A stretch of DNA of 64,000 nucleotides from Narcine bancroftii (Eukaryota), in assembly GCF_036971445.1 (NCBI RefSeq), contig NC_091481.1, forward strand, positions 83,390,001 to 83,454,000, read 5' to 3'. Within the stretch, counting starts at the first letter, position 1, and each line of letters starts with the position of its first letter. Made by a program: the position numbers and the translations under genes. Positions 1 to 64,000 of the stretch are shown here, piece after piece. The notes under the pieces were generated by a model. That model had not been told where the DNA came from, made no database searches, and saw nothing but the letters and a program-made list of their open reading frames with translations.

Positions 1-2950
1 TTGGGGGGGGTGTTAACCTAAATTGGCAGGGGGCTGGGAACCAAGGTAACGAGATGGTTGGTGCACAGGTAGGGACAGCTGGTAGGGAGTTTGTACAGAA
101 GACATGCTGATGGGGCAAAATTGCAGCCATGGGGATGAATGGCAAAACAACGAGGAATCGGAGTTAGTGAAAAAGTGCCAAATACAGGGCTTAAGGTTTT
201 TCCTTTAAATTTATGAAGCATAAAGAAATAAAGTGGTTGACCTTCTAGTTCAACTACAGATTGCAAGGTACGAAACTGTGGCCATTCACGGAGTCATGGC
301 AAAGGATGGATGTCATTGGGAGCTGAATGTCCGAGTTTACACAGCGCGTCGAAAGGAGAGGCAGGTAAGTAGAGGGAGGTCTGTTGGTAAGAAATGGCAT
401 TAAATCATTAGGAAGAGGTGACATAAGGTCATGAGATAGAAAATTATTGTGGGTTGAGTTACAAATAGGCAGTGGTAAAAGGACACTGTTGGCAGTAACA
501 TACAGACCTCCAAACATTAGCCGGGACATGGACAAGAAATTATAACGGCTAATGCAAAAAGGCGTGTCAGAAGGCCAATGGGGGTCTTTAACATGCAAGG
601 AGATTGGGGAAACTAGGTTGGGACTAGATCTAAAGAGAGAATTTGTAGAATGCCCACAAAGTGGCTTCTTAGAACTGATCGTGGCTGAGCCAACCAGGGA
701 AGTGGCAATTCTGGATTGAGTATTGGGTAAGGAACCAGAGTTGATAAGAGAGATGTAGGTAACCGAACTCTTAGTAGGTGTCAATCGTAACATGATCGAG
801 TTCAACCTTGCAGTCAGAGGTACCAGTATGCCAGTGGAACAAGGGGGATCAACAGAGATATGAGAGAGGAAAGTTTATTGGGAAGGGACATAGGCAGGGA
901 GGGTGGCAGAGAAGCTATGGCTAGAGTTTCTGCAAGAAATAGGAAAGTGCAGGACAAGTCAAGTCACCTTTATGTATCATTCGCAACTTGCTCACACAGT
1001 AAAGACGAGATAGTGTTTCTCCAGGACCATGAAGTAGATTTACATCAATATGTTAGAATAGAAGTTAAACACATTAAAATATTATGATGTCTACAGTAAA
1101 AGTCCACGGTTCACTATCCAGATATGTTCTGGGAATTCAGGAGCCTGATGGGTTGGGGTAAAAATCTGTTGTTCAATCTGGACATAAGGACCCGAGTGCT
1201 ACGGTACCTCATACCAGATAGCAGAAGGGAGAACAGTCTACATGAGGGGTGTGTGGCGTCATTCACAATGTTTATTGCCTCTCGTCTGCATCGAGTGTTG
1301 TAGGTGTCCTTCAAGCTGGGAAGAGAGGCCCCAATGATCTTTTCCGCTCACTTCACTACCCTCTGCAGGGTCTTGCGGTCCAAGGTGATACAGCTTCCAA
1401 ACCAGGCAGTGATGCAGTTGCCCAAGATACTCTCAATACATCCTCTTTAGTACATAATGAGGATGGAGGGTGGCAGATGAACTTTCCTCAGCCTTCGCAG
1501 GGAGTAGAGGCGCTGCTAGGCTTTCTTGGTTATGGAGCTGGTGTTAAGGGACCAGGTGAGATCCTCCATCAAGTACACTCAAAGGAACTTGATACTCATG
1601 ACGACCTCAATGGTCGAGCCACCAGTGGTCAGTGGAGCATGGTTCCCCCCCCCCCCCCCCCCCCCTCCACCAGACACATCGGGCCCTCATGAGGTCAACA
1701 ACCATCTCTTTTGCTTTATTCAATATTTTCCAAACCAAAGAAATAATTGAATGGAAAAATGACACAGCTGTGGCTGACAAGAGAGATCAAAACCAATATA
1801 AAAGTTTAAAAAAACAGGCAAAGATGAAAGCAAAAATTAGTGGGAAGATAAAGAACTAGGCAACTTTTAGAAGCATTCAGAAGGCAACTAAGAAAGTCAT
1901 TAGGAAAGAAAAGATGAACTTTGAAAGGAGACTAATAAATAAGATCAAAACAATGCTAAAAGGTTTTTAAAGTATATTAAGAGTTAAAAAAGAGGAAAGA
2001 GTAGATATTAGTCAGATTGAAAATGACGCTGGCAAAATTGTAATGGGAGACAAGGAACTGAATGAGTATGTTGCATTAGTCCTCACTGTGAAAGATATTA
2101 ACAGTTTACAGGACTTTCAAGGGTGTTGGAAGAGAGGTGAGTGCAGTCACGATCACTAGAGAGAAGGTGTTTGGGAAGCTAAAAGGTCAAAGGATACACA
2201 AGGTGGAATGTACCCTCGGGTGCTGAAAGGAGTCACGATAGAGATTTTGGAAGCACAAATAACGGCCTTCCAAAAAAAAATCAATGTTTTCATTCACGTT
2301 TCTGGGGAATTGGCAAATGGCAAAGGACACTGCTATTTAAAAAGAGACGGTGGCATCAGAAAGAAAATTATAGAGCTGTTAGGTGTTTATGGAGTTGATT
2401 GTCAAGGATGAGGAGATAGATTACCTGGAGGTGTATGACAAGTTAGGCCAAAGGCAGCATGGTTACCTTAAGGGAAAATGTTGCCTGACTGCAATTTTAT
2501 GAGGACATCTGGACCTTCAAAAGTTCTTTGAGAAGGTGCCACACATGAGGCTTCCACACAAAGTAAGAGCCCATGGAATTACAGGGAAGACACCAGCATG
2601 GGTAGTCCATTGTCTGATCGACAAGGATCAGAGAGTGGAAATGAAGGGATCCTATTCTGGTTGGCTTCTGGCTACCAGTGGTGATCCGCAGGGGTCAGTG
2701 TTGGGGTCACTTCCCTTTACATTAATGGTCTGATTTGCAGAATAATGGATTTGAGGCTATGTTTAGCACATGATACAGGGATTGGTGGAGGGGGAGGTAA
2801 GAAGGAGGAAAAGGAGGAGCTGAGGGAGCCTGAGGTAGATTGGGAGTATGTGCACAGAAGAGGCAAATGAAATATAACATTGGAAAGGCTACGGTCATGC
2901 ACTTTGCTAGAAGGAATAAAAGGGCAGAATTTGTCCTCGGTGGAGTGAAG
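1..2950 (+). mobile_element. Degenerate CR1-clade LINE (endonuclease and RT fragments), interrupted at ~956-1722
   Basis: Frameshifted CR1 ORF2-like motifs (LWVEL...YRPP near 448-510; SGDPQGSVLG in ORF 2536-2733; KYNIGKATVMHF near 2870). Confidence 0.75.
956..1722 (-). mobile_element. Non-LTR retrotransposon 3' fragment (Rex1/Babar-like) nested in CR1
   Basis: Minus-strand peptide HPSCRLFSLLLSGMRYRS...RLNNRFLPQPIRLLNS; short (CTTGA)n-type tail at the left end; CR1 sequence resumes on both sides. Confidence 0.65.
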
Positions 2951-4113
2951 ATTCATGTCCATGACGACACTGGCCAAGTTCTCAACTCTCTGTCCTTTAC
3001 ATTGGCACCTCCATACCAGAGAGCAACGAAACCAGACAACGTGCTCTCCACGGTACACCTGTAGGAATTTCCTTTTCTCATTACAATGGAATGTGCATCT
3101 AGTATTTCACCAGACAACTCCTTCCATATTGAGTGCAACACCTCCAGATGCTGTGATTGTAGTTACACAAAAGGGCTGGAGGAACTCAGCAGGTCCTGCA
3201 GCAAATATACTGTATATAACCAGCGTTTCCAGTCTGCTCCCTTCGAGCAGAAAGCAGGCAGATCCCTGAATAAAGAAGAGGGAGGAGGTGTGAAGAAGGG
3301 GCAGGAGAACTGGCCAACAGGCAAGAGGCCAGAGTTGGATAGGGATGGGGAGGGCAGGAGACAATTGATAAGGGGTGGGGTCGATCTGTGAATACAGAGC
3401 AGGAGGAATGGAGACAGAGGGATAGAGAGAGACAGGGATGGCTCCATGAACTGACCATCCCCTAAGTATGGGTTGAGGTCGGGAGAATGTGCAATGCGCA
3501 GGCAGTCACCTGAATAAAAAGGCAGCAGTGTAAGGGAAGAAGGGGCAAGGAGAGGAGCCAATGAGGCCATAGGTGGACATCGACAGGGAGCAGGAGAGAG
3601 ATGCTGAGAATTTATTGGGACAAAGGTAAATGCAGAGCTGGAGTACTGAGGGATAAGGAAAGAGAGAGAGAGACAGGCTCGTTCCATTTGCTCATCACCT
3701 TCTGGGCATAGGTTAAGGTGAAGAGGCAGGAGGATTAGACGGTGATCTGAGGTAAATTGTCTTCACCCAGATGGGGGCTGCAGTCTGGAATGTACTGACC
3801 GAGAAGGAGGGAGCAAGTGCTCTCACAACATTGACACAGTGTCCAGGCCAACAGTTGGATCGCCACGGCATAGAGGGCTGTGGATGAAGTGCTGGGAAAT
3901 GGGATGGGTATAGATGGGTGCATGATGGTCAACATGACTTCAGTGGGCGGAAGGGCCTGCTTTTGTGCTGTATGACTCCATGTTGAATTTTCAAATACTA
4001 GAAGCAGATAGACTTATTCCAACCCTACATCTCCTATTCCAGGATTAATCATTTCTATTCTCCTCTGCCAGTTTACGTTTAATTGGCACTTTCTAATTTA
4101 CACAAGAGGGAGA

Positions 4114-4152
4114 TGATTTGCATGTTGCAAGCTGTTCTATTTTTAAATAAAG
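4114..4152 (+). promoter_or_regulatory. Octamer/decamer TGATTTGCAT plus TATA-like TTTAAATAAA upstream of GPCR copy 1
   Basis: ATTTGCAT at 4116-4123 with an AT-rich box ~20 nt downstream; the same arrangement precedes copies 2 and 3. Confidence 0.55.
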
Positions 4153-4295
4153 ATAACTATTTGGAAAGTGTTGCAACCTCAAGAGGTCCCCAGAGAATCG
4201 CAGCGAATAAATGAAATGTTCGGGGTCGGCATCAGCTCAGAGCTCAATTCAGAGAGATTGGCTTCAGCACGAAGATACGTCTTCTCACGAAGAAC

Positions 4296-4362
4296 ATGCA
4301 TCGCCCAGTTCAAGTTGCCGCGAAGATATGGTACACCATCATTGCCATTATTGGTGTTCCTG
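4296..4362 (+). CDS. GPR139/142-like class A GPCR copy 1, coding exon 1 (MHRPVQVAAKIWYTIIAIIGVP)
   Basis: ATG at 4296, 67 nt, phase-1 donor G|GTAAGT; joins exon 2 in frame to give the TM1 GVPVN motif. Confidence 0.85.
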
Positions 4363-4991
4363 GTAAGTACCTTTCGCCTTACTTCTCACTGAGTCTATGA
4401 GGGAGAGTCCAACGGCTTCACCTCCGCTCTGTCTGTCCTCAGGAATACGTCTTACACTCCAGCCCCTCTGAACTATGTCCACCTCCTTCTGGCCCTTCCT
4501 TCGCCTGCCACCCTTCACGCTGGTCAATAAAATCAGACCTGCATAATTATGAAGCAAAATGAGCACATGCTGAGGGCACCAAGTGAAGGGGCAACGCAAA
4601 GTTTTTTCCAGTGCCAGATTTACCAGGCTGTAGCTGAATGAGGGCTCCAGCAAAACCCCAATACCCCACAATAAATGAAAAAATACATACACAAGTCAAG
4701 GTTATGTGATGATCTGTGTCGTGATACAGCTATTGAGGTTATATTTAATATCGTTGTGGGGTCTGACCTCGAAGAAAACTGAATTTCTTTAATCTATTAT
4801 TTCACATTCAGCGCTTATTGAGTCTTAACATCTTTCCAGTCAAAGGAAGGGTCGAGGAGGAACGACTGTTGGGCTGTGTTTAGGCCTCAATCAGGCCCTG
4901 TATAAATCTCTTCCCTGCATCTCCTCCATTACCCCACTTCTGCTCCCACCCAATCTCTCCTTCAGATGCAACAGGGATAGGGGGGTCTTCT

Positions 4992-6885
4992 TTACTTTAA
5001 CTTTATTTATTCATTCAAAAAACAAATAATATGTCATATACAGCAATTAAACATGAACATGAACATTTTTTTATATATATAAAAAAAAAGAAAGGAAAAA
5101 AAAGAAAAGATTTCTCCCCCCCCCTTCAGCCAACTCTCCCAAGGAGAGCCATAAGAAAAAAGAAAGAATATTAAAAAAGTTAAATATACATATTTAAATC
5201 AAATCAATATAAATTGAAATGTAATTATTCTGAGTATAACAGCCACTTATTAATTAAAAAATTATAATGATCATGCGAAACATATGTAATTTTTTCCATT
5301 ATTAAACAATATTTCATCTCATTATGCCATCTATTAATATCGATCATATTTGTATCTTTCCACGTACCAGCAATACATTTTTCCACTACGGATAAAGCTA
5401 AATATACAAATGCAAGCTGGAACTTATCTAATCCCAAACCTTTCAGAGGTGGCAAACTACCCAATAAAAATACTGTCGGATCTTAAACCATTTTAATCTT
5501 CTACAGATATTCTAAAAACGATTGAATTTTCTTCCAAAAAGATTGTATATGTCTACATGACCAAACAGCATGAAAAAAAAGTTCCAACCGTATCACCACA
5601 TCTAAAACACAAATCTGATTCATTAAAACCATATTTTTTTAATTTTTCAGGTGTCAAATATAATTGATGTGAAAATTGTAATTAATCATTGCATAACAAG
5701 GATTTATCAATCTCGTTACACTATCGTAACAGATATCTAACCAATCCTCTTCAGAAAAAGTAAAACCAATATCCGCTTCCTATTTAATTTTAGATCTATC
5801 CCAACCCCTTTTATCCAGACCATCCTGTAATATTTGATACATAAATGAAATATAACCCTTCTCTGGTACCTTCATAAGTCTCAAATTTAGTCATTTCAGG
5901 TAAAATCATCTCTCTACCAAAAATACATTTACCAAAGATCGAATTTGATAATAAAGAATTCTTATCAATACCAAAATCTTCCCTCATCTGATTAAAAGAT
6001 AAAAACTTACCCTCTTTAAAACAATCTTCCAAATTTTTCACACCTTTAAATCTCCAATACAATAAACTTCGATTATATATTGAAAAAGAAATGTTGATTA
6101 TTATACAACGGAGTCAAAGCCAATAATTTACCCCTAGAACCCATCATTTTATTTTTATTTATCCATAACTTCATTAAATGTTTTAGTATAGGCACATTAT
6201 ATTGTTGTAACAAATTCATATTCCACCTAAACAAAAATAGATGTATTTCAAATTCAGAAATACTTGCCATCTCAATTTTAGCCCAACTAGGAGGCTGTAC
6301 CAAATCCATCAATGAGCTAATAAATTTAAGTTGGGCTGCCTCATAATAATTTTGAAAATGTGGTAAACGTAATCCCCCTAACTCATATTTCCAAGTTAAT
6401 TTATTAAAAGCTACTCTCGAAAATTTACCCCTCCATAAAAACTCCCTAACCATTTTATTTAAATCACAAAAAAAAATATTATCAAGTAAATACAGAATAG
6501 ATTGAAACAAATATTGTATACGTGGAAAGATATTCATCTTAATTGTATTTATCCTTCCCATTAAATTACTAGGTAAATCTTTCCATTTAATCAAATCAGT
6601 TTTAATATTTTTCGTTAACGGGGCATAATTTAATTTATATAAAGGTTGATAATTAACATTCAAAATTATACCCAGATATTTTATTCGATCAGTCCACTTC
6701 AAATTAATAATATTCTTATAAACTGAATAATCTCCTTCACTTACCAGTAATATTCCATTTTTTTTCCTAATTAACTTTATATCCAGAAAGACATCCATAT
6801 TGAATTAAACATTCCTTCAAATGCAAAAGTGACTGAGCTGGGTTTGTTAAACACACCATCATTATATTATTATGCAAAACATATA
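4992..6885 (-). mobile_element. 5'-truncated L1-clade LINE, antisense in the intron of GPCR copy 1
   Basis: ORFs 6073-6798, 5811-6062 and 5225-5464 resemble the L1 ORF2 C-terminal half (IKYLGI, GRINTIKMNIFPR, GGLRLPHF); absent from the paralogous intron at ~19340; no clear TSD. Confidence 0.85.
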
Positions 6886-7590
6886 AGAGAGATCTCGCCG
6901 TTAAGTGGCCAAGGTGATAGATAGGCGTTGAAGAAGGCCTCCATGTGTGGCTTCGTTAACCATGGGATGGAACACAAGAGAAGGAGGATCATTGTTCCAG
7001 CGATTGAAGATGTTTATGGGGCCTCACCTGGAGTATCGTGTATAGTACGTTTGCCACACTGCAGAACAGGATGGGGTTGGTGCGGAGAGGGTGCAGAGGA
7101 GATTCACCAGGATGATACTTACACACAGGGGAGAGAAGACATTGGATACTGGAGCAAATATAAACAACTGGATGGTGGAAGTTGGTGGGTCGACAGTGGA
7201 AGGAAAACAATTGTCGACATTTCTGGTCAGATCCCTTCATCCAGTCTTGATGAAGTGACAGTGAATATCAGTTCAATTTCAGGTTCCCACCCAAATTATT
7301 AACTATTCTATTTTTCCAACTGATGCCCCTCGACCTGCTGAGCTCCTCCAGTAGAATTTGTTGTTGCTTTTTTTTTAAACATGAGGACATTGTTGCCTAT
7401 ATTGGATCAGTTTAGTTTTAAGGACAGATTACATGGGCTGGGTTTGAATCCAATAAACAATCGAGCAAAAGTTTGTAAGCTGGTTGGAGCTTTAGGCAAG
7501 ATTTTATCTTGTGTAACAAAATTTGGTTCCTTGCTGACGCAGGATGACCTGTACATTCTGACCCATTTTACCTTCTCTCTTGCTTTGCAG

Positions 7591-8492
7591 TGAATTTCGT
7601 GGCGATTGTGATCCTGTCCCGGGGTAAGTGCGGGCTCTCCCCTTGCACCACCCTGTACCTGGTGGCCATGGCGGTAGCGGACCTCTTGACCATCGTCACC
7701 CAGGTCATACTACGGCGCATCAATATTTATTATTTCCCCTGGAACTTCCTGCGCATCACGCCCGTCTGCAGTGTGCTGTTTGTCCTCAGGCATGCGGCCA
7801 GGGGCTGTTCTGTCTGGTTCACTGTTACTTTCACCTTTGATCGATACGTAGCCATTTGCTGCCAGAAGTTAAAAAATAAATACTGCACCAGAAAAACCGC
7901 GGTGGTGGTTCTGACGATAACTGGCACTCTGGTCTGTTTAAAAAATATTCCCAAGTACTTCACACAGGAACCTTGGGTGATCATCGACGGTATTCCTTGG
8001 CTGTGTATATTTAAGGCAGAATATTACTCTAAGCCGGAGTGGGTGGGATTTGACTGGTTCGACGCTGTATCAACCCCATTGCTGCCTTTCGGATTAATCT
8101 TGTTGTTTAATGTTCTGACGGTCAAACACATTCTGGTTGCCAGTCGGGTACGCAAGGGGCTAAGAGGTCAAAGCAAGGGAGAGAAGGCCAGTGACCCCGA
8201 GATGGAGAACCGCAGGAAGTCTATCATTTTACTCTTCACGCTATCGGGCAGCTTCGTCCTCCTGTGGCTGTCGTACATTATAGATTCCTTCTTTTATTCC
8301 ATCACTGGCACCACCGTCAGTGACTACAACAGTTCTCAATACAACTTTCGTTATGTTGGAGCCATGCTTCTACATTTAAGTTGCTGCACTAACACATTTA
8401 TCTATGCTGTGACTCAGTCCAAGTTCAGGGAACAGCTCAAGAACTTGGCTAAGTGTCCCGTACCTTCAATTATCCAAAAAATGTATCAATAA
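7591..8492 (+). CDS. GPR139/142-like class A GPCR copy 1, coding exon 2 (322 aa spliced protein)
   Basis: Acceptor ttgcag at 7590; 7TM pattern with YLVAMAVADL (TM2), TM3 Cys, FTFDRYVAIC, ECL2 Cys, TM5 PLLPF, TM7 NTFIY; open frame. Confidence 0.9.
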
Positions 8493-9677
8493 AACTGAAC
8501 TCAACAATTGATGTGCACAGATGTACTGGGTCAGAACAAATATTGGACTCATTGGGAGGGTTTGCAAAGCCGATCTGAGGTTTACGAGTCTACCTGTATC
8601 TTGACAATTTCCCTGTGAGTGCTGGATTCAATTCAATCAGATTTTAATGTTGTAAACACAGCAGCCCAGATTAGGTGATAGAGATTGAAGCTGAGGCAGT
8701 AGAATTCTGCCTGCAGGATGTGGGAAATCTGGGACAGCATGAAAGTCCATGGTGACTCCACCTGCATCCAGCTGTAGGTCCTTACAGACCGTGTTGGGGG
8801 ACTGGAGCTAGATGAACACTGGATCATCCAGGAGGCAGAGGGAAGTGATAAACAAAAGCTATAAGGAGACAGTCACACCAAAGGGGTAAGAGAAAGGTCA
8901 TTGGTTGACTGTTCGGAAATGGAAAGGCAGTCAGTGTGGAATACCCCTGTGACCATTCCCCTCAGCAACAAGTATACGCCCTTCGATACTGCTGGGGTTG
9001 AATGACTTGTCTGTGCAAGGCAATGGCCGGTCAATAGCACCGTGGTCAGATCTAAGCCCCAGTGGGGAAGGGTGGAGAGTGATAATCGGTGTCATGTTTG
9101 TTAGAGGAACGGATAGGAGATTTAGCAGCCACAAAATAGACTCCAGGATATAACCTGGGTGCTCAGGTTCAGGATGTGTCTGGGTAGTTGCAGAATATTC
9201 TTAATGGACAAAGTCTCACCAATGCCTCATAAAGCCTCAATTTAAGGAGTCACGTGATGGAGTAGTGGCCGGTCAGGGAATTCCAGCCCTCTCCAGAAAA
9301 GTTTAAAAAAAAACACAAAGCACAAAGGTACAAGATTAAAATTTATAATAAAGTAAAAATAAAGGTGAGAAGAAAATGGCAGCAAAGAGAGAAAAGTCGA
9401 AAACAACGGGAAGAAAAGAGGAAGAAAGAATGTCGGAAGAAGAAGGTGAAGGCCTTACCTGTCCGAAGAGGCCCGCCGCGGAGAGAGAAGCCCGCTCCCT
9501 CAGGTCAGTGGAAGTCTCAGGCTCAGGACTACAAAAATGGCTCGCGGAGCCGAGTAAAAGTGCGCAACCGCGCATGCGCGAGGAGTCGCGCATGAAAAAA
9601 AACACACTGACGGGAGGGGGGAACAGCTGCGGAGTCGATCTCCACAGCTGAGAGAGACACCTCCAGCACAGCAGCAG

Positions 9678-10610
9678 GTGCAGAACACGGACAATAACGA
9701 CAACAAGAAAGAAGAGGGTAAAAAGAAAACAAGGAAACAACAGATGGTCAACCCAGAGGAAGAAGAAGAAGAAGAACATAGAGAAATGGAAGAAGAAGGG
9801 AAGGGCAAGACAATGGATGTATCTTTTTTTAAAGAATATATGGAATCAGTGAAAGAATGGCAATTACAAGAATTTGATGAGATAAAAAGAAGAATTAAGA
9901 ATGCAGAAGAAAGAATGAATAAAATGGAAGTGGCCATATCAGAATTGGCAAAAAGAGTGGAAAATATGGAAAAACGAGAAACATTTGTAGATATGGAAGT
10001 AAAAGACTTAAAAAAGAAATTAGAAGAATCTAATAAAATAGTTAAAGAGACACAAGAGCTGTTAGCTCAGAAGATAGATATAATAGAAAACTATAATAGA
10101 AGAAATAATATAAAGATAGTGGGCCTTAAGGAAGATGAAGAAGGCAAGAATATGAGAGAATTTATAAAAGATTGGATCCCCAGGGTCCTGGGAAGACCAG
10201 AATTACAGGAAGAAATGGAAATAGAGAGGGCACATAGAACATTAGCCCCGAAACCACAACCGCAGCAAAAACCAAGATCCATTTTAGTAAAATTCTTAAG
10301 ATATACAACAAGAGAAAATATATTGGAGAAAGCAATGAAGAAAGTAAGAGAAGACAAAAAGCCACTGGAATACAAAGGTCAAAAAATTTTTTTCTATCCA
10401 GACATAAGTTTTGAACTCCTGAAGAAGAGGAAGGAGTTCAATACAGCGAAAACGATCTTATGGAAAAAAGGATATAAATTTATGTTAAAGTACCCAGCGG
10501 TACTCAAAATAGTTATTCCAGGGCAACAAAACAGACTATTCTCGGATCCAGAGGAAGCAAGGAAATTTGCAGAACAACTACAAAACAAGCAGAGAAATGA
10601 AGACATGTAA
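9678..10610 (+). CDS. L1 ORF1p (coiled coil, RRM, CTD); true start uncertain
   Basis: ENYNRRNNIKIVGLKE, EIERAHR, PRSILVKF, IFFYPDIS and KYPA motifs typical of L1 ORF1p. Confidence 0.85.
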   Translation: MQNTDNNDNKKEEGKKKTRKQQMVNPEEEEEEEHREMEEEGKGKTMDVSFFKEYMESVKEWQLQEFDEIKRRIKNAEERMNKMEVAISELAKRVENMEKRETFVDMEVKDLKKKLEESNKIVKETQELLAQKIDIIENYNRRNNIKIVGLKEDEEGKNMREFIKDWIPRVLGRPELQEEMEIERAHRTLAPKPQPQQKPRSILVKFLRYTTRENILEKAMKKVREDKKPLEYKGQKIFFYPDISFELLKKRKEFNTAKTILWKKGYKFMLKYPAVLKIVIPGQQNRLFSDPEEARKFAEQLQNKQRNEDM

Positions 10611-10684
10611 TGAGAGTAAAAATGACCACGAACTATATGTATGTGTGTAAAGGGGTATATGTGTGTATATATATAGTGTGTATA

Positions 10685-11657
10685 TTCAGAGCCAGCTCTT
10701 CAGCGCTTGACGTCCTGCTTTGCGGAAACTGCCAAAATGTTTGGCCTGGAAGTCAGCCTGAAGAAAACTGAGGTCCTCCATCAGCCAGCTCCCCACCATG
10801 ACTACCAGCCCCCCCACATCTCCATCGGGCACACAAAACTCAAAACGGTCAACCAGTTTACCTATCTCGGCTGCACCATTTCATCAGATGCAAGGATCGA
10901 CAATGAGATAGACAACAGACTCGCCAAGGCAAATAGCGCCTTTGGAAGACTACACAAAAGAGTCTGGAAAAACAACCAACTGAAAAACCTCACAAAGATA
11001 AGCGTATACAGAGCCGTTGTCATACCCACACTCCTGTTCGGCTCCGAATCATGGGTCCTCTACCGGCACCACCTACGGCTCCTAGAACGCTTCCACCAGC
11101 GCTGTCTCCGCTCCATCCTCAACATCCATTGGAGCGCTCACACCCCTAACGTCGAGGTACTCGAGATGGCAGAGGTCGACAGCATCGAGTCCACGCTGCT
11201 GAAGATCCAGCTGCGCTGGATGGGTCACGTCTCCAGAATGGAGGACCATCGCCTTCCCAAGATCGTATTATATGGCGAGCTCTCCACTGGCCACCGTGAC
11301 AGAGGTGCACCAAAGAAAAGGTACAAGGACTGCCTAAAGAAATCTCTTGGTGCCTGCCACATTGACCACCGCCAGTGGGCTGATAACGCCTCAAACCGTG
11401 CATCTTGGCACCTCACAGTTTGGCGGGCAGCAGCCTCCTTTGAAGAAGACCGCAGAGCCCACCTCACTGACAAAAGGCAAAGGAGGAAAAACCCAACACC
11501 CAACCCCAACCAACCAATTTTCCCTTGCAACCGCTGCAATCGTGTCTGCCTGTCCCGCATCGGACTGGTCAGCCACAAACGAGCCTGCAGCTGACGTGGA
11601 CTTTTTTACCCCCTCCATAAATCTTCGTCCGCGAAGCCAAGCCAAAGAAAAAAAAAA
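10685..11657 (+). mobile_element. 5'-truncated RTE-clade LINE inserted in the L1 inter-ORF spacer
   Basis: Uninterrupted ORF 10707-11594 (FTYLG, QLRWMGHVSRM, C-terminal CxxC...H...C finger); GCCAAGCCAAAGAAA tail; lands in a TA/TG-rich tract. Confidence 0.9.
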
Positions 11658-12088
11658 TACATGAATGTATCTGTATTTAGAGGAAAATATATAGAATATA
11701 GACAAGAATTAATAAGGGAGGGAAAGGGAATAGAGGGATTAAGGAGGGAATTAAAAGAGTGACCTTTGTTACATATGAAAATTGAAATCTTTTCTGGGAG
11801 GGGCTGGGAGGGGAGGAGTTACGGTCACTACAAAATCAGTTGACGTTTGTGAGTGAATTCGCAAATCCAAATGGAGAGGGGAGATATGGTTGTCCAACAA
11901 GGGATAAAGGACAACTCAGGAGGGGGAGGGGAGAATGGGGTTAAAGAAGTTTTAAATAGGAGAATAAGGAAAATGTTTGATGTTTTAGAAATGTTGTCTT
12001 ATAAAGTGTTCAAAACAAGAAAACAGAAATGGATAAGAAGGAAAGGTGATGATGGAGAAACGGAAAGGGAAGATAAACAAAGTATGAA

Positions 12089-15000
12089 ATGGCTACGCTG
12101 AACTATATGACTTTAAATATTAACGGAATACATAACCAAATTAAAAGGAAGAAACTGCTAAATTTACTGAAAAAAGAAAAAATTGATATAGCATTTGTGC
12201 AAGAAACACATTTAACTGAATTGGAGCACAAGAAATTAAAGAGAGATTGGGTAGGACACATAACAGCAGCGTCGTATAATTCAAAAGCAAGAGGAGTAGC
12301 TATATTAGTTAGTAAAAATGTGCCAATTAAAATAGAAGAGGAAATAATAGATCCAGCAGGGAGATATGTAATGATAAAATGTCAGATATATTCGGAGTTT
12401 TGGAATCTACTCAATGTATATTCACCTAATGAAGAAGATCAAAAGTTTATGCAAGATATTTTTTTGAAGATAGCAGATACGCAAGGGAACATATTAATAG
12501 GAGGGGATTTCAACCTGAATTTGGATTCAAATATGGACAAAACTGGGAAAAAAATTAACAGAAAGAACAAAGTAACTAAATTTATAATTAAATCAACGGA
12601 AGAAATGCAACTTTTGGATATATGGAGGAAACAACACCCAAATGAAAAGGAATATTCATATTACTCGGCTAGACATAAAACATACTCAAGAATAGACCTA
12701 TTTTTGTTATCAGCTCATATGCAGGATAGAGTAAGAGAAACATAATATAAAGCTAGAATACTATCGGACCATTCACCCTTAATATTGACAGTAAAGTTAG
12801 AGGACATCCCTCCAAGAATGTATAGATGGAGATTAAACCCCATGCTACTTAAAAGGCAGGATTTTAGAGAATTTATTGAAAAACAATTAAAAATGTATTT
12901 TGAAGTAAATACGGAATCAGTGGAAGATAAGTTTATACTATGGGATGCAATGAAAGCGTTCATCAGAGGGCAAATAATAAGTTATGTAACCAAGATGAAG
13001 AAGGACTATAATCAGGAAACAGAGCAGTTGGAAAGGGAAATAGTAAATATAGAAAAAGAATTAGCAATGAAGGAAGATACAACTAAAAGAAGAGAATTGG
13101 CAGATAAAAAAATAAAATATGAAACATTACAAACATATAAGGTGGAGAAGAACATAATGAAGACAAAACAGAAATATTATGAATTAGGGGAAAAAACGCA
13201 CAAAATTCTAGCATGGCAGCTTAAGACAGAACAAGCTAAGAAAATGGTATTGGCATCAAGGAAAAAAGACAAACAAATTACATATAATCCAAAGGAGCTC
13301 AAGGAAAACTTTAGAGAATTCTATGAACAATTATACCAAACTGAAAACGAAGGGAAAGAAGGGAAAATAGATGAATTTCTAACTAAAATTGAACTACCAA
13401 AACCACAAATTGAGGAACAAAATAAATTAACAGAACCATTTGGAATAGTAGAAATACAAGAGATAATAAAAAAATTACCAAATAATAAAACACCAGGAGA
13501 GGATGGATTCCCAATAGAATTCTATAAAACATTTAAAGATTTATTAATTCCTCCCCTCCTGGAAGTAATCAACCAGATTGATAAAACACAAAGCTTACCA
13601 GATTCATGTAAAACAGCAATAATTACAGTAATACTAAAGCAAGGGAAAGATCCACTCACACCAGCGTCATATAGACCAATATCATTACTTAACACAGATT
13701 ATAAGATAATAGCTAAACTATTAGCAAACAGATTAGCAGAGTATGTACCGAAAATGGTAAATCTAGACCAAACTGGATTTATTAAAAAAAGACGCACAAC
13801 AGACAATATTTGTAAATTTATTAACTTAATTCATGCAGTAGAAGGGAGTAAAGCGCCAACAGTAGCAGTTGCTTTAGATGCAGAGAAGGCCTTTGACAGA
13901 GTAGAATGGAATTATTTATTCAAAGTATTGCAAAAATTCAGTTTACCAGAGAAATATATTAATTGGATTAAAGCATTATATAAGGGGCCATTGGTGAAAG
14001 TGACAGTAAATGGATATATAGCAAAGCAATTTAACTTAAGCAGTTCAACAAGGCAGGGATGCCCACTATCACCATTATTGTTCGCGTTAGCTATAGCACC
14101 ACTAGCAGAATTGATAAGAACAGTAAATAATATAAAAGGGATAAAAATAAAAGACAAGGAATATAAAATCAGTTTATTTGCAGATGACGTTATAGTATAC
14201 TTAACAGAACCAGAAATATCAATAAAAGAATTACATAAGAAATTGAAGGAATATGGAGAAATGTCGGGATACAAGATTAACGCAAATAAAAGTGAAGCAA
14301 TGCCAATGAATAATGCGGATTTCTCAAAATTTAAGAAGGATCACCATTCAGATGGCAAATGCAAGCAATAAGATACCTAGGTATACAAATAAATAAAAAT
14401 CTCGGCCATCTATATAAACTCAATTATTATCCACTAATGAAAAAATTACAGGACGATTTAGAGCATTGGAAAGATTTACCATTAACACTAATAGGAAGGA
14501 TAAACTGAATTAAAATGAACATTTTCCCAAGGATATTATACCTATTTCAGACATTGCCAATACACTTGACAGAGAAATTCTTCAAGGAGTTAAAGAAAAT
14601 AATAAGGAAATTTTTATGGAAAGGGGGGAAACCGAGGATAGCACTAGATAAATTAACAGAATGGTATAAACAAGGAGGCTTACAACTGCCAAACTTTAAA
14701 AATTATTATAGAGCCGCACAATTAAGATACCTATCAGATTTTTATCAAACAAGGGAAAAGCCAGATTGGACTAGATTAGAATTAGATAAAACAGGGGAAA
14801 AGATACCTGAACATATATTATATAAATGGGATGAAAAATTGGTACAACATAGAAGTTCTCCAGTATTACATCATCTACTCAATATTTGGAAAAAGATTCA
14901 TGCAGAAAGGAATAAAACAAATTATCAATTACCAAAACTAATATTGACGCAAAATAAGTTACCCCCTTTTACAATAGATAACCTTTCCTTTAGAGAATGG

Positions 15001-15885
15001 GAGAAAAAAGGGATCAAGAGAATAGAAAATTGTTTTTCAGGAAATAGATTATTATCCTTTGAACAAATGGAAGATAAATACAATATAACTCAAGATACAG
15101 TGCTGGCATATTACCAATTGAGATCCTACTTGAAGGACAAATTAGGAAGCAGTCTGAGGTTACCAGAGGGAAGTAACCTTGAATATGTGATTACAGAAAC
15201 AATGATAATCAAAAGATTTATAACAAATATGTATATTAAACTGCAAGAAAAGGAGAACGAGGAAACAAATGGTAAAACTAAACAAAAATGGGAACAAGAT
15301 TTAAATATAAAGATAAAAAAGGAAACATGGGAGAAGTTATGTTCTGGAACGATGAGAAATACAATAAATATGGGGTTACGTATGATACAATATAACTGGA
15401 TACACAGGCTATACATTACACCTCAAAAGTTAAATAAATGGGACCCAACAGTATCTGATAGATGTTTTCGATGTAAAAAATAAATGGGAACAACAATTCA
15501 TGCAATCTGGACATGTGAGAAAGTAGAAAAATTTTGGGAAGATCTAAACCAAATATTAAATAAAATTACAGAAAACAATATACCAAAAAACCCAGAGATC
15601 TTCCTCCTAAGTAACATAAAAAACAAAGAATTTGGAATTGATTTGGAGGATGCACAAAAAAGACTTGTTAAGATAGCTCTAGCCATAGCAAAAAAATGTA
15701 TTATGTCAACCTGGAAATTGGAAGATAATTTGAAAATACAACAATGGTATATAGAAATGAATAAATGTATTCCATTAGAAAAAATAACATATAGTTTAAG
15801 AAATAATATTGAAATATTTGAACAAATATGGGAGCCTTACATGAAACACAATAGAGAAAACCTACCGGGGACAATCACTACCTAA
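12089..15885 (+). pseudogene. L1 ORF2p (APE endonuclease, RT, Cys-rich domain) with 3 nonsense codons and 1 frameshift
   Basis: TLNINGI, VQETH, GGDFN, SDHSP, RQGCPLSP and FADD motifs; stops at 12743-12745, ~14506 and 15481-15483; 1-nt deletion at ~14340. Confidence 0.9.
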
Positions 15886-18488
15886 ATTAACGAAAGGAGA
15901 AGGAAATGAAAAGAATTGACTCAGTGGAATTTCTTGTTTATTTTTATTGAATGACAACATTGTTTGACTGGTTTAATGTATCCTAGATTTTGTACTTTAA
16001 ATGGACGGGGGGGGGAGGTAGGGAGGGTGTGATGGGAGGAGGGAGGGGGGGGAGAAAATGGCACTGTATATATTTGAAAAGGAAAAAGTATATATCATGG
16101 TCAATGTGGTTTATGGTGTGAAAAATAAAAAAATTTTAAAAATTAAAAAAAATAAAGCCTCAATTTCACATCCCTGCTCTTCCATCCGATTCCTCTAGAC
16201 ATGAACACCCACATTGCATTTGCCTTCTTGGCCACTGACTCAATCTGAAGGTTAGACTTTCGGGTATCCTGCATGAGGACTCCCAAATCTCTTTGCACCT
16301 CCAAACTTTGAATTGGTAGTACATACTGATACCATTGACATGAGTGGGGCCATGGACCTGCAAAGTCAGTTTAGGGAGTTAGGAAACCGTTTGAACAGCA
16401 GGACCTCCCGGTACCACGAGCAAGGGAGATAGCGCAGATTAATGATGGCTGATCAAATGGTGCACGGGGCAGCGTTTCAAGTTCTTGGGGCATTGGAGCA
16501 TTTCTCCGCGGAACAGGTGACGTATAAAAGTGGGATGGGTTATACATGAACTGGAGGGGAAATAATATCCTGGCAGGAAGGTTTGATAATTCTGTTGTCG
16601 GGGCATTACTGAACAAGCTGGATATACATCAGAATCTGTTTGTCCCATCAATGACTGGATCATCCGTTAACTGCACTGCAGGGAAAATTTACCCTCTCCA
16701 AGATTATTTCCTAATAACAATGTCCACTGGTAAATTGATCTGATCCCTGTTGTCACATGTCTATTAACTGGTTTTGATTTCAAGATTATCTTGTTCAGAG
16801 GTATCGACTCCAAATCACACACCCCTCCCCCAAAAAAAACCTTGAATGAAATTTATTTCACCCTTGGCATCTTATCACGAAACCATGAGTAACTGGGCAG
16901 CCCCATTATCGCAAAAGATTTTTACTGTCACCTATAGAGGCACTTCCTCTAGCCAGAGGGTCGAGGATCTGTGGAACTCACTGCCGCATACAGCAGTGGA
17001 AGCCAGATCACTAGGAGTATTTAAACAAGAAATAGACAAGTATCTCATTAGTGAGGGCATCAAGGGATATGGGGAAAAGGCCAGAAATTGGAACTAGTGT
17101 AGAGTTACAGAACAGACTCGGTGGGCCTAGTGGCCTGCTTCTGTCCCTTTGTCTTGTGATCTTGTGAAAGCCTTACCCTCTGACAAAATATTTCAATTCC
17201 TCCCTAATTTTACCAACAGGTCCAGAACCTTTCTTTTTTAAAATTTCTGTATTCCATCTCTTTGAATACAGGCTGCCTCATTTTCATTAGGGGTGAAGAT
17301 GGGGCAGAGGAAGGAGCACCAGTCAACAGGCAGGAGGCCAGAGTTGGTCATGGACAGGAGATCAAGAGAGAAAAGATGAGAATTGATCGGGAAAGGAATA
17401 CAGAGCAGGAGGAATGGTGACAGATCATCCTCCATGTATAGCGTAGAAGGTTGAGAGGGGATTTGATAGAGGTATTTAAAATTATCAAGGGAATAGATAG
17501 AGTAGATGTGAATAGGCCTTTCCCCTGAGGGTAGGGGAGATTGGGACAAAGGGCTCATAAGTTAAGGGATAGGGGCAAAACCTAAAAAGTGGATGCTTCT
17601 TCACTCAGAGAGTGGTGGCTGAGTGGAATGATCTACCGGAAGAGGTAGTTGCAGCAGGGTCAATTCTGTAATTTAAGAGGAGGTTGGATGAGTAGATGGA
17701 TGTGAGGGGGTTGGAGGGTTATGGGCAAGGGAGTGGGTAGGTGGAACTACTGGAGTTTCACGAAAATTGGTGCGGACTACAAGGGCCCATATGGCTGGTT
17801 TCCGTACTGTAATTGTTACATGGTTATAGGTTAAGGTGGGGAGTGTGTACAATATGCAGGCGGTCACCTGAATAAAAAGGCAGGAGTGTGAGGGAAGAAG
17901 GGGCAAGGGGAGGAGCACAGCCCAACAGCCAATGAGGCCATAGGTGGACATTGACAGGGAGCAGGAGAGAGATGCTGAGAATTTATTGGGACAGTGGTAG
18001 CTCTGTAAATGCAGAGCTGGAGTAAAGGAGACATAGGGATCTGGAAAGTGAGAGACAGACAGGCTCGTTCCATTTCACTATTCTCTAGCCATAGGTTAAG
18101 GTGAGCAGGCAGGAGGATTAGAGGGGACCTGAGTTAAATTGTTTTCACCCAGATGGGGGCTGCAGTCTGGAATCTACTGACTGAGGAGGAAACAAGTGTT
18201 CTCACAATGTTGACATAGTGTCCGGGCCACAGTTGGATTGCCACGGCATAGAGGGCTGTGGATGAAGTGCTGGGAAATGGGATGGGTATAGATGGGTACA
18301 TGATAGTCAACATGAATTCCATGGGTGGAAGGGCCTGTTTTTGTGCTGTACGATTCCTTGAGTCTAATGTTGAATTTGCCAAAACTAGAAGCAGATAATC
18401 TTATTCTCATATTCCAGCATTAACCGTTTCTGTTCTCCTCTGCCAGTTTAAATTTAATCGGCACTTTCTAATTTACACAAGAGGGAGA

Positions 18489-18527
18489 TGATTTGCATGT
18501 TGCAATCTGTTCTATTTTTAAATAAAG
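18489..18527 (+). promoter_or_regulatory. Octamer plus TATA-like element upstream of GPCR copy 2
   Basis: TGATTTGCAT at 18489-18498 followed by TTTTTAAATAAA. Confidence 0.55.
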
Positions 18528-18670
18528 ATAACTATTTGGAAGGTGTTGCAACCTCAAGAGGTCCCCAGAGAATCACAGCGAATAAATGAAATGTTCGGGG
18601 TCGGCATCAGCTCAGAGCTCCATTCAGAGAGATTGGCTGCAGCACGAAGATACCTCTTCTCACGAAGAAC

Positions 18671-18737
18671 ATGCATCGCCCAGTTCAAGTTGCCGCGAAG
18701 ATATGGTACACCATCATTGCCATTATTGGTGTTCCTG
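18671..18737 (+). CDS. GPR139/142-like GPCR copy 2, coding exon 1
   Basis: Same 67-nt exon as copy 1; GTAAGT donor. Confidence 0.85.
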
Positions 18738-20040
18738 GTAAGTGCCTTTCGCCTTTACATTTCACTGAGTCGGGCTTCACCTCCGCTCTGTCTGTCCTCA
18801 GGAATACGTCTTCCACTCCAGCCCCTCTGAACTATGTCCACCTCCTTCTGGCCCTCCCTTCGCCTCCCTCCCTTTTAAGCTGGTCAATAAAATCAGGCCT
18901 GCATTAATTATGAAGCAAAATGAGCACATGCTGAGGGCACCAAGTGAAGGGGTGTCGCAAATTTTTTTCCCGTGCCAGATTTACCAGGCTGTAGCTGAAT
19001 GAGGGCTCTACATAAAGTCCCCCACCACAATAAATGAAGTTATACATACACAAGTCAAGGTTATGTGATGGTCTGTGTCGTGATACAGCTATTGAGGTTA
19101 TATTTAATATCGTTGTGGGGTCTCACCTCGTAGAAAACTGAATTTTTTTAATCTATTATTTCACATTCAGCACTTAACATCTTGTCAGTAAAAGGAAGGG
19201 TGGAGGAGGAACGACTGTTGGGCTTTGTTTAGGCCTCAATCAGGCCCTGTGTAAATCTCTTACCCGCATCTCCTCCATTACCCCACTTCTGCTCCCACCC
19301 AATCTCACCTTCAGATGCAACAGGGATATGGGGTCTTTTTGAAAGAGATCTCGCCGTTAAGTGGCCAAGGTGATAGATAGGCATTGAAGAAGGCCTCCAT
19401 GTGTGGCTTCATAAACCGTGGGATGGAACACAAGAGGAGGAGGATGATTGTTCCAGCGATTGAAGATGTTTATGGGGCCTCACCTGGATTATCGTGTGTA
19501 GTACGCATTAAAACACTGCAGAGCAAGATGGGATTGGTGTGGAGAGGGTGCAGAGGAGATTCAGCAGGATGATACTGACACACAGTGGAGAGAAGATATT
19601 GGGGAAAATATAAACAACTGGATGGTGGAAGTTCGAGGGTCGACAGTGGAAGGAAAACAATTGTCGACATTTCTGGTCAGATCCCTTCATCCAGTCTTGA
19701 TGAAGTGACAGTGAATATCAGTTCGATTACAGGTTCTAACCCAAATCATAACCATTCTTTTTCTCCCACTGATGCCCCTTGACCTGCTGAGCTCCTCTAG
19801 TAGAATTTGTTCTTGCTTTTTTTTTTAAACACCAGGATATTGTTGCCTATATTTGATCAGTTTAATTTTAAGGACAGATTACATGGGCTGGGTTTGATCC
19901 AATAAACAATCGAGCATAAAGTTCGTAAGCATGTTGGGGTTTTAGGTAAGATTTTATCTTCTGTAACAAAATTTGGTTCCTTGCTGACGCAGGATGACCT
20001 ATACATTCTGACCCATTTTACCTTCTCTCTTGCTTTGCAG

Positions 20041-20942
20041 TGAATTTCGTGGCGATTGTGATCCTGTCCCGGGGCAAGTGTGGACTCTCCCCTTGCACCA
20101 CCCTGTACCTGGTAGCCATGGCGGTGGCGGACCTCTTGACCATTGTCAACCATGTCATACTATGGCGGGTCAATATTTATTATTTCCCCTGGAACTTCCT
20201 GCGCATCACGCCCGTCTGCAGTGTGCTGTTTGTCCTCATGAATGCGGCCAGGGGCTGTTCTGTCTGGTTCACTGTTACTTTCACCTTTGATCGATACGTG
20301 GCCATTTGCTGCCAGAAGTTAAAAAATAAATTCTGCACCAGGAAAACCGCGGTGGTGGTTCTGACGATAACTGGCACTCTGGTCTGTTTAAAAAATATTC
20401 CCAAGTACTTCACACAGGAACCTTGGGTGATCATCGACGGTATTCCTTGGCTGTGTATATTTAAGGCAGAATACTACTCTAAGCCGGAGTGGGTGGGATT
20501 TGACTGGTTCGACGCTGTTTCAACCCCATTGCTGCCTTTCGGTTTAATCTTGTTGTTTAATGTTCTGACAGTCAAACACATTCTGGTTGCCAGTCGGGTA
20601 CGCAAGGGGCTAAGAGGTCAAAGCAGGGGAGAGAAAGGCAGTGACCCCGAGATGGAGAACCGCAGGAAGTCTATCATTTTACTCTTCACGCTATCGGGCA
20701 GCTTCGTCCTCCTGTGGCTGTCGTACATTATAGATTCCTTCTTTTATTCCATCACTGGCACCACCGTCAGTGACTACAACAGTTCTCAATACAATTTTCG
20801 TTACGTGGGAGCCATGCTTCTACATTTAAGTTGCTGCACTAACACATTTATCTATGCTGTGACTCAGTCCAAGTTCAGGGAACAGCTCAAGAACTTGGCT
20901 AAGTGTCCCGTACCTTCAATTATCCAACAAATTTATCAATAA
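20041..20942 (+). CDS. GPR139/142-like GPCR copy 2, coding exon 2
   Basis: Acceptor ttgcag at 20040; intact 7TM frame with DRY motif. Confidence 0.9.
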
Positions 20943-23900
20943 AACTGAACTCAACAATTGATGTGCACAGATGTACTGGGTCAGAACAAATATTGGACTC
21001 ATTGGGAGGGTTTGCAAAGCCGATCTGAGGTTTACGAGTCTACCTGTATCTTGACAATTTCCCTGCGAGTGCTGGATTTAATTCAATCAGATTTTAATTT
21101 TGTAAACACAGCAGCCCAGATTAGGTGATAGAGATTGAAGCTGAGGCAGTGGAATTCTGCCTGCAGGATGTGGGAAATCTGGGACAGCATGAAAGTCTGT
21201 GGTGACTCCACCTGCATCCAGCTGTAGGTCCTTACAGACCGTGTTGGGGGACTGGAGCTAGATGAACACTGGATCATCCAGGAGGCAGAGGGAAGTGATA
21301 AACAAAAGCTATAAGGAGACAGTCACACCAAAGGGGTAAGAGAAAGGTAATTGGTTGACTGTTCGGAAATGGAAAGGCAGTCAGTGTGGAATACACCTGT
21401 GACCATTCCCCTCAGCAACAAGTATACGCCCTTCGATACTGCTGAGGTTGAATGACTTGTCTGTGCAAGGCAATGGCCGGTCAATAGCACCGTGGTCAGA
21501 TCTAAGCCCCAGTGGGGAAGGGTGGAGAGTGATAATCGGTGTCATGTTTGTTAGAGGAACGGATAGGAGATTTAGCAGCCACAAAATAGACTCCAGGATA
21601 TAACCTGGGTGCTCAGGTTCAGGATGTGTCTGGGTAGTTGCAGAATATTCTTAATGGACAGGGTGGGCAAACAGACAAAGTCTCACCAATGCCTCATAAA
21701 GCCTCAATTTCACATCCCTGCTCTTCCATCCGATTCCTCTAGACATGAACACCAACATTGCATTTGCCTTCTTGGCCACTGACTCAATCTGAAGGTTAAA
21801 CTTTCGGGTATCCTGCATGAGGACTCCCAAATCTCTTTGCACCTCCAAATTTTGAATTGGTACTACATACTGGTACCATTGACATGAGTGGGGCAGTGGG
21901 CCTGCAAAGTCAGTTTAGGGAGTTAGGAAACTGCTTGAACAGCAGGACCTCCCGGTACCACGAGCCAGGGAGATAGCGCAGATTAATGATGGCTGATCAA
22001 ATGGCGCACGGGGCAGTGTTTCAAGTTCTTGGGCCATTGGAGCATTTCTCTGCGGAACAGATGATGTCTAAAAGTGGGATGGGTTATACATGAACTGGAG
22101 GTGAAATAATATCCTGGCAGGAAGGTTTGATAATTCTGTTGTTGGGGCATTACTGAACAAGCTGGATATATATCAGAATCTGTTTGTCTCATCAATGACT
22201 GGATCATCCGTTAACTGCACTGCAGGGAAAATTTACCCTCTCCAAGATTATTTCCTAATAACAATGTCCACTGGTAAATTGATCTGATCCCTGTTGTCAC
22301 ATGTCTATTAACTGGTTTTGATTTCAAGATTATCTTGTTCAGAGGTATCGACTCCAAATCACACACCCCTCCCCCAAAAAAAACCTTGAATGAAATTTAT
22401 TTCACCCTTGGCATCTTATCACGAAACCACGAGTAACTGGGCAGCCCCATTATCGCAAAAGATTTTTACTGTCACCTATAGAGGCACTTCCTCTAGCCAG
22501 AGGGTCGAGGATCTGTGGAACTCACTGCCGCATACAGCAGTGGAAGCCAGATCACTAGGAGTATTTAAACAAGAAATAGACAAGTATCTCATTAGTGAGG
22601 GCATCAAGGGATATGGGGAAAAGGCCAGAAATTGGAACTAGTGTAGAGTTACAGAACAGACTCGGTGGGCCTAGTGGCCTGCTTCTGTCCCTTTGTCTTG
22701 TGATCTTGTGAAAGCCTTTCCCTCTGACAAAATATTTCAATTCCTCCCTAATTTTACCAACAGGTCCAGAACCTTTCTTTTTTAAAATTTCTGTGTTCCA
22801 TCTCTTTGAATACAGGCTGCCTCATTTTCATTAGGGGTGAAGAGGGGGCAGAGGAAGGAGCACCAGTCAACAGGCAGGAGGCCAGAGTTGGTCATGGACA
22901 GGAGATCAAGAGAGAAAAGATGAGAATTGATCGGGAAAGGAATACAGAGCAGGAGGAATGGTGACAGATCATCCTCCATGTATAGCGTAGAAGGTTGAGA
23001 GGGGATTTGATAGAGGTATTTAAAATTATCAAGGGAATAGATAGAGTAGATGTGAATAGGCCTTTCCCCTGAGGGTAGGGGAGATTGGGACAAAGGGCTC
23101 ATAAGTTAAGGGATAGGGGAAAAACCTAAAAAGTGGATGCTTCTTCACTCAGAGAGTGGTGGCTGAGTGGAATGATCTACCGGAAGAGGTAGTTGCAGCA
23201 GGGTCAATTCTGTAATTTAAGAGGAGGTTGGATGAGTAGATGGATATGAGGGGGTTGGAGGGTTATGGGCAAGGGAGTGGGTAGGTGGAACTACTGGAGT
23301 TTCACGAAAATTGGTGCGGACTACAAGGGCCCATATGGCTGGTTTCCGTACTGTAATTGTTACATGGTTATAGGTTAAGGTGGGGAGTGTGTACAATATG
23401 CAGGCGGTCACCTGAATAAAAAGGCAGGAGTGTGAGGGAAGAAGGGGCAAGGGAAGGAGCACAGCCCAACAGCCAATGAGGCCATAGGTGGACATTGACA
23501 GGGAGCAGGAGAGAGATGCTGAGAATTTATTGGGACAGTGGTAGCTCTGTAAATGCAGAGCTGGAGTAAAGGAGACATAGGGATCTGGAAAGTGAGAGAC
23601 AGACAGGCTCGTTCCATTTCACTATTCTCTAGCCATAGGTTAAGGTGAGCAGGCAGGAGGATTAGAGGGGACCTGAGTTAAATTGTTTTCACCCAGATGG
23701 GGGCTGCAGTCTGGAATCTACTGACTGAGGAGGAAACAAGTGTTCTCACAATGTTGACATAGTGTCCGGGCCACAGTTGGATTGCCACGGCATAGAGGGC
23801 TGTGGATGAAGTGCTGGGAAATGGGATGGGTATAGATGGGTACATGATAGTCAACATGAATTCCCTGGGTGGAAGGGCCTGTTTTTGTGCTGTACGACCC

Positions 23901-24032
23901 CGTGAGTCTAATATTGAATTTGCCAAAACTAGAAACAGATAATCTTATTCTCATATTCCAGCATTAACCGTTTCTGATCTCCTCTGCCAGTTTACATTTA
24001 ATTGGCACTTTCTAATTTACACAAGAGGGAGA

Positions 24033-24071
24033 TGATTTGCATGTTGCAATCTGTTCTATTTTTAAATAAAG
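24033..24071 (+). promoter_or_regulatory. Octamer plus TATA-like element upstream of GPCR copy 3
   Basis: TGATTTGCAT at 24033-24042 followed by TTTTTAAATAAA. Confidence 0.55.
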
Positions 24072-24214
24072 ATAACTATTTGGAAGGTGTTGCAACCTCA
24101 AGAGGTCCCCAGAGAATCATAACGAATAAATGAAATGTTCGGGGTCTGCAACAGCTCAGAGCTCCATTCAGAGAGATTGGCTGCAGCACGAAGATACGTC
24201 TTCACACAAAGAAC

Positions 24215-24281
24215 ATGCATCGCCCAGTTCAAGTTGCCGCGAAGATATGGTACACCATCATTGCCATTATTGGTGTTCCTG
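24215..24281 (+). CDS. GPR139/142-like GPCR copy 3, coding exon 1
   Basis: Same 67-nt exon; GTAAGT donor. Confidence 0.85.
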
Positions 24282-25028
24282 GTAAGTGCCTTTACATTTC
24301 ACTGAGTCTGCGTGGTTGAGTCCGATGGCCAGCTCTCTTCCAGTTCATCCATTTCTGGTGCACTTCTCAGAAACAAGCTTTCCACTCCAGCACATTTGAA
24401 ATATGTTCTCCTCTCACTGAAATGCACCACCCCCCCCCCCCCACCCCCACAGCCCTCTTCCTCCTCTGTGGTCGATAAAGCCCTCACCCGCATCTTCTCC
24501 TGCTCTCAGTCCATCTCCCCCAATGCACCACAGGGATAGGGAGTGTTCATGAAAGTGGCCAGGCCAAAGAGATAGTGGGTGAAGAAGGCATATGCCGTGC
24601 TGGCTCTCATGAGCACAGGAACAGGAGGATCATTGTTCCAACTTCATAAGTCTTTAGCTAGGAGTATTATGGCCACACTGCAGACTAGGATGTGGTTGAT
24701 GTGGAGAGGATGCAGAGGAGATTCGCCAGGATGTTGCAGACGCTGTAACCTACTTCAAAAATAAACAATTGAATGGAAGAGTGCAGTAGTCGAGCAGCAA
24801 CAGTGGGAGAAAAACACGATTGCCAATACCTTTCGACCAGAATTGATGAAACCACTCTTCATGAAGTTCAGTTTGATGAAGGGTTCCAGGGCGAAACACT
24901 AACCTTGCTTTTGCTCCCACTAATGTTGCTTGACCTGCGAGCTCCTCCAGCAGAATTTTTAGTTGATTTTTTAAAAAAAACACATCAGGATGTTGTTGCC
25001 TGATTTGGAGGACTTCGGTTTTAAGGAT

Positions 25029-25350
25029 AGATCGAGAGGTGATCTCGTATCAGAGATCGAGAGGTGATCTCGTATCAGAGATCGAGAGGTGATCTCGTAT
25101 CAGAGATCGAGAGGTGATCTCGTATCAGAGATCGAGAGGTGATCTCGTATCAGAGATCGAGAGGTGATCTCGTATCAGAGATCGAGAGGTGATCTCGTAT
25201 CAGAGATCGAGAGGTGATCTCGTATCAGAGATCGAGAGGTGATCTCGTATCAGAGATCGAGAGGTGATCTCGTATCAGAGATCGAGAGGTGATCTCGTAT
25301 CAGATATCGAGAGGTGATCTCGTATCAGAGATTGAGAGGTGATCTCGTAT
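25029..25350. repeat. 25-bp minisatellite, ~13 copies (AGATCGAGAGGTGATCTCGTATCAG)
   Basis: Direct tandem repeat with no spacers, inside a CR1 fragment in the copy 3 intron. Confidence 0.95.
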
Positions 25351-26250
25351 GAGGAAGACATATAAAGGATAGGAAGAATCCTTTACCCCATGGTGGGGGT
25401 ATCTAAAACAAGAGGGCAGAGGTTAAGGTGAGGAAGAGAAGGTTTAGAGGGGATATTTTATAGGGGATGGTTAGTCCCTGGAGCACTCTGCCTGAGGCTG
25501 TGTTGAGGGCAGAGTCTCTCACAACAGTCAGGCAAATGTTGAAGTAGGTTGATTCCAGAGATGAGGTGGGGGGACAGGGCATTAACCTGTGAAGGGAGAT
25601 TGAGTCATCTGGGGCTGTACTCGCTGGTATTTAGAATTAGGGGGATTTTATAGAAATGTACACCTGTATGAAAGGCATAGATATAATGGAATCAGGCAAA
25701 TTGTTCCCATTGGCCATTGGTGGGGGAAGTCGAGAACTAGGGGACATAGCCTCAAGGTCCAGGGGAGTAGATTTAGGACGGAGATCAGGAGGAACTGTTT
25801 TACCCAAAGGGCAGTGAATCTGTGGAATTTTCCACCCTTTGAAGCAGTAGAGGCAGCCTCAGTGAATATATTTAAGACAAGGTTGGATAGATTTTTACAT
25901 ATTAGGGGAATTAAGGGAAATGGGGAAAAGGCAGGTCGGTGGAGATGAGCCGATCATCAGATCGGCCATGATCTCATTGAATGGTGGAACAGACTCAATG
26001 GGCCAGATGGCCAACACCTGCTCCTATTTCTTTGTTTCTTATGAATCATAAAGGCATAGAAGACTATGAGCAAAGGCAGAAAAGGGATGAGTGTGGATTC
26101 ATTCAATGGTTAGTATGGACACAGTGAACCAAAGGGTTTGTGTCACTGCTATGTGACCCCCAACACCAAGTGGTCCCCAATAGATTTATTGAGCAGATTC
26201 ATGGTGTCAGGATGAATCTGACCCATTTTACACTCTCTCTTGCTTTGCAG

Positions 26251-27146
26251 TGAATTTCGTGGCGATTGTGATCCTGTCCCGGGGTAAGTGTGGGCTCTCC
26301 CCTTGCACCAGCCTGTACCTGGTGGCCATGGCCGTGGCGGACCTCTTGACCATCGTCACCCAGGTCATACTAAGGCAGATCAATACTTATTATTTCCCCT
26401 GGAATTTCCTGCGCATCACGCCCGTCTGCAGTGTGCTCTTTGTCCTCAGGCATGCGGCCAGAGGCTGTTCTGTCTGGTTCACTGTTACTTTCACCTTTGA
26501 TCGATACGTGGCCATTTGTTGCCAGAATTTAAAAAATAAATACTGCACCAGGAAAACTGCAGTGGTGGTTCTGACGATAACTGGCACTCTGGTCTGTTTA
26601 AAAAATATTCCCAAGTATTTTACACAGGAACCTTGGGCAATCGTCGACAGTATTCCTTGGCTGTGCTTTTATAAGCCGGAATATTTCTCTCAGCCGGAAT
26701 GGGTGGGATTTGACTGGTTCGACGCTGTTTCAACCCCATTGCTGCCTTTCGGATTAATCTTGTTGTTTAATGTTCTGACGGTCAAACACATTCTGGTTGC
26801 CAGTCGGGTACGCAAGGGGCTAAGAGGTCAAAGCAATGGAGAGAAAGGCAGTGACCCCGAGATGGAGAACCGCAGGAAGTCTATTATTTTACTCTTCACG
26901 CTATCGGGCAGCTTCATCTTCTTGTGGCTGTCGTACATTATAGATTCCTTCTTTTATTCCATCGCTGGCATCGCTGTCAGTGAGTACAACAGTTCTCAAT
27001 ACAACTTTCGTTATGTGGGAGCCATGCTGGTGTCTTTAAGCTGCTGCACTAACACATTTATCTATGCTGTGACTCAGTCCAAGTTCAGGGAACAGCTCAA
27101 GAACTTGGCAAAGTGTCCCGTACCTTCAATTATCCAGAGTTTATAA
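26251..27146 (+). CDS. GPR139/142-like GPCR copy 3, coding exon 2 (320 aa spliced protein)
   Basis: Acceptor ttgcag at 26250; intact 7TM frame with a divergent ECL2, ECL3 and TM7. Confidence 0.9.
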
Positions 27147-29965
27147 ATAAAATTGAACTCGACTCGCGATGTTTGCAAATGTACTGAGTCACAACAAATA
27201 CTGGCAGGCTTCTTCCTCTCAACAAATCCACGTTTTTCTCTTTCATTCCCATAACTCAAAGGAATAATTACCCAACTTTCTTACCACAGGGTCTTCCTGA
27301 CCTGCAGGGGGTTTCAACATTTTGTGTTTTTAAATTCCGATTTCTGCTGTCAGCAGGGTTTCGGTTTCTCTCCTTTCCACCTAACATTTCCAAGAATTTC
27401 TTTCTCAACGTTCGAACAATGCGTTCTTATTTCACGATTTCAACATCCAAGGAATTTTGACAGTGTAACGAAATAGCCAGCAAACCAGCAAGTTCATCCT
27501 GTGGAAAAGTTTTTTTTTTTAAATTGCTCGTATCTTTCTACAGGCCAGCAAGGCAGATGCAGGATACAAAAATGAATCACTACCAAATGAGTGACCCATG
27601 AAAAACGTCACCCATTCCATGAGGAAGCCACAGCCACACTCTTCGTAAACGCCACTACACTTTAATAAACAGTATGGGGGCGGGCAAGACTGGATATCAC
27701 AAGCTCAGCAAAGCCTCGACACTTTATCACAGGAGGGAAAATTGGTGTCACATGTTTTAAATTCCAGGGTGACTTGACTAGGAAATTTTAGGAATTAAAT
27801 TCTCAAGTAGATCCCAGAGGTCAAATACCTCTCCCCATTGGCTGGTGGGAAATGACACAGAATGGTCCACCAGATGGTTATAAAACAAGGTGTATAGTGG
27901 CAATTCCACTTTACATCGGCTCCATGCACGACAGAAAGCATTAAATTTAGATACCCAGCACAGTGACCAGCCCTTTCGGCCAAGAGCTCGTGCCACCCAA
28001 TTAAACCCAATTCACCTACAAAGTCCATTTTGAAGGGTGGGAGGAAATCAGAGCACCTGAAGGAAACCCACACAGAAGCAGGAGAACGTACAAACTCCTT
28101 ACAGTGATAGAGTTAAACCTGGGACCCTGTTTATGGTTCGCAATCGACATTTACAATCAGCAACTGCCAATTTTAGAAAGTACCATTTCTCACTATCCAT
28201 TTTGAATCATTTTTATATCTTAAACACCAATGGTTTATACAACACAACTTGAACACATTTATATTTTGTAACAGACTTGAAGATAAATATGAAATTTGGA
28301 TTTGCTCAAGCTATTTCCAGAATATTTTAGCCAATAACCAAATCTTCCCCCAAGTGCAAGCCACCTACACAGCTCTCAGCTTGACGTTTTCATTAAAGTT
28401 TGCTTGAACAGCAGCAAGTCGCACCGTTTTGACTGAGTCAAGACCTCAAGAGTTTTTTAAACTGACAGGAAGTTCCTGGCAGATCATTTACAAAAGCCAA
28501 GTCACTGGATAAATCAACACAAAACAAACAAGAGTAAAAATAAATAATCAAAAGTTTCGATACCAATAATTAACTGTCCAGAGGGTGTCTTGTAAAGGAG
28601 AATATTTGAGACAGCACACGACTTACATGGTACCAGTGCACATTACTAAATGAGTCATAGCTCTCACGTTTTGCCAAGTGTTTGCACTAGTTCCCTCCAA
28701 TTTATTTCTCCCTTAATTTTTTTTTTAAATGTAGACATACAGCATGGTAAAAGGCCCTTTCGGCCTTGCTACCTAATTACACCCAATTGACTTACGAACC
28801 CCTGCTAAGTTTTGAACGGCAGGAGGGAACAGGGGCACCCGGAGGAAACCCATGCAGATACGAGAACATACAAACTCCTTACAGACAGCGCCAGATTCAA
28901 ACTCCGGTGCTGATCGCTGACACCATAACAACGTGGCACTCACTGCTACGCTAACCGCATCTTCTTCTCGCTACCTCTGCAATGGACCACTCACCTGCCT
29001 GCATCAGAAGCCTTGATTCCTGTGGGGCACACGTTGGGGGAACTGTCTGGGTCCCATTATGTGCAAGGTGGATGGGACCCACCCAGTGCATCCAGGCCAT
29101 AATTTTAAGGGGCTGAGGCACAGGGATACAAAATCCTTTACCCACCAACCAACCAATCTCAGGGCAGCACTCCACCCATGGCAGATATACCTCGTTCGTA
29201 CCCATTTCCTTGGCTCCTTAATGTCCGTGAGTCTACAAGACTACTCGGGGAGCCAGGGTATCATTTGTGCCACACAGAACAAAGGACAGGCTGGAGAGAG
29301 CTGAAGCAACAAGTTCAAAATGGATTTTCTTCTTGAACTACGAAAATATTCCAAATATAGCAACATCAGCAGTGAGAACAGTTCGAAGATTAATCAGATT
29401 TGCAGACCCAAGACAATAAGATTCCCCTAGAGATCAGAATGTTGCCTTTTTTCCCCCAAAATGGATGGAATATTTCAGTACAGAAAGAAAATGACCTTTT
29501 CCAATTGTATTCCCATTTTTCTACCCTTTGTTTCAGCTGATTGTGTGGAACAATTTTTGATTTCCTTTGTTATGTTGACATTCCACACCCCCCCCCTCCC
29601 TCCCCAAAGGGCAAGGTTATTGGGTACAGGCATGGGGGGGGGGGGGGGGGGAAGACACATTAAGGGACAGACTGGCATCACCAAAGAGTTCAGGATGTGC
29701 TGGGGTGGGGGGGGGGGGGGAGAGGGGGCAAGGGAGGGATTTGGGCATCAGGAATTCACCTCTTGACAGACCAAGTGCTACCAAACTCCTCCGAACCCCA
29801 GCAACTCAGAGCATCTGCAGGACAAGAAGCTCAAGGGAGAGGTTCAACACAATCCAGTCTGTTTTGCAAATCAAAAGGATTAACAGGTATCAACTCAGGG
29901 TGAAAAATCGGTGACATGCAGATGGAAGGGCAATGGAAGTGGGGGCTGGGGATCAGAGTGTGGCA

Positions 29966-30136
29966 TCACTTTTCGAAGTGGTCCATGGGGTAGTGTTCTC
30001 CGTACATCTTCAGGTGCCTATGAAGCGCCTCCTGCTGTTTCTGCAGAGTGAGTGGACTTTCATCGTACACATCCGAGAACAAGTAGTCCAGCTTGGGCTT
30101 TAGCTCACGTTCAGCTTCCTCAAAGGCTTCCATCAC
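29966..30136 (-). CDS. BCKDHA: Branched-chain keto acid dehydrogenase E1 alpha, exon 9 (last)
   Basis: [26 protein letters not shown]...[12 protein letters not shown]; 171 nt; AG acceptor. Confidence 0.93.
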
Positions 30137-31883
30137 CTGGCAGGGAAATGTCAGTCAATGAGTTAAATTGCAAGGCAATCCAGCTATTTTACTGCCAGTG
30201 ACTACTTCTGACCTTGCTCTCCTATTGGGAGCACAGCGCGGATGTCCCCTGTCTTCCCTGACTCAACCGTTCAATCAACGCCCCAACTCTCTAGAACAAA
30301 AGAACATTACAGGACAGAAACATGCCCTTCTAATCAGTGTCGAATTATTTTTCTGCCGAGTCCCACTGACCTGCACCCAGTCCATACCTCTCCCATCCAT
30401 GCACCCGTCCCAATTCTTCTAAAATGTTAAAATAGAGCCTGCATTCACCACCTCAGCTGGCAGCTCATTCCACACCCCCACCACTGTGTGAAGAAGTTCC
30501 CCCTAATGCTCCCGCTACACGTTTCCCCTTTCATCTTTAACCCACGTCCTCTGGTTTGCATCCTCAGTGGAAAAAGCTGGCCTACATTTATTCTGTCAAT
30601 TTTAAATACCTCAATCAAAATTCCCCTCTTTCTTCTATGCTCCAGGGGAAAAAAAATCCTAACCCATTTAAACCTTCCAGACAAAATCCTAGTAAATCTT
30701 CTCTGCAGCCTTTCAATATTTTTGAATTCTTTCCTGTTGTTAGGTGACTCAAAACCAGAAAAATGTTATTCCTGCCCTGCCAGCCTGCCTTTAACCATCC
30801 CTTGCTCAACCACTCAGCCTCTACCTTCCTCAACAGCTACCCTGCTTCTTCTAGAGGGCCAACCACCCTTCCCTCAACCATAACCAGTCTCACAGACTTG
30901 AAAGCCATCTTCCTTCGCTCGGTGGCCTTTATCCCTTCCGCCTTCAAACCCAGCCTCAAATCTCAGTGCCGGTGGATTAAAGAAAACGGGGTGGCTCCAT
31001 GTACTACTCCAGGGAGAACTCCAACCGCTGTGGTTTATCTTAACCATTTTTCCCTGAAACTATTGTAGGAAATTCCTTCTGCACCCTTCGTAATGCTTTC
31101 ACTCCATTCCAGTGCTCAGAACTGGATAGCTAGCGGCACTAGACAAATTACAGGTTCTACCTCTCTTATCTGGTGCAATGTGGTTCAGCATCTCCTATGG
31201 CATCTACTGTTTAGATTTCCCATGCCGATAGTACAAACTCTTTACAGATAGTGCGAAACTCGAACTCTGGTCCCGATCACTGGCGCCGTAAAGGCGTTGC
31301 GCTAACCATGCCGCTCCACAGTATTATTTCCTGTTTTAAACTTTGTTCTATCTTTGATATGTTTACATGGGGGTTCCCTTAGGGGGTCAGTTTCCGTTTT
31401 CCAGCATTTTCTGGTCAGGTCCCAACGTCGCCGGATTAAATTTTCGAAATGTGGCCAAGACTTCCCGTCTTTAATACTCCATGTCTCTGCTTATAAAGTT
31501 CAGTATCTTGTGCATTAGAATTAGAGAATCAGCCCAGTGTTGTGCTGAGATAATAACCTATCTTCTCTACTGCGCAACCCTCCTTTATTCTCTGTTCCAT
31601 GTACCTATCTAATAAGCTCTTAAAAGACCCCATTGTACCTGCCTCCACCACAGTTGCCAGCAGCATATTCCATGCACCCACCACTCTCTGTGTGAAAAGC
31701 TTGTCTTTAACATTCCCCTGTACTTGTTCACCCTTTGAACTCCGTGTCCCAGTGTTCAAAGTCTACCAACGAGCATTTACTTCGTGCCCCCGTTTTCTGG
31801 GACTGGCTTTGTACCCAACCACCAGCTGATTTGTACTGGAGTTTGTACTGCAGTTTACCCATGAACCCAGTCCAGAGTATATT

Positions 31884-32190
31884 CAGTGAAACCTCATTAT
31901 AACGTGATTCGTTAATCCGCGGAATCGCTTATAGCGCGGGTGTCTGTGGACCCCAAACCTTGATTTTAGGATGCCAGGCTAACAGCCATAAACTCAAAAA
32001 TGGGCTCTTGTAACTCATTTACAAGATGTGTACGTTAATATGTGGAGTTTAGATGTCTTATTATAGGGTTTGAGTCACAGCGTTCTGTCTTCCTGCTTCC
32101 TGAATCATATATGCATCTGTTCCGCGACTCAGCTGTAATCCGGTATGAAATCTTGGACCCCAACTACCGCGTTCTCACGAGGTTTTTCTG
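31884..32190. mobile_element. pogo/Tigger-like MITE
   Basis: Imperfect TIRs CAGTGAAACCTC... and ...GAGGTTTTTCTG followed by TA. Confidence 0.5.
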
Positions 32191-33141
32191 TATCAGGAAA
32201 AATGGCCAGCATCCAAAGGGCTAAAACAATGACCTCCCACATTGACCATTTCAGCCCTGGAGGGGAAAGCCTCTGGCCATCCAAACGAGCAATACCTCTC
32301 ATCATCCTGTACACCTCTGTCAGGTCACCCCCCCCACCAGCAAAATCACGAAGTTCATTCACATGGAATATTTGAAGTTATAAACTTGGGTAAGGAAAAC
32401 CTAAATAAATATTTGATGAACATGAATGGGTAGTAGAATTCAGCCATCTGGCCTGTCAAGCCTGCTACACCATACAATAAGATTGTGGCTGATCTGGCCA
32501 TGGAATCAGTTCCACTTACCCATCCGGTCCCCATTTCCCTACTATCTGGGCCTTGTATAAATTTAATGAGGCAGCCTCTTCTGTTTCAGAATTGAGAGGG
32601 GATCATAGAAACATATAAAATTAAGAAAGGCATAGATAAGATTGGGGTAAGCAAGTTGCTTCCATTGGTGGGGGAGATCAGAACTTGGGGACATAGCCTC
32701 AAGATTCAGGGGAGTAGATTTAGGACAGAGATGAAGAGGAACTGCTTTTCCCAGAGTGAGGTGAATCTGTGGAATTCGAAGCAGTGGAAGTGACCTCAGT
32801 AAATACATTTAAGACAAGCTTGGATAGATTTCTACATAGTAAGGGAGTTAAGAGATATGGGGAAGAGGTGGTAGAGATAAGCCCATCAGCCATGATCGCA
32901 TTGAATTATAGAGTGGGCTCGACGGGCTGAAAGGCCTGTGCCTGCTCCTATTGCTCATGTTGTTAAGCTGCAGTCTTTCACTATTCAAACAGTAGTCTGA
33001 TCTACCATTTTTCCTTGCAAAATGTACGTCCTCACATTTTCCAACGCTGCACTCCATCTGCTCTCTTCTACCTTTCCCTCTGTGTGGGGAGAGCAATATG
33101 TTCGGTGCCTTACTTTCTAAGTGCCTGTGGAAAATACCTAC

Positions 33142-33313
33142 TCGTTTCCTGGACTGTTTCCTCCATGCTTTCTCCTGCTCCTCATCCCACCAGCCCTTGT
33201 TCACCATGTAGTGCCGGAGCCTGGAGATGGGGTGATCCTGCTTGTCCCAATAGTTCACTTCATCCACTGATCGATAGGCCGAGCTGTCATCGCTGGTGCT
33301 GTGGTGCCCAATC
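33142..33313 (-). CDS. BCKDHA: BCKDHA exon 8
   Basis: [34 protein letters not shown], including the BCKDK phosphorylation loop; 172 nt; AG/GT boundaries. Confidence 0.95.
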
Positions 33314-33908
33314 CTGTGGGACGTTCACAAAACAAATCCACAATCTGTATCAACGCTTGGTTATAAAACCACCTCCCAACCAAACTCTCCACTCCCTTCT
33401 CCCCTTGGGTGTGGTAATGCGGGCATTCTCAATATCCGCTATCGACCCAGTGACTGGGTGATCACAGTCGTAAGGGTTAACAGCTTATTCACCACTGGAC
33501 ATATCCCCCTACCCCTTCCCCCTCTCCTCTACTCCCCCCAACTTTTTATTCAGGAGCCGGTCTGATTTTTCCTACATTCAGAATCAAGTATTAGCATGAG
33601 CCAAGGGAGAGTTAAAATTAGTTTATAGCTGTGCAAGATTCTTAACCCTTTGGACTCTAGGACTGGTTTTATACCCAACCACCAGCTGGCTCATCCTGAA
33701 TTTTAACCTTTCATACTCTAGTTCAGCCATGGACTCTGCCCAGAGAACATATTAAGGTTGAAAATGCCCAAACTCCTAAGGGTTAAAGTTCAGAAGCTGC
33801 AGAATGCTGCATTACCATAAAATCCTAGATATCTAAACAGTTAAATAGGTGTTGGTGCCAACTGATAATCAGAACTATTGAGAGACCTTGTACACACACA
33901 TGCATTCA

Positions 33909-34145
<237 letters not shown>

Positions 34146-36028
34146 CTAGCTCTGCAGGGCCTCACAAGTTTACCCCTTCACTCCTAGGCCCCGCTAGGTT
34201 GAGGGCAGGCTTTCCATGTCACTTCCAGACTCCGGGGGGGGGTTCTTCTGTGTCATTCCCAACCCGATCGCCCCTCAATGTCCCTCTCAGCCCTATGACA
34301 TCCCCAAGACGTTTTACAATATTGTAGCCTCTCTACACCACAAGCCACCCCAGCCCTGTCAGGATGGAAAGGAATTCCTTAGGATGATTGAAAGATACCA
34401 AATATGCCATTGAACAGGATGATCCCAAAATATTTAACCTTAAAATTCGGGTCCTACACAAACCTTGAATCCGAACCTTGACAACAAACACCGCCACCAT
34501 CTTCCTGCTGGCTCCAACACAATCTCGTGCTTACCCTGTTAGTTATTTGCGAAGTTTCAGTACTCTTCAGTGGGGTCCATCCGCCCGGTCTGACTACTGT
34601 TGGCTCTGTACAGGCGTTAACCGGCCTGTTATAGGAGCTGTCAGTGGTTATTTTAGGATATCCAAATAAAATTTTAACCCTTAAATTATAATTTTTTATT
34701 AAAATATATAGTGATTTGCTTTTAACAGCATTCACTGGTCAGCTGTAATTGCCAGATTTGGGGGAGGTCATCTTGGTGTTGCTCAACACCAACATTTTAG
34801 GTGGAAATTCCAGGATCGTCCTGAACAGAGTCATCCTATACAACAGCATATGTGGTAAGTCATGTACAGAAAAACATGATAGACCATATAGAAAGGAGAA
34901 GAACATCTGTTAGAAATGTTCAAATCTTGAAAGGTTTTAATAGACTAAAGAATAAACTTTTTCCAGTGACAGATTGGAAGCTGGAGGTACCCTCCAAATT
35001 GTACCATTGTACCAAATGGAAGTTCAATATCAAAACATTAGAGATCATACGATGAAACATTCTATCCACTAAATTAATCAAAATACTCTGCCTGAAGAAC
35101 AATAATAACTTCCAAACAGGAATTACCCGTGTGGAGTTCGCATCTTCTCCGTGACCATATGGGGTGTCCCATCTGGTTATGTCTCCACATCCCAAAGACA
35201 CGTAGGTTGGTGGGTGAATGAGACATTGTGAATGGGACACTGAAATTACCATGAGTATGTGGCAGGAGAATTAACGAAGAATTGATGGGTATGTGTAAGA
35301 ATTATAATGCCAGGACTTCAGGAACTGAGTTCCCACGAAAGGTTAAATACGTTAAGACTTTATTCCCTGGAGCGTAGAAAATGAGGGAAGATTTGATAAA
35401 AGTTTTTAAAATTATGAGGGGTCTAGACAGAGTCAATGTAGGTCGGCTTTTTCCACTGAGGGTAAGTGAGATACAAACCAGAGGACATGGGCTAAGGGTG
35501 AACATTAGGGGGAATTAATGGGAGTGTGGAACAAGTTGCCAGCTGAAGTAGTGAATGCGGGCTCAATTTTAACAATTCAGAAAAATAGGGACAGGTACAT
35601 GGATGGGAGGGGTATGGAAGGCTGTGGAGTGGATGTAGGTCAGTGGGACAAAGCAGAATAATAATTCGGCATAGACCACAAGGGCTGAAGGGCCCATTTT
35701 CTGTGCTGTAATGTTCTCTGGTTCTAATAGTAGGGAATAGGCTGATGGACTCATTGGGCCAAATGCCCACCTCTGTCATACAGAAAACTATGGAAGGATA
35801 GCACTAGTGTGAATTGGATGATTAATCTCTTTCTTTAGTTCTACCAATCCCTCCTAACTGGTTATTTGACAACTTTTCTTTTACTGTTCTGTGGTTATTT
35901 ATACTTATTGATTGTTACGTGTATTTTACAGTGCATCTGTACAATGTTCTTGTATGACTGAGAACAAACTCTCACGCGTTTCAAATTCCAACACCATCTC
36001 CTCTGTGTGGTGCCTCCAACCCACCTAC

Positions 36029-36235
36029 CAATGCCATCGCCTCGGTATTGTTCATGAGTTGGCGTCGATATGGCATAGCCATTGTTCCTGCAGAAGAATA
36101 TGATGGGACACTCCAAAGTGGCTGAGAAGTTAAACCCAGCATGAGCATCCCCTTCGCTCGCAGCACCTTCTCCGAAGTAGCAGATGACCGCACGGTCTGC
36201 CTGGCTAATTTTATAGGCATATGCAGCCCCTGCAG
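36029..36235 (-). CDS. BCKDHA: BCKDHA exon 6
   Basis: ThDP-binding motif [17 protein letters not shown]...[10 protein letters not shown]; 207 nt. Confidence 0.95.
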
Positions 36236-37224
36236 CTGGAGACAGAGAGCGCATCAGGAAAAGAACTGCCACGTGGAAATCAATACATACAGACGGAATA
36301 TTCCACCCTTTGGTGGGGGGAAACAAAAGCACAACTCAGGACGATCATGTGCACCGTGGGCTAGCTCTCTCAGACACTCTGCCGGACTCACTCCATGCCA
36401 AAAACACACTTGAAAAAAGGGTCATGAATAGCTAAAGGGCGGGGGGGGGAGGGGGTTAAGGGAGAGTAGTGCAAGAGTTATTACCATTTATTACAGCATT
36501 GAGAATGATCCCGATACTTAAAAATGTCACCTCAAAATCAGGGTTATACACCGGGTCTAAAATCTGAACCCTGACAGCGAAGCATCAACATCTTCCCCCT
36601 CCATATCTATCCCCCATCCCACCGGCTCCAATTGAAGGGTCCCGGTCAGGCCCTAGGCACACTCAATCACCTTCCTTGCACTGACAATCCGACTCACCAA
36701 GTGTCCAGGTCAGGTGCTAGGCTCCCACTATCACCTACCTTGTGCTAACAACCTGACTCACCTTCCATGCATGTGTCCCACTCAGGCCCTTGGCGGACCT
36801 TCCTCGCTGACAACCCGACTCGCCCCCCCAGTGCAAGTGGCGACAGTGAAAAGAATGCGGGCGTATTGAGGCCCATTTGGAGGGCCTGTGCGTGTCCAAT
36901 GAAGTCTCAATGCTCTCCCCACCCCCTCCAGTGGGGTCCATCCGCCCAATCTGACTATCGTTGGCTCTGAACAGCCTGTTACAGGAGCTGACGGTGGCTT
37001 TTTTTAAAATATGCTCATAAAATTAAAACCTTTACAGGGTCATTTGGTATTAAAATTTTGTGACAGAATTACTCCACTAGTCAATGGTAAGTGCCAGGTT
37101 TAAGGGGGGTCATCCTATTCAAAGGGTATAACTCAAAACCTACATCTTAGGAGGAAATTCTGGGGGTGTCCTATACATGACTTGACCAACACGCTGGCAT
37201 ATATGGTAGTTTGTAAATCATTAC

Positions 37225-37386
37225 CCTGGGGTATTTGCGTCGCCAAGGGAGAGGAGATGGTAACAAAATGGAGATCCTTGCTGCCGTAATGAACAGGCAT
37301 CTGACGCCCTTTGCCCTCATCGGTAGCACTGGCGTAACATTGTGCCATGAAGAGTTCCAGAGACAAGCCTCGGTACATTAGGACAC
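37225..37386 (-). CDS. BCKDHA: BCKDHA exon 5
   Basis: VLMYRG...[30 protein letters not shown]; 162 nt. Confidence 0.95.
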
Positions 37387-39248
37387 CTGCAAGGGAGACC
37401 AAATGCAAATGAAATGAATGAACTGAAATCACATTTCAGATTTCTTGTCAGAGTACATTCACGACATCACAAACCCGGAGATTCTTCTTCCCGCAGGCGC
37501 TGCAAAATTACCGCTTATCGGTAGTACAAAAAGTAACTGTACACAATGTACATGTGTAAACAAATAAAGGAATGTAAACAAATTGACTGTGCAATAGAGA
37601 GAGAAAAAAAAGTCCCAAAATTAAGAGTCCTTAAATGAGTCTCTAATTGAGTTTGACGTTGAGGAGTCTGATGGTGGAGGGGGAACAGCTGTCCCTGAAC
37701 CTGGTGGTGCGAGTCTTGTGGCACCGATACCTCTTTCTACCAATAATTGTTTTATTATTGTTACATGTATCGCAACATCGTGACAAACTGTGTTTTGCAT
37801 GCTCTCCAAGCAAGTCAACCCATACTTAATCACATACAACAGGTATATTTACGACAGAAATTGACCAGTATTTGATTAGTTGGGGCATCCAGGGTTAAGG
37901 GGAGTGGGGCTGAGTGACAAGGATCAGTTCATGATTAAATGGCAGAGCAGACCCGATGGGCTGATGAGCCTACTTCTGCTTATATTTTGTGTCAATGGGG
38001 CATGCCGCCTTCTCTTCTGCAGAAGGAGAGGTCCTGGTGTGCTTCCTCCGGGTGCTAGTGTGGTAATGAATTAGCAGCGTGAATGCCCAACCTGAATGCA
38101 CATCTTTTTTCCAACTTTACATAGGAGCCAAGATTCATCCAACAAGATCTCATTAATGGCAAGTAAGAGACAAACCTATTGGCTCGGGTATTGTGCTGAG
38201 AAAGAACATTTTTGTCTAGGATGGACTCTTCCTCGATTACTTATTCTAGTTTCCAAATATTGCACTTCCATAAGTAAATTGTTCCCTCTATCAAAAACAT
38301 CCACGCAGAGCCATGACATGAGGCTCTCTTTGGAAAAAGGAAATGATAGCGAGATACCCATTCACTTCTAGAAATGTATTAAGTCGAAAGAAGAACAGCA
38401 GGTCATTTGGCCCCCTTTACATCAGCATTCTCCCCATCTCACAGAGACAGCAGTGGTGTGAATTAAATCCTTTTTATTGTTTTATTTTGTGGCAGGGCTG
38501 AGAATTTGTGCTGGGAGAACCACTCCTTCCCCCCCCACCCCCAATCTTTTCATCCACTTGCACTTAGAACATTGCAGCAGTGCTCGCAATGTTGTGCCAA
38601 CCTATATAAACCTACTCAACGATCTAAACCTTCCCTATCTCACACCCACAACCCTCTATTTTTCTTGCATCCAAATGCCTGTTTAAGAGTCAGTTAAATG
38701 TCCTTATTGTACCAGCCTCCGCCACAACCCCTGGCAATGTGTAAAAGAAAAACATACTCTTGACGTCTCCCCTAAACTTTCCTCCCTTCACTTTGTACAG
38801 ACGTCCTCTGGTTTGCAACTCCCACCCTGGGAAAAAGGTGCTGTCTGTGCACCCTATCCTTCCTCTCATAATCTTGTTGACCACTTCTTCACTCCAAAGA
38901 GAAAAGCCCCAGCTCTGTTACCCTGCCTCAAAAGACACGTTCCCCAATCCAGCCAACATCCTGGTGAATCTCCTCTGCACTCTCTCCATAGCTTCCACAT
39001 CCTTCCTATAATGAGGCGGCCAGAACTGGTCTTATGTCGGATTGACATGTCTTAATGAAGTATTAAAGCAATTTTTCAAAAAAACATTTCAACAAATGAA
39101 CGTTTAATGAAGAAAAAAAATTTGGTCGTATTTGTGGGTGGATGCACTCACGTAGCTCCTAAGTTGAGGACTACCTATGTCCGATGCAGTGGTTTACATT
39201 GCAGATGAAGTCTGATTGTCCAGGATATAATCCCCACGATTCACTCAC

Positions 39249-39357
39249 CGGCTTCCCTGTATTGCCCAAACACCAAGTCATCTGGTTCTAGTGCAGCCGC
39301 GCTGCCAATATGTGTGCCCTCTTCACCGTAGTTCGTCATGTAAAAGGATATGCGACC
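39249..39357 (-). CDS. BCKDHA: BCKDHA exon 4
   Basis: [36 protein letters not shown]; 109 nt (not in the ORF track). Confidence 0.95.
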
Positions 39358-39962
39358 CTAAAATACAGGCATAATGTCTAAAAACTGCATTTTTTCCCCC
39401 AGAAACCGCATGCCAACATTATTCAGGACTTGGCAAAGTGCTGCACAATCAAATGAAGAACTTTGAAATGTATGTATCGCAAGTAGGATAACACAAAAGA
39501 CTGTCCACACCCACAAAGAGCAACGTGGATATAATCTGTATTCGAGATGCTGGCAGACAGGAGAACTCCCCTGCTCTTCTCAAAGAGTTGTGTGATTTCC
39601 TTTGAAAGAAGCACCCTCAACAGTGCTGCTCTCAATCAAGTTCAGCCTGAAACTGAAGTGCCAAATGAAGCAGTGGAGGTGACCTCAGTGAATATATTTA
39701 AGACACTTGCATACTAGGGGAATTAAGGGATATGGGAAAACACAGGCTCATTTCCACGTATCTATCATCAGATCAGGCATGATCTCATTGAATGGCGAAG
39801 CAGGCTCAAAGGCCCGGATGGCCGACTCCTGCACCTATTTCTCGTGTTCTTATGTTCTTTTTACATAGGTGCAAAGATTCACACAAATTGGAAACAATTG
39901 GCGTGCCAAGTGACAAAACAATCAAGAGTAAAATCCATGCCTCTCTCAGGCCTCTTGCTTAC

Positions 39963-40049
39963 TTGTCGCTGAGATTCGTACAAAATACGATCCATAGTGT
40001 TCAGCAGCGTCATCTTCTGATAGAATTTGAGCACCATCTCCTTCGGCAA
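39963..40049 (-). CDS. BCKDHA: BCKDHA exon 3
   Basis: [29 protein letters not shown]; 87 nt. Confidence 0.95.
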
Positions 40050-41449
40050 CTGCAGGAAAAGGGCAGAAAGACTGAGCAGGAGATCTGTGAAATGGGGGAA
40101 ATGCAGTCCAGTGAATAGATAGGGCAAAGCACTGCTTGAGTACAGTACACTTCCTCATAATCCAAAATTCGGTTCAGTGAAAAGTTCTATAATCCAAACT
40201 TTTTTCCCCCCCCAGCGGCGGCACAACATCACAAGTTGAAAATCCTTTTTCGCCCTACATGCTTATGTGGGGGTCTGACACGCTGGTAACAACAGAGCTC
40301 AGAACCAGCCGGGAAGTCAGATGCTGAACGGCTGGATGGAAAATTTATATGATCTGAAAAGAAAGCAAGAGTATACTGCCGTACGGCTGGATGCCGACTC
40401 AGAGAAGCAGGCTGCATCCTCGAACCATCGGTGAACAACTGGAGGAAGTTGGCGGGTCAGGCTGCGCTTGGGGAGATTGTCCTGGTTTCAAATTCATTCC
40501 CTCCCCTCTCGCTTGCCATTTCTTCTTTACCGTCCACTGTACTTGGTTGCCCTGGCATCATCGAGGAGAACAGTCTCCCAGGCAGGAGCAGGGAACGCTT
40601 CGGGGATCAGCGACAGGTGATCCGTTTCCTTCCGTTAACTGATGCCGTTATTTCATTATCTAAGAAATACAGTTAACCGAAAAACGTACGGTCCTAAGCT
40701 TTTCGGATTTGGGGAAACATACTTACTACCAACCCAAGAGTAAGAAGGGTGACTGTGCTACTACCACCCTGAAAATGATAAAGGTACTACAATCTTTAAC
40801 ACTGAAGTCTTGGCAAAAGAACTGGATACAAAGTCACGAGAATCCATACTTTTCCGGGGCAGTGGGAAGGAGGGGGAGGGGTAGGAAATGGACTGTCACA
40901 GAAATAGGGGGCTGAATGACCTCCCTCTACACTCTCATCATTTTCCACTTCCCACTATTGCCAATGTTATCAATGCTGTAACATGGCATCTTTCATCACC
41001 CTAGGACATGCCAAATGCTTGAAAACTTCTGAAGAGCTTCTGCTACCAGCAGCACAAGAAATTTGGCAACTATTTTGTGATCAGTGGCTGGATGCCATTG
41101 CTTTTTTGGGCAGCAGTTATTGTAACGGTTTGCATAACACCTATAGAGCACCAGCGATCGGGACTGGGGTTCAAATCCCACACTGTCTGTAAGGACTTTG
41201 TACATTCTCCCTGCTTCTGCACGAGTTTTCCCTGGGGGCTTTGCTTTCCTCTCACTATTCAAAATGTACCGGGGGGCGGGGGGGGAAATTGCTTAATTGG
41301 GTGTAAATCGGGCAGCACGGACTCGTGGGCTGAAATGGCCTGTTGTTGTACTGTATGTCTAAATTTAATTTTTTTACTGAGGAAGAACAGATTACTGTTA
41401 AATTCCAATAGTCTGGAGTATCTAGACAATGTTTATGAAAACTTACATT

Positions 41450-41656
41450 CAGTAAAATCCACGGAATCTGGCACCTTTGGGGATTGGTAGATGGCAGGTA
41501 AGTGAATTTACCGGTTGCTTGAGATTACGGGCTCTGTGGATTGGCTGACTGCTGGGGGTGGGGAGGTAATTTTAAACTTCCATATATTTTACCTATTTAT
41601 TTTCCACAATTTTTTTTTGCCATTTGCTTGAATTTCAGATAACACGGATTTTACTG
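41450..41656. mobile_element. pogo/Tigger-like MITE (family also at 43626 and 56078)
   Basis: TIRs CAGTAAAATCC and GGATTTTACTG; internal GGGATTGGTAGATG shared with the other copies. Confidence 0.55.
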
Positions 41657-42700
41657 CGATACAAAATATCTAGACGAGCACTTGGAGCCAAGAGCTAGAC
41701 AATGGGATGTACGTGGACAGGGGTCCAATGAGCAGCCTGCTTCCGAACAGCACGTGGTCCTGGATCAGCTGTTTCTTTTGACGGACCAACATGAGGGCGC
41801 CAAGACTCCACTGTGGCTGAATGGGTTCTATTTTGGGGACACAAAGGCGGTGGCGGACCCGGTGATTGAGGTGAGCACAGACCTGGAGTTATTTACTTCT
41901 GACTTGCGCCCATTACGGTGTTCACCTGTACGATCCGAGCACCAATTGTATTTCTTGAAATTTAGAACAATGAGGCATGATCTTTGCCAATACGTGTGTG
42001 TATTCCTCTTTGAGCGGTAAATCTAAGGGGAAATTGATGAGAATGTGGAGAGAGTAGTCAGATTAGTATAACTGGGTGGTTGATGGTTAGTACAGACTCA
42101 TTGGGCCAATGGGTCTGTTTCGATACTGAATGGCTATGATTCTACAAGAACCTGAAGGAAATTCTTCTCTCAGAGGTTTGTGAATCTCTGGAACCTTCAA
42201 GCCTGGAGAGTTGTGGAGGTGAGGTTAATGATGTAGGTAAGTTGTTAGAGGTAGGCTGAACTGCAAAAGAAGGGGAATTGAAGGCTTACATAGACCAGTT
42301 ATGATCATACTGAATAGACAGGCAGTCTTGAGAAGCCAGGTTGCCTTTTCCAGCTCTTAGTTCTAAGAGGGAATGGAATGCAACAATCTCTCCACACCAA
42401 CTGTCTTCTTTTTCCCCTCTCCTGCCCAAATTCCTACTTGACATCTATTGCAAGCTCTTCACAAGTCAACAATCCTTGCCCTTAATAACCATCCTCTTCC
42501 CTAAACCACCACTGAGCATGGTCAAGCCAAACAGGAATTACCTTCCACACCACAGCACACAAGGGCAAAGGCAGTTGTCTGCATCCAGCTCGCTGCCAAT
42601 ATCAGAAACGACTGGCCACCTAGACTCGGATTATTCTTTGTAAGGATGTTTCAAAATGGCAGCAAGGCACAGTTTTGATTTTGGATAGGACAGGACAAAC

Positions 42701-42877
42701 CTTGGGGTCTTCATCTGGGTTCATGATCTGTCCCTGTCGGTCCATGACCCGATAGATGGGAATACCGGATATCACGTTGGGCTGAATAAACTCCAGCCTG
42801 TCCACAAACTCTGCGGAGGCCCCTGGGAACTGGGGCTTCTCATCCAAGGATGTGAACTGTTGATGATGAACTGCATG
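42701..42877 (-). CDS. BCKDHA: BCKDHA exon 2
   Basis: [59 protein letters not shown]; 177 nt. Confidence 0.93.
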
Positions 42878-42939
42878 CTAAAGATTTAAAAAAAAAATGC
42901 AACGTCAAGAATCCTGATAACAACAAACACAAACAATAT

Positions 42940-43170
42940 GGTTGGCACAGTCATTATTGCAACGCTATTGCAGCATCAGCGAGCCCAGGTTCGAATCCGG
43001 CACTGTCCGTAAGGAGTTTGTACAATTCTCCCTGTCTGTTCCTCTGGTTTCCTCCCTTACTCTTCCAAAACGTACCACGGTCATAGGTGAATTGGAGTAT
43101 TTGGGTGGGACGGACCCGTGGATCAGAAGGGCCTGTTGCTGTGCGTATGTCTCAATTAAATTTAAATTAA
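42940..43170 (+). mobile_element. tRNA-derived V-SINE/HE1-like element (representative; similar copies near 27950, 28740, 31230, 41110, 49400, 54640, 56340, 62770)
   Basis: B-box GGTTCGAATCC followed by a V-domain-like GTAAGGAGTTTGTAC..TTCTCCC and a TTAAA-type tail. Confidence 0.65.
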
Positions 43171-43625
43171 CAGGTGAGCAGTGGTGTCACTGATGGTGGA
43201 ATAGCTCCCAATGCTCTTTCAGCTTATACATAGAGAAACACTATTCCTTATTTGCAGGGACAAGTTGGCAGCTATAGAATCAGATTTTGCTTTCTGCAGC
43301 GGAACAAATGCAAGTCGGAAATGAATGATGCTTAAAATCAGTAACAACCTACAGTTTACAACAGTTAAAGACTGGAAAAACTCAGCGAGTCAGGTCACGT
43401 CCACGTGAAGATAACCAGTTAACATTTTAGGTTGAAGACTTTTTGCAGCAGTTAGCCACGCCTGCCTCAGTTTCTGGCTCTCTGTAACTTGCACAAATCA
43501 CAAGCCTGTCAGGCCAATCTGTAATTTTCCTGCCGTCCTTTCACATCTAAATTTATTAGCATCATCTTCAACTTTATCCTCCTTCATGTGCTTGCCCATT
43601 CTCTCCTTAAGTGTATTTGTAAATA

Positions 43626-44207
43626 CAGTAAACCCCTGGTATCCAACACCCATAGGGATTGGTAGATGCCAGTTAAGTGTATTTTACAGTTACTTGTGTA
43701 TTAAGAATAAACAGTTTACAAAAGCCACTGAACAAACTTTACTTGCATGAATATACAAGTCTTAAAGCATTTTACTTTATTTTCAGTCACAGTATCTGCA
43801 GGTTCCTCCCCCTCCACGAAGCCGCTCGAAAGACAAAAAACATTACAGATTGTTACCCCTCCCTGAAGTTTACAGATAAAGCCTCTGACCAGGGTGACTC
43901 TTACTAAGCAGGGATAAGGAGACACTTCAAGAGAGTCACCCCAACGGCAGCTCTTCGCCCTGGATAACACCATTGCTGTTTCACACAACTTTATTTAAAC
44001 AGCTGCTACGAGCAAAGCCCGACCAAGGCTAAATATTTGCTCCCATCTTCACCAAAGGTTTATTTGTTATTTCAGAGAACATTTACTTTTAAACTTGTAT
44101 TTTTTAACCCATTATTTTATTCTTATTTATTTTATTTTTCCAACATTCATTTTCCTTGATTTTTTTTTTTGCTGGTTGCTTGAATTCCAGATACCAGGGG
44201 TTTTACC
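43626..44207. mobile_element. pogo/Tigger-like MITE
   Basis: TA|CAGTAAACCCCTGGTATC ... GATACCAGGGGTTTTAC terminal inverted repeats. Confidence 0.6.
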
Positions 44208-45570
44208 TCTTTGCAATCTCTAGATATAAAGAGGTTTCTTTTGATGTTTCCTTTGTGGAAATTGTGGCTATTCTTTAAGAAAAATGCATTTTTAGATTTT
44301 TCTGCCAAGTCATCCTTTACCCTATCTTTTCCCCTCAAGAGAAAAGGGACCCAGTCATGATGATTAATGTACTAGGTGGATAGGAACACAATGTTTGTCC
44401 AAAATTATCAGAAGTGATTTGGTACCTGGTCATTAGTGTGCTCACTAAATGATCTGCCCTTGAACAAGGTTATCCAATCCTGATGCCGCCTGGTTGGAGA
44501 CTACTCAATAAAGGGCTTCAGTCTACAAGAGGTGGTGACTTAAGAAAGCAGCCTCAATCCTTAAGGACCCTCACCACCCCAGCCATGCCCTCTTCACTCT
44601 GCTACCATAAGGAAGGTACACACACAACAGTACAAAAACAACTTCTTCCCCTCTGTCATAAGATTTCTGAATGGGACAATGAACAATTGACACTACCTCA
44701 CCTTCTCTTATTTTTGCACTAATTTATTTTTAAATGTAGTAATATCTGCATTGTAATGCTTCTGCAAAACAACAAAATCTTGTGACATGTTTATGACATT
44801 AAATTCTGATTCTTTTTCTCCCATTGAACCCATGAGTTCTTCCAGTAAATACTACTTAGCCTTGCAAAACACCCTTAACCCTGGAACTCTCATAAATTCC
44901 ATCAAGTCTCTCCTCAGCCAGTGAGAACAACCTGAAGTTTGTCCAATCTCTCCTTATGGCTCTAATGCAGCCAGAGTCCTGGTCCATCTCTTCTGTGCCT
45001 TTTCCAAGGCCTCCTGTAATGGGCCAACCAGGATTGCACACAATGTCCTGTTGGTATTTCAAGTGTTTTCTTTTTCCATTTTTTTTCTTGTACCGACAGT
45101 GTGTCATTTAAATTCACCTCATCTTCCATCTGGGCATCCTCCAACCAGATGGCATTAACAATGATTTCTCGGATTTCAGTTTAATCCGGCCCCCCACCTC
45201 CTTTTGTGTGTCACCTTTCCCCCAGCTCTGTCTCTCTCTGCCTTCCCTTTCACAGAGCCAAAATTAATTCTCACGTTTCCTCTTATATTCAATTAACATC
45301 TTTTGTTGGCCCTGCTAGTTTTCAGTCTTCACTAAAAACACAACCCTAACACTTCACTGCATTTGCATTAAAACACCACAGCTCTCAAAATGTGCCCACA
45401 TCAAACACACTGCAACGTAACCAACAAAGTAAATTAGTTTTAGTAATGGCTCGGAATAAATATACATTGGTATATGATAAATACTTCAATGAAGGGCTCA
45501 AGCCTGGACTGTTGGTTTATGCATCTTTATTTTTGCTATACAGTATAAACACCTGATAGTCTGCATACGC

Positions 45571-45767
45571 CTTCCGATCTCAGAAGCTAAGCAGGCTCAG
45601 GGTTGATCAGTCCTTGGAGGGAAACCACCTAGGAACACTAGGTGCTGTAAGTTTCTGTGAGGGGCGCTGGACAAAGTGGTGACTCTATCTACCTTACCGT
45701 TGTCAAAAGTCAAAGAACTTCATTCTAAATGTAGTATTACATGACAATAATGAAATCTTTACCTTTA
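45571..45767 (+). mobile_element. 5S rRNA-derived SINE-like insert (SINE3 type) or 5S pseudogene with an appended tail
   Basis: CCGATCTCAGAAGCTAAGCAGG...TTGGAGGGAAACCACCTAGGAACACTAGGTGCTGTAAGTTT matches the 3' two-thirds of 5S rRNA, followed by ~110 nt ending TGACAATAATGAAATCTTTACCTTT. Confidence 0.7.
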
Positions 45768-46017
45768 AGTTCACTGTTTGACCACCTGAGTTTCTCCTGC
45801 ATTGTGTTTTTACTATAATCATTATATCTGCAGACTTTAAATGTTTTACTTCAGCCTTCTGGTTTCCAACCCCCAAAATCTCCCCCCCCCCTCCCCCCAC
45901 CATCTTCTTTCTTCTTGTCCTCTCTTCCCTTGTCCCTGTCTCCTCTCAGAGCCAAAATCAATTCTCGCTTTTCCTCTTACATCCAATTGACACCTTTCAG
46001 ACCCATTCTTCTGCCTT

Positions 46018-46500
46018 CCAACCCCCTCCACCTCCCCCCACCTTCTCCCCACCCCCCCCTCTCCCCACCCCCCTCCTCTCCCCACCCCCCCCTCTCCCCA
46101 CCCCCCCTCTCCCCACCCCCCCTCCTCTCCCACCCCCCTCCTCTCCCCACCCCCCCCCTCTCCCCACCCCCCCCTCTCCCCACCCCCCCCTCTCCCCACC
46201 CCCCTCCTCTCCCCACCCCCCCCCTCTCCCCACCCCCCCCTCTCCCCACCCCCCCCTCTCCCCACCCCCCTCCTCTCCCCACCCCCCCCTCTCCCCACCC
46301 CCCCCTCTCCCCACCCCCCTCCTCTCCCCACCCCCCCCTCTCCCCACCCCCCCCTCTCCCCACCCCCCCCTCTCCCCACCCCCCCCCTCCCCACCCCCCC
46401 CCTCTCCCCACCCCCCTCCTCTCCCCACCCCCCTCCTCTCCCCACCCCCCCCTCTCCCCACCCCCCCCTCTCCCCACCCCCCTCCTTCACCCCCTCCCTC
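46018..46500. repeat. C-rich tandem repeat (~15-18-bp unit, CTCTCCCCAC plus a C run) in BCKDHA intron 1
   Basis: Direct reading; G-rich on the BCKDHA sense strand. Confidence 0.95.
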
Positions 46501-46554
46501 ATCCATCCCCCCTTCCGTCTCCCACCCCGACTTCCGTCTCCCACCCCGACTTAC

Positions 46555-46659
46555 ACTGCAGGCCAGAGTGCGCCGAGCGCCGGCCGTGAGGGAGTTACAG
46601 CTGCTCAGACACCGCCTGAGGCCGCGCCACCCTCGACCCAGTTGCCTGACCGCCGCCAT
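46555..46659 (-). CDS. BCKDHA: BCKDHA exon 1 (mitochondrial transit peptide)
   Basis: aagATGG start; MAAVRQLGRGWRGLRRCLSSCNSLTAGARRTLACS is Arg-rich with no acidic residues; GTAAGT donor; the nine exons sum to 1332 nt (443 aa plus stop). Confidence 0.88.
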
Positions 46660-47324
46660 CTTCACTGCCTGTCTTGGCTACTGCCTGATCCACACAGTCA
46701 CCCTCCACCAACCCCTCCCACCTCGGGGAACAGACCAACACCCGCTCTCACCGGCTCCCCGCAAGAATTGAATAATCAAATAGTAAATAACTCGGGAGGG
46801 GAGGAAACTCCCTGCAAAACCACGCAGGCGGGAGTTAGCCCCCTGCGAGACGCCGCGTGGTGGCCCGCCTCCCGCTCACACCAATTGGCTAACACCTGGA
46901 GGTCATCGGAGCTGATTGGTGGGAAGGGCCCGACGGTCGCGGAGCTGATTGGTGGGAAGCGCCCGACGGTCGCGAAACTGATTGGTGGGAAGGGCCCGAC
47001 GGTCGCGAAGCTGATTGGTGGGAAGCGCCCGACGGTCGCGGAGCTGATTGGTGAGAAGCGCCCGACGGTCGCGGACCTGATTGGTGGGAAGCGCCCGACG
47101 GTCGCGAAGCTGATTGGTGGGAAGCGCCCGACGGTCGCGAAACTGATTGGTGGGAAGCGCCTGTCGGTCGCGGAGCTGATTGGTGGGAAGCGCCCGACGG
47201 TCGCGGACCTGATTGGTGGGAAGGGCCCGTCGGTCGCGAAGCTGATTGGTGGGAAGCGCCCGACGGTCGCGAAACTGATTGGTGGGAAGGGCCCGACGGT
47301 CGCGGAGAAGTGACGTAGCCCAAC
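46660..47324. promoter_or_regulatory. CpG-rich bidirectional promoter of BCKDHA and EXOSC5
   Basis: Divergent ATGs separated by 665 bp; CpG-dense; GC-box-like CCCGCCTCC, CCAATTGG palindrome at 46881, TGACGT at 47311; human BCKDHA and EXOSC5 are also head-to-head. Confidence 0.85.
46909..47304. repeat. 12 x 33-bp tandem array, each unit with a CTGATTGG CCAAT box
   Basis: Unit GAGCTGATTGGTGGGAAG(C/G)GCCCGACGGTCGCG; 12 units counted from the 11-aa repeats in ORF 46642-47313. Confidence 0.95.
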
Positions 47325-47421
47325 ATGGAGGTGGAAGGGGCTGAGGTGCGGACGTTGCGGCCGTTCGGTTGCGAGCATGGCCTGCTGTCCCGGTCCGACG
47401 GCTCGGCCTCCTTCACGCAAG
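47325..47421 (+). CDS. EXOSC5: Exosome complex component RRP46, exon 1
   Basis: MEVEGAEVRTLRPFGCEHGLLSRSDGSASFTQ(G), matching the RNase PH-like LSRxDGSA motif; donor G|GTGGGT. Confidence 0.9.
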
Positions 47422-47489
47422 GTGGGTCCCCGGCCTGGTGTTCGTCCCTGACGCTGTGTTGCTTACGGCGCTGTTTCTTCGTCCTGGAG

Positions 47490-48912
47490 GCCCCCCCCTC
47501 GGCCTCCACCCCCCCTCCCTCGGCCTCCACCCCCCCTCCCTCGGCCTCCACCCCCCCCTCCCTCGGCCTCCACCCCCCCCTCCCTCGGCCTCCACCCCCC
47601 CTCCCTCGGCCTCCACCCCCCCCCTCCCTCGGCCTCCACCCCCCCCTCCCTCGGCCTCCACCCCCCCCTCCCTCGGCCTCCACCCCCCCCTCCCTCGGCC
47701 TCCACCCCCCCCTCCCTCGGCCTCCACCCCCCCTCCCTCGGCCTCCACCCCCCCCCTCCCTCGGCCTCCACCCCCCCCCTCCCTCGGCCTCCACCCCCCC
47801 CTCCCTCGGCCTCCACCCCCCCCTCCCTCGGCCTCCACCCCCCCCTCCCTCGGCCTCCACCCCCCCCTCCCTCGGCCTCCACCCCCCCTCCCTCGGCCTC
47901 CACCCCCCCCTCCCTCGGCCTCCACCCCCCCCTCCCTCGGCCTCCACCCCCCCTCCCTCGGCCTCCACCCCCCCTCCCTCGGCCTCCACCCCCCCTCCCT
48001 CGGCCTCCACCCCCCCTCCCTCGGCCTCCACCCCCCCCTCCCTCGGCCTCCACCCCCCCCTCCCTCGGCCTCCACCCCCCCCTCCCTCGGCCTCCACCCC
48101 CCCCTCCCTCGGCCTCCACCCCCCCCTCCCTCGGCCACCACCCCCCCCTCCCTCGGCCTCCACCCCCCCCTCCCTCGGCCTCCACCCCCCCCTCCCTCGG
48201 CCTCCACCCCCCCCTCCCTCGGCCTCCACCCCCCCCTCCCTCGGCCTCCACCCCCCCCTCCCTCGGCCTCCACCCCCCCCTCCCTCGGCCTCCACCCCCC
48301 CCTCCCTCGGCCTCCACCCCCCCCCCCTCGGCCTCCACCCCCCCCTCCCTCGGCCTCCACCCCCCCCTCCCTCGGCCTCCACCCCCCCCTCCCTCGGCCT
48401 CCACCCCCCCTCCCTCGGCCTCCCACCCCCCCCTCCCTCGGCCTCCACCCCCCCCTCCCTCGGCCTCCACCCCCCCCTCCCTCGGCCTCCACCCCCCCCT
48501 CCCTCGGCCTCCACCCCCCCCTCCCTCGGCCTCCACCCCCCCTCCCTCGGCCTCCACCCCCCCTCCCTCGGCCTCCACCCCCCCCTCCCTCGGCCTCCAC
48601 CCCCCCCTCCCTCGGCCTCCACCCCCCCCTCCCTCGGCCTCCACCCCCCCCTCCCTCGGCCTCCACCCCCCCCTCCCTCGGCCTCCACCCCCCCTCCCTC
48701 GGCCTCCACCCCCCCCTCCCTCGGCCTCCACCCCCCCCTCCCTCGGCCTCCACCCCCCCCTCCCTCGGCCTCCACCCCCCCCTCCCTCGGCCTCCACCCC
48801 CCCCTCCCTCGGCCTCCACCCCCCCCTCCCTCGGCCTCCACCCCCCCCCTCCCTCGGCCTCCACCCCCCCCCTCCCTCGGCCTCCACCCCCCCCCCTCCC
48901 TCGGCCTCCACC
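47490..48912. repeat. C-rich minisatellite (~21-23-bp unit CTCCCTCGGCCTCCA plus a C run, ~65 copies) in EXOSC5 intron 1
   Basis: Direct reading; explains the Pro- and Gly-rich spurious ORFs. Confidence 0.95.
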
Positions 48913-49122
48913 TTCTCTGTTTCCCAGGACAAGCACTTTGGTTAAGTGGTGGATGAGAACAACGTGGGAAGAGCAAAGTCTTCACAGATGAGGTGCTAGA
49001 TTCCATATGGTGGTCTGTGAGATGATGCACTCCTTGTACTGTTCACACACACCCTGAGCTCCCAACACTTGAATTCCTCAGGATGATTCCTCCACTTTGA
49101 GTGGGAACAGACCAAAGATTCA

Positions 49123-49322
49123 NNNNNNNNNNNNNNNNNNNNNNNNNNNNNNNNNNNNNNNNNNNNNNNNNNNNNNNNNNNNNNNNNNNNNNNNNNNNNN
49201 NNNNNNNNNNNNNNNNNNNNNNNNNNNNNNNNNNNNNNNNNNNNNNNNNNNNNNNNNNNNNNNNNNNNNNNNNNNNNNNNNNNNNNNNNNNNNNNNNNNN
49301 NNNNNNNNNNNNNNNNNNNNNN
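49123..49322. other. Assembly gap (200 N)
   Basis: Run of N; the round number suggests a scaffolding gap of unknown true size. Confidence 0.99.
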
Positions 49323-50978
49323 TAATTCACACTCAGGAAAAATATATTTCCTTGAGAAGTCCAAGGCAGAGCAAAAATTTAATGGAGCTCTCAAACATAC
49401 AGCACAGTAACAGGCCCTTTCAGCCCATGCTGCCCAATGTCACCCAAGTGAACTTCCACACCCCCTGGTACATTTTGAATGGTGGGAGGAAACCCACTCA
49501 GACTGGGGAGAACCTACAAACTCCTTACAGCGTCAGATTCGAATCCCGGTCACTGGCACTGTGTCAGCGTTATGCTAACCACGCTGAAGGGGTAGAGCAA
49601 CCATTCTCAACCTTTTTTTGCCCCTTCCCTCCTCTCCCACCCCCGCCACCGAGGACTCTGCTTAGTTGATGGGCCCCTTCCCTGCGAAGCAGTCAAGTTT
49701 TGGTTTGCTCCATACTTCTCTCCTACCGATTACATTATAAAAAATGTATATTTATGTTACATGAGGTGTGTCATGACATGGGCTGATCACTTGTGTAATT
49801 ATAAAAGAATCTGTTGTTACTTATTTGGTATAAGGCACATGCTTCCATTAAGCGCTGTATGTCTGAGGAAGGCTTTGCTTGTAAGTCCTTTTATTTCTTT
49901 ATATTTTGTGTGTGTAAAAAAAAAAAAAAAAAAACATTAATAAGCATGTGAAATTAGCAGTTTGTATCAATTTGTAGCTGTTCATTGTATACCATGTATT
50001 TCGGCGTAAGTCCACCTTCAGATAAGTCGGGTCTCCATTTTCAGACTTATTTTCATAGTTTTATCATATCAGGCATATAAGTTGAACCCCCCCCCCCCCC
50101 ACCAAATCGTGTTGATTGAGCTGTTGGGCATTGCTGGAAGGTGGCTGTTATGGAGCCTCCAGCAAAACTTGGAAAGTATGAAGCGAGTTTTATGTTAAAA
50201 ATAATAGTCCAAGAACTGGGCTGTAAGAAAATTTGTTGTAGGTTGGGTTTTTTTTGGTGTTCCACGAGTCATCTTATACGACAAATCTATGAATACTGTT
50301 TTTTAGTTGAATTTAAGGTCTCATTTTTATATCTGGTGTATAACCACCCCTGATTTTTTTAGGGTTTCAAAACTCAAAATGTGTAAATATATATATTATA
50401 TATATATGGCAATTATGACAGCATTTTGTTGTTTTGTATGAGCCATGTGCTCCAAGGTTGTTACAGAGCTTCATTTATTTGTGTTGCAGTTTACAGTTAA
50501 AGAGTCAGATCTGTACAATTGTTCAGAACAAGGATTTGAAGTTTAAAAAAAAATGAACTATGCTCTTGCCTCCTTTTCTGAGAGTTAGGGATCTGTAGGT
50601 GAAATACACACTGAAGACAGAATAAGGTGTAAAGAAAAGAAATCTGCTTTTACTTGGGTAAATATGCTGGGATGGGGGAGGGGGTGGTGTTGGGCCCCTG
50701 TTGAGAATGGCTGGATTAGTGCATTGGGCATGTACAGTGCAAAAACAGGCCTTTTAGTCCACCCAGTCCATGTCGACCATCATTCAGGCTATTCTCATTT
50801 TATTGGCTTCTTTTATCACCACAGGTGTCTTTTTGTTAGTTCTGGAATTTGTCAAGTTCCAGGTGATGTTGATCTGAATTCTCTAGGACTAGACTGGATC
50901 TTGGTGCTGTGCCTGTGGCTGCCCTTTGCTCAAGTTTAGGTTAAGAATGTTGCCTAACGTCACGTGTCTTCATCAAAG

Positions 50979-51100
50979 GTGTTGCAGAGAAGAGCAAGGA
51001 GCAACTGATTCGAAACACCTGTGAAGCCACGGTTCTGACTACCCTGCACCCACGATCCTCCATCACAGTCATCCTGCAGGTCATCCATGATTCCGGATCT
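50979..51100 (+). CDS. EXOSC5: EXOSC5 exon 3
   Basis: (G)[40 protein letters not shown]; 122 nt; followed by a GTATCCT donor. Confidence 0.92.
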
Positions 51101-52339
51101 GTATCCTGGTGGCAGTGAACCTCTAAGCATGATACCCTTCATTATTAGAAAGAATAATTTAACCAAATAGCTTTGCAAATCGGTCTGCAGCAAGTTTTCT
51201 AAATGCAGTTGGCAATATGGTATGTAGCCTTTTTGTCCTGAAGCAGTCTACAACTAAAGTTTAAAAAAAACAATACTAGAGAAACTCTGCAGGTCACATG
51301 GTGTACTTTTATATAGTAAAGATAAAGATACATAACTAAAGTTTTGGGCTTGAGTCCTTCAAGATATAAGCAAAATGTAGGCAGGTGGCGGGGTAGGAGC
51401 ACAGGCAGGAGGTAATAGGTGGATAAGGAAGGGAGGGCACACCAGCAAGCGGGGGAGAGAGGGATGGATGGATGGCTCTGAATGGAGAGTGAAGGGGGTG
51501 GAGAGCTTAAGAGATGAGGGATAGGGAAGAGTGGTCGAACAGAAACTAGAGAAGTCTATGTTAATGCCAACCAGTTGGAGAGGGTCCAGATGTCGGTCCT
51601 TCAATTTACAGATGGCCTTGGGTTGGCAGTGCAGGAGGCACAGGAGTGGGGTGCAGAATTGAAATGGCTGTCGGCTGGGAGATCCATGTCGTTGATGCAG
51701 ACAGAGCGAAGGTGCTCCAAGAAGCGATCTCCCAGTCTACAACTTTTCCGTGATTAGCCTCAGATGATCAGAGAAGGGGGAGTTTGCCCTCATGGTCTGG
51801 TCAATATTTATTCTCACTCAGCATCATTCACAAAACCAACTATCTCGTCATTTCCACATCATGTCATGGGAACTCAAGTCTGCCCCACCATTTAATCATG
51901 AGCTGATCCATTTCCCCCACTCAGTCCCACTGCCCGGCCTTCTCCCCATAACCTTTGATGCCCTGGCTAATCAAGAGTCTAGAAATCTCGGTCTTAACTA
52001 CACCCAATGGCCATGCCTCCACAACCAGCTGTGGCAACTAATTCCTCAGATTTACTACCCTATGGCTGAAGAAATTCCTACGCATCCCCTCTATTTTCTA
52101 AGTGGACACCCTTCAATCCTGAAGTTGTGCCCTCTTATTCTTGACTCTTCCACCATGGAAAACTTTTCTAATTCACTTTGTCCATGCCTTTCGCAATGTT
52201 TCAATGAGGTTCCCCCTCGTTCTCATATATTCCAATGAATACAGGCCAAGAGCTGTCAAACTATACCTCTCTTGGCAATTGCAATCCATACTACTTTTGA
52301 CCTGCCTGTACTCAGACCAGCCACAGTGTTCACAGGACT

Positions 52340-53097
52340 TTGATGACTGTTTCTATTTAAATGGAGACAAGCTAGGGAGTGGGGAGGAGCAAATGGATCT
52401 GGGTGTACTTGTTCTCCGGTCACTGAAGGCTAGCATGCAGGTTCAGAAAGCTGTGAGGAAGGCAAATGGCATGTTGGCTTTCATAAAGAGGGGATTGGAG
52501 TATAGGAACAGAGACGCCCTTCTGCAGTTGTACAGGGCCCTGGTGAGACTCCACCTGGAGTATTGCGTCCAGTTCTGGTCTCAAAACTTGAGGAAGGACA
52601 TACTAGCTATAGAGGGTGTGCAGCACAGATTGACAAGGTTAGTTCCAGGGATGGCAGGGTTGTCATATGCACCAAGGCTAGAAAAACTGGACTTGTATCC
52701 ATTGGAGTTTAGAAGGATGAGGGGGGACATGATTGAGGTCTACAAAATTATCAAGGGGATAGACAAGGTGAAGTCGGATTACTTGTTCCCAATGATGGGG
52801 GAGACGAGGACTAGAGGGCATAGTTTAAGAATACAGGGTAGGCCCTTTAGGACGGAGATGAGAAAGCATTTTTTGACCCAGAGAAGTGTGAATCTGTGGA
52901 ATGCTCTGCCACAGAGGGTGGTAGAGGCGGATTCGCTGACTATGTTCAAAAGAGAGTTCGATAAGACTCTTGTGGGTAACGGAGTTCAGGGTTATGGGGA
53001 TAAGGCTGGAAAGGGGTACTGATGGTAATGATCAGCCATGATCTAAAATGGTGGTGCTGGCCCGATGGGCCAAATGGCCTACTCCAGCTCCTATTGT
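52340..53097 (+). mobile_element. CR1 LINE 3' fragment
   Basis: DLGVLV...KANGMLAFIKRG...LYRALVRLHLEYCVQFWS...RRMRGDMIEVYKI...TRGHSL; CR1-type 3' UTR. Confidence 0.9.
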
Positions 53098-54914
53098 CAC
53101 CAGAGTCTCTTGCAGTGATCACGTGATGACATTTTACTATCATCGGAGTTGGGTTATGGTTAGGATAGTGCGTCATGTGGGTTCCGTTATTCTGTGTTGT
53201 GTGAGGGAACCAAATTTTAAGATTGAGCAAAACAAAAATTCAGAAATTAGTTTACCCAACAATGCTGGAAAAACTCAGCAAGTCATGTAGCGTTCTTTAC
53301 AGTAGCAAAGGTAATGGTATATAACCCGCGTTTTGGATATGAGCCCTTCCTAAAGGGATTAGCTAAAAGCTAATGGTGGGAGGGAGAGGCAGGGGAAAGA
53401 GCACTGCCACAGGCAAGAGGTCAAAAGAGGAATGGGAGGATAGGGGGATTTTAAAAAAAGCTGTGGTGAGGGGTAGGGGATAGCTCTCTGAATGGCGGGG
53501 GGGTGTAATCAGGAGGAGATTGGAGGGTTGGGGAGATCGAGGGAAGGAGGAGGGTTGATGAGGTCGGAGAGTGGAGGTGGCAGGTAGGGGGATTATAGGG
53601 GAGTTGGGGGGATTTTAGGGGAGTTGGGGGGAGATGAGAGGATCTGAAGGCTAAGACGGTGAGAAGAGATCTTGGTTATGCATCTTTGCCACATCAAGAA
53701 CTCTGAGTGACTTGCTGAGTTTCCTCAGCATTTTTGTGTAAACTGCAATTAGCATTTGCACAAAACGCAAAGGAAGAAATTAACACATTTACAGAGTCCC
53801 TCGCGACCTCAAAGTGAACATTTTCTGTACTTATCATTTTGCTGTAGTTGTCAGTGGCAGGTGATTTGTTCTCAGTAAGATCACTGTCCTATTTGCAATC
53901 AAGTCCAGAGAGCTGGTGAAACTAGTTGAGAGGTAAACATTGGTGAGGATTTGCTGATTTAAAAAAAATTGTTAACCAATCAGTATATCATGGAAGAGCC
54001 AATTCTAGCCATTGAAAGCTATGCCCAAATTAACCTACAAGCCCGTACATTTTTTGTTGGAGGGTGGGAGGAAACCTGAGCACCCAGGGAAAACTCAGGC
54101 AGGTCATGGGGAGACAGTGCCAGTGGAAAGACTGCACCTCCAGCCGTGCACCCTTCACTCGCTAATGACACCAAAGCAGCTCGGATCGTATGCTGCTTTG
54201 TTTGGAGTGGAAACTTGAGCCCACAGCCTTGTGTCTTTGGCTAGCACATTTTCCCTGAAGCCTCAACTGCTAGGTCTGCACAATTTTATTTAATGTGCAA
54301 GAATTAAGAGCCTATAGAGTAGGTTCCTCTGACGTAAAGCAGAGGGGAAATTTGTATTCAATTCCTCCTCAATTCCACCACGCACAACTTTCTGGCGAAG
54401 TGCAATTTTGTAGATTTCTGTTCCTGAAGTTGCCAGTTGCCAGGAAGGCCCCATTCCCTTGCTGACAGGTCTGTGCACAGTCTCATGGACTGCCAGGGTT
54501 AGACAATCTGCCAATTGGAGGAACACCTCCTCGTTACTGTAGTTTGGGGACCCTCCAAGCGGAGGGTTGGAGGGATGGCGTTAACATCAACTTCTCTTGT
54601 TTCCATTAACCCCCTCTTCTCCATTTTTAAATTTAAATTAGACAGGCTATTTCAGCCCATGAATCGTGCCACTCAATTTGCACCCCATTAACCTACATCC
54701 CCCAGTACATTTTCGAACATGGGAGGAAACCAGAGCCCCTGGAGAAAATTCGCACAGACATGGGAAGAACATACAAACTCCAGTCTAGTCCCGATTGCTG
54801 GCGCAGTAAAGGTGTGGTGCGAACTGCTACGCCAACCGTGCTGCCCCTAGTTGTCTCGTTCTGTCTCTCTCGCTCTTCTCTTTCCCTCTGTCTCCATTCA
54901 CAGAGCCAAAATCT

Positions 54915-55570
54915 TTCTTTTTCAATTTTTTGGGGGGTGGTTTATAATAAATACAGTACAATGAAGAAAGGGAACAAAACTGAAAATACAATATCATGTC
55001 GGTGTGTGTGTAAATATATATATATATCTCTCAAACAGTATAAACTTGGCTTCCCCCCCCTTCATTGCACTGGGTGAAGACAGAAAAGACATCAAAATTA
55101 TATACATAAAAAACTCACCCAACCTACTAACTTTAAAACATCTGAACAGCTTATCCTGAGGATTCATACCGTGAATCAAAAAAAGAAAGGTAAGACTATA
55201 TCTCACTTCATCCGAAACATTTACGTCAAATGAAATAGTTGCCATGTATCTTCAAATTTCACTGATGAATCAAATAGATCTAATTTTTTTCTGAACTTGT
55301 GAGAGAACCATTGAAACACTGTTGGAGGTCTAGGGTCTTTCCATTTGAATAGGATGGTTCCTCTAGCCAATAATGTAGAGAAGGTCACAACCCTTTGTAC
55401 AGGTACCGTAAAACTCCCTCTGTCTTGTTCAATGGCCCCAAAAAGAGCAGTTATTTGATTGGGTGGAAGCTCCACCTGAAATAGTTGAAAAGATATTAAA
55501 ATTTCTTTCCAATAGATTTCTAAGGACAAGACCAAAATATGTGTCAATGTAGCAATATCAGATTTGCATC
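54915..55570 (-). mobile_element. Degenerate L1 3' fragment
   Basis: Minus-strand ILFKWKDPRPPTVFQWF, similar to the L1 ORF2 C-terminus at 61480-61540. Confidence 0.65.
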
Positions 55571-55644
55571 TCGCCTTTTCTCTTAATATATCCAATAAAC
55601 ACCTTTTTGCTTTTGGTTTAGGCTCTTTCCCCTCCTGGTTTTTG

Positions 55645-55762
55645 CTTGTACCTTGTACCTTGTACCTTGTACCTTGTACCTTGTACCTTGTACCTTGTAC
55701 CTTGTACCATGTACCTTGTACCTTGTACCTTGTACCTTGTACCTTGTACCTTGTACCTTGTA
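55645..55762. repeat. (CTTGTAC)n heptamer repeat, ~17 copies
   Basis: Direct reading. Confidence 0.95.
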
Positions 55763-55863
55763 GAAGGGCTCAGGGCCAAAATGTCGGTAGCAAGGCTTTA
55801 CCTTCTATGGATTCCTCGAATCCGGCTGTGTTTCTCCAGCCTTTCCTTAACTGACAGGAACAG

Positions 55864-56004
55864 CTGCTGTCTTGTTGCTTCAACGCTACGTGCATGGCGC
55901 TGATGGATGCAGGGCTCCCAATGAAAAGTGTCTTCTGCGGAATTACATGCATGATCGACTCTGACAGAAACATCCTCCTGGATCCAACGAGCATGATGGA
56001 AAAG
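55864..56004 (+). CDS. EXOSC5: EXOSC5 exon 4
   Basis: [47 protein letters not shown]; 141 nt. Confidence 0.93.
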
Positions 56005-56077
56005 GTTGGTGATGCAAAGTCCCAGGACAGTAAGACCCCCCCCCCCCCCTCAGTTTCAAGAAATTAATGTCATTTTA

Positions 56078-56274
56078 CAGTAGAACCCCTGTTATCTGGA
56101 ATTCAACCGGAAAAAAAAATTGCAATAAATAAATGGATAAAACAATGCATAAGTTTCAAGATGGCGCGCCTCGCCATTCTCCATTCACACAACGTGCAGT
56201 CTCAATCAACTGGAAAGCCTACTTATCGAGCATCTACCAATCCCCGTAGGTGCCGGATATCAGGGGTTTTACTC
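56078..56274. mobile_element. pogo/Tigger-like MITE
   Basis: TA|CAGTAGAACCCCTGTTATC ... GATATCAGGGGTTTTACT. Confidence 0.55.
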
Positions 56275-56845
56275 TAGTTAGGAATTTGCATTCATTTCAC
56301 ATGCTCTGTGAACCCCAAAGTTTTTTTTAAAGAGACACAAGCCCATTCCAGTCCACGAGCCAACATCACCAAAATGCACCCATGTGACCAATTAACCTAC
56401 TACCCCTGTACGTCTGAAATGTGGGAGAAAATTGGACCACTCAGAAGAAAGACACATGGAGAACGAACAAATTCCTTACAGTGTTGGATTCGAACCTGTG
56501 TCACTGGTGCAGTAATAATGTTGCGCTATCCATTCTCTAGTCCATAAATTTTGTTGCAAACATGGCAGCCAATATTCTCACTGCCGTAGACCCAAAGCAA
56601 TGAATGGCCAAGCTGGCTGCTTTTTCAAGGAGTGGAATAATAGAGTTGGTCATTTTATTTTATCTCTCAATTTGTGCTGCAGGATCCTAAACAAAGTTCA
56701 CGCTGTTATGTTTAAATCTTGATTTCTCAGGTTACAGGTCAAGCTTGACCACGTTGACTTATAACCCAGTAAGTCCAACCACTGCTAATTTGAGGACTGG
56801 AAAACCATCCCACTACCCCCTCTAATTCTTCGTCATCTGTTTCAG

Positions 56846-56932
56846 GATGCGGCTGCCGTTTTGACATTCTCCATTGACGGTACTGAAAAGCTCCTCACCG
56901 TGTCCACCAAAGGGTCTTACTCCGTTGAGGAG
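56846..56932 (+). CDS. EXOSC5: EXOSC5 exon 5
   Basis: DAAAVLTFSIDGTEKLLTVSTKGSYSVEE; 87 nt; AG/GT boundaries. Confidence 0.9.
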
Positions 56933-58254
56933 GTGGGTTTCATAAAGCTTGTCGCCGACTCCATGGGCCAAATGGGCTGCTTCTGCTCCTATATCTTATG
57001 GTCTTGGCGTCTTTTTTTATCTCTTCCACCCTTTCCATAGCTCCTGATAGAAGGGTTATAGACCTGTGAGGGGTGGTTATTCTATTTCATCATCAACTCT
57101 AACTTCATGGATTTCCTTTGTTCATTTGACCACCAACAGCACTTTGTATGTGTTTGCTTCTCTGCATCTCTCCATGCGTCTTTCTCTCTCTGGCTGTCTC
57201 TCTGGCCCGCTTCTCCCCCCCCCCCCCCAGATGTCGGCATCTTCCCATGTTTCTCGCTTCGATCCTTGATCCTTGCAAATGCCAGCAGATTGTTTAATTT
57301 TGCGAATACCATGCTGTTTATTTCTCTGATGTTCATGAACACACTTTCAACAAGGCCATGCTGGGTAACTGTTAGCACGTGTCTGCCAAAGGCGGAGTGC
57401 TTCAAGCAGCTTTCCCTGGCATTGAGGTGACCAGAATAACATGGACTCTACCGGCCTTGCTTGTCACTGCCTTAGTTTTGCATTATAGAATTGTGACACA
57501 GGTTTATGAGAGCAAACCACGTACAGGGTGTCCATCCCTTCAGGGCAATCTGCAGGTGATTTGGTGGGTATAGAACAGATGGGCACCACTCAGTGCTGAT
57601 CATTGCATAGTCCTGGTTGAAGGTCAGGCAAGATTTGAGAAGCTTAGCAGAGACCCTTTACTGAATGCCAACATCAATTATCGATATATTCTGCACTCAC
57701 TAACTGGCTCATAATTACAAAATTCATTTGTATGATATGTGTGTGACATTAATTTGCACTTAAATGCTAATTATTCATGTTTGGAAAGGCTCTGATTTCT
57801 GGAGCCTCCCCCTAATGAATTGAATATAACCATATAACCATTTACGAAGCGGAAACAGGCCATGTTGGCCTTTCGAGTCCGCACCGGTTCACTGATTTTG
57901 TGCGCCCTCTTCAGGCATTGGTCCCGGTAGATCTTCATTCAATAACGATGGACGAATTCAATGCGGGTGGAATCAGTAAATTAACTATTTAAGTAAATGT
58001 AAAAAGGCAGCAAATTGAGTATCTTCCAGTCATCCAGTAGAGTTCTTCAGTCCATGTGGGAGCGTGGCTAAAGTTTGTAAAGTTAAAGGTGCCATATTAA
58101 TATCAGGTGGAGCTAAACATGAAATTCTGCAGATGCTTGCAGTAAATACATAAAAATTCAGTCGGTCTTGGAGCGCCAATAGGAGGTGAAGCTATATAAT
58201 TGAGTCTTTATTCTAATGCCTTCCTGTTCTTTGCTTATACCTTGAAGAAAGGTG

Positions 58255-58855
58255 AAGGCAGAATGACCACTTATTGGAAGTGCAAGAAAAATTGACTCAG
58301 TGTACACATGTAAACCAATAAATGTAAACCAACTGTGCAATACAGAGAGGAAAAAGATAAAGTACAAAAGTAAGAGCACTTAAATGAGTCTCTGATTGAA
58401 TTTGTCGTTGAGGAGTCTGGTGGTGGAGAGGCAGCAGCTGTTCCTGAACCTGGTGATGCGAGTCTTGTGGCACCGATACCTGTTTCCTGATGGTAGCAGC
58501 GAGAACAGAGCTTGTACTGAGGGGGGGGGGGGGTGTGGATCCTTGATGATTGCTGCTGCTCTCCGATTGCAGCATTCCCTGTAGATGATCTCGATGGTGG
58601 GGAGGGTTTTGCCTGTGTTGTCCTGGGCTGCGTCCACTACCTTTTGCAGGGCTTTATGCTCAGGGGCATTGGCGTCCCCGCACCAGACAGTGGTGCATCT
58701 GGTCAGCACACTTTCCACCACAAATCTGTAGAAATTTGCCGGGGGTTTCGATGTCGTACGAACCCTCCGCCAACTCCTGAAGAAGTAGAGGAGCTTTCTT
58801 CATGATGCCATTAATGTGTTGGGTCCAGGAAAGATCCTCCGAGATAATGTCTCCC
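58255..58855 (-). mobile_element. Rex1/Babar-like non-LTR 3' fragment
   Basis: ORF 58380-58721 VESVLTRCTTVWCG...ALQKVV...TRFRNS...RLLN; a related short copy at ~37425-37740. Confidence 0.7.
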
Positions 58856-58972
58856 GAGATTTTGATGTTTCATGTTGATAAATTTCCCTTCCTCGGTGGC
58901 CCCTTCTCCTGTGCTAATGTTCGGAAGAGAGGCATTCTTCATGGACTTGCTAATGCACTTTCCTTCTTCCAG

Positions 58973-59071
58973 CTCCAGCAGTGTGTTGCGATAAGCCAGA
59001 AGGCTGCAGAGAATATCTTTCGATTCTACAGGGACTTGGTAAGCAGAAGATACTCAAAACTAAGTGAGTAA
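58973..59071 (+). CDS. EXOSC5: EXOSC5 exon 6 (last)
   Basis: LQQCVAISQKAAENIFRFYRDLVSRRYSKLSE*; candidate AATAAA at 59341. Confidence 0.92.
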   Translation, partial: LQQCVAISQKAAENIFRFYRDLVSRRYSKLSE

Positions 59072-59749
59072 TGGAGAGTGAGGGCCAGACCTTCCAGACT
59101 GAGTCCCGTCACACTGGAAGTGAGGTTACCACAGGCGTGCCCCTGGTGGAAAGAAAAGTGGTTGTGCTTTACTTGGGTGGCGGTGCTGAGCCCCTGTGGT
59201 TGACAGGGAAACCGTGGATACCTGCAGTCAGCGCCTGAGAGACGACGAGCCAGTTTCCAACTTTCCCAGCATGGTGACCTTCTGCTTCTTCAGGCACCAG
59301 CTGAATATGTCTCAGGGTTGGAAAGAAGGAACACTTTTTAAATAAAATTCTGCTGATGAATCTTTTTTGTGTGTTGCTTCCATGATTGATTGAACATTCG
59401 AACCGTGATATCACTTTGGTTACAGCCACAATAGGTAAGTATACAAATTTAAAGGAGCCCTGATCCCCTTTATCCACCTGTCACCAGTGAGGTTATTTAC
59501 CAGAGCATGAGAGCAGGAGCTAGGATTATATTGCTTCATCCCTCATTCTCTTCTGCTACCTGTGTCTCATCGATAACTTTCAAGCCAGGTAAACCTATTC
59601 TTTCCTTCCCTGGCAATACTAATGCTAGTCTGTAGCCATTCCAACTTCCACTGCTGTAACTTCTTCCTAGATTTCTGCTGTGGAAAGACTCCCTTATGTC
59701 AGAGTGTTGGTCAGCTTTATTTAGAACAGACAACAGTTCTCTGCTGGGA

Positions 59750-61759
59750 CATTGGGCAACAATTTTTTTTTTCCAAATGTTTTGCTTCCTGAAAAAAAAA
59801 ATTGGGGATAATGATCGACAACTTCAAGCTGAACTCAAAGATTTGCTGTATCTCAAGGAAATTGGAGAAACATTAACTTTTATTGAATTTAGCAGGTTTA
59901 ATCGCATAATGACGCTGACCTAAAAATACTTTGCCACTGATTTTCGTTTGTACTCAGCATCTGATGCCTCTCATGTCAGTGTCCAGCATTGATGGATTTC
60001 AGTCGCCCAGATACAGCTTTTCGATGGTCGCAATGTCCTGGTGAAACTTTTCGCCATGTTCGTCACTGACTGCACCAAGTGTGAACGCAGAAAATGTATT
60101 TTCTTTTTCAATCTTTTTATTATTATTATAATTTATAAACACATACAGTTCAAAGAGATATAAAAAAAATACATAGTAAGTAATGAATTAATACAGAGAT
60201 ATTAAACAATAATATTACAGAATAAAAATATATCATAAAAAAAAAATTTTGATCAGTTTAGGGTGTGAACTATCTCTAAAAAAAAATATAATTAATAACA
60301 ATATATGAAAAAAGAGAAAAAAAACCCCCAAAAAAGAAGAAAAAACAAATCTGAATTAAAAAAAACTTTAAAAAAACCTAGATATAGCTAAACCACGCCG
60401 ATGACTCCGATCTCATCTTACAGCCCAATTATCATACATAATCATAGAAAGAAAACAGAGCCAGATCAACTCACCACAAATGAAAATATTGAATAAATGG
60501 TCGCCAGGTTAACTCAAACTTAGAAGGGGATTCGTAGACAGAGTTTCTAATTTTCTCTAAATTTAAACATAGTATGTTTAATTTTTCAATTAGCTCTATT
60601 TCGGGAGCTGCTCTCCCTTTTACTCTTACTAAATTATATCAACAAATTGATAATCCAATGGCTAAACATACACTACGTATATGGTTTCAATTCCGGAGAT
60701 TTTTTGGCCTAAGTCATTTTATCTTGGAAACTCCTATTGTACTAAATTTCCTTTTTCATCCCTCTCTAATTGATCAAGCTTATTTACTCTGGAAAGTTAA
60801 AGGTATAACATGCTTTTCGGATTTATTCTTGGATAACTCTTTCATGTCGTTTGAACAATTATCCATGAAATATGATTTACCTCGATCTCATTTCTTTCGA
60901 TATTTGCAGATTAGGAGTTTCTTAGTTTCGACTTTACCCTCTTTTCCCAATCGGGAGACTACGACTGTTTTAGAGGATATACTATATTCAAAATTCCCTC
61001 CGAAAGGTGTGATATCTAAATTATATAATATAATTACAAAAATAAATTCTGGGACTTTTGAAAAGTTTAAAAATGATTGGGAAAGAGAACTCAACCTTCA
61101 TATTTCTAATGAAAATTGGAATAAAATTCTGCGACTGGTAAACTCTTCTTCTCTATGTGCAAAACATTCACTAATACAGTTTAAAGTTGTTCATAGAGCT
61201 CATATGTCTAAAGATAAACTCCATCGCTTTTATTCTCATATCGATCCTATATGTGATAAATGTCAATTGGAAATAGCTTCCCTTACACATATGTTTTGGT
61301 CCTGTCCCTCTTTACAGAATTATTGGAAGGAAATTTTTTCCATTATATCTACTGTTTTGAATATTGATTTACAACCACATCCCATTACTGCAATTTTTGG
61401 ATTACCTATGATAGATTTGACTTATTTATCTCTTCCTGCGGATCGTATGATTGCTTTTCTTACACTAATGGCTAGAAGATCTATACTATTAAATTGGAAA
61501 GAGGTAAATCCTCCCACTGTTTTCCAATGGTTTACCCAAACCAGAAAATGTATTTTCAATGACATGTTGCACTTCATCGTTTTGTAGGCTTGAAGCATGT
61601 AGTTTGTTGCTCTGTAGTTGCCATGACAGGAAATAAAAAGGTTATATCTAAAGAGTGGTACATGATAGGAAAGTTTGAGGAGATGTTCTTGATCAGCAGC
61701 CCAAAATCCAGAAAATACACCCAAAAGTGTTCAGGAAGAAAAATCTACGTTGTCCAGTG
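59750..61759 (-). mobile_element. Non-autonomous Chapaev-like (CMC) DNA transposon remnant, ~550 bp once the nested L1 is removed
   Basis: Imperfect TIRs CATTGGGCAAC and GTTGTCCAGTG with subterminal TTCCTGA; minus-strand peptide MLQAYKTMKCNMSLKIHFL-RSHLGAVSDEHGEKFHQDI spans the L1. Family assignment is from motif recall. Confidence 0.6.
60104..61541 (-). mobile_element. 5'-truncated L1 with an internal 5' inversion; 16-bp TSD CAGAAAATGTATTTTC (60088-60103 and 61542-61557)
   Basis: 60104-60575 is the minus-strand ORF2 end plus 3' UTR; ~60576-61541 is the directly preceding ORF2 segment on the plus strand. Confidence 0.88.
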
Positions 61760-64000
61760 TTATTGACTGATAGCCAGTGAGGTCCTTTGTGCTTGTAGAA
61801 TGTCCACTACACGTGGCCATTCCCCAACATGTAGATGGTGAGAACCACTGCGCCTCCGATGTATGTACAGATCCCAAGGGCAATGGAACAGACGGACATA
61901 CATAAAGCACGCTTGGAGGCAGATCTAGCTTCAAGATAATCCCCCTTGTCCGTGGCCTTGCTGATCTGGGTGGGCACCAGAGGAGAAAGTCACATGGAAA
62001 CATGGCAAAAGTTAATCGTACAAACAATATCTCAGGGTATTTCAAACTGATAATCCAACGTCTACTTTCTCCACAACAAAGATGTGGCTGCACTGGAGGG
62101 CGTGCAGAAGAGATTCACCAGGATGTTTCCTGGTGTGGACTGTTGAGGTCGGGACGAGAGATTGGATACACTGGTGGGTTTTTTTTTCTCTTGAGTGGGG
62201 GAACCAGATAGAGGTATACAAAATCTTGAAGGGATAGGCAGGGTGGAAATTGAATTTTTCCGCATAGCAGAGGAGTCTAAAACTAGCGGGTCAGGGGGAT
62301 TGGAAGGCATCTGGAGGGCACCTCCTGAGGTGCTGGTGGAGGCAGGCATGCACACCAGTTAAGTATCTAGATGAACACTTGAATTGTGAAGGGATATTTG
62401 GACCAAGTATTGGAATTAGTCATGGATTTGGGCCTGTTCTTGTGCTGTATAATTCCATGCCCAATAGTTACAGCTGTTATAACTTTCCAAGGCTCGGCTG
62501 TGTCAGCAGACCTTGGGAATACGGGGAGGTGGACAGGGTTAGATGGAAAACTTCCACACAGCTGAAATGCAGCTGCAAGGGAGAATAGGAAAGATTTCAG
62601 GCAGCAGAAGATGAAGTTCCCTGAGGATTCAGTGCCAGAAGACATTTCCGTGCCTTAACACCACTGATCCATCCACACTGCCTGCAGATTGTCTGTTACC
62701 CTCCAACTGTTTCAATAAAACCTTAATCGATGTTGCAGCATGAAGCACTTTTTTTTAAATTTAGCAGTCACAGGCCCATGACCCCATGCCATCCAATTGA
62801 TCTACAACCCTTGTACATTTTGAAGGGTGGGAGGAAACCGGATCACTCAGAGGAAGCCCACACAGACACGGGGAGAGCGTGCAAACTCCTTACAGGTCGT
62901 GCCAGATTTGAACGCCGGTACCAGGTGCTGTAACAGCGTTGTGCTAACCTGCACTGCCCTTACAGTGTGCCATTCACCCCTTGAGCTAGTTTGTCATTCA
63001 ATTAAAATCGTTTATCTGTACTTTTAACCTGCCTTTGCTCCATATTTCTCTAATGCTGTTAAACATTGATCTTTTGGGAGGGTGATGAAATATTCTACAT
63101 TTAATTGGATTAATGCATCGTAGGATAGCGTCCTGCTTGATTGGCAGCCCATCCACCACTTTAGACATTCACCACTATGTACAGGGTGTACCATCTACAA
63201 AACTGACCCGTTATGCCCCCAGGCTACTCCCACCCTGCCTCCTGAGCTCGCTACCTCTACCGTCAAGAGGACAAGGGATTGGTGCTCCCAAGCGGATGGG
63301 AACACCACTTCTCAAAAGTGTACACCACCTCAACTTGGAATTCTCTCACTTCATCAATGATCACTGGGTACAAATCCTGGAACTCCCCATTGACCCTGAG
63401 AGAACACTTCCTTGAGAAGTATGGCGGTGGTGCACGCTTACCATAAACTTCTTTGGGGGTAATTAGCAATGGGTTTTGAATGAGATCGATACCCTTTTTA
63501 CACCACATTCCCACTTAATTGATGTGTGAATGACCTGTCTTTAAAGCTAGCTCGGGCTGTTCACACAGAACCGGGTCAGCACCTTTTAGACGGGAGCCGA
63601 TGCGAAACACATTGGCTCTGATACTACCTACCTTGGCAGGTAATACATGGAATGAAAATGACCCCCCCCCCATCCCGCGTTTGTTGCATTTACACAGATA
63701 AGTGAAGTGGTTAAAAGGCAGTAAATCACTGTCTTAATGGTTGTGTAAAAGGGGTATGTTGAACGCCCAAAGATTCTATAGGAATGATGGCCAAATTTTA
63801 ATTAAATCTGATCTGAGTCGTGAATGCTTGTTCGAACAATATTCGTTCGTTCCATCTGGATTTATCCCTCCAGCAGAGGTGGTATTTCTGAATTGTTATA
63901 ACGATTTTAAGCACCTTGTTCCTTAACCTCCAAAACTCAAGTTCTGGTCACTTGGCCTTATGGTTATAATATTACATCTTCACAAACTCCCCGCTTCCGG

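Follow-up and report, generated by a model that had tools for sequence, protein, structure and literature searches.

Do tandem receptor genes in the genome of Narcine bancroftii represent extra copies of a receptor already known elsewhere, or do they belong to a chemical-sensing repertoire of their own? The question is raised by three intact class A GPCR genes, each of two exons, that lie in tandem on the + strand within a 64-kb stretch of DNA, the whole of which is hereafter called the window.

Genes of the array and their surroundings

A preliminary description, made from the DNA letters, had recognized three complete two-exon 7TM genes with a short N-terminus, a DRY motif, and an NTFIY motif, and this was confirmed by splicing and Pfam. 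In each copy, a GT-AG intron in phase 1 separates a first coding exon of 67 nt from an unbroken second exon, and the N-terminus is about 8-10 residues long. Pfam 7tm_1 is the sole match of the receptor proteins and is present in all three (E about 1e-20, 74-75 bits, cut-off 30.5). The products of copies 1, 2, and 3 are 322, 322, and 320 aa long, respectively; RefSeq proteins of Narcine bancroftii match all of them, and copy 1 is identical to XP_069764698.1. A tblastn search of the window with four family proteins as queries found no fourth copy. The bounds first proposed for the array, 4114..27146, are exact at the end and wrong at the start: the receptor ATG is at 4296, and 4114 lies one base off the upstream ATG (4113) of a 33-codon frame. 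The features are as follows.

3467..4295, + strand: copy 1 upstream block, 91-92% identical to the upstream blocks of copies 2 and 3
4113..4214, + strand: candidate upstream 33-codon frame, counterparts at 18488 and 24032; mRNA membership putative
4296..4362, + strand: first coding exon of copy 1, encoding the N-terminus and TM1 up to its middle; ATG, GT donor
4993..6887, - strand: LINE-type fragment of about 1.9 kb in the intron of copy 1, placed by the gap between self-matches and by junctions
7591..8492, + strand: second coding exon of copy 1, covering the remainder of TM1 through the stop codon; AG acceptor, frame open throughout, 7tm_1 match at E 1.5e-20
9244..16151, + strand: LINE of 6908 bp, placed by Pfam Exo_endo_phos and RVT_1 and by junctions
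16152..18670, + strand: copy 2 upstream spacer, 98% identical to the copy 3 upstream spacer (21696-24214)
18671..18737, + strand: copy 2 coding exon 1, splice reconstruction
20041..20942, + strand: copy 2 coding exon 2; pocket positions 60, 89, and 90 unlike copy 1
24215..24281, + strand: copy 3 coding exon 1, splice reconstruction
25029..25350, no strand: tandem repeat of a 25-bp unit, 12.9 units long, within the copy 3 intron
26251..27146, + strand: copy 3 coding exon 2; divergence mainly in ECL2, ECL3, and TM7

The upstream block of copy 1, which contains a TATA-like A/T run as well as the upstream ATG frame, is a putative promoter. A 26-bp satellite was looked for ahead of the three copies and did not occur there. 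The 6908-bp LINE, which we take to be L1-type, comprises an ORF1-like frame, an endonuclease, a reverse transcriptase, and an A-rich tail, and is flanked by a 15-bp target-site duplication (9229-9243 and 16152-16166). It landed after the duplication and has no counterpart in the homologous spacer that separates copies 2 and 3; a second LINE fragment is presumably nested within the element near 10677-11591. The fragment at 4993..6887 has no Pfam match and is absent from the intron of copy 2; we assume it to be a LINE from a frame at 6076-6804. Insertion of LINEs into the intron and spacers of intact genes, which had been pointed out earlier, is therefore real, but it is ordinary here because LINE pieces also lie outside the array.

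Duplication, recombination, and selection

The three copies share 90.6-96.6% pairwise identity (dS 0.076-0.148) and are under purifying selection, with dN/dS of 0.20-0.33 for the three coding sequences. Changes in the outer half of the receptor affect non-synonymous and synonymous codons at 6:7, 16:11, and 22:12; since these ratios fall below the roughly 3:1 of neutrality and no dN/dS exceeds 1, relaxed constraint could also account for them. Copy 2 is a recombinant, the upstream region of which sides with copy 3 (55 vs 5 informative sites) and exon 2 of which sides with copy 1 (70 vs 10). Blocks of the pocket are reshuffled among paralogues: six of them together show each of the four possible pairings of TM2/TM3 block with ECL3 block. 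Copy 1 is distinguished from copy 2 by 11 residues, 3 of them at pocket positions (3/13 vs 8/309 elsewhere, P 0.007), and the variable positions of seven Narcine paralogues are similarly distributed (6/13 in the pocket vs 43/309 elsewhere, P 0.007).

Extent and phylogeny of the family

Seven paralogues of Narcine bancroftii lie on one contig and more elsewhere, with entries on at least three contigs. Of the 3544 candidates in a family search, 2436 (counted as clusters) passed E<=1e-3; of the best 120 of these 2436, 119 are named, all from elasmobranchs, and 62 by hand count come from the horn shark Heterodontus francisci, which thus has at least 62 family clusters mutually under 90% identical. 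Copy numbers were counted from annotated proteins and are therefore lower bounds. A sister branch is multi-copy in Rhinoraja, where four of five cluster members share a contig. The family is accordingly large, multi-copy, and arranged in tandem clusters, as a chemosensory repertoire would be. Matches in the ESM Atlas were confined to clusters auto-named GPR139 or FMRFamide receptor-like.

In a tree of 66 rows, from which true GPR139 and GPR142 were left out, the 47 chondrichthyan rows form one clade (97/83; 99/97 after dropping one long row) with the chimaera Callorhinchus nested inside it (100/90). Its sister consists of eight amphibian, sturgeon, and bichir rows (100/99), and the coelacanth and teleost proteins that were placed lie outside the chondrichthyan clade. 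Amniote or teleost members of this amphibian-containing sister group were absent from the top candidates of word-limited searches (the best 25 of 1675 and the best 95 of 8000). The window array is hence a small, young twig of a family that spans sharks, rays, and chimaera, so the lineage-specific system postulated earlier is specific at the level of cartilaginous fishes and not of Narcine bancroftii. The label GPR139/142-like was right as to the branch, but the closest non-shark relative found is the amphibian/sturgeon/bichir receptor.

A literature search, in which shark genome papers were covered in part, found no description of the family. The white shark genome paper is said to mention, perhaps, many ‘probable GPR139’ genes. 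Three runs, presumed to be RNA, were compared with copy 2: one (X1) gave at least eight short contigs, 85-175 bases long at a depth of 3.5-9.7, that fell on the leader and both exons, and another (X2) a single contig on exon 2; no contig in the three runs joined the exons of copy 2 across the intron.

A variable pocket above a constant inner face

The copies retain the class A landmarks D53 (D2x50), DRY106-108, C82/C161 (the C3x25-ECL2 pair), P188 (P5x50), and W248 (W6x48), and among 111 non-redundant family members, 107-110 conserve the ECL2 disulfide cysteines, D2x50, and W6x48. The canonical prolines of CWxP and NPxxY are missing family-wide, the motifs here reading LWLS and NTFIY (290-294). 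NTFIY had been singled out as a non-canonical TM7; it is present but is the family norm (72/111), and the TM7 proline is likewise missing from human GPR139, which aligns there with NFFLY, so that the motif is not special.

Entropy was calculated over 111 members under 80% identity, a set in which the horn shark is over-represented and neither sites nor sequences are independent. It amounted to 1.98 bits in the outer half vs 1.01 in the inner half, and to 2.44 bits at 13 pocket positions vs 1.26 in the other TM residues; the pocket positions were carried over from a 21%-identity alignment to GPR139, and those in TM2 may be off by one. As a control, 20 single-copy amphibian orthologues (mean identity 0.81) had a pocket entropy of 0.09 bits, with 11/13 positions invariant, whereas a pocket entropy of at least 0.99 was reached in 39/96 overlapping family sets with identity >=0.80. 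Entropy of the other TM residues was 0.41-0.42 in the eight tightest family sets vs 0.43 in the amphibians, and that of the inner loops was 0.43 bits in the family vs 0.77 in the control. At matched divergence, the predicted pocket of the family is thus hypervariable, and its cytoplasmic face is conserved. Together with the recombining young copies, this supports the earlier suggestion of a locally multiplying, diversifying receptor family of sensory or immune type.

What the receptors may sense

Because variation peaks at the predicted pocket and the inner face is constant, the family is likely an undescribed repertoire of chemical sensors. We consider it reasonably probable that these are sensors for diverse water-soluble ligands that arose from the GPR139/142 branch, each copy having its own pocket and all sharing a G-protein pathway; the predicted ligands are small peptides or amino-acid derivatives. 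Chemosensory cells, at somewhat under even confidence, are favored as the putative site of action over immune cells, which seem rather unlikely.

The same diversified pocket could serve another tissue, as an FPR- or MRGPR-like repertoire of innate immunity or barrier tissues for peptides from microbes, parasites, or damage, and we judge this a rather doubtful alternative that still carries weight. Pocket variability and block combinations fit it equally well, and host-pathogen receptors typically have blocks shuffled by gene conversion. Olfactory neurons of the catshark are also reported, in parts of PMC11979771, to be dominated by V2Rs. On the other hand, GPR139 itself is neuronal according to part of Zhou et al. 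(PMC8807744), and one short supplement (4,750 characters) of a nurse shark spleen paper does not mention the family, which says little.

It is improbable that the copies reflect redundant drift in copy number within a repeat-rich genome, with a relaxed pocket and one or few endogenous ligands or ligand-independent signaling. Although dN/dS is below 1 wherever it was computed and dense LINEs promote unequal crossover, both in keeping with drift, the variation is concentrated in the pocket and outer loops, conservation of the other TM residues equals that of the single-copy control and that of the inner loops exceeds it, all three window copies are intact, and the structural residues listed above are almost always kept, all of which speaks against drift.

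Relationship to GPR139

A third alternative, implied by the automatic RefSeq names, is that these are duplicated orthologues of the Gq/11-coupled GPR139 or of GPR142, responding to L-Trp/L-Phe. Human GPR139 is indeed the best sequence match among solved structures. The predicted structure has seven helices (pLDDT 76, pTM 0.74), and GPR139 (7vug) stands in the top row of the structural comparison (Z 28.2, rmsd 3.0, 280 aligned, 21% identity) but tied with other peptide receptors, so that the fold does not discriminate; the head of the Foldseek ranking was taken by neurotensin and other peptide receptors, and GPR139 was not among the 50 matches listed.

Sequence comparison, made with GPR139 and not GPR142, argues against this identity. 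The window receptor matches a salamander relative at 144 bits, coelacanth at 126, and proteins from amphioxus at 82-89, compared with 38.9 bits for human GPR139. Human GPR139 is in turn matched better by the relatives from coelacanth (70.4), anchovy (59.5), salamander (53.2), and amphioxus (100.8) than by the window receptor. From the GPR139 pocket (E108, F109, H187, W241, R244, N271, and neighbors, after part of PMC8807744; three ECL2 residues and V263 were omitted, as they fall in gaps or loop-like stretches of the alignment), copy 1 keeps 1/13 residues, W6x48, and GPR139-type residues are nearly absent from the family (R6x51 2/111, E3x32 0/110, N7x38 3/110). The receptors are not 1:1 orthologues of GPR139, and we regard the alternative as very improbable.

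Uncollapsed haplotypes in the assembly are a negligible prospect despite spacer blocks 98-99% identical, given exon divergence of 3-7.5% and intron divergence of about 7%, copy-specific LINE insertions, a different intron in copy 3, the absence of N in 1-49122, and the multi-copy sister branch in Rhinoraja.

Proposed origin and significance

Amphibians, sturgeon, and bichir may still have the ancestral single-copy receptor, with a pocket resembling that of GPR139, and its multiplication would have started before the split of chimaera and elasmobranchs, with loss of P6x50 and of the basic 6x51 residue in the family. New copies would arise by unequal crossover, gene conversion would exchange TM2/TM3, ECL2, and ECL3 blocks to give new specificities, and all copies would likely signal through one common G-protein pathway. 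We tentatively suggest, with less confidence than for the sensory reading itself, that this could be a fifth, independent chemosensory receptor family of cartilaginous fishes, a group credited with tiny chemoreceptor repertoires. It would probably be their largest GPCR family, derived from the GPR139/Wamide branch, with pocket blocks swapped between tandem copies, while amphibians, sturgeon, and bichir would retain the single ancestral receptor.

Sharks and rays reportedly smell through about 30-35 V2Rs, with almost no odorant receptors. If the present receptors are sensors, the account of cartilaginous-fish chemoreception (or innate sensing) misses its largest component, the horn shark clusters having been masked by a misleading automatic GPR139 name. 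Copies 1 and 2, with so few differences, constitute a natural experiment, and the single-copy Xenopus relative with its GPR139-like pocket offers a tractable entry to the ancestral ligand.

Comparison with known receptor systems

The OR, TAAR, V1R/ORA, V2R, and FPR/MRGPR families form tandem clusters that evolve by birth and death, with a short N-terminus, a variable outer half, and a constant inner half. The present family resembles them in clustering, probable birth-and-death evolution, N-terminus, and both halves, but derives from the GPR139/Wamide-receptor branch, and its genes have two coding exons where odorant receptors have one. The catshark has 8 OR-type, 3 ORA, 3 TAAR, 2 TARL, and 32-34 V2R genes (sources including PMC10116579 and PMC11979771), and the parts of these two papers that describe its V2R-dominated nose do not mention the family.

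Human GPR139 shares the class A fold, DRY, W6x48, and lack of the TM7 proline; the family differs in 12/13 transmembrane pocket residues at 21% overall identity, in the loss of P6x50, in a longer ICL3 with a conserved DPEM motif, and in having tens of copies per species instead of one. GPR210A/B and a third GPR139/142-like subtype, found in fishes and coelacanth and not in the surveyed mammals (Rinne et al., PMC6504862, in part), belong to the same branch of orphan receptors. The portion of that survey consulted includes no cartilaginous fish (0 occurrences of ‘shark’ or ‘cartilaginous’), and the coelacanth and teleost proteins outside the family clade may or may not correspond to its GPR210A/B genes.

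The amphibian/sturgeon/bichir receptor (e.g., XP_069092602.1), also auto-named GPR139, has the ICL3 DPEM/DPEV motif in common with the family but apparently one gene per species, and its near-invariant pocket (F3x33, K6x51, N7x38, P6x50) is nearer to GPR139 than that of the family. The protostome MIP, proctolin, FMRFamide, myosuppressin, and RGWamide receptors, which aromatic-amide peptides activate, are, on the part of Thiel et al. (PMC8557429) covered, a sister expansion of the same ancestral receptor; they are few, conserved, and devoted to endogenous neuropeptides, whereas the cartilaginous-fish family is hypervariable and probably a repertoire.

Results

The preliminary description had proposed three tandem receptor genes, and these were borne out: each copy has a 67-nt coding exon 1, a GT-AG phase-1 intron within TM1 and an open exon 2. 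The features of the window are as follows.

4296–4362 and 7591–8492, plus strand: coding exons of copy 1 (322 aa)
18671–18737 and 20041–20942, plus strand: coding exons of copy 2 (322 aa)
24215–24281 and 26251–27146, plus strand: coding exons of copy 3 (320 aa)
4113–4214, 18488–18589 and 24032–24133: upstream frame of 33 codons, retained in each of the three copies and ending 81 bases 5' of the receptor ATG
9244–16151: L1-type LINE insertion (6908 bp) with a 15-bp target-site duplication
32851–33324, 33909–34145, 35898–36335 and 37136–37435, minus strand: four frames with Pfam E1_dh matches
46018–48912: GC-rich tandem arrays (16/49-bp, 33-bp ×12, 22-bp ×65)

The products of copies 1–3 match Pfam 7tm_1, and the predicted fold of the receptor product comprises seven helices and an ECL2 hairpin. 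Copy 1 encodes a protein identical to the Narcine bancroftii RefSeq protein P0001 (XP_069764698.1); the products of copies 2 and 3 correspond to P0122 and P0126. All 7 members of the 90% cluster of array proteins are Narcine proteins on a contig of matching length, which implies four further close paralogues outside the window. The array start first given (4114) is not a receptor start but falls in the upstream frame, whose ATG lies at 4113. The leader carrying this frame forms, together with exon 1, the most homogeneous stretch of the array, which could be regulatory or simply young.

One E1_dh frame in the region 32851–37435 scored 129 bits against the human branched-chain keto acid dehydrogenase alpha; this BCKDHA-type gene (minus strand) and the array lie tail to tail, and the gene can serve as a synteny anchor. 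The GC-rich arrays directly precede the window's only gap (200 N at 49123–49322).

Amino-acid identities among the copies are 96.6, 92.5 and 90.6%, which, with a dS of 0.076–0.148 and dN/dS of 0.20, 0.27 and 0.33 between pairs, indicates young copies under purifying selection. The L1-type LINE is itself young and nearly full-length, contains long open stretches and has another LINE fragment (about 10677–11591) nested between its two frames. Apart from this insertion, the copy 1–copy 2 spacer and the copy 2–copy 3 spacer have the same sequence (98–99% identical). Upstream, copy 2 groups with copy 3 (55 sites separate copy 1, 5 copy 3 and 1 copy 2), and in exon 2 it groups with copy 1 (70 sites separate copy 3, 10 copy 1 and 17 copy 2), a switch of partner (P 2e-22) that looks as expected from unequal crossover. 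A single crossover is insufficient, since the copy 2 intron is only 92–93% identical to that of copy 1 and copy 2 has TM2/TM3 residues in common with another Narcine paralogue, P0123. All four combinations of the TM2/TM3 and ECL3 blocks occur among 6 full-length paralogues, suggesting conversion or more than one crossover. One low-depth contig from X1, a sequencing run guessed to be RNA, joins copy 2 TM2 residues to copy 1 letters at codons 89 and 90 (20115–20288), a combination absent among the 7 annotated paralogues; it could represent another recombinant or a chimeric assembly. A haplotype artefact, the caveat raised at the outset, is unlikely given how far the copies diverge, the insertions specific to single copies and the parallel multi-copy set of Rhinoraja.

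The copies belong to a large chondrichthyan family automatically named GPR139. Of 3544 candidates from a search with exon 2, 2436 passed E ≤ 1e-3; taxonomic make-up was read from the best 120 of these, and all 119 that carried names were sharks or rays, including by hand count 62 from Heterodontus francisci and 19 from Pristiophorus japonicus. When the search used no word index, 1427 representatives passed E ≤ 1e-3 and 118 passed 1e-30, with names taken for 20 of the best 150. Narcine has other members on two contigs, of 257.7 and 216.9 Mb, and Callorhinchus also has a member. Several database models (P0002, P0039, P0140, P0183, P0362) fuse a family receptor to a second partial receptor or to unrelated coding sequence such as zinc fingers, probably mis-joined exons owing to the tiny first exon.

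A tree was built from 66 hand-picked rows, without true GPR139 and GPR142. In it, the 47 chondrichthyan rows formed one clade (support 97/83; 99/97 without one long row) with Callorhinchus nested inside (100/90). Narcine rows split over three separate subfamilies, and copies 1–3 fell on a branch made up of rays alone (100/100), which they share with Rhinoraja, Pristis, Mobula and Hypanus. The chondrichthyan clade has as its sister (100/99) a receptor from amphibians, sturgeon and bichir, with coelacanth, teleost, lamprey and amphioxus relatives further out. The sister's 20 amphibian clusters have 20 different representative species (mainly representatives were seen for multi-member clusters), so this receptor is apparently single-copy. 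This uncharacterised conserved receptor (P0239, P0287–P0306, P0326) is automatically named GPR139 at only 53 bits to the human protein.

Human GPR139 scored 38.9 bits against copy 1, and 53.2, 59.5, 70.4 and 100.8 bits against the salamander, anchovy, coelacanth and amphioxus proteins; copy 1 scored 144 bits against the salamander protein. By score, human GPR139 thus appears remote from the family and its relatives. The copies fall within the GPR139/142 branch of class A GPCRs but lack the GPR139-orthologue features tested.

The pocket was taken as 13 TM ligand-contact residues from the available text of a GPR139 structure paper (PMC8807744), mapped by alignment at 21% identity. Among 111 members under 80% identity, drawn from 176 full-length sequences of 218, pocket positions averaged 2.44 bits of entropy versus 1.26 at other TM positions; for the outer half the mean was 1.98, for the inner half 1.01. 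Since GPCRs often vary in their outer part, these values were set against a control of 20 amphibian orthologues (mean identity 0.81); their pocket averaged 0.09 bits, with 11 of 13 positions invariant. Divergence-matched family sets of 20 (39 of 96 overlapping sets, identity at least 0.80) had at least 0.99 bits in the pocket, and other TM positions in the eight tightest had 0.41–0.42 bits versus 0.43 in amphibians. Compared with the control, the family showed stronger conservation of inner loops (0.43 versus 0.77 bits) and weaker conservation of outer loops (1.13 versus 0.45).

The youngest changes share this bias: copies 1 and 2 differ at 3/13 pocket positions versus 8/309 others (P 0.007), and the 7 paralogues vary at 6/13 versus 43/309 (P 0.007), in tests that count related sequences as independent. 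Non-synonymous to synonymous codons were 6:7, 16:11 and 22:12 in outer halves and 3:10, 6:11 and 6:11 in inner halves among copies 1–3; no ratio in either exceeds neutrality, which speaks against the pocket bias.

Discussion

We regard the receptor system in the window as real. It contributes the anatomy of the recombination, an apparently single-copy sister that lies outside the cartilaginous fishes, and a pocket control matched for divergence. The family proteins are already in RefSeq under automatic names. No description of the family was found in literature listings and abstract openings, which cover subscription literature thinly. The white shark genome paper reportedly may note many GPR139-named genes. 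The available text of two catshark sensory papers gives 32–34 V2R genes, with 2–9 for every other olfactory family, and makes no mention of this one (PMC11979771, PMC10116579); that of the zebra shark genome paper mentions no GPCR (PMC10620051).

A constant cytoplasmic face combined with many pockets would fit a repertoire feeding one pathway. This follows the pattern known from the OR, TAAR, FPR and MRGPR families. Chemosensory cells are tentatively suggested as the site of action; a role in immune or barrier cells seems less likely, and drift with relaxed pockets is improbable. For such a repertoire, the best guess would be polar, water-soluble ligands, because of charged pocket residues (E/D at 2x57 in 73/109 members, D at 5x43 in 64/111, R at 2x62 in 64/110) and the ligands of the wider branch, which in the source text available are aromatic amino acids and aromatic-amide peptides (PMC8557429).

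Fish and coelacanth relatives are named GPR210A/B in the accessible part of a vertebrate GPCR survey without cartilaginous fish (PMC6504862), and GPR139 is described as signalling chiefly through Gq/11 in the available structure paper text (PMC8807744). The invariant positions of the amphibian pocket include F3x33, N7x38, a basic 6x51 and P6x50, all in common with GPR139; of the 13 TM ligand-contact residues of human GPR139, copy 1 keeps one, W6x48.

What the first reader, a model, noticed from the sequence alone, without database searches (positions are those of the whole stretch)
46909..47304. Bidirectional promoter built from a 12 x 33-bp array of NF-Y CCAAT boxes
Seen: 396 of the 665 bp between the BCKDHA and EXOSC5 start codons are a tandem repeat. 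CTGATTGGT is invariant in all 12 units while flanking positions vary, and the array ends 20 bp before the EXOSC5 ATG. Units also carry GTGGGAA, several CpGs and often TCGCGA. Established: RRCCAATCAG is the optimal NF-Y site, CCAAT boxes are common in bidirectional promoters, and G2/M promoters such as CCNB2 use a few boxes ~32-33 bp apart (about three helical turns). Inference: a VNTR has amplified a correctly phased NF-Y module to 12 copies and could act as a copy-number dial on both BCAA catabolism and the RNA exosome.
Basis: partly seen in the sequence, partly recalled or inferred. Interest (0 to 1): 0.75.

Follow-up and report, generated by a model that had tools for sequence, protein, structure and literature searches.

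The report
CCAAT minisatellite in ray bidirectional promoter
In a ray, twelve tandem copies of a 33-base unit, each holding a CCAAT box, fill most of the shared promoter of two housekeeping genes; it likely arose by ordinary repeat expansion in a repeat-prone spot and likely acts as a redundant NF-Y landing pad rather than a selected expression dial.

Summary
The array is real: 12 x 33 bp without indels, 396 of the 665 bp between the BCKDHA and EXOSC5 start codons of an elasmobranch, probably a ray. Contigs of a DNA run, probably the source sample, fit its right boundary and internal unit order. The arguments for design are weak. 27 of 33 columns are invariant, so an invariant CCAAT block is expected (P=0.12). 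0 of 12 sites match RRCCAAT. 33 bp drifts about 51 degrees per unit and is not among ENCODE's double-CCAAT spacing peaks. 80% of the surrounding 2.9-kb GC block is tandem repeat, and a random 33-mer from the one-unit promoter holds a CCAAT 24% of the time. Copy-number variation and NF-Y binding are unshown. Best reading: an expanded minisatellite captured an existing NF-Y site in a likely unmethylated CpG island; end boxes likely set the starts and inner ones are largely redundant. NF-Y minisatellites are known (ABO, ERV-9 LTR); my searches found none inside a bidirectional core promoter. Interest 0.33.

The parts
46908..47303 (.). 12 x 33-bp minisatellite, 8 unit types in order ABCDEFDGBHDC; one CCAAT box per unit, reading CCAAT on the BCKDHA-sense (-) strand and ATTGG on the EXOSC5-sense (+) strand; no ATG on either strand
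   Evidence: X1 contigs fit units 4-5-6 and 6-7, and the unique right-hand contig begins at 47278 as predicted
46881..46888 (.). single-copy palindromic CCAATTGG, its ATTGG 31 bp before that of unit 1; candidate BCKDHA-proximal NF-Y site (inferred)
46660..46907 (-). unique promoter and 5' UTR side of BCKDHA: GC-box-like GGGAGGCGGG near 46865, GGCGGGA at 46827, AT-rich patch near 46766-46792, and a 5-codon uORF (ATG at 46906, MTSRC) that only transcripts starting in the array would carry
   Evidence: motif labels recalled
46555..46659 (-). BCKDHA exon 1 coding part (35 codons, presumed mitochondrial targeting peptide), GTAAGT donor
   Evidence: by eye its N-terminus is most like the Pristis protein among 7 homologues printed
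47304..47324 (+). 21-nt unique tail with a CRE-like half-site TGACGTA (47311) and Kozak context CCAACATGG
   Evidence: motif labels recalled
47325..47421 (+). EXOSC5 (RRP46) exon 1 coding part, GTGGGT donor; spliced to exon 2 in RNA-labelled runs X4 and X6
46018..46482 (.). C-rich 16-bp minisatellite (about 28 copies) in BCKDHA intron 1; shows the local tendency to expand repeats
   Evidence: 14 G4-type matches on the - strand
47491..48912 (.). C-rich 22-bp minisatellite (65 copies) in EXOSC5 intron 1; CpG kept in every copy (65 TCGGCC, 0 TTGGCC or TCAGCC)

Best explanation
This is a 12-copy, 33-bp minisatellite inside the head-to-head BCKDHA/EXOSC5 promoter of an elasmobranch, which likely grew by slippage or unequal exchange from one pre-existing CCAAT module and likely works as a redundant, saturating NF-Y platform rather than a linear dial. 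Shown: the array, its position, both start codons, EXOSC5 splicing, and two larger unrelated minisatellites plus a short duplication in the same 2.9 kb. Inferred: (1) a one-unit ancestor had a 302-bp inter-ATG promoter with two CCAAT sites 31 bp apart; (2) the region is an unmethylated CpG island; (3) NF-Y binds most boxes and keeps the region nucleosome-free; (4) by the -60/-100 rule only boxes 10-11 can place an EXOSC5 start upstream of its ATG (47274-47324), while the palindromic box and box 1 serve BCKDHA (about 46786-46857), so the middle boxes add occupancy but little output.
For: 80% of 46018-48912 is tandem repeat from four arrays with unrelated units. A random 33-mer from the collapsed 302-bp promoter contains a CCAAT 24% of the time and a TGATTGG-type site 10%, so capture by chance is not unlikely. 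Invariance of the box is at chance level. Only 1 of 7 variant states is a CpG transition although 10 of 33 columns are CpG; P=0.003 if CpG mutated 10-fold faster, 0.57 if not, consistent with an unmethylated island. CpG o/e is about 1.2 over the array against 0.41 for the window. In Mrps12/Sarsm the end boxes set direction and loss of the inner boxes caused only a modest drop (PMC1802594, passages). CCAAT boxes typically lie at -60/-100 and NF-Y keeps promoters nucleosome-free (PMC11802806; 10.1101/369389). Start zones computed.
Against: No relative's promoter was obtained (organism B laid 0 contigs; the metagenome scans found no elasmobranch locus), so the one-unit ancestor is inferred. The 5-nt CGGAG repeat at the unit ends is only 1 of 13 such microhomologies in the collapsed promoter, so the seeding mechanism is not pinned down. 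The period does equal the cyclin B2 spacing (PMC9448500), which chance would not have to give. In reporters the 4-unit ABO repeat gave higher transcription than 1 unit (PMC2988417), so dose effects are possible. The CpG test assumes majority = ancestral, and column 2 is a 6:6 tie.
Confidence: 0.6

Rival explanations
1. Copy-number dial: unit number varies between individuals or species and tunes BCKDHA and EXOSC5 together through the number of bound NF-Y trimers.
For: The location in the core promoter. The ABO 4-unit repeat is more active than 1 unit in reporters (PMC2988417). [quoted passage not shown] The spacing equals that of cyclin B2.
Against: No polymorphism data. An ABO allele lacking three units had normal transcript levels (PMC7187371). 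Inner boxes are accessory in Mrps12/Sarsm. Human BCKDHA and EXOSC5 reportedly decouple in hypoxia (preliminary). There is no selection signal on the box.
Confidence: 0.15
2. Start-site ladder: each box drives its own start 60-100 bp downstream, so EXOSC5 starts at 33-nt intervals inside the array and much of the array is an ATG-free 5' UTR; minus-strand starts in the array would give BCKDHA a 5-codon uORF.
For: The array ends about 20 nt before the ATG; start zones for boxes 1-9 fall inside the array; there is no ATG in the array on either strand.
Against: The array shows no special RNA structure (z=0.39). NF-Y-covered DNA would likely block initiation (inference). The RNA contigs could not test this.
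Confidence: 0.12
3. Inert or bound by another factor: NF-Y occupancy is low or irrelevant (C at -2), the GTGGGAA/GTGAGAA core is read by a CSL/RBPJ-type factor, or nothing binds.
For: 0 of 12 match RRCCAAT; all 12 units keep GTGRGAA (the CSL core is recalled).
Against: The 3' flank CAG and the -1 purine fit NF-Y in 12 of 12. The base before GTGGGAA is G, not the C/T preferred by CSL (recalled).
Confidence: 0.09
4. The copy number is an assembly artefact (collapsed or inflated).
For: A 200-N gap lies 1.8 kb downstream, and the start of EXOSC5 exon 2 seen in RNA contigs is absent from the window. Only units 4-7 and the right boundary could be matched to contigs; no piece spans the array.
Against: Eight unit types and no indels. 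The 93-nt X1 contig fits only units 4-5-6 (1 of 12 registers), the 63-nt contig only units 6-7 (1 of 11), and repeat contigs reach depth 4-7 against 2 for the unique one. X1 is probably the source sample, so this is not independent.
Confidence: 0.04

Closest known systems
Human ABO CBF/NF-Y minisatellite (43-bp unit, 1 or 4 copies, about -3.8 kb); PMC7187371 and PMC2988417 (passages read)
   Same: Tandem unit with one CCAAT box per copy; NF-Y site number set by repeat number
   Different: ABO is a distal enhancer of one gene with 1-4 copies, shown polymorphism and shown binding; here 12 copies lie in the core of a bidirectional housekeeping promoter, with neither binding nor polymorphism shown
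ERV-9/LTR12 U3 enhancer (5-17 repeats of 37-41 bp with CCAAT and CCACC motifs, NF-Y bound); PMC3769647 (passage read)
   Same: Similar copy number and unit length; CCAAT plus CCACC in each unit (here overlapping: CCCACCAAT)
   Different: A retroviral LTR in thousands of copies; here a single-locus array with no other copy of the unit in the window; no LTR origin was shown or tested genome-wide
Mouse Mrps12/Sarsm bidirectional promoter (4 same-strand CCAAT boxes, NF-Y); PMC1802594 (passages and section 22 read)
   Same: Bidirectional promoter involving mitochondrial genes; all boxes on one strand
   Different: Four non-repeated, human-mouse conserved boxes; not a minisatellite
Cyclin B2-type G2/M promoters (CCAAT boxes 33 bp apart); seen only as cited in the review PMC9448500; primary paper not read
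   Same: 33-bp spacing
   Different: Few boxes in unique sequence with CDE/CHR elements; here no TTTGAA CHR on either strand in 46501-47450, and the genes are housekeeping genes

Membership tests
NF-Y minisatellite enhancer (ABO type) | tandem unit with one CCAAT box per copy | tested here: met
   12 of 12 units
NF-Y minisatellite enhancer (ABO type) | copy number polymorphic between alleles | tested here: inconclusive
   only one haplotype; the one DNA run of this species that was laid is probably the source sample and gives short contigs
NF-Y minisatellite enhancer (ABO type) | NF-Y binds the unit | not testable with these tools
   motif only: RCCAATCRG in 12 of 12, RRCCAAT in 0 of 12
NF-Y minisatellite enhancer (ABO type) | distal enhancer position | tested here: not met
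   the array lies between two ATGs 665 bp apart
NF-Y multi-CCAAT bidirectional promoter (Mrps12/Sarsm type) | head-to-head genes less than 1 kb apart with several same-strand CCAAT boxes | tested here: met
   the human pair is also described as bidirectional (PMC3300008)
NF-Y multi-CCAAT bidirectional promoter (Mrps12/Sarsm type) | boxes conserved between species | tested here: inconclusive
   organism B laid 0 contigs; no orthologous promoter found
NF-Y multi-CCAAT bidirectional promoter (Mrps12/Sarsm type) | boxes needed for transcription in both directions | not testable with these tools
   needs reporters
G2/M CCAAT-CDE/CHR promoter (cyclin B2 type) | CCAAT boxes about 33 bp apart | tested here: met
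   11 of 11 spacings are 33
G2/M CCAAT-CDE/CHR promoter (cyclin B2 type) | CHR element (TTTGAA, recalled) near the start | tested here: not met
   0 matches on either strand in 46501-47450; variant CHRs not searched
BANP/Kaiso TCTCGCGAGA element | full 10-bp motif (recalled) | tested here: not met
   only the TCGCGA core, 6 times; 0 full matches

The most novel reading that the evidence does not exclude
Elasmobranch promoter minisatellites preferentially amplify CCAAT modules at 32-33 bp because that period lets a dozen DNA-bending NF-Y trimers sit side by side in an open superhelix (a toy model gives 17 nm between non-neighbouring sites at 33 bp, but self-collision at an exact 31.5 bp). The array would then be a heritable, copy-number-tunable nucleosome-free scaffold that sets output, and perhaps a 33-nt ladder of starts, for both BCAA catabolism and the RNA exosome. 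An unchecked note of a 32-bp CCAAT minisatellite near shark DNAJC27 would be a second case.
Probability: 0.12. Interest if true: 0.62.

Novelty: new variant of a known kind. Interest (0 to 1): 0.33.

Why it matters
If inert or saturating, it is a tidy example of a promoter minisatellite capturing a factor site, of modest interest. If output scales with unit number, it is a natural 1-to-12 dose series for NF-Y in a core bidirectional promoter. That would test whether NF-Y sites add up or saturate and whether the end boxes set direction, a question the ABO repeat left open (PMC7187371).

Tried and rejected
No whole genome is held, so dispersed copies of the unit and a genome-wide rate of CCAAT minisatellites could not be counted. 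Run search: 9 runs from 3 studies; no holder is on record as RNA (4 are guessed RNA). Four of the 9 were laid, on 47238-47488 only. The RNA-labelled contigs cover 47368-47422 (X4) and 47378-47422 (X6) and none touches the array; contigs cannot show starts and a filter drops records, so this says nothing about the start site. A start at those places would also leave no in-frame ATG in exon 1. The best RNA-labelled run holds 0.29 of the words, while the two first-exon coding parts are 0.17 and the array 0.32 of distinct words: a weak hint that the whole array is not in mature RNA, not used as evidence. Organism B (0.14 share) laid 0 contigs, which is no proof of absence. A pattern scan of metagenome contigs gave 0 matches; a protein scan gave 2 loci at 52-56% identity, too distant and not examined further. 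A coding role was rejected: frames are open through the array because 33 bp is 11 codons, but the frame in phase with EXOSC5 stops at 47316-47318 and there is no ATG on + between the genes. RNA structure: z=0.39. Rfam: nothing over the array. A higher-order 4-unit period is weak (mean 1.75 differences at lag 4 against 2.29 overall). The BORIS minisatellite paper (PMC4973313) was not relevant, and passages of PMC7793273 gave no spacing data. Literature searches (listings only, open-access library) showed no description of this array or of CCAAT minisatellites in elasmobranchs. Supplements were not opened; the hypoxia result in PMC3300008 rests on its Supplementary Figure S3, which I did not see.

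Full report
Observation. The sequence at 46908-47303 is twelve head-to-tail 33-bp units without indels (TRF: 12.2 copies, 91% matches). CTGATTGGT recurs every 33 bp, 11 of 11 spacings exact. BCKDHA starts at 46659 on the minus strand and EXOSC5 at 47325 on the plus strand, 665 bases apart. BCKDHA exon 2 is 88-93% identical to its four best hits, all sharks or rays. Eight further exons map by tblastn, and by eye the exon-1 peptide is most like the sawfish protein among 7 printed, so the animal is probably a ray. EXOSC5 exon 1 matches human RRP46 (E=2e-4), and contigs of two RNA-labelled runs show it spliced to a second exon. The human genes are also described as a bidirectional pair (PMC3300008, passage).

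Is it real? I laid 4 of the 9 listed runs on the last two units plus exon 1. DNA run X1, probably the source sample, gave four contigs. The unique one begins at 47278, exactly where a 31-mer graph of the assembled array predicts the branch. A 93-nt contig fits only units 4-5-6 (1 of 12 registers) and a 63-nt contig only units 6-7 (1 of 11). The array and part of its order are therefore in the reads, but the count of 12 is not independently spanned. The assembly is imperfect nearby: a 200-N gap lies at 49123-49322, and the start of EXOSC5 exon 2 seen in RNA has 0 matches in the window at up to 3 mismatches.

Is it designed? (a) Only 6 of 33 columns vary; a fixed 9-column block escapes all six with P=0.12, and 72% of random placements leave an invariant run of 10 or more. 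(b) The site is CACCAATCAG: 0 of 12 match RRCCAAT[CG][AG], though 12 of 12 match RCCAATCRG, so it is good but not optimal. (c) 33 bp is 3.14 turns and drifts about 51 degrees per unit. It equals the cyclin B2 spacing as cited in a review (PMC9448500, passage), but genome-wide double-CCAAT peaks lie at 19, 24-27, 36 and 43 bp, with 19 as the minimum (PMC4889920, passages). The context points to mutation pressure. Both first introns carry larger unrelated C-rich minisatellites (16 bp x 28 and 22 bp x 65), and 80% of 46018-48912 is tandem repeat. Collapsing the array to one unit gives a 302-bp promoter with two CCAAT sites 31 bp apart; a random 33-mer from it holds a CCAAT 24% of the time and a TGATTGG-type site 10%. 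A 5-nt direct repeat flanks the unit, but it is 1 of 13 such repeats at lags 20-60, so the seed is compatible with slippage, not proven. The TCGCGA cores (6) are not full BANP/Kaiso motifs, and no TTTGAA CHR is present (motifs recalled).

How it likely works. CpG o/e is about 1.2 over the array against 0.41 window-wide. Only 1 of 7 variant states is a CpG transition although 10 of 33 columns are CpG (P=0.003 under 10-fold CpG mutability, 0.57 under none; polarity assumed), and the 22-bp array keeps its CpG in all 65 copies. This fits an unmethylated, active island (inference). NF-Y acts in either orientation, and in the four-box Mrps12/Sarsm promoter the end boxes set direction while loss of the inner ones caused a modest drop (PMC1802594, passages and section 22). 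CCAAT boxes typically lie at -60/-100 (PMC11802806, passage), and NF-Y keeps promoters nucleosome-free and fixes start sites (10.1101/369389, passages). Applying the distance rule, box 12 would place a start past the EXOSC5 ATG, boxes 10-11 place it at 47274-47324, and the palindromic box and box 1 place BCKDHA starts near 46786-46857. BCKDHA transcripts starting in the array would carry a 5-codon uORF. I therefore favour (0.6) a redundant NF-Y platform in which the end boxes matter. The rivals are a dial (0.15), a start ladder inside the array (0.12), inert or other-factor binding (0.09), and a wrong count (0.04). No binding, start site or dose effect was measured; the RNA contigs could not locate starts.

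Against my reading. No relative's promoter was obtained: organism B laid 0 contigs, and the metagenome scans gave 0 matches and 2 distant loci. The period does match a functionally tested spacing. Four ABO units outperform one in reporters (PMC2988417, passages), and 193 of 1,071 human gene-VNTR pairs were eQTLs (10.1101/2020.11.03.367367). A toy model with a recalled 80-degree bend per site gives an open superhelix at 33 bp but self-collision at 31.5 bp, so slightly off-phase spacing may suit long arrays; this carries little weight.

Comparison. It works like the ABO CBF/NF-Y minisatellite (four 43-bp units, in-vivo role controversial; PMC7187371, passages) and the ERV-9 LTR (5-17 units of 37-41 bp with CCAAT and CCACC; PMC3769647, passage). 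It sits in a setting like Mrps12/Sarsm. It is not a member of the ABO type in the strict sense (proximal rather than distal; polymorphism and binding unshown), nor of the cyclin B2 type (no CHR found). The combination, an NF-Y minisatellite forming 60% of a bidirectional housekeeping promoter, did not appear in my search listings, which cover an open-access library only.

Verdict. It is a new variant of a known kind, interest 0.33. The bold reading, selected 32-33-bp NF-Y scaffolds acting as dials in elasmobranchs, has probability about 0.12 and would merit about 0.62.

Noticed in passing
window 49123-49322: 200-N gap in EXOSC5 intron 1; the start of exon 2 seen in RNA contigs is absent from the window, so exon 2 and probably exon 3 are missing from this assembly; later exons appear near 55858-56004, around 56860-56933 and near 58973-59071.
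   Followed up: partly
window 7548-8492, 19998-20942, 26193-27146 (+): Three near-identical rhodopsin-family GPCR frames (Pfam 7tm_1, E about 1e-20) within locally duplicated blocks downstream of BCKDHA; they resemble the expanded GPR139-like genes of cartilaginous fish (label recalled, not tested).
   Followed up: partly
window 45528-45653 (+): Degenerate full-length 5S rRNA-like copy in BCKDHA intron 1 (28.7 bits, below the gathering score of 38; E=0.003): a 5S pseudogene or 5S-derived SINE head.
   Followed up: partly
window 9558-15885 (+): LINE with an ORF1-like frame and a reverse transcriptase frame (RVT_1, E=7e-40), broken by stops and apparently interrupted by a fragment of another LINE at 10677-11594.
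   Followed up: no
window 25029-25350 and 55645-55762: Further minisatellites: 25 bp x 12.9 (98% matches) and 7 bp x 16.9.
   Followed up: no
window 46018-46482 and 47491-48912: Both first-intron arrays are C-rich on the + strand (G-rich on -), so G-richness follows the chromosome strand and not the direction of transcription; the BCKDHA one has 14 G4-type matches on its sense strand.
   Followed up: partly
window 47054: The single change in unit 5 turns GTGGGAA into GTGAGAA, both CSL/RBPJ-type cores (recalled); one event, so no weight.
   Followed up: no
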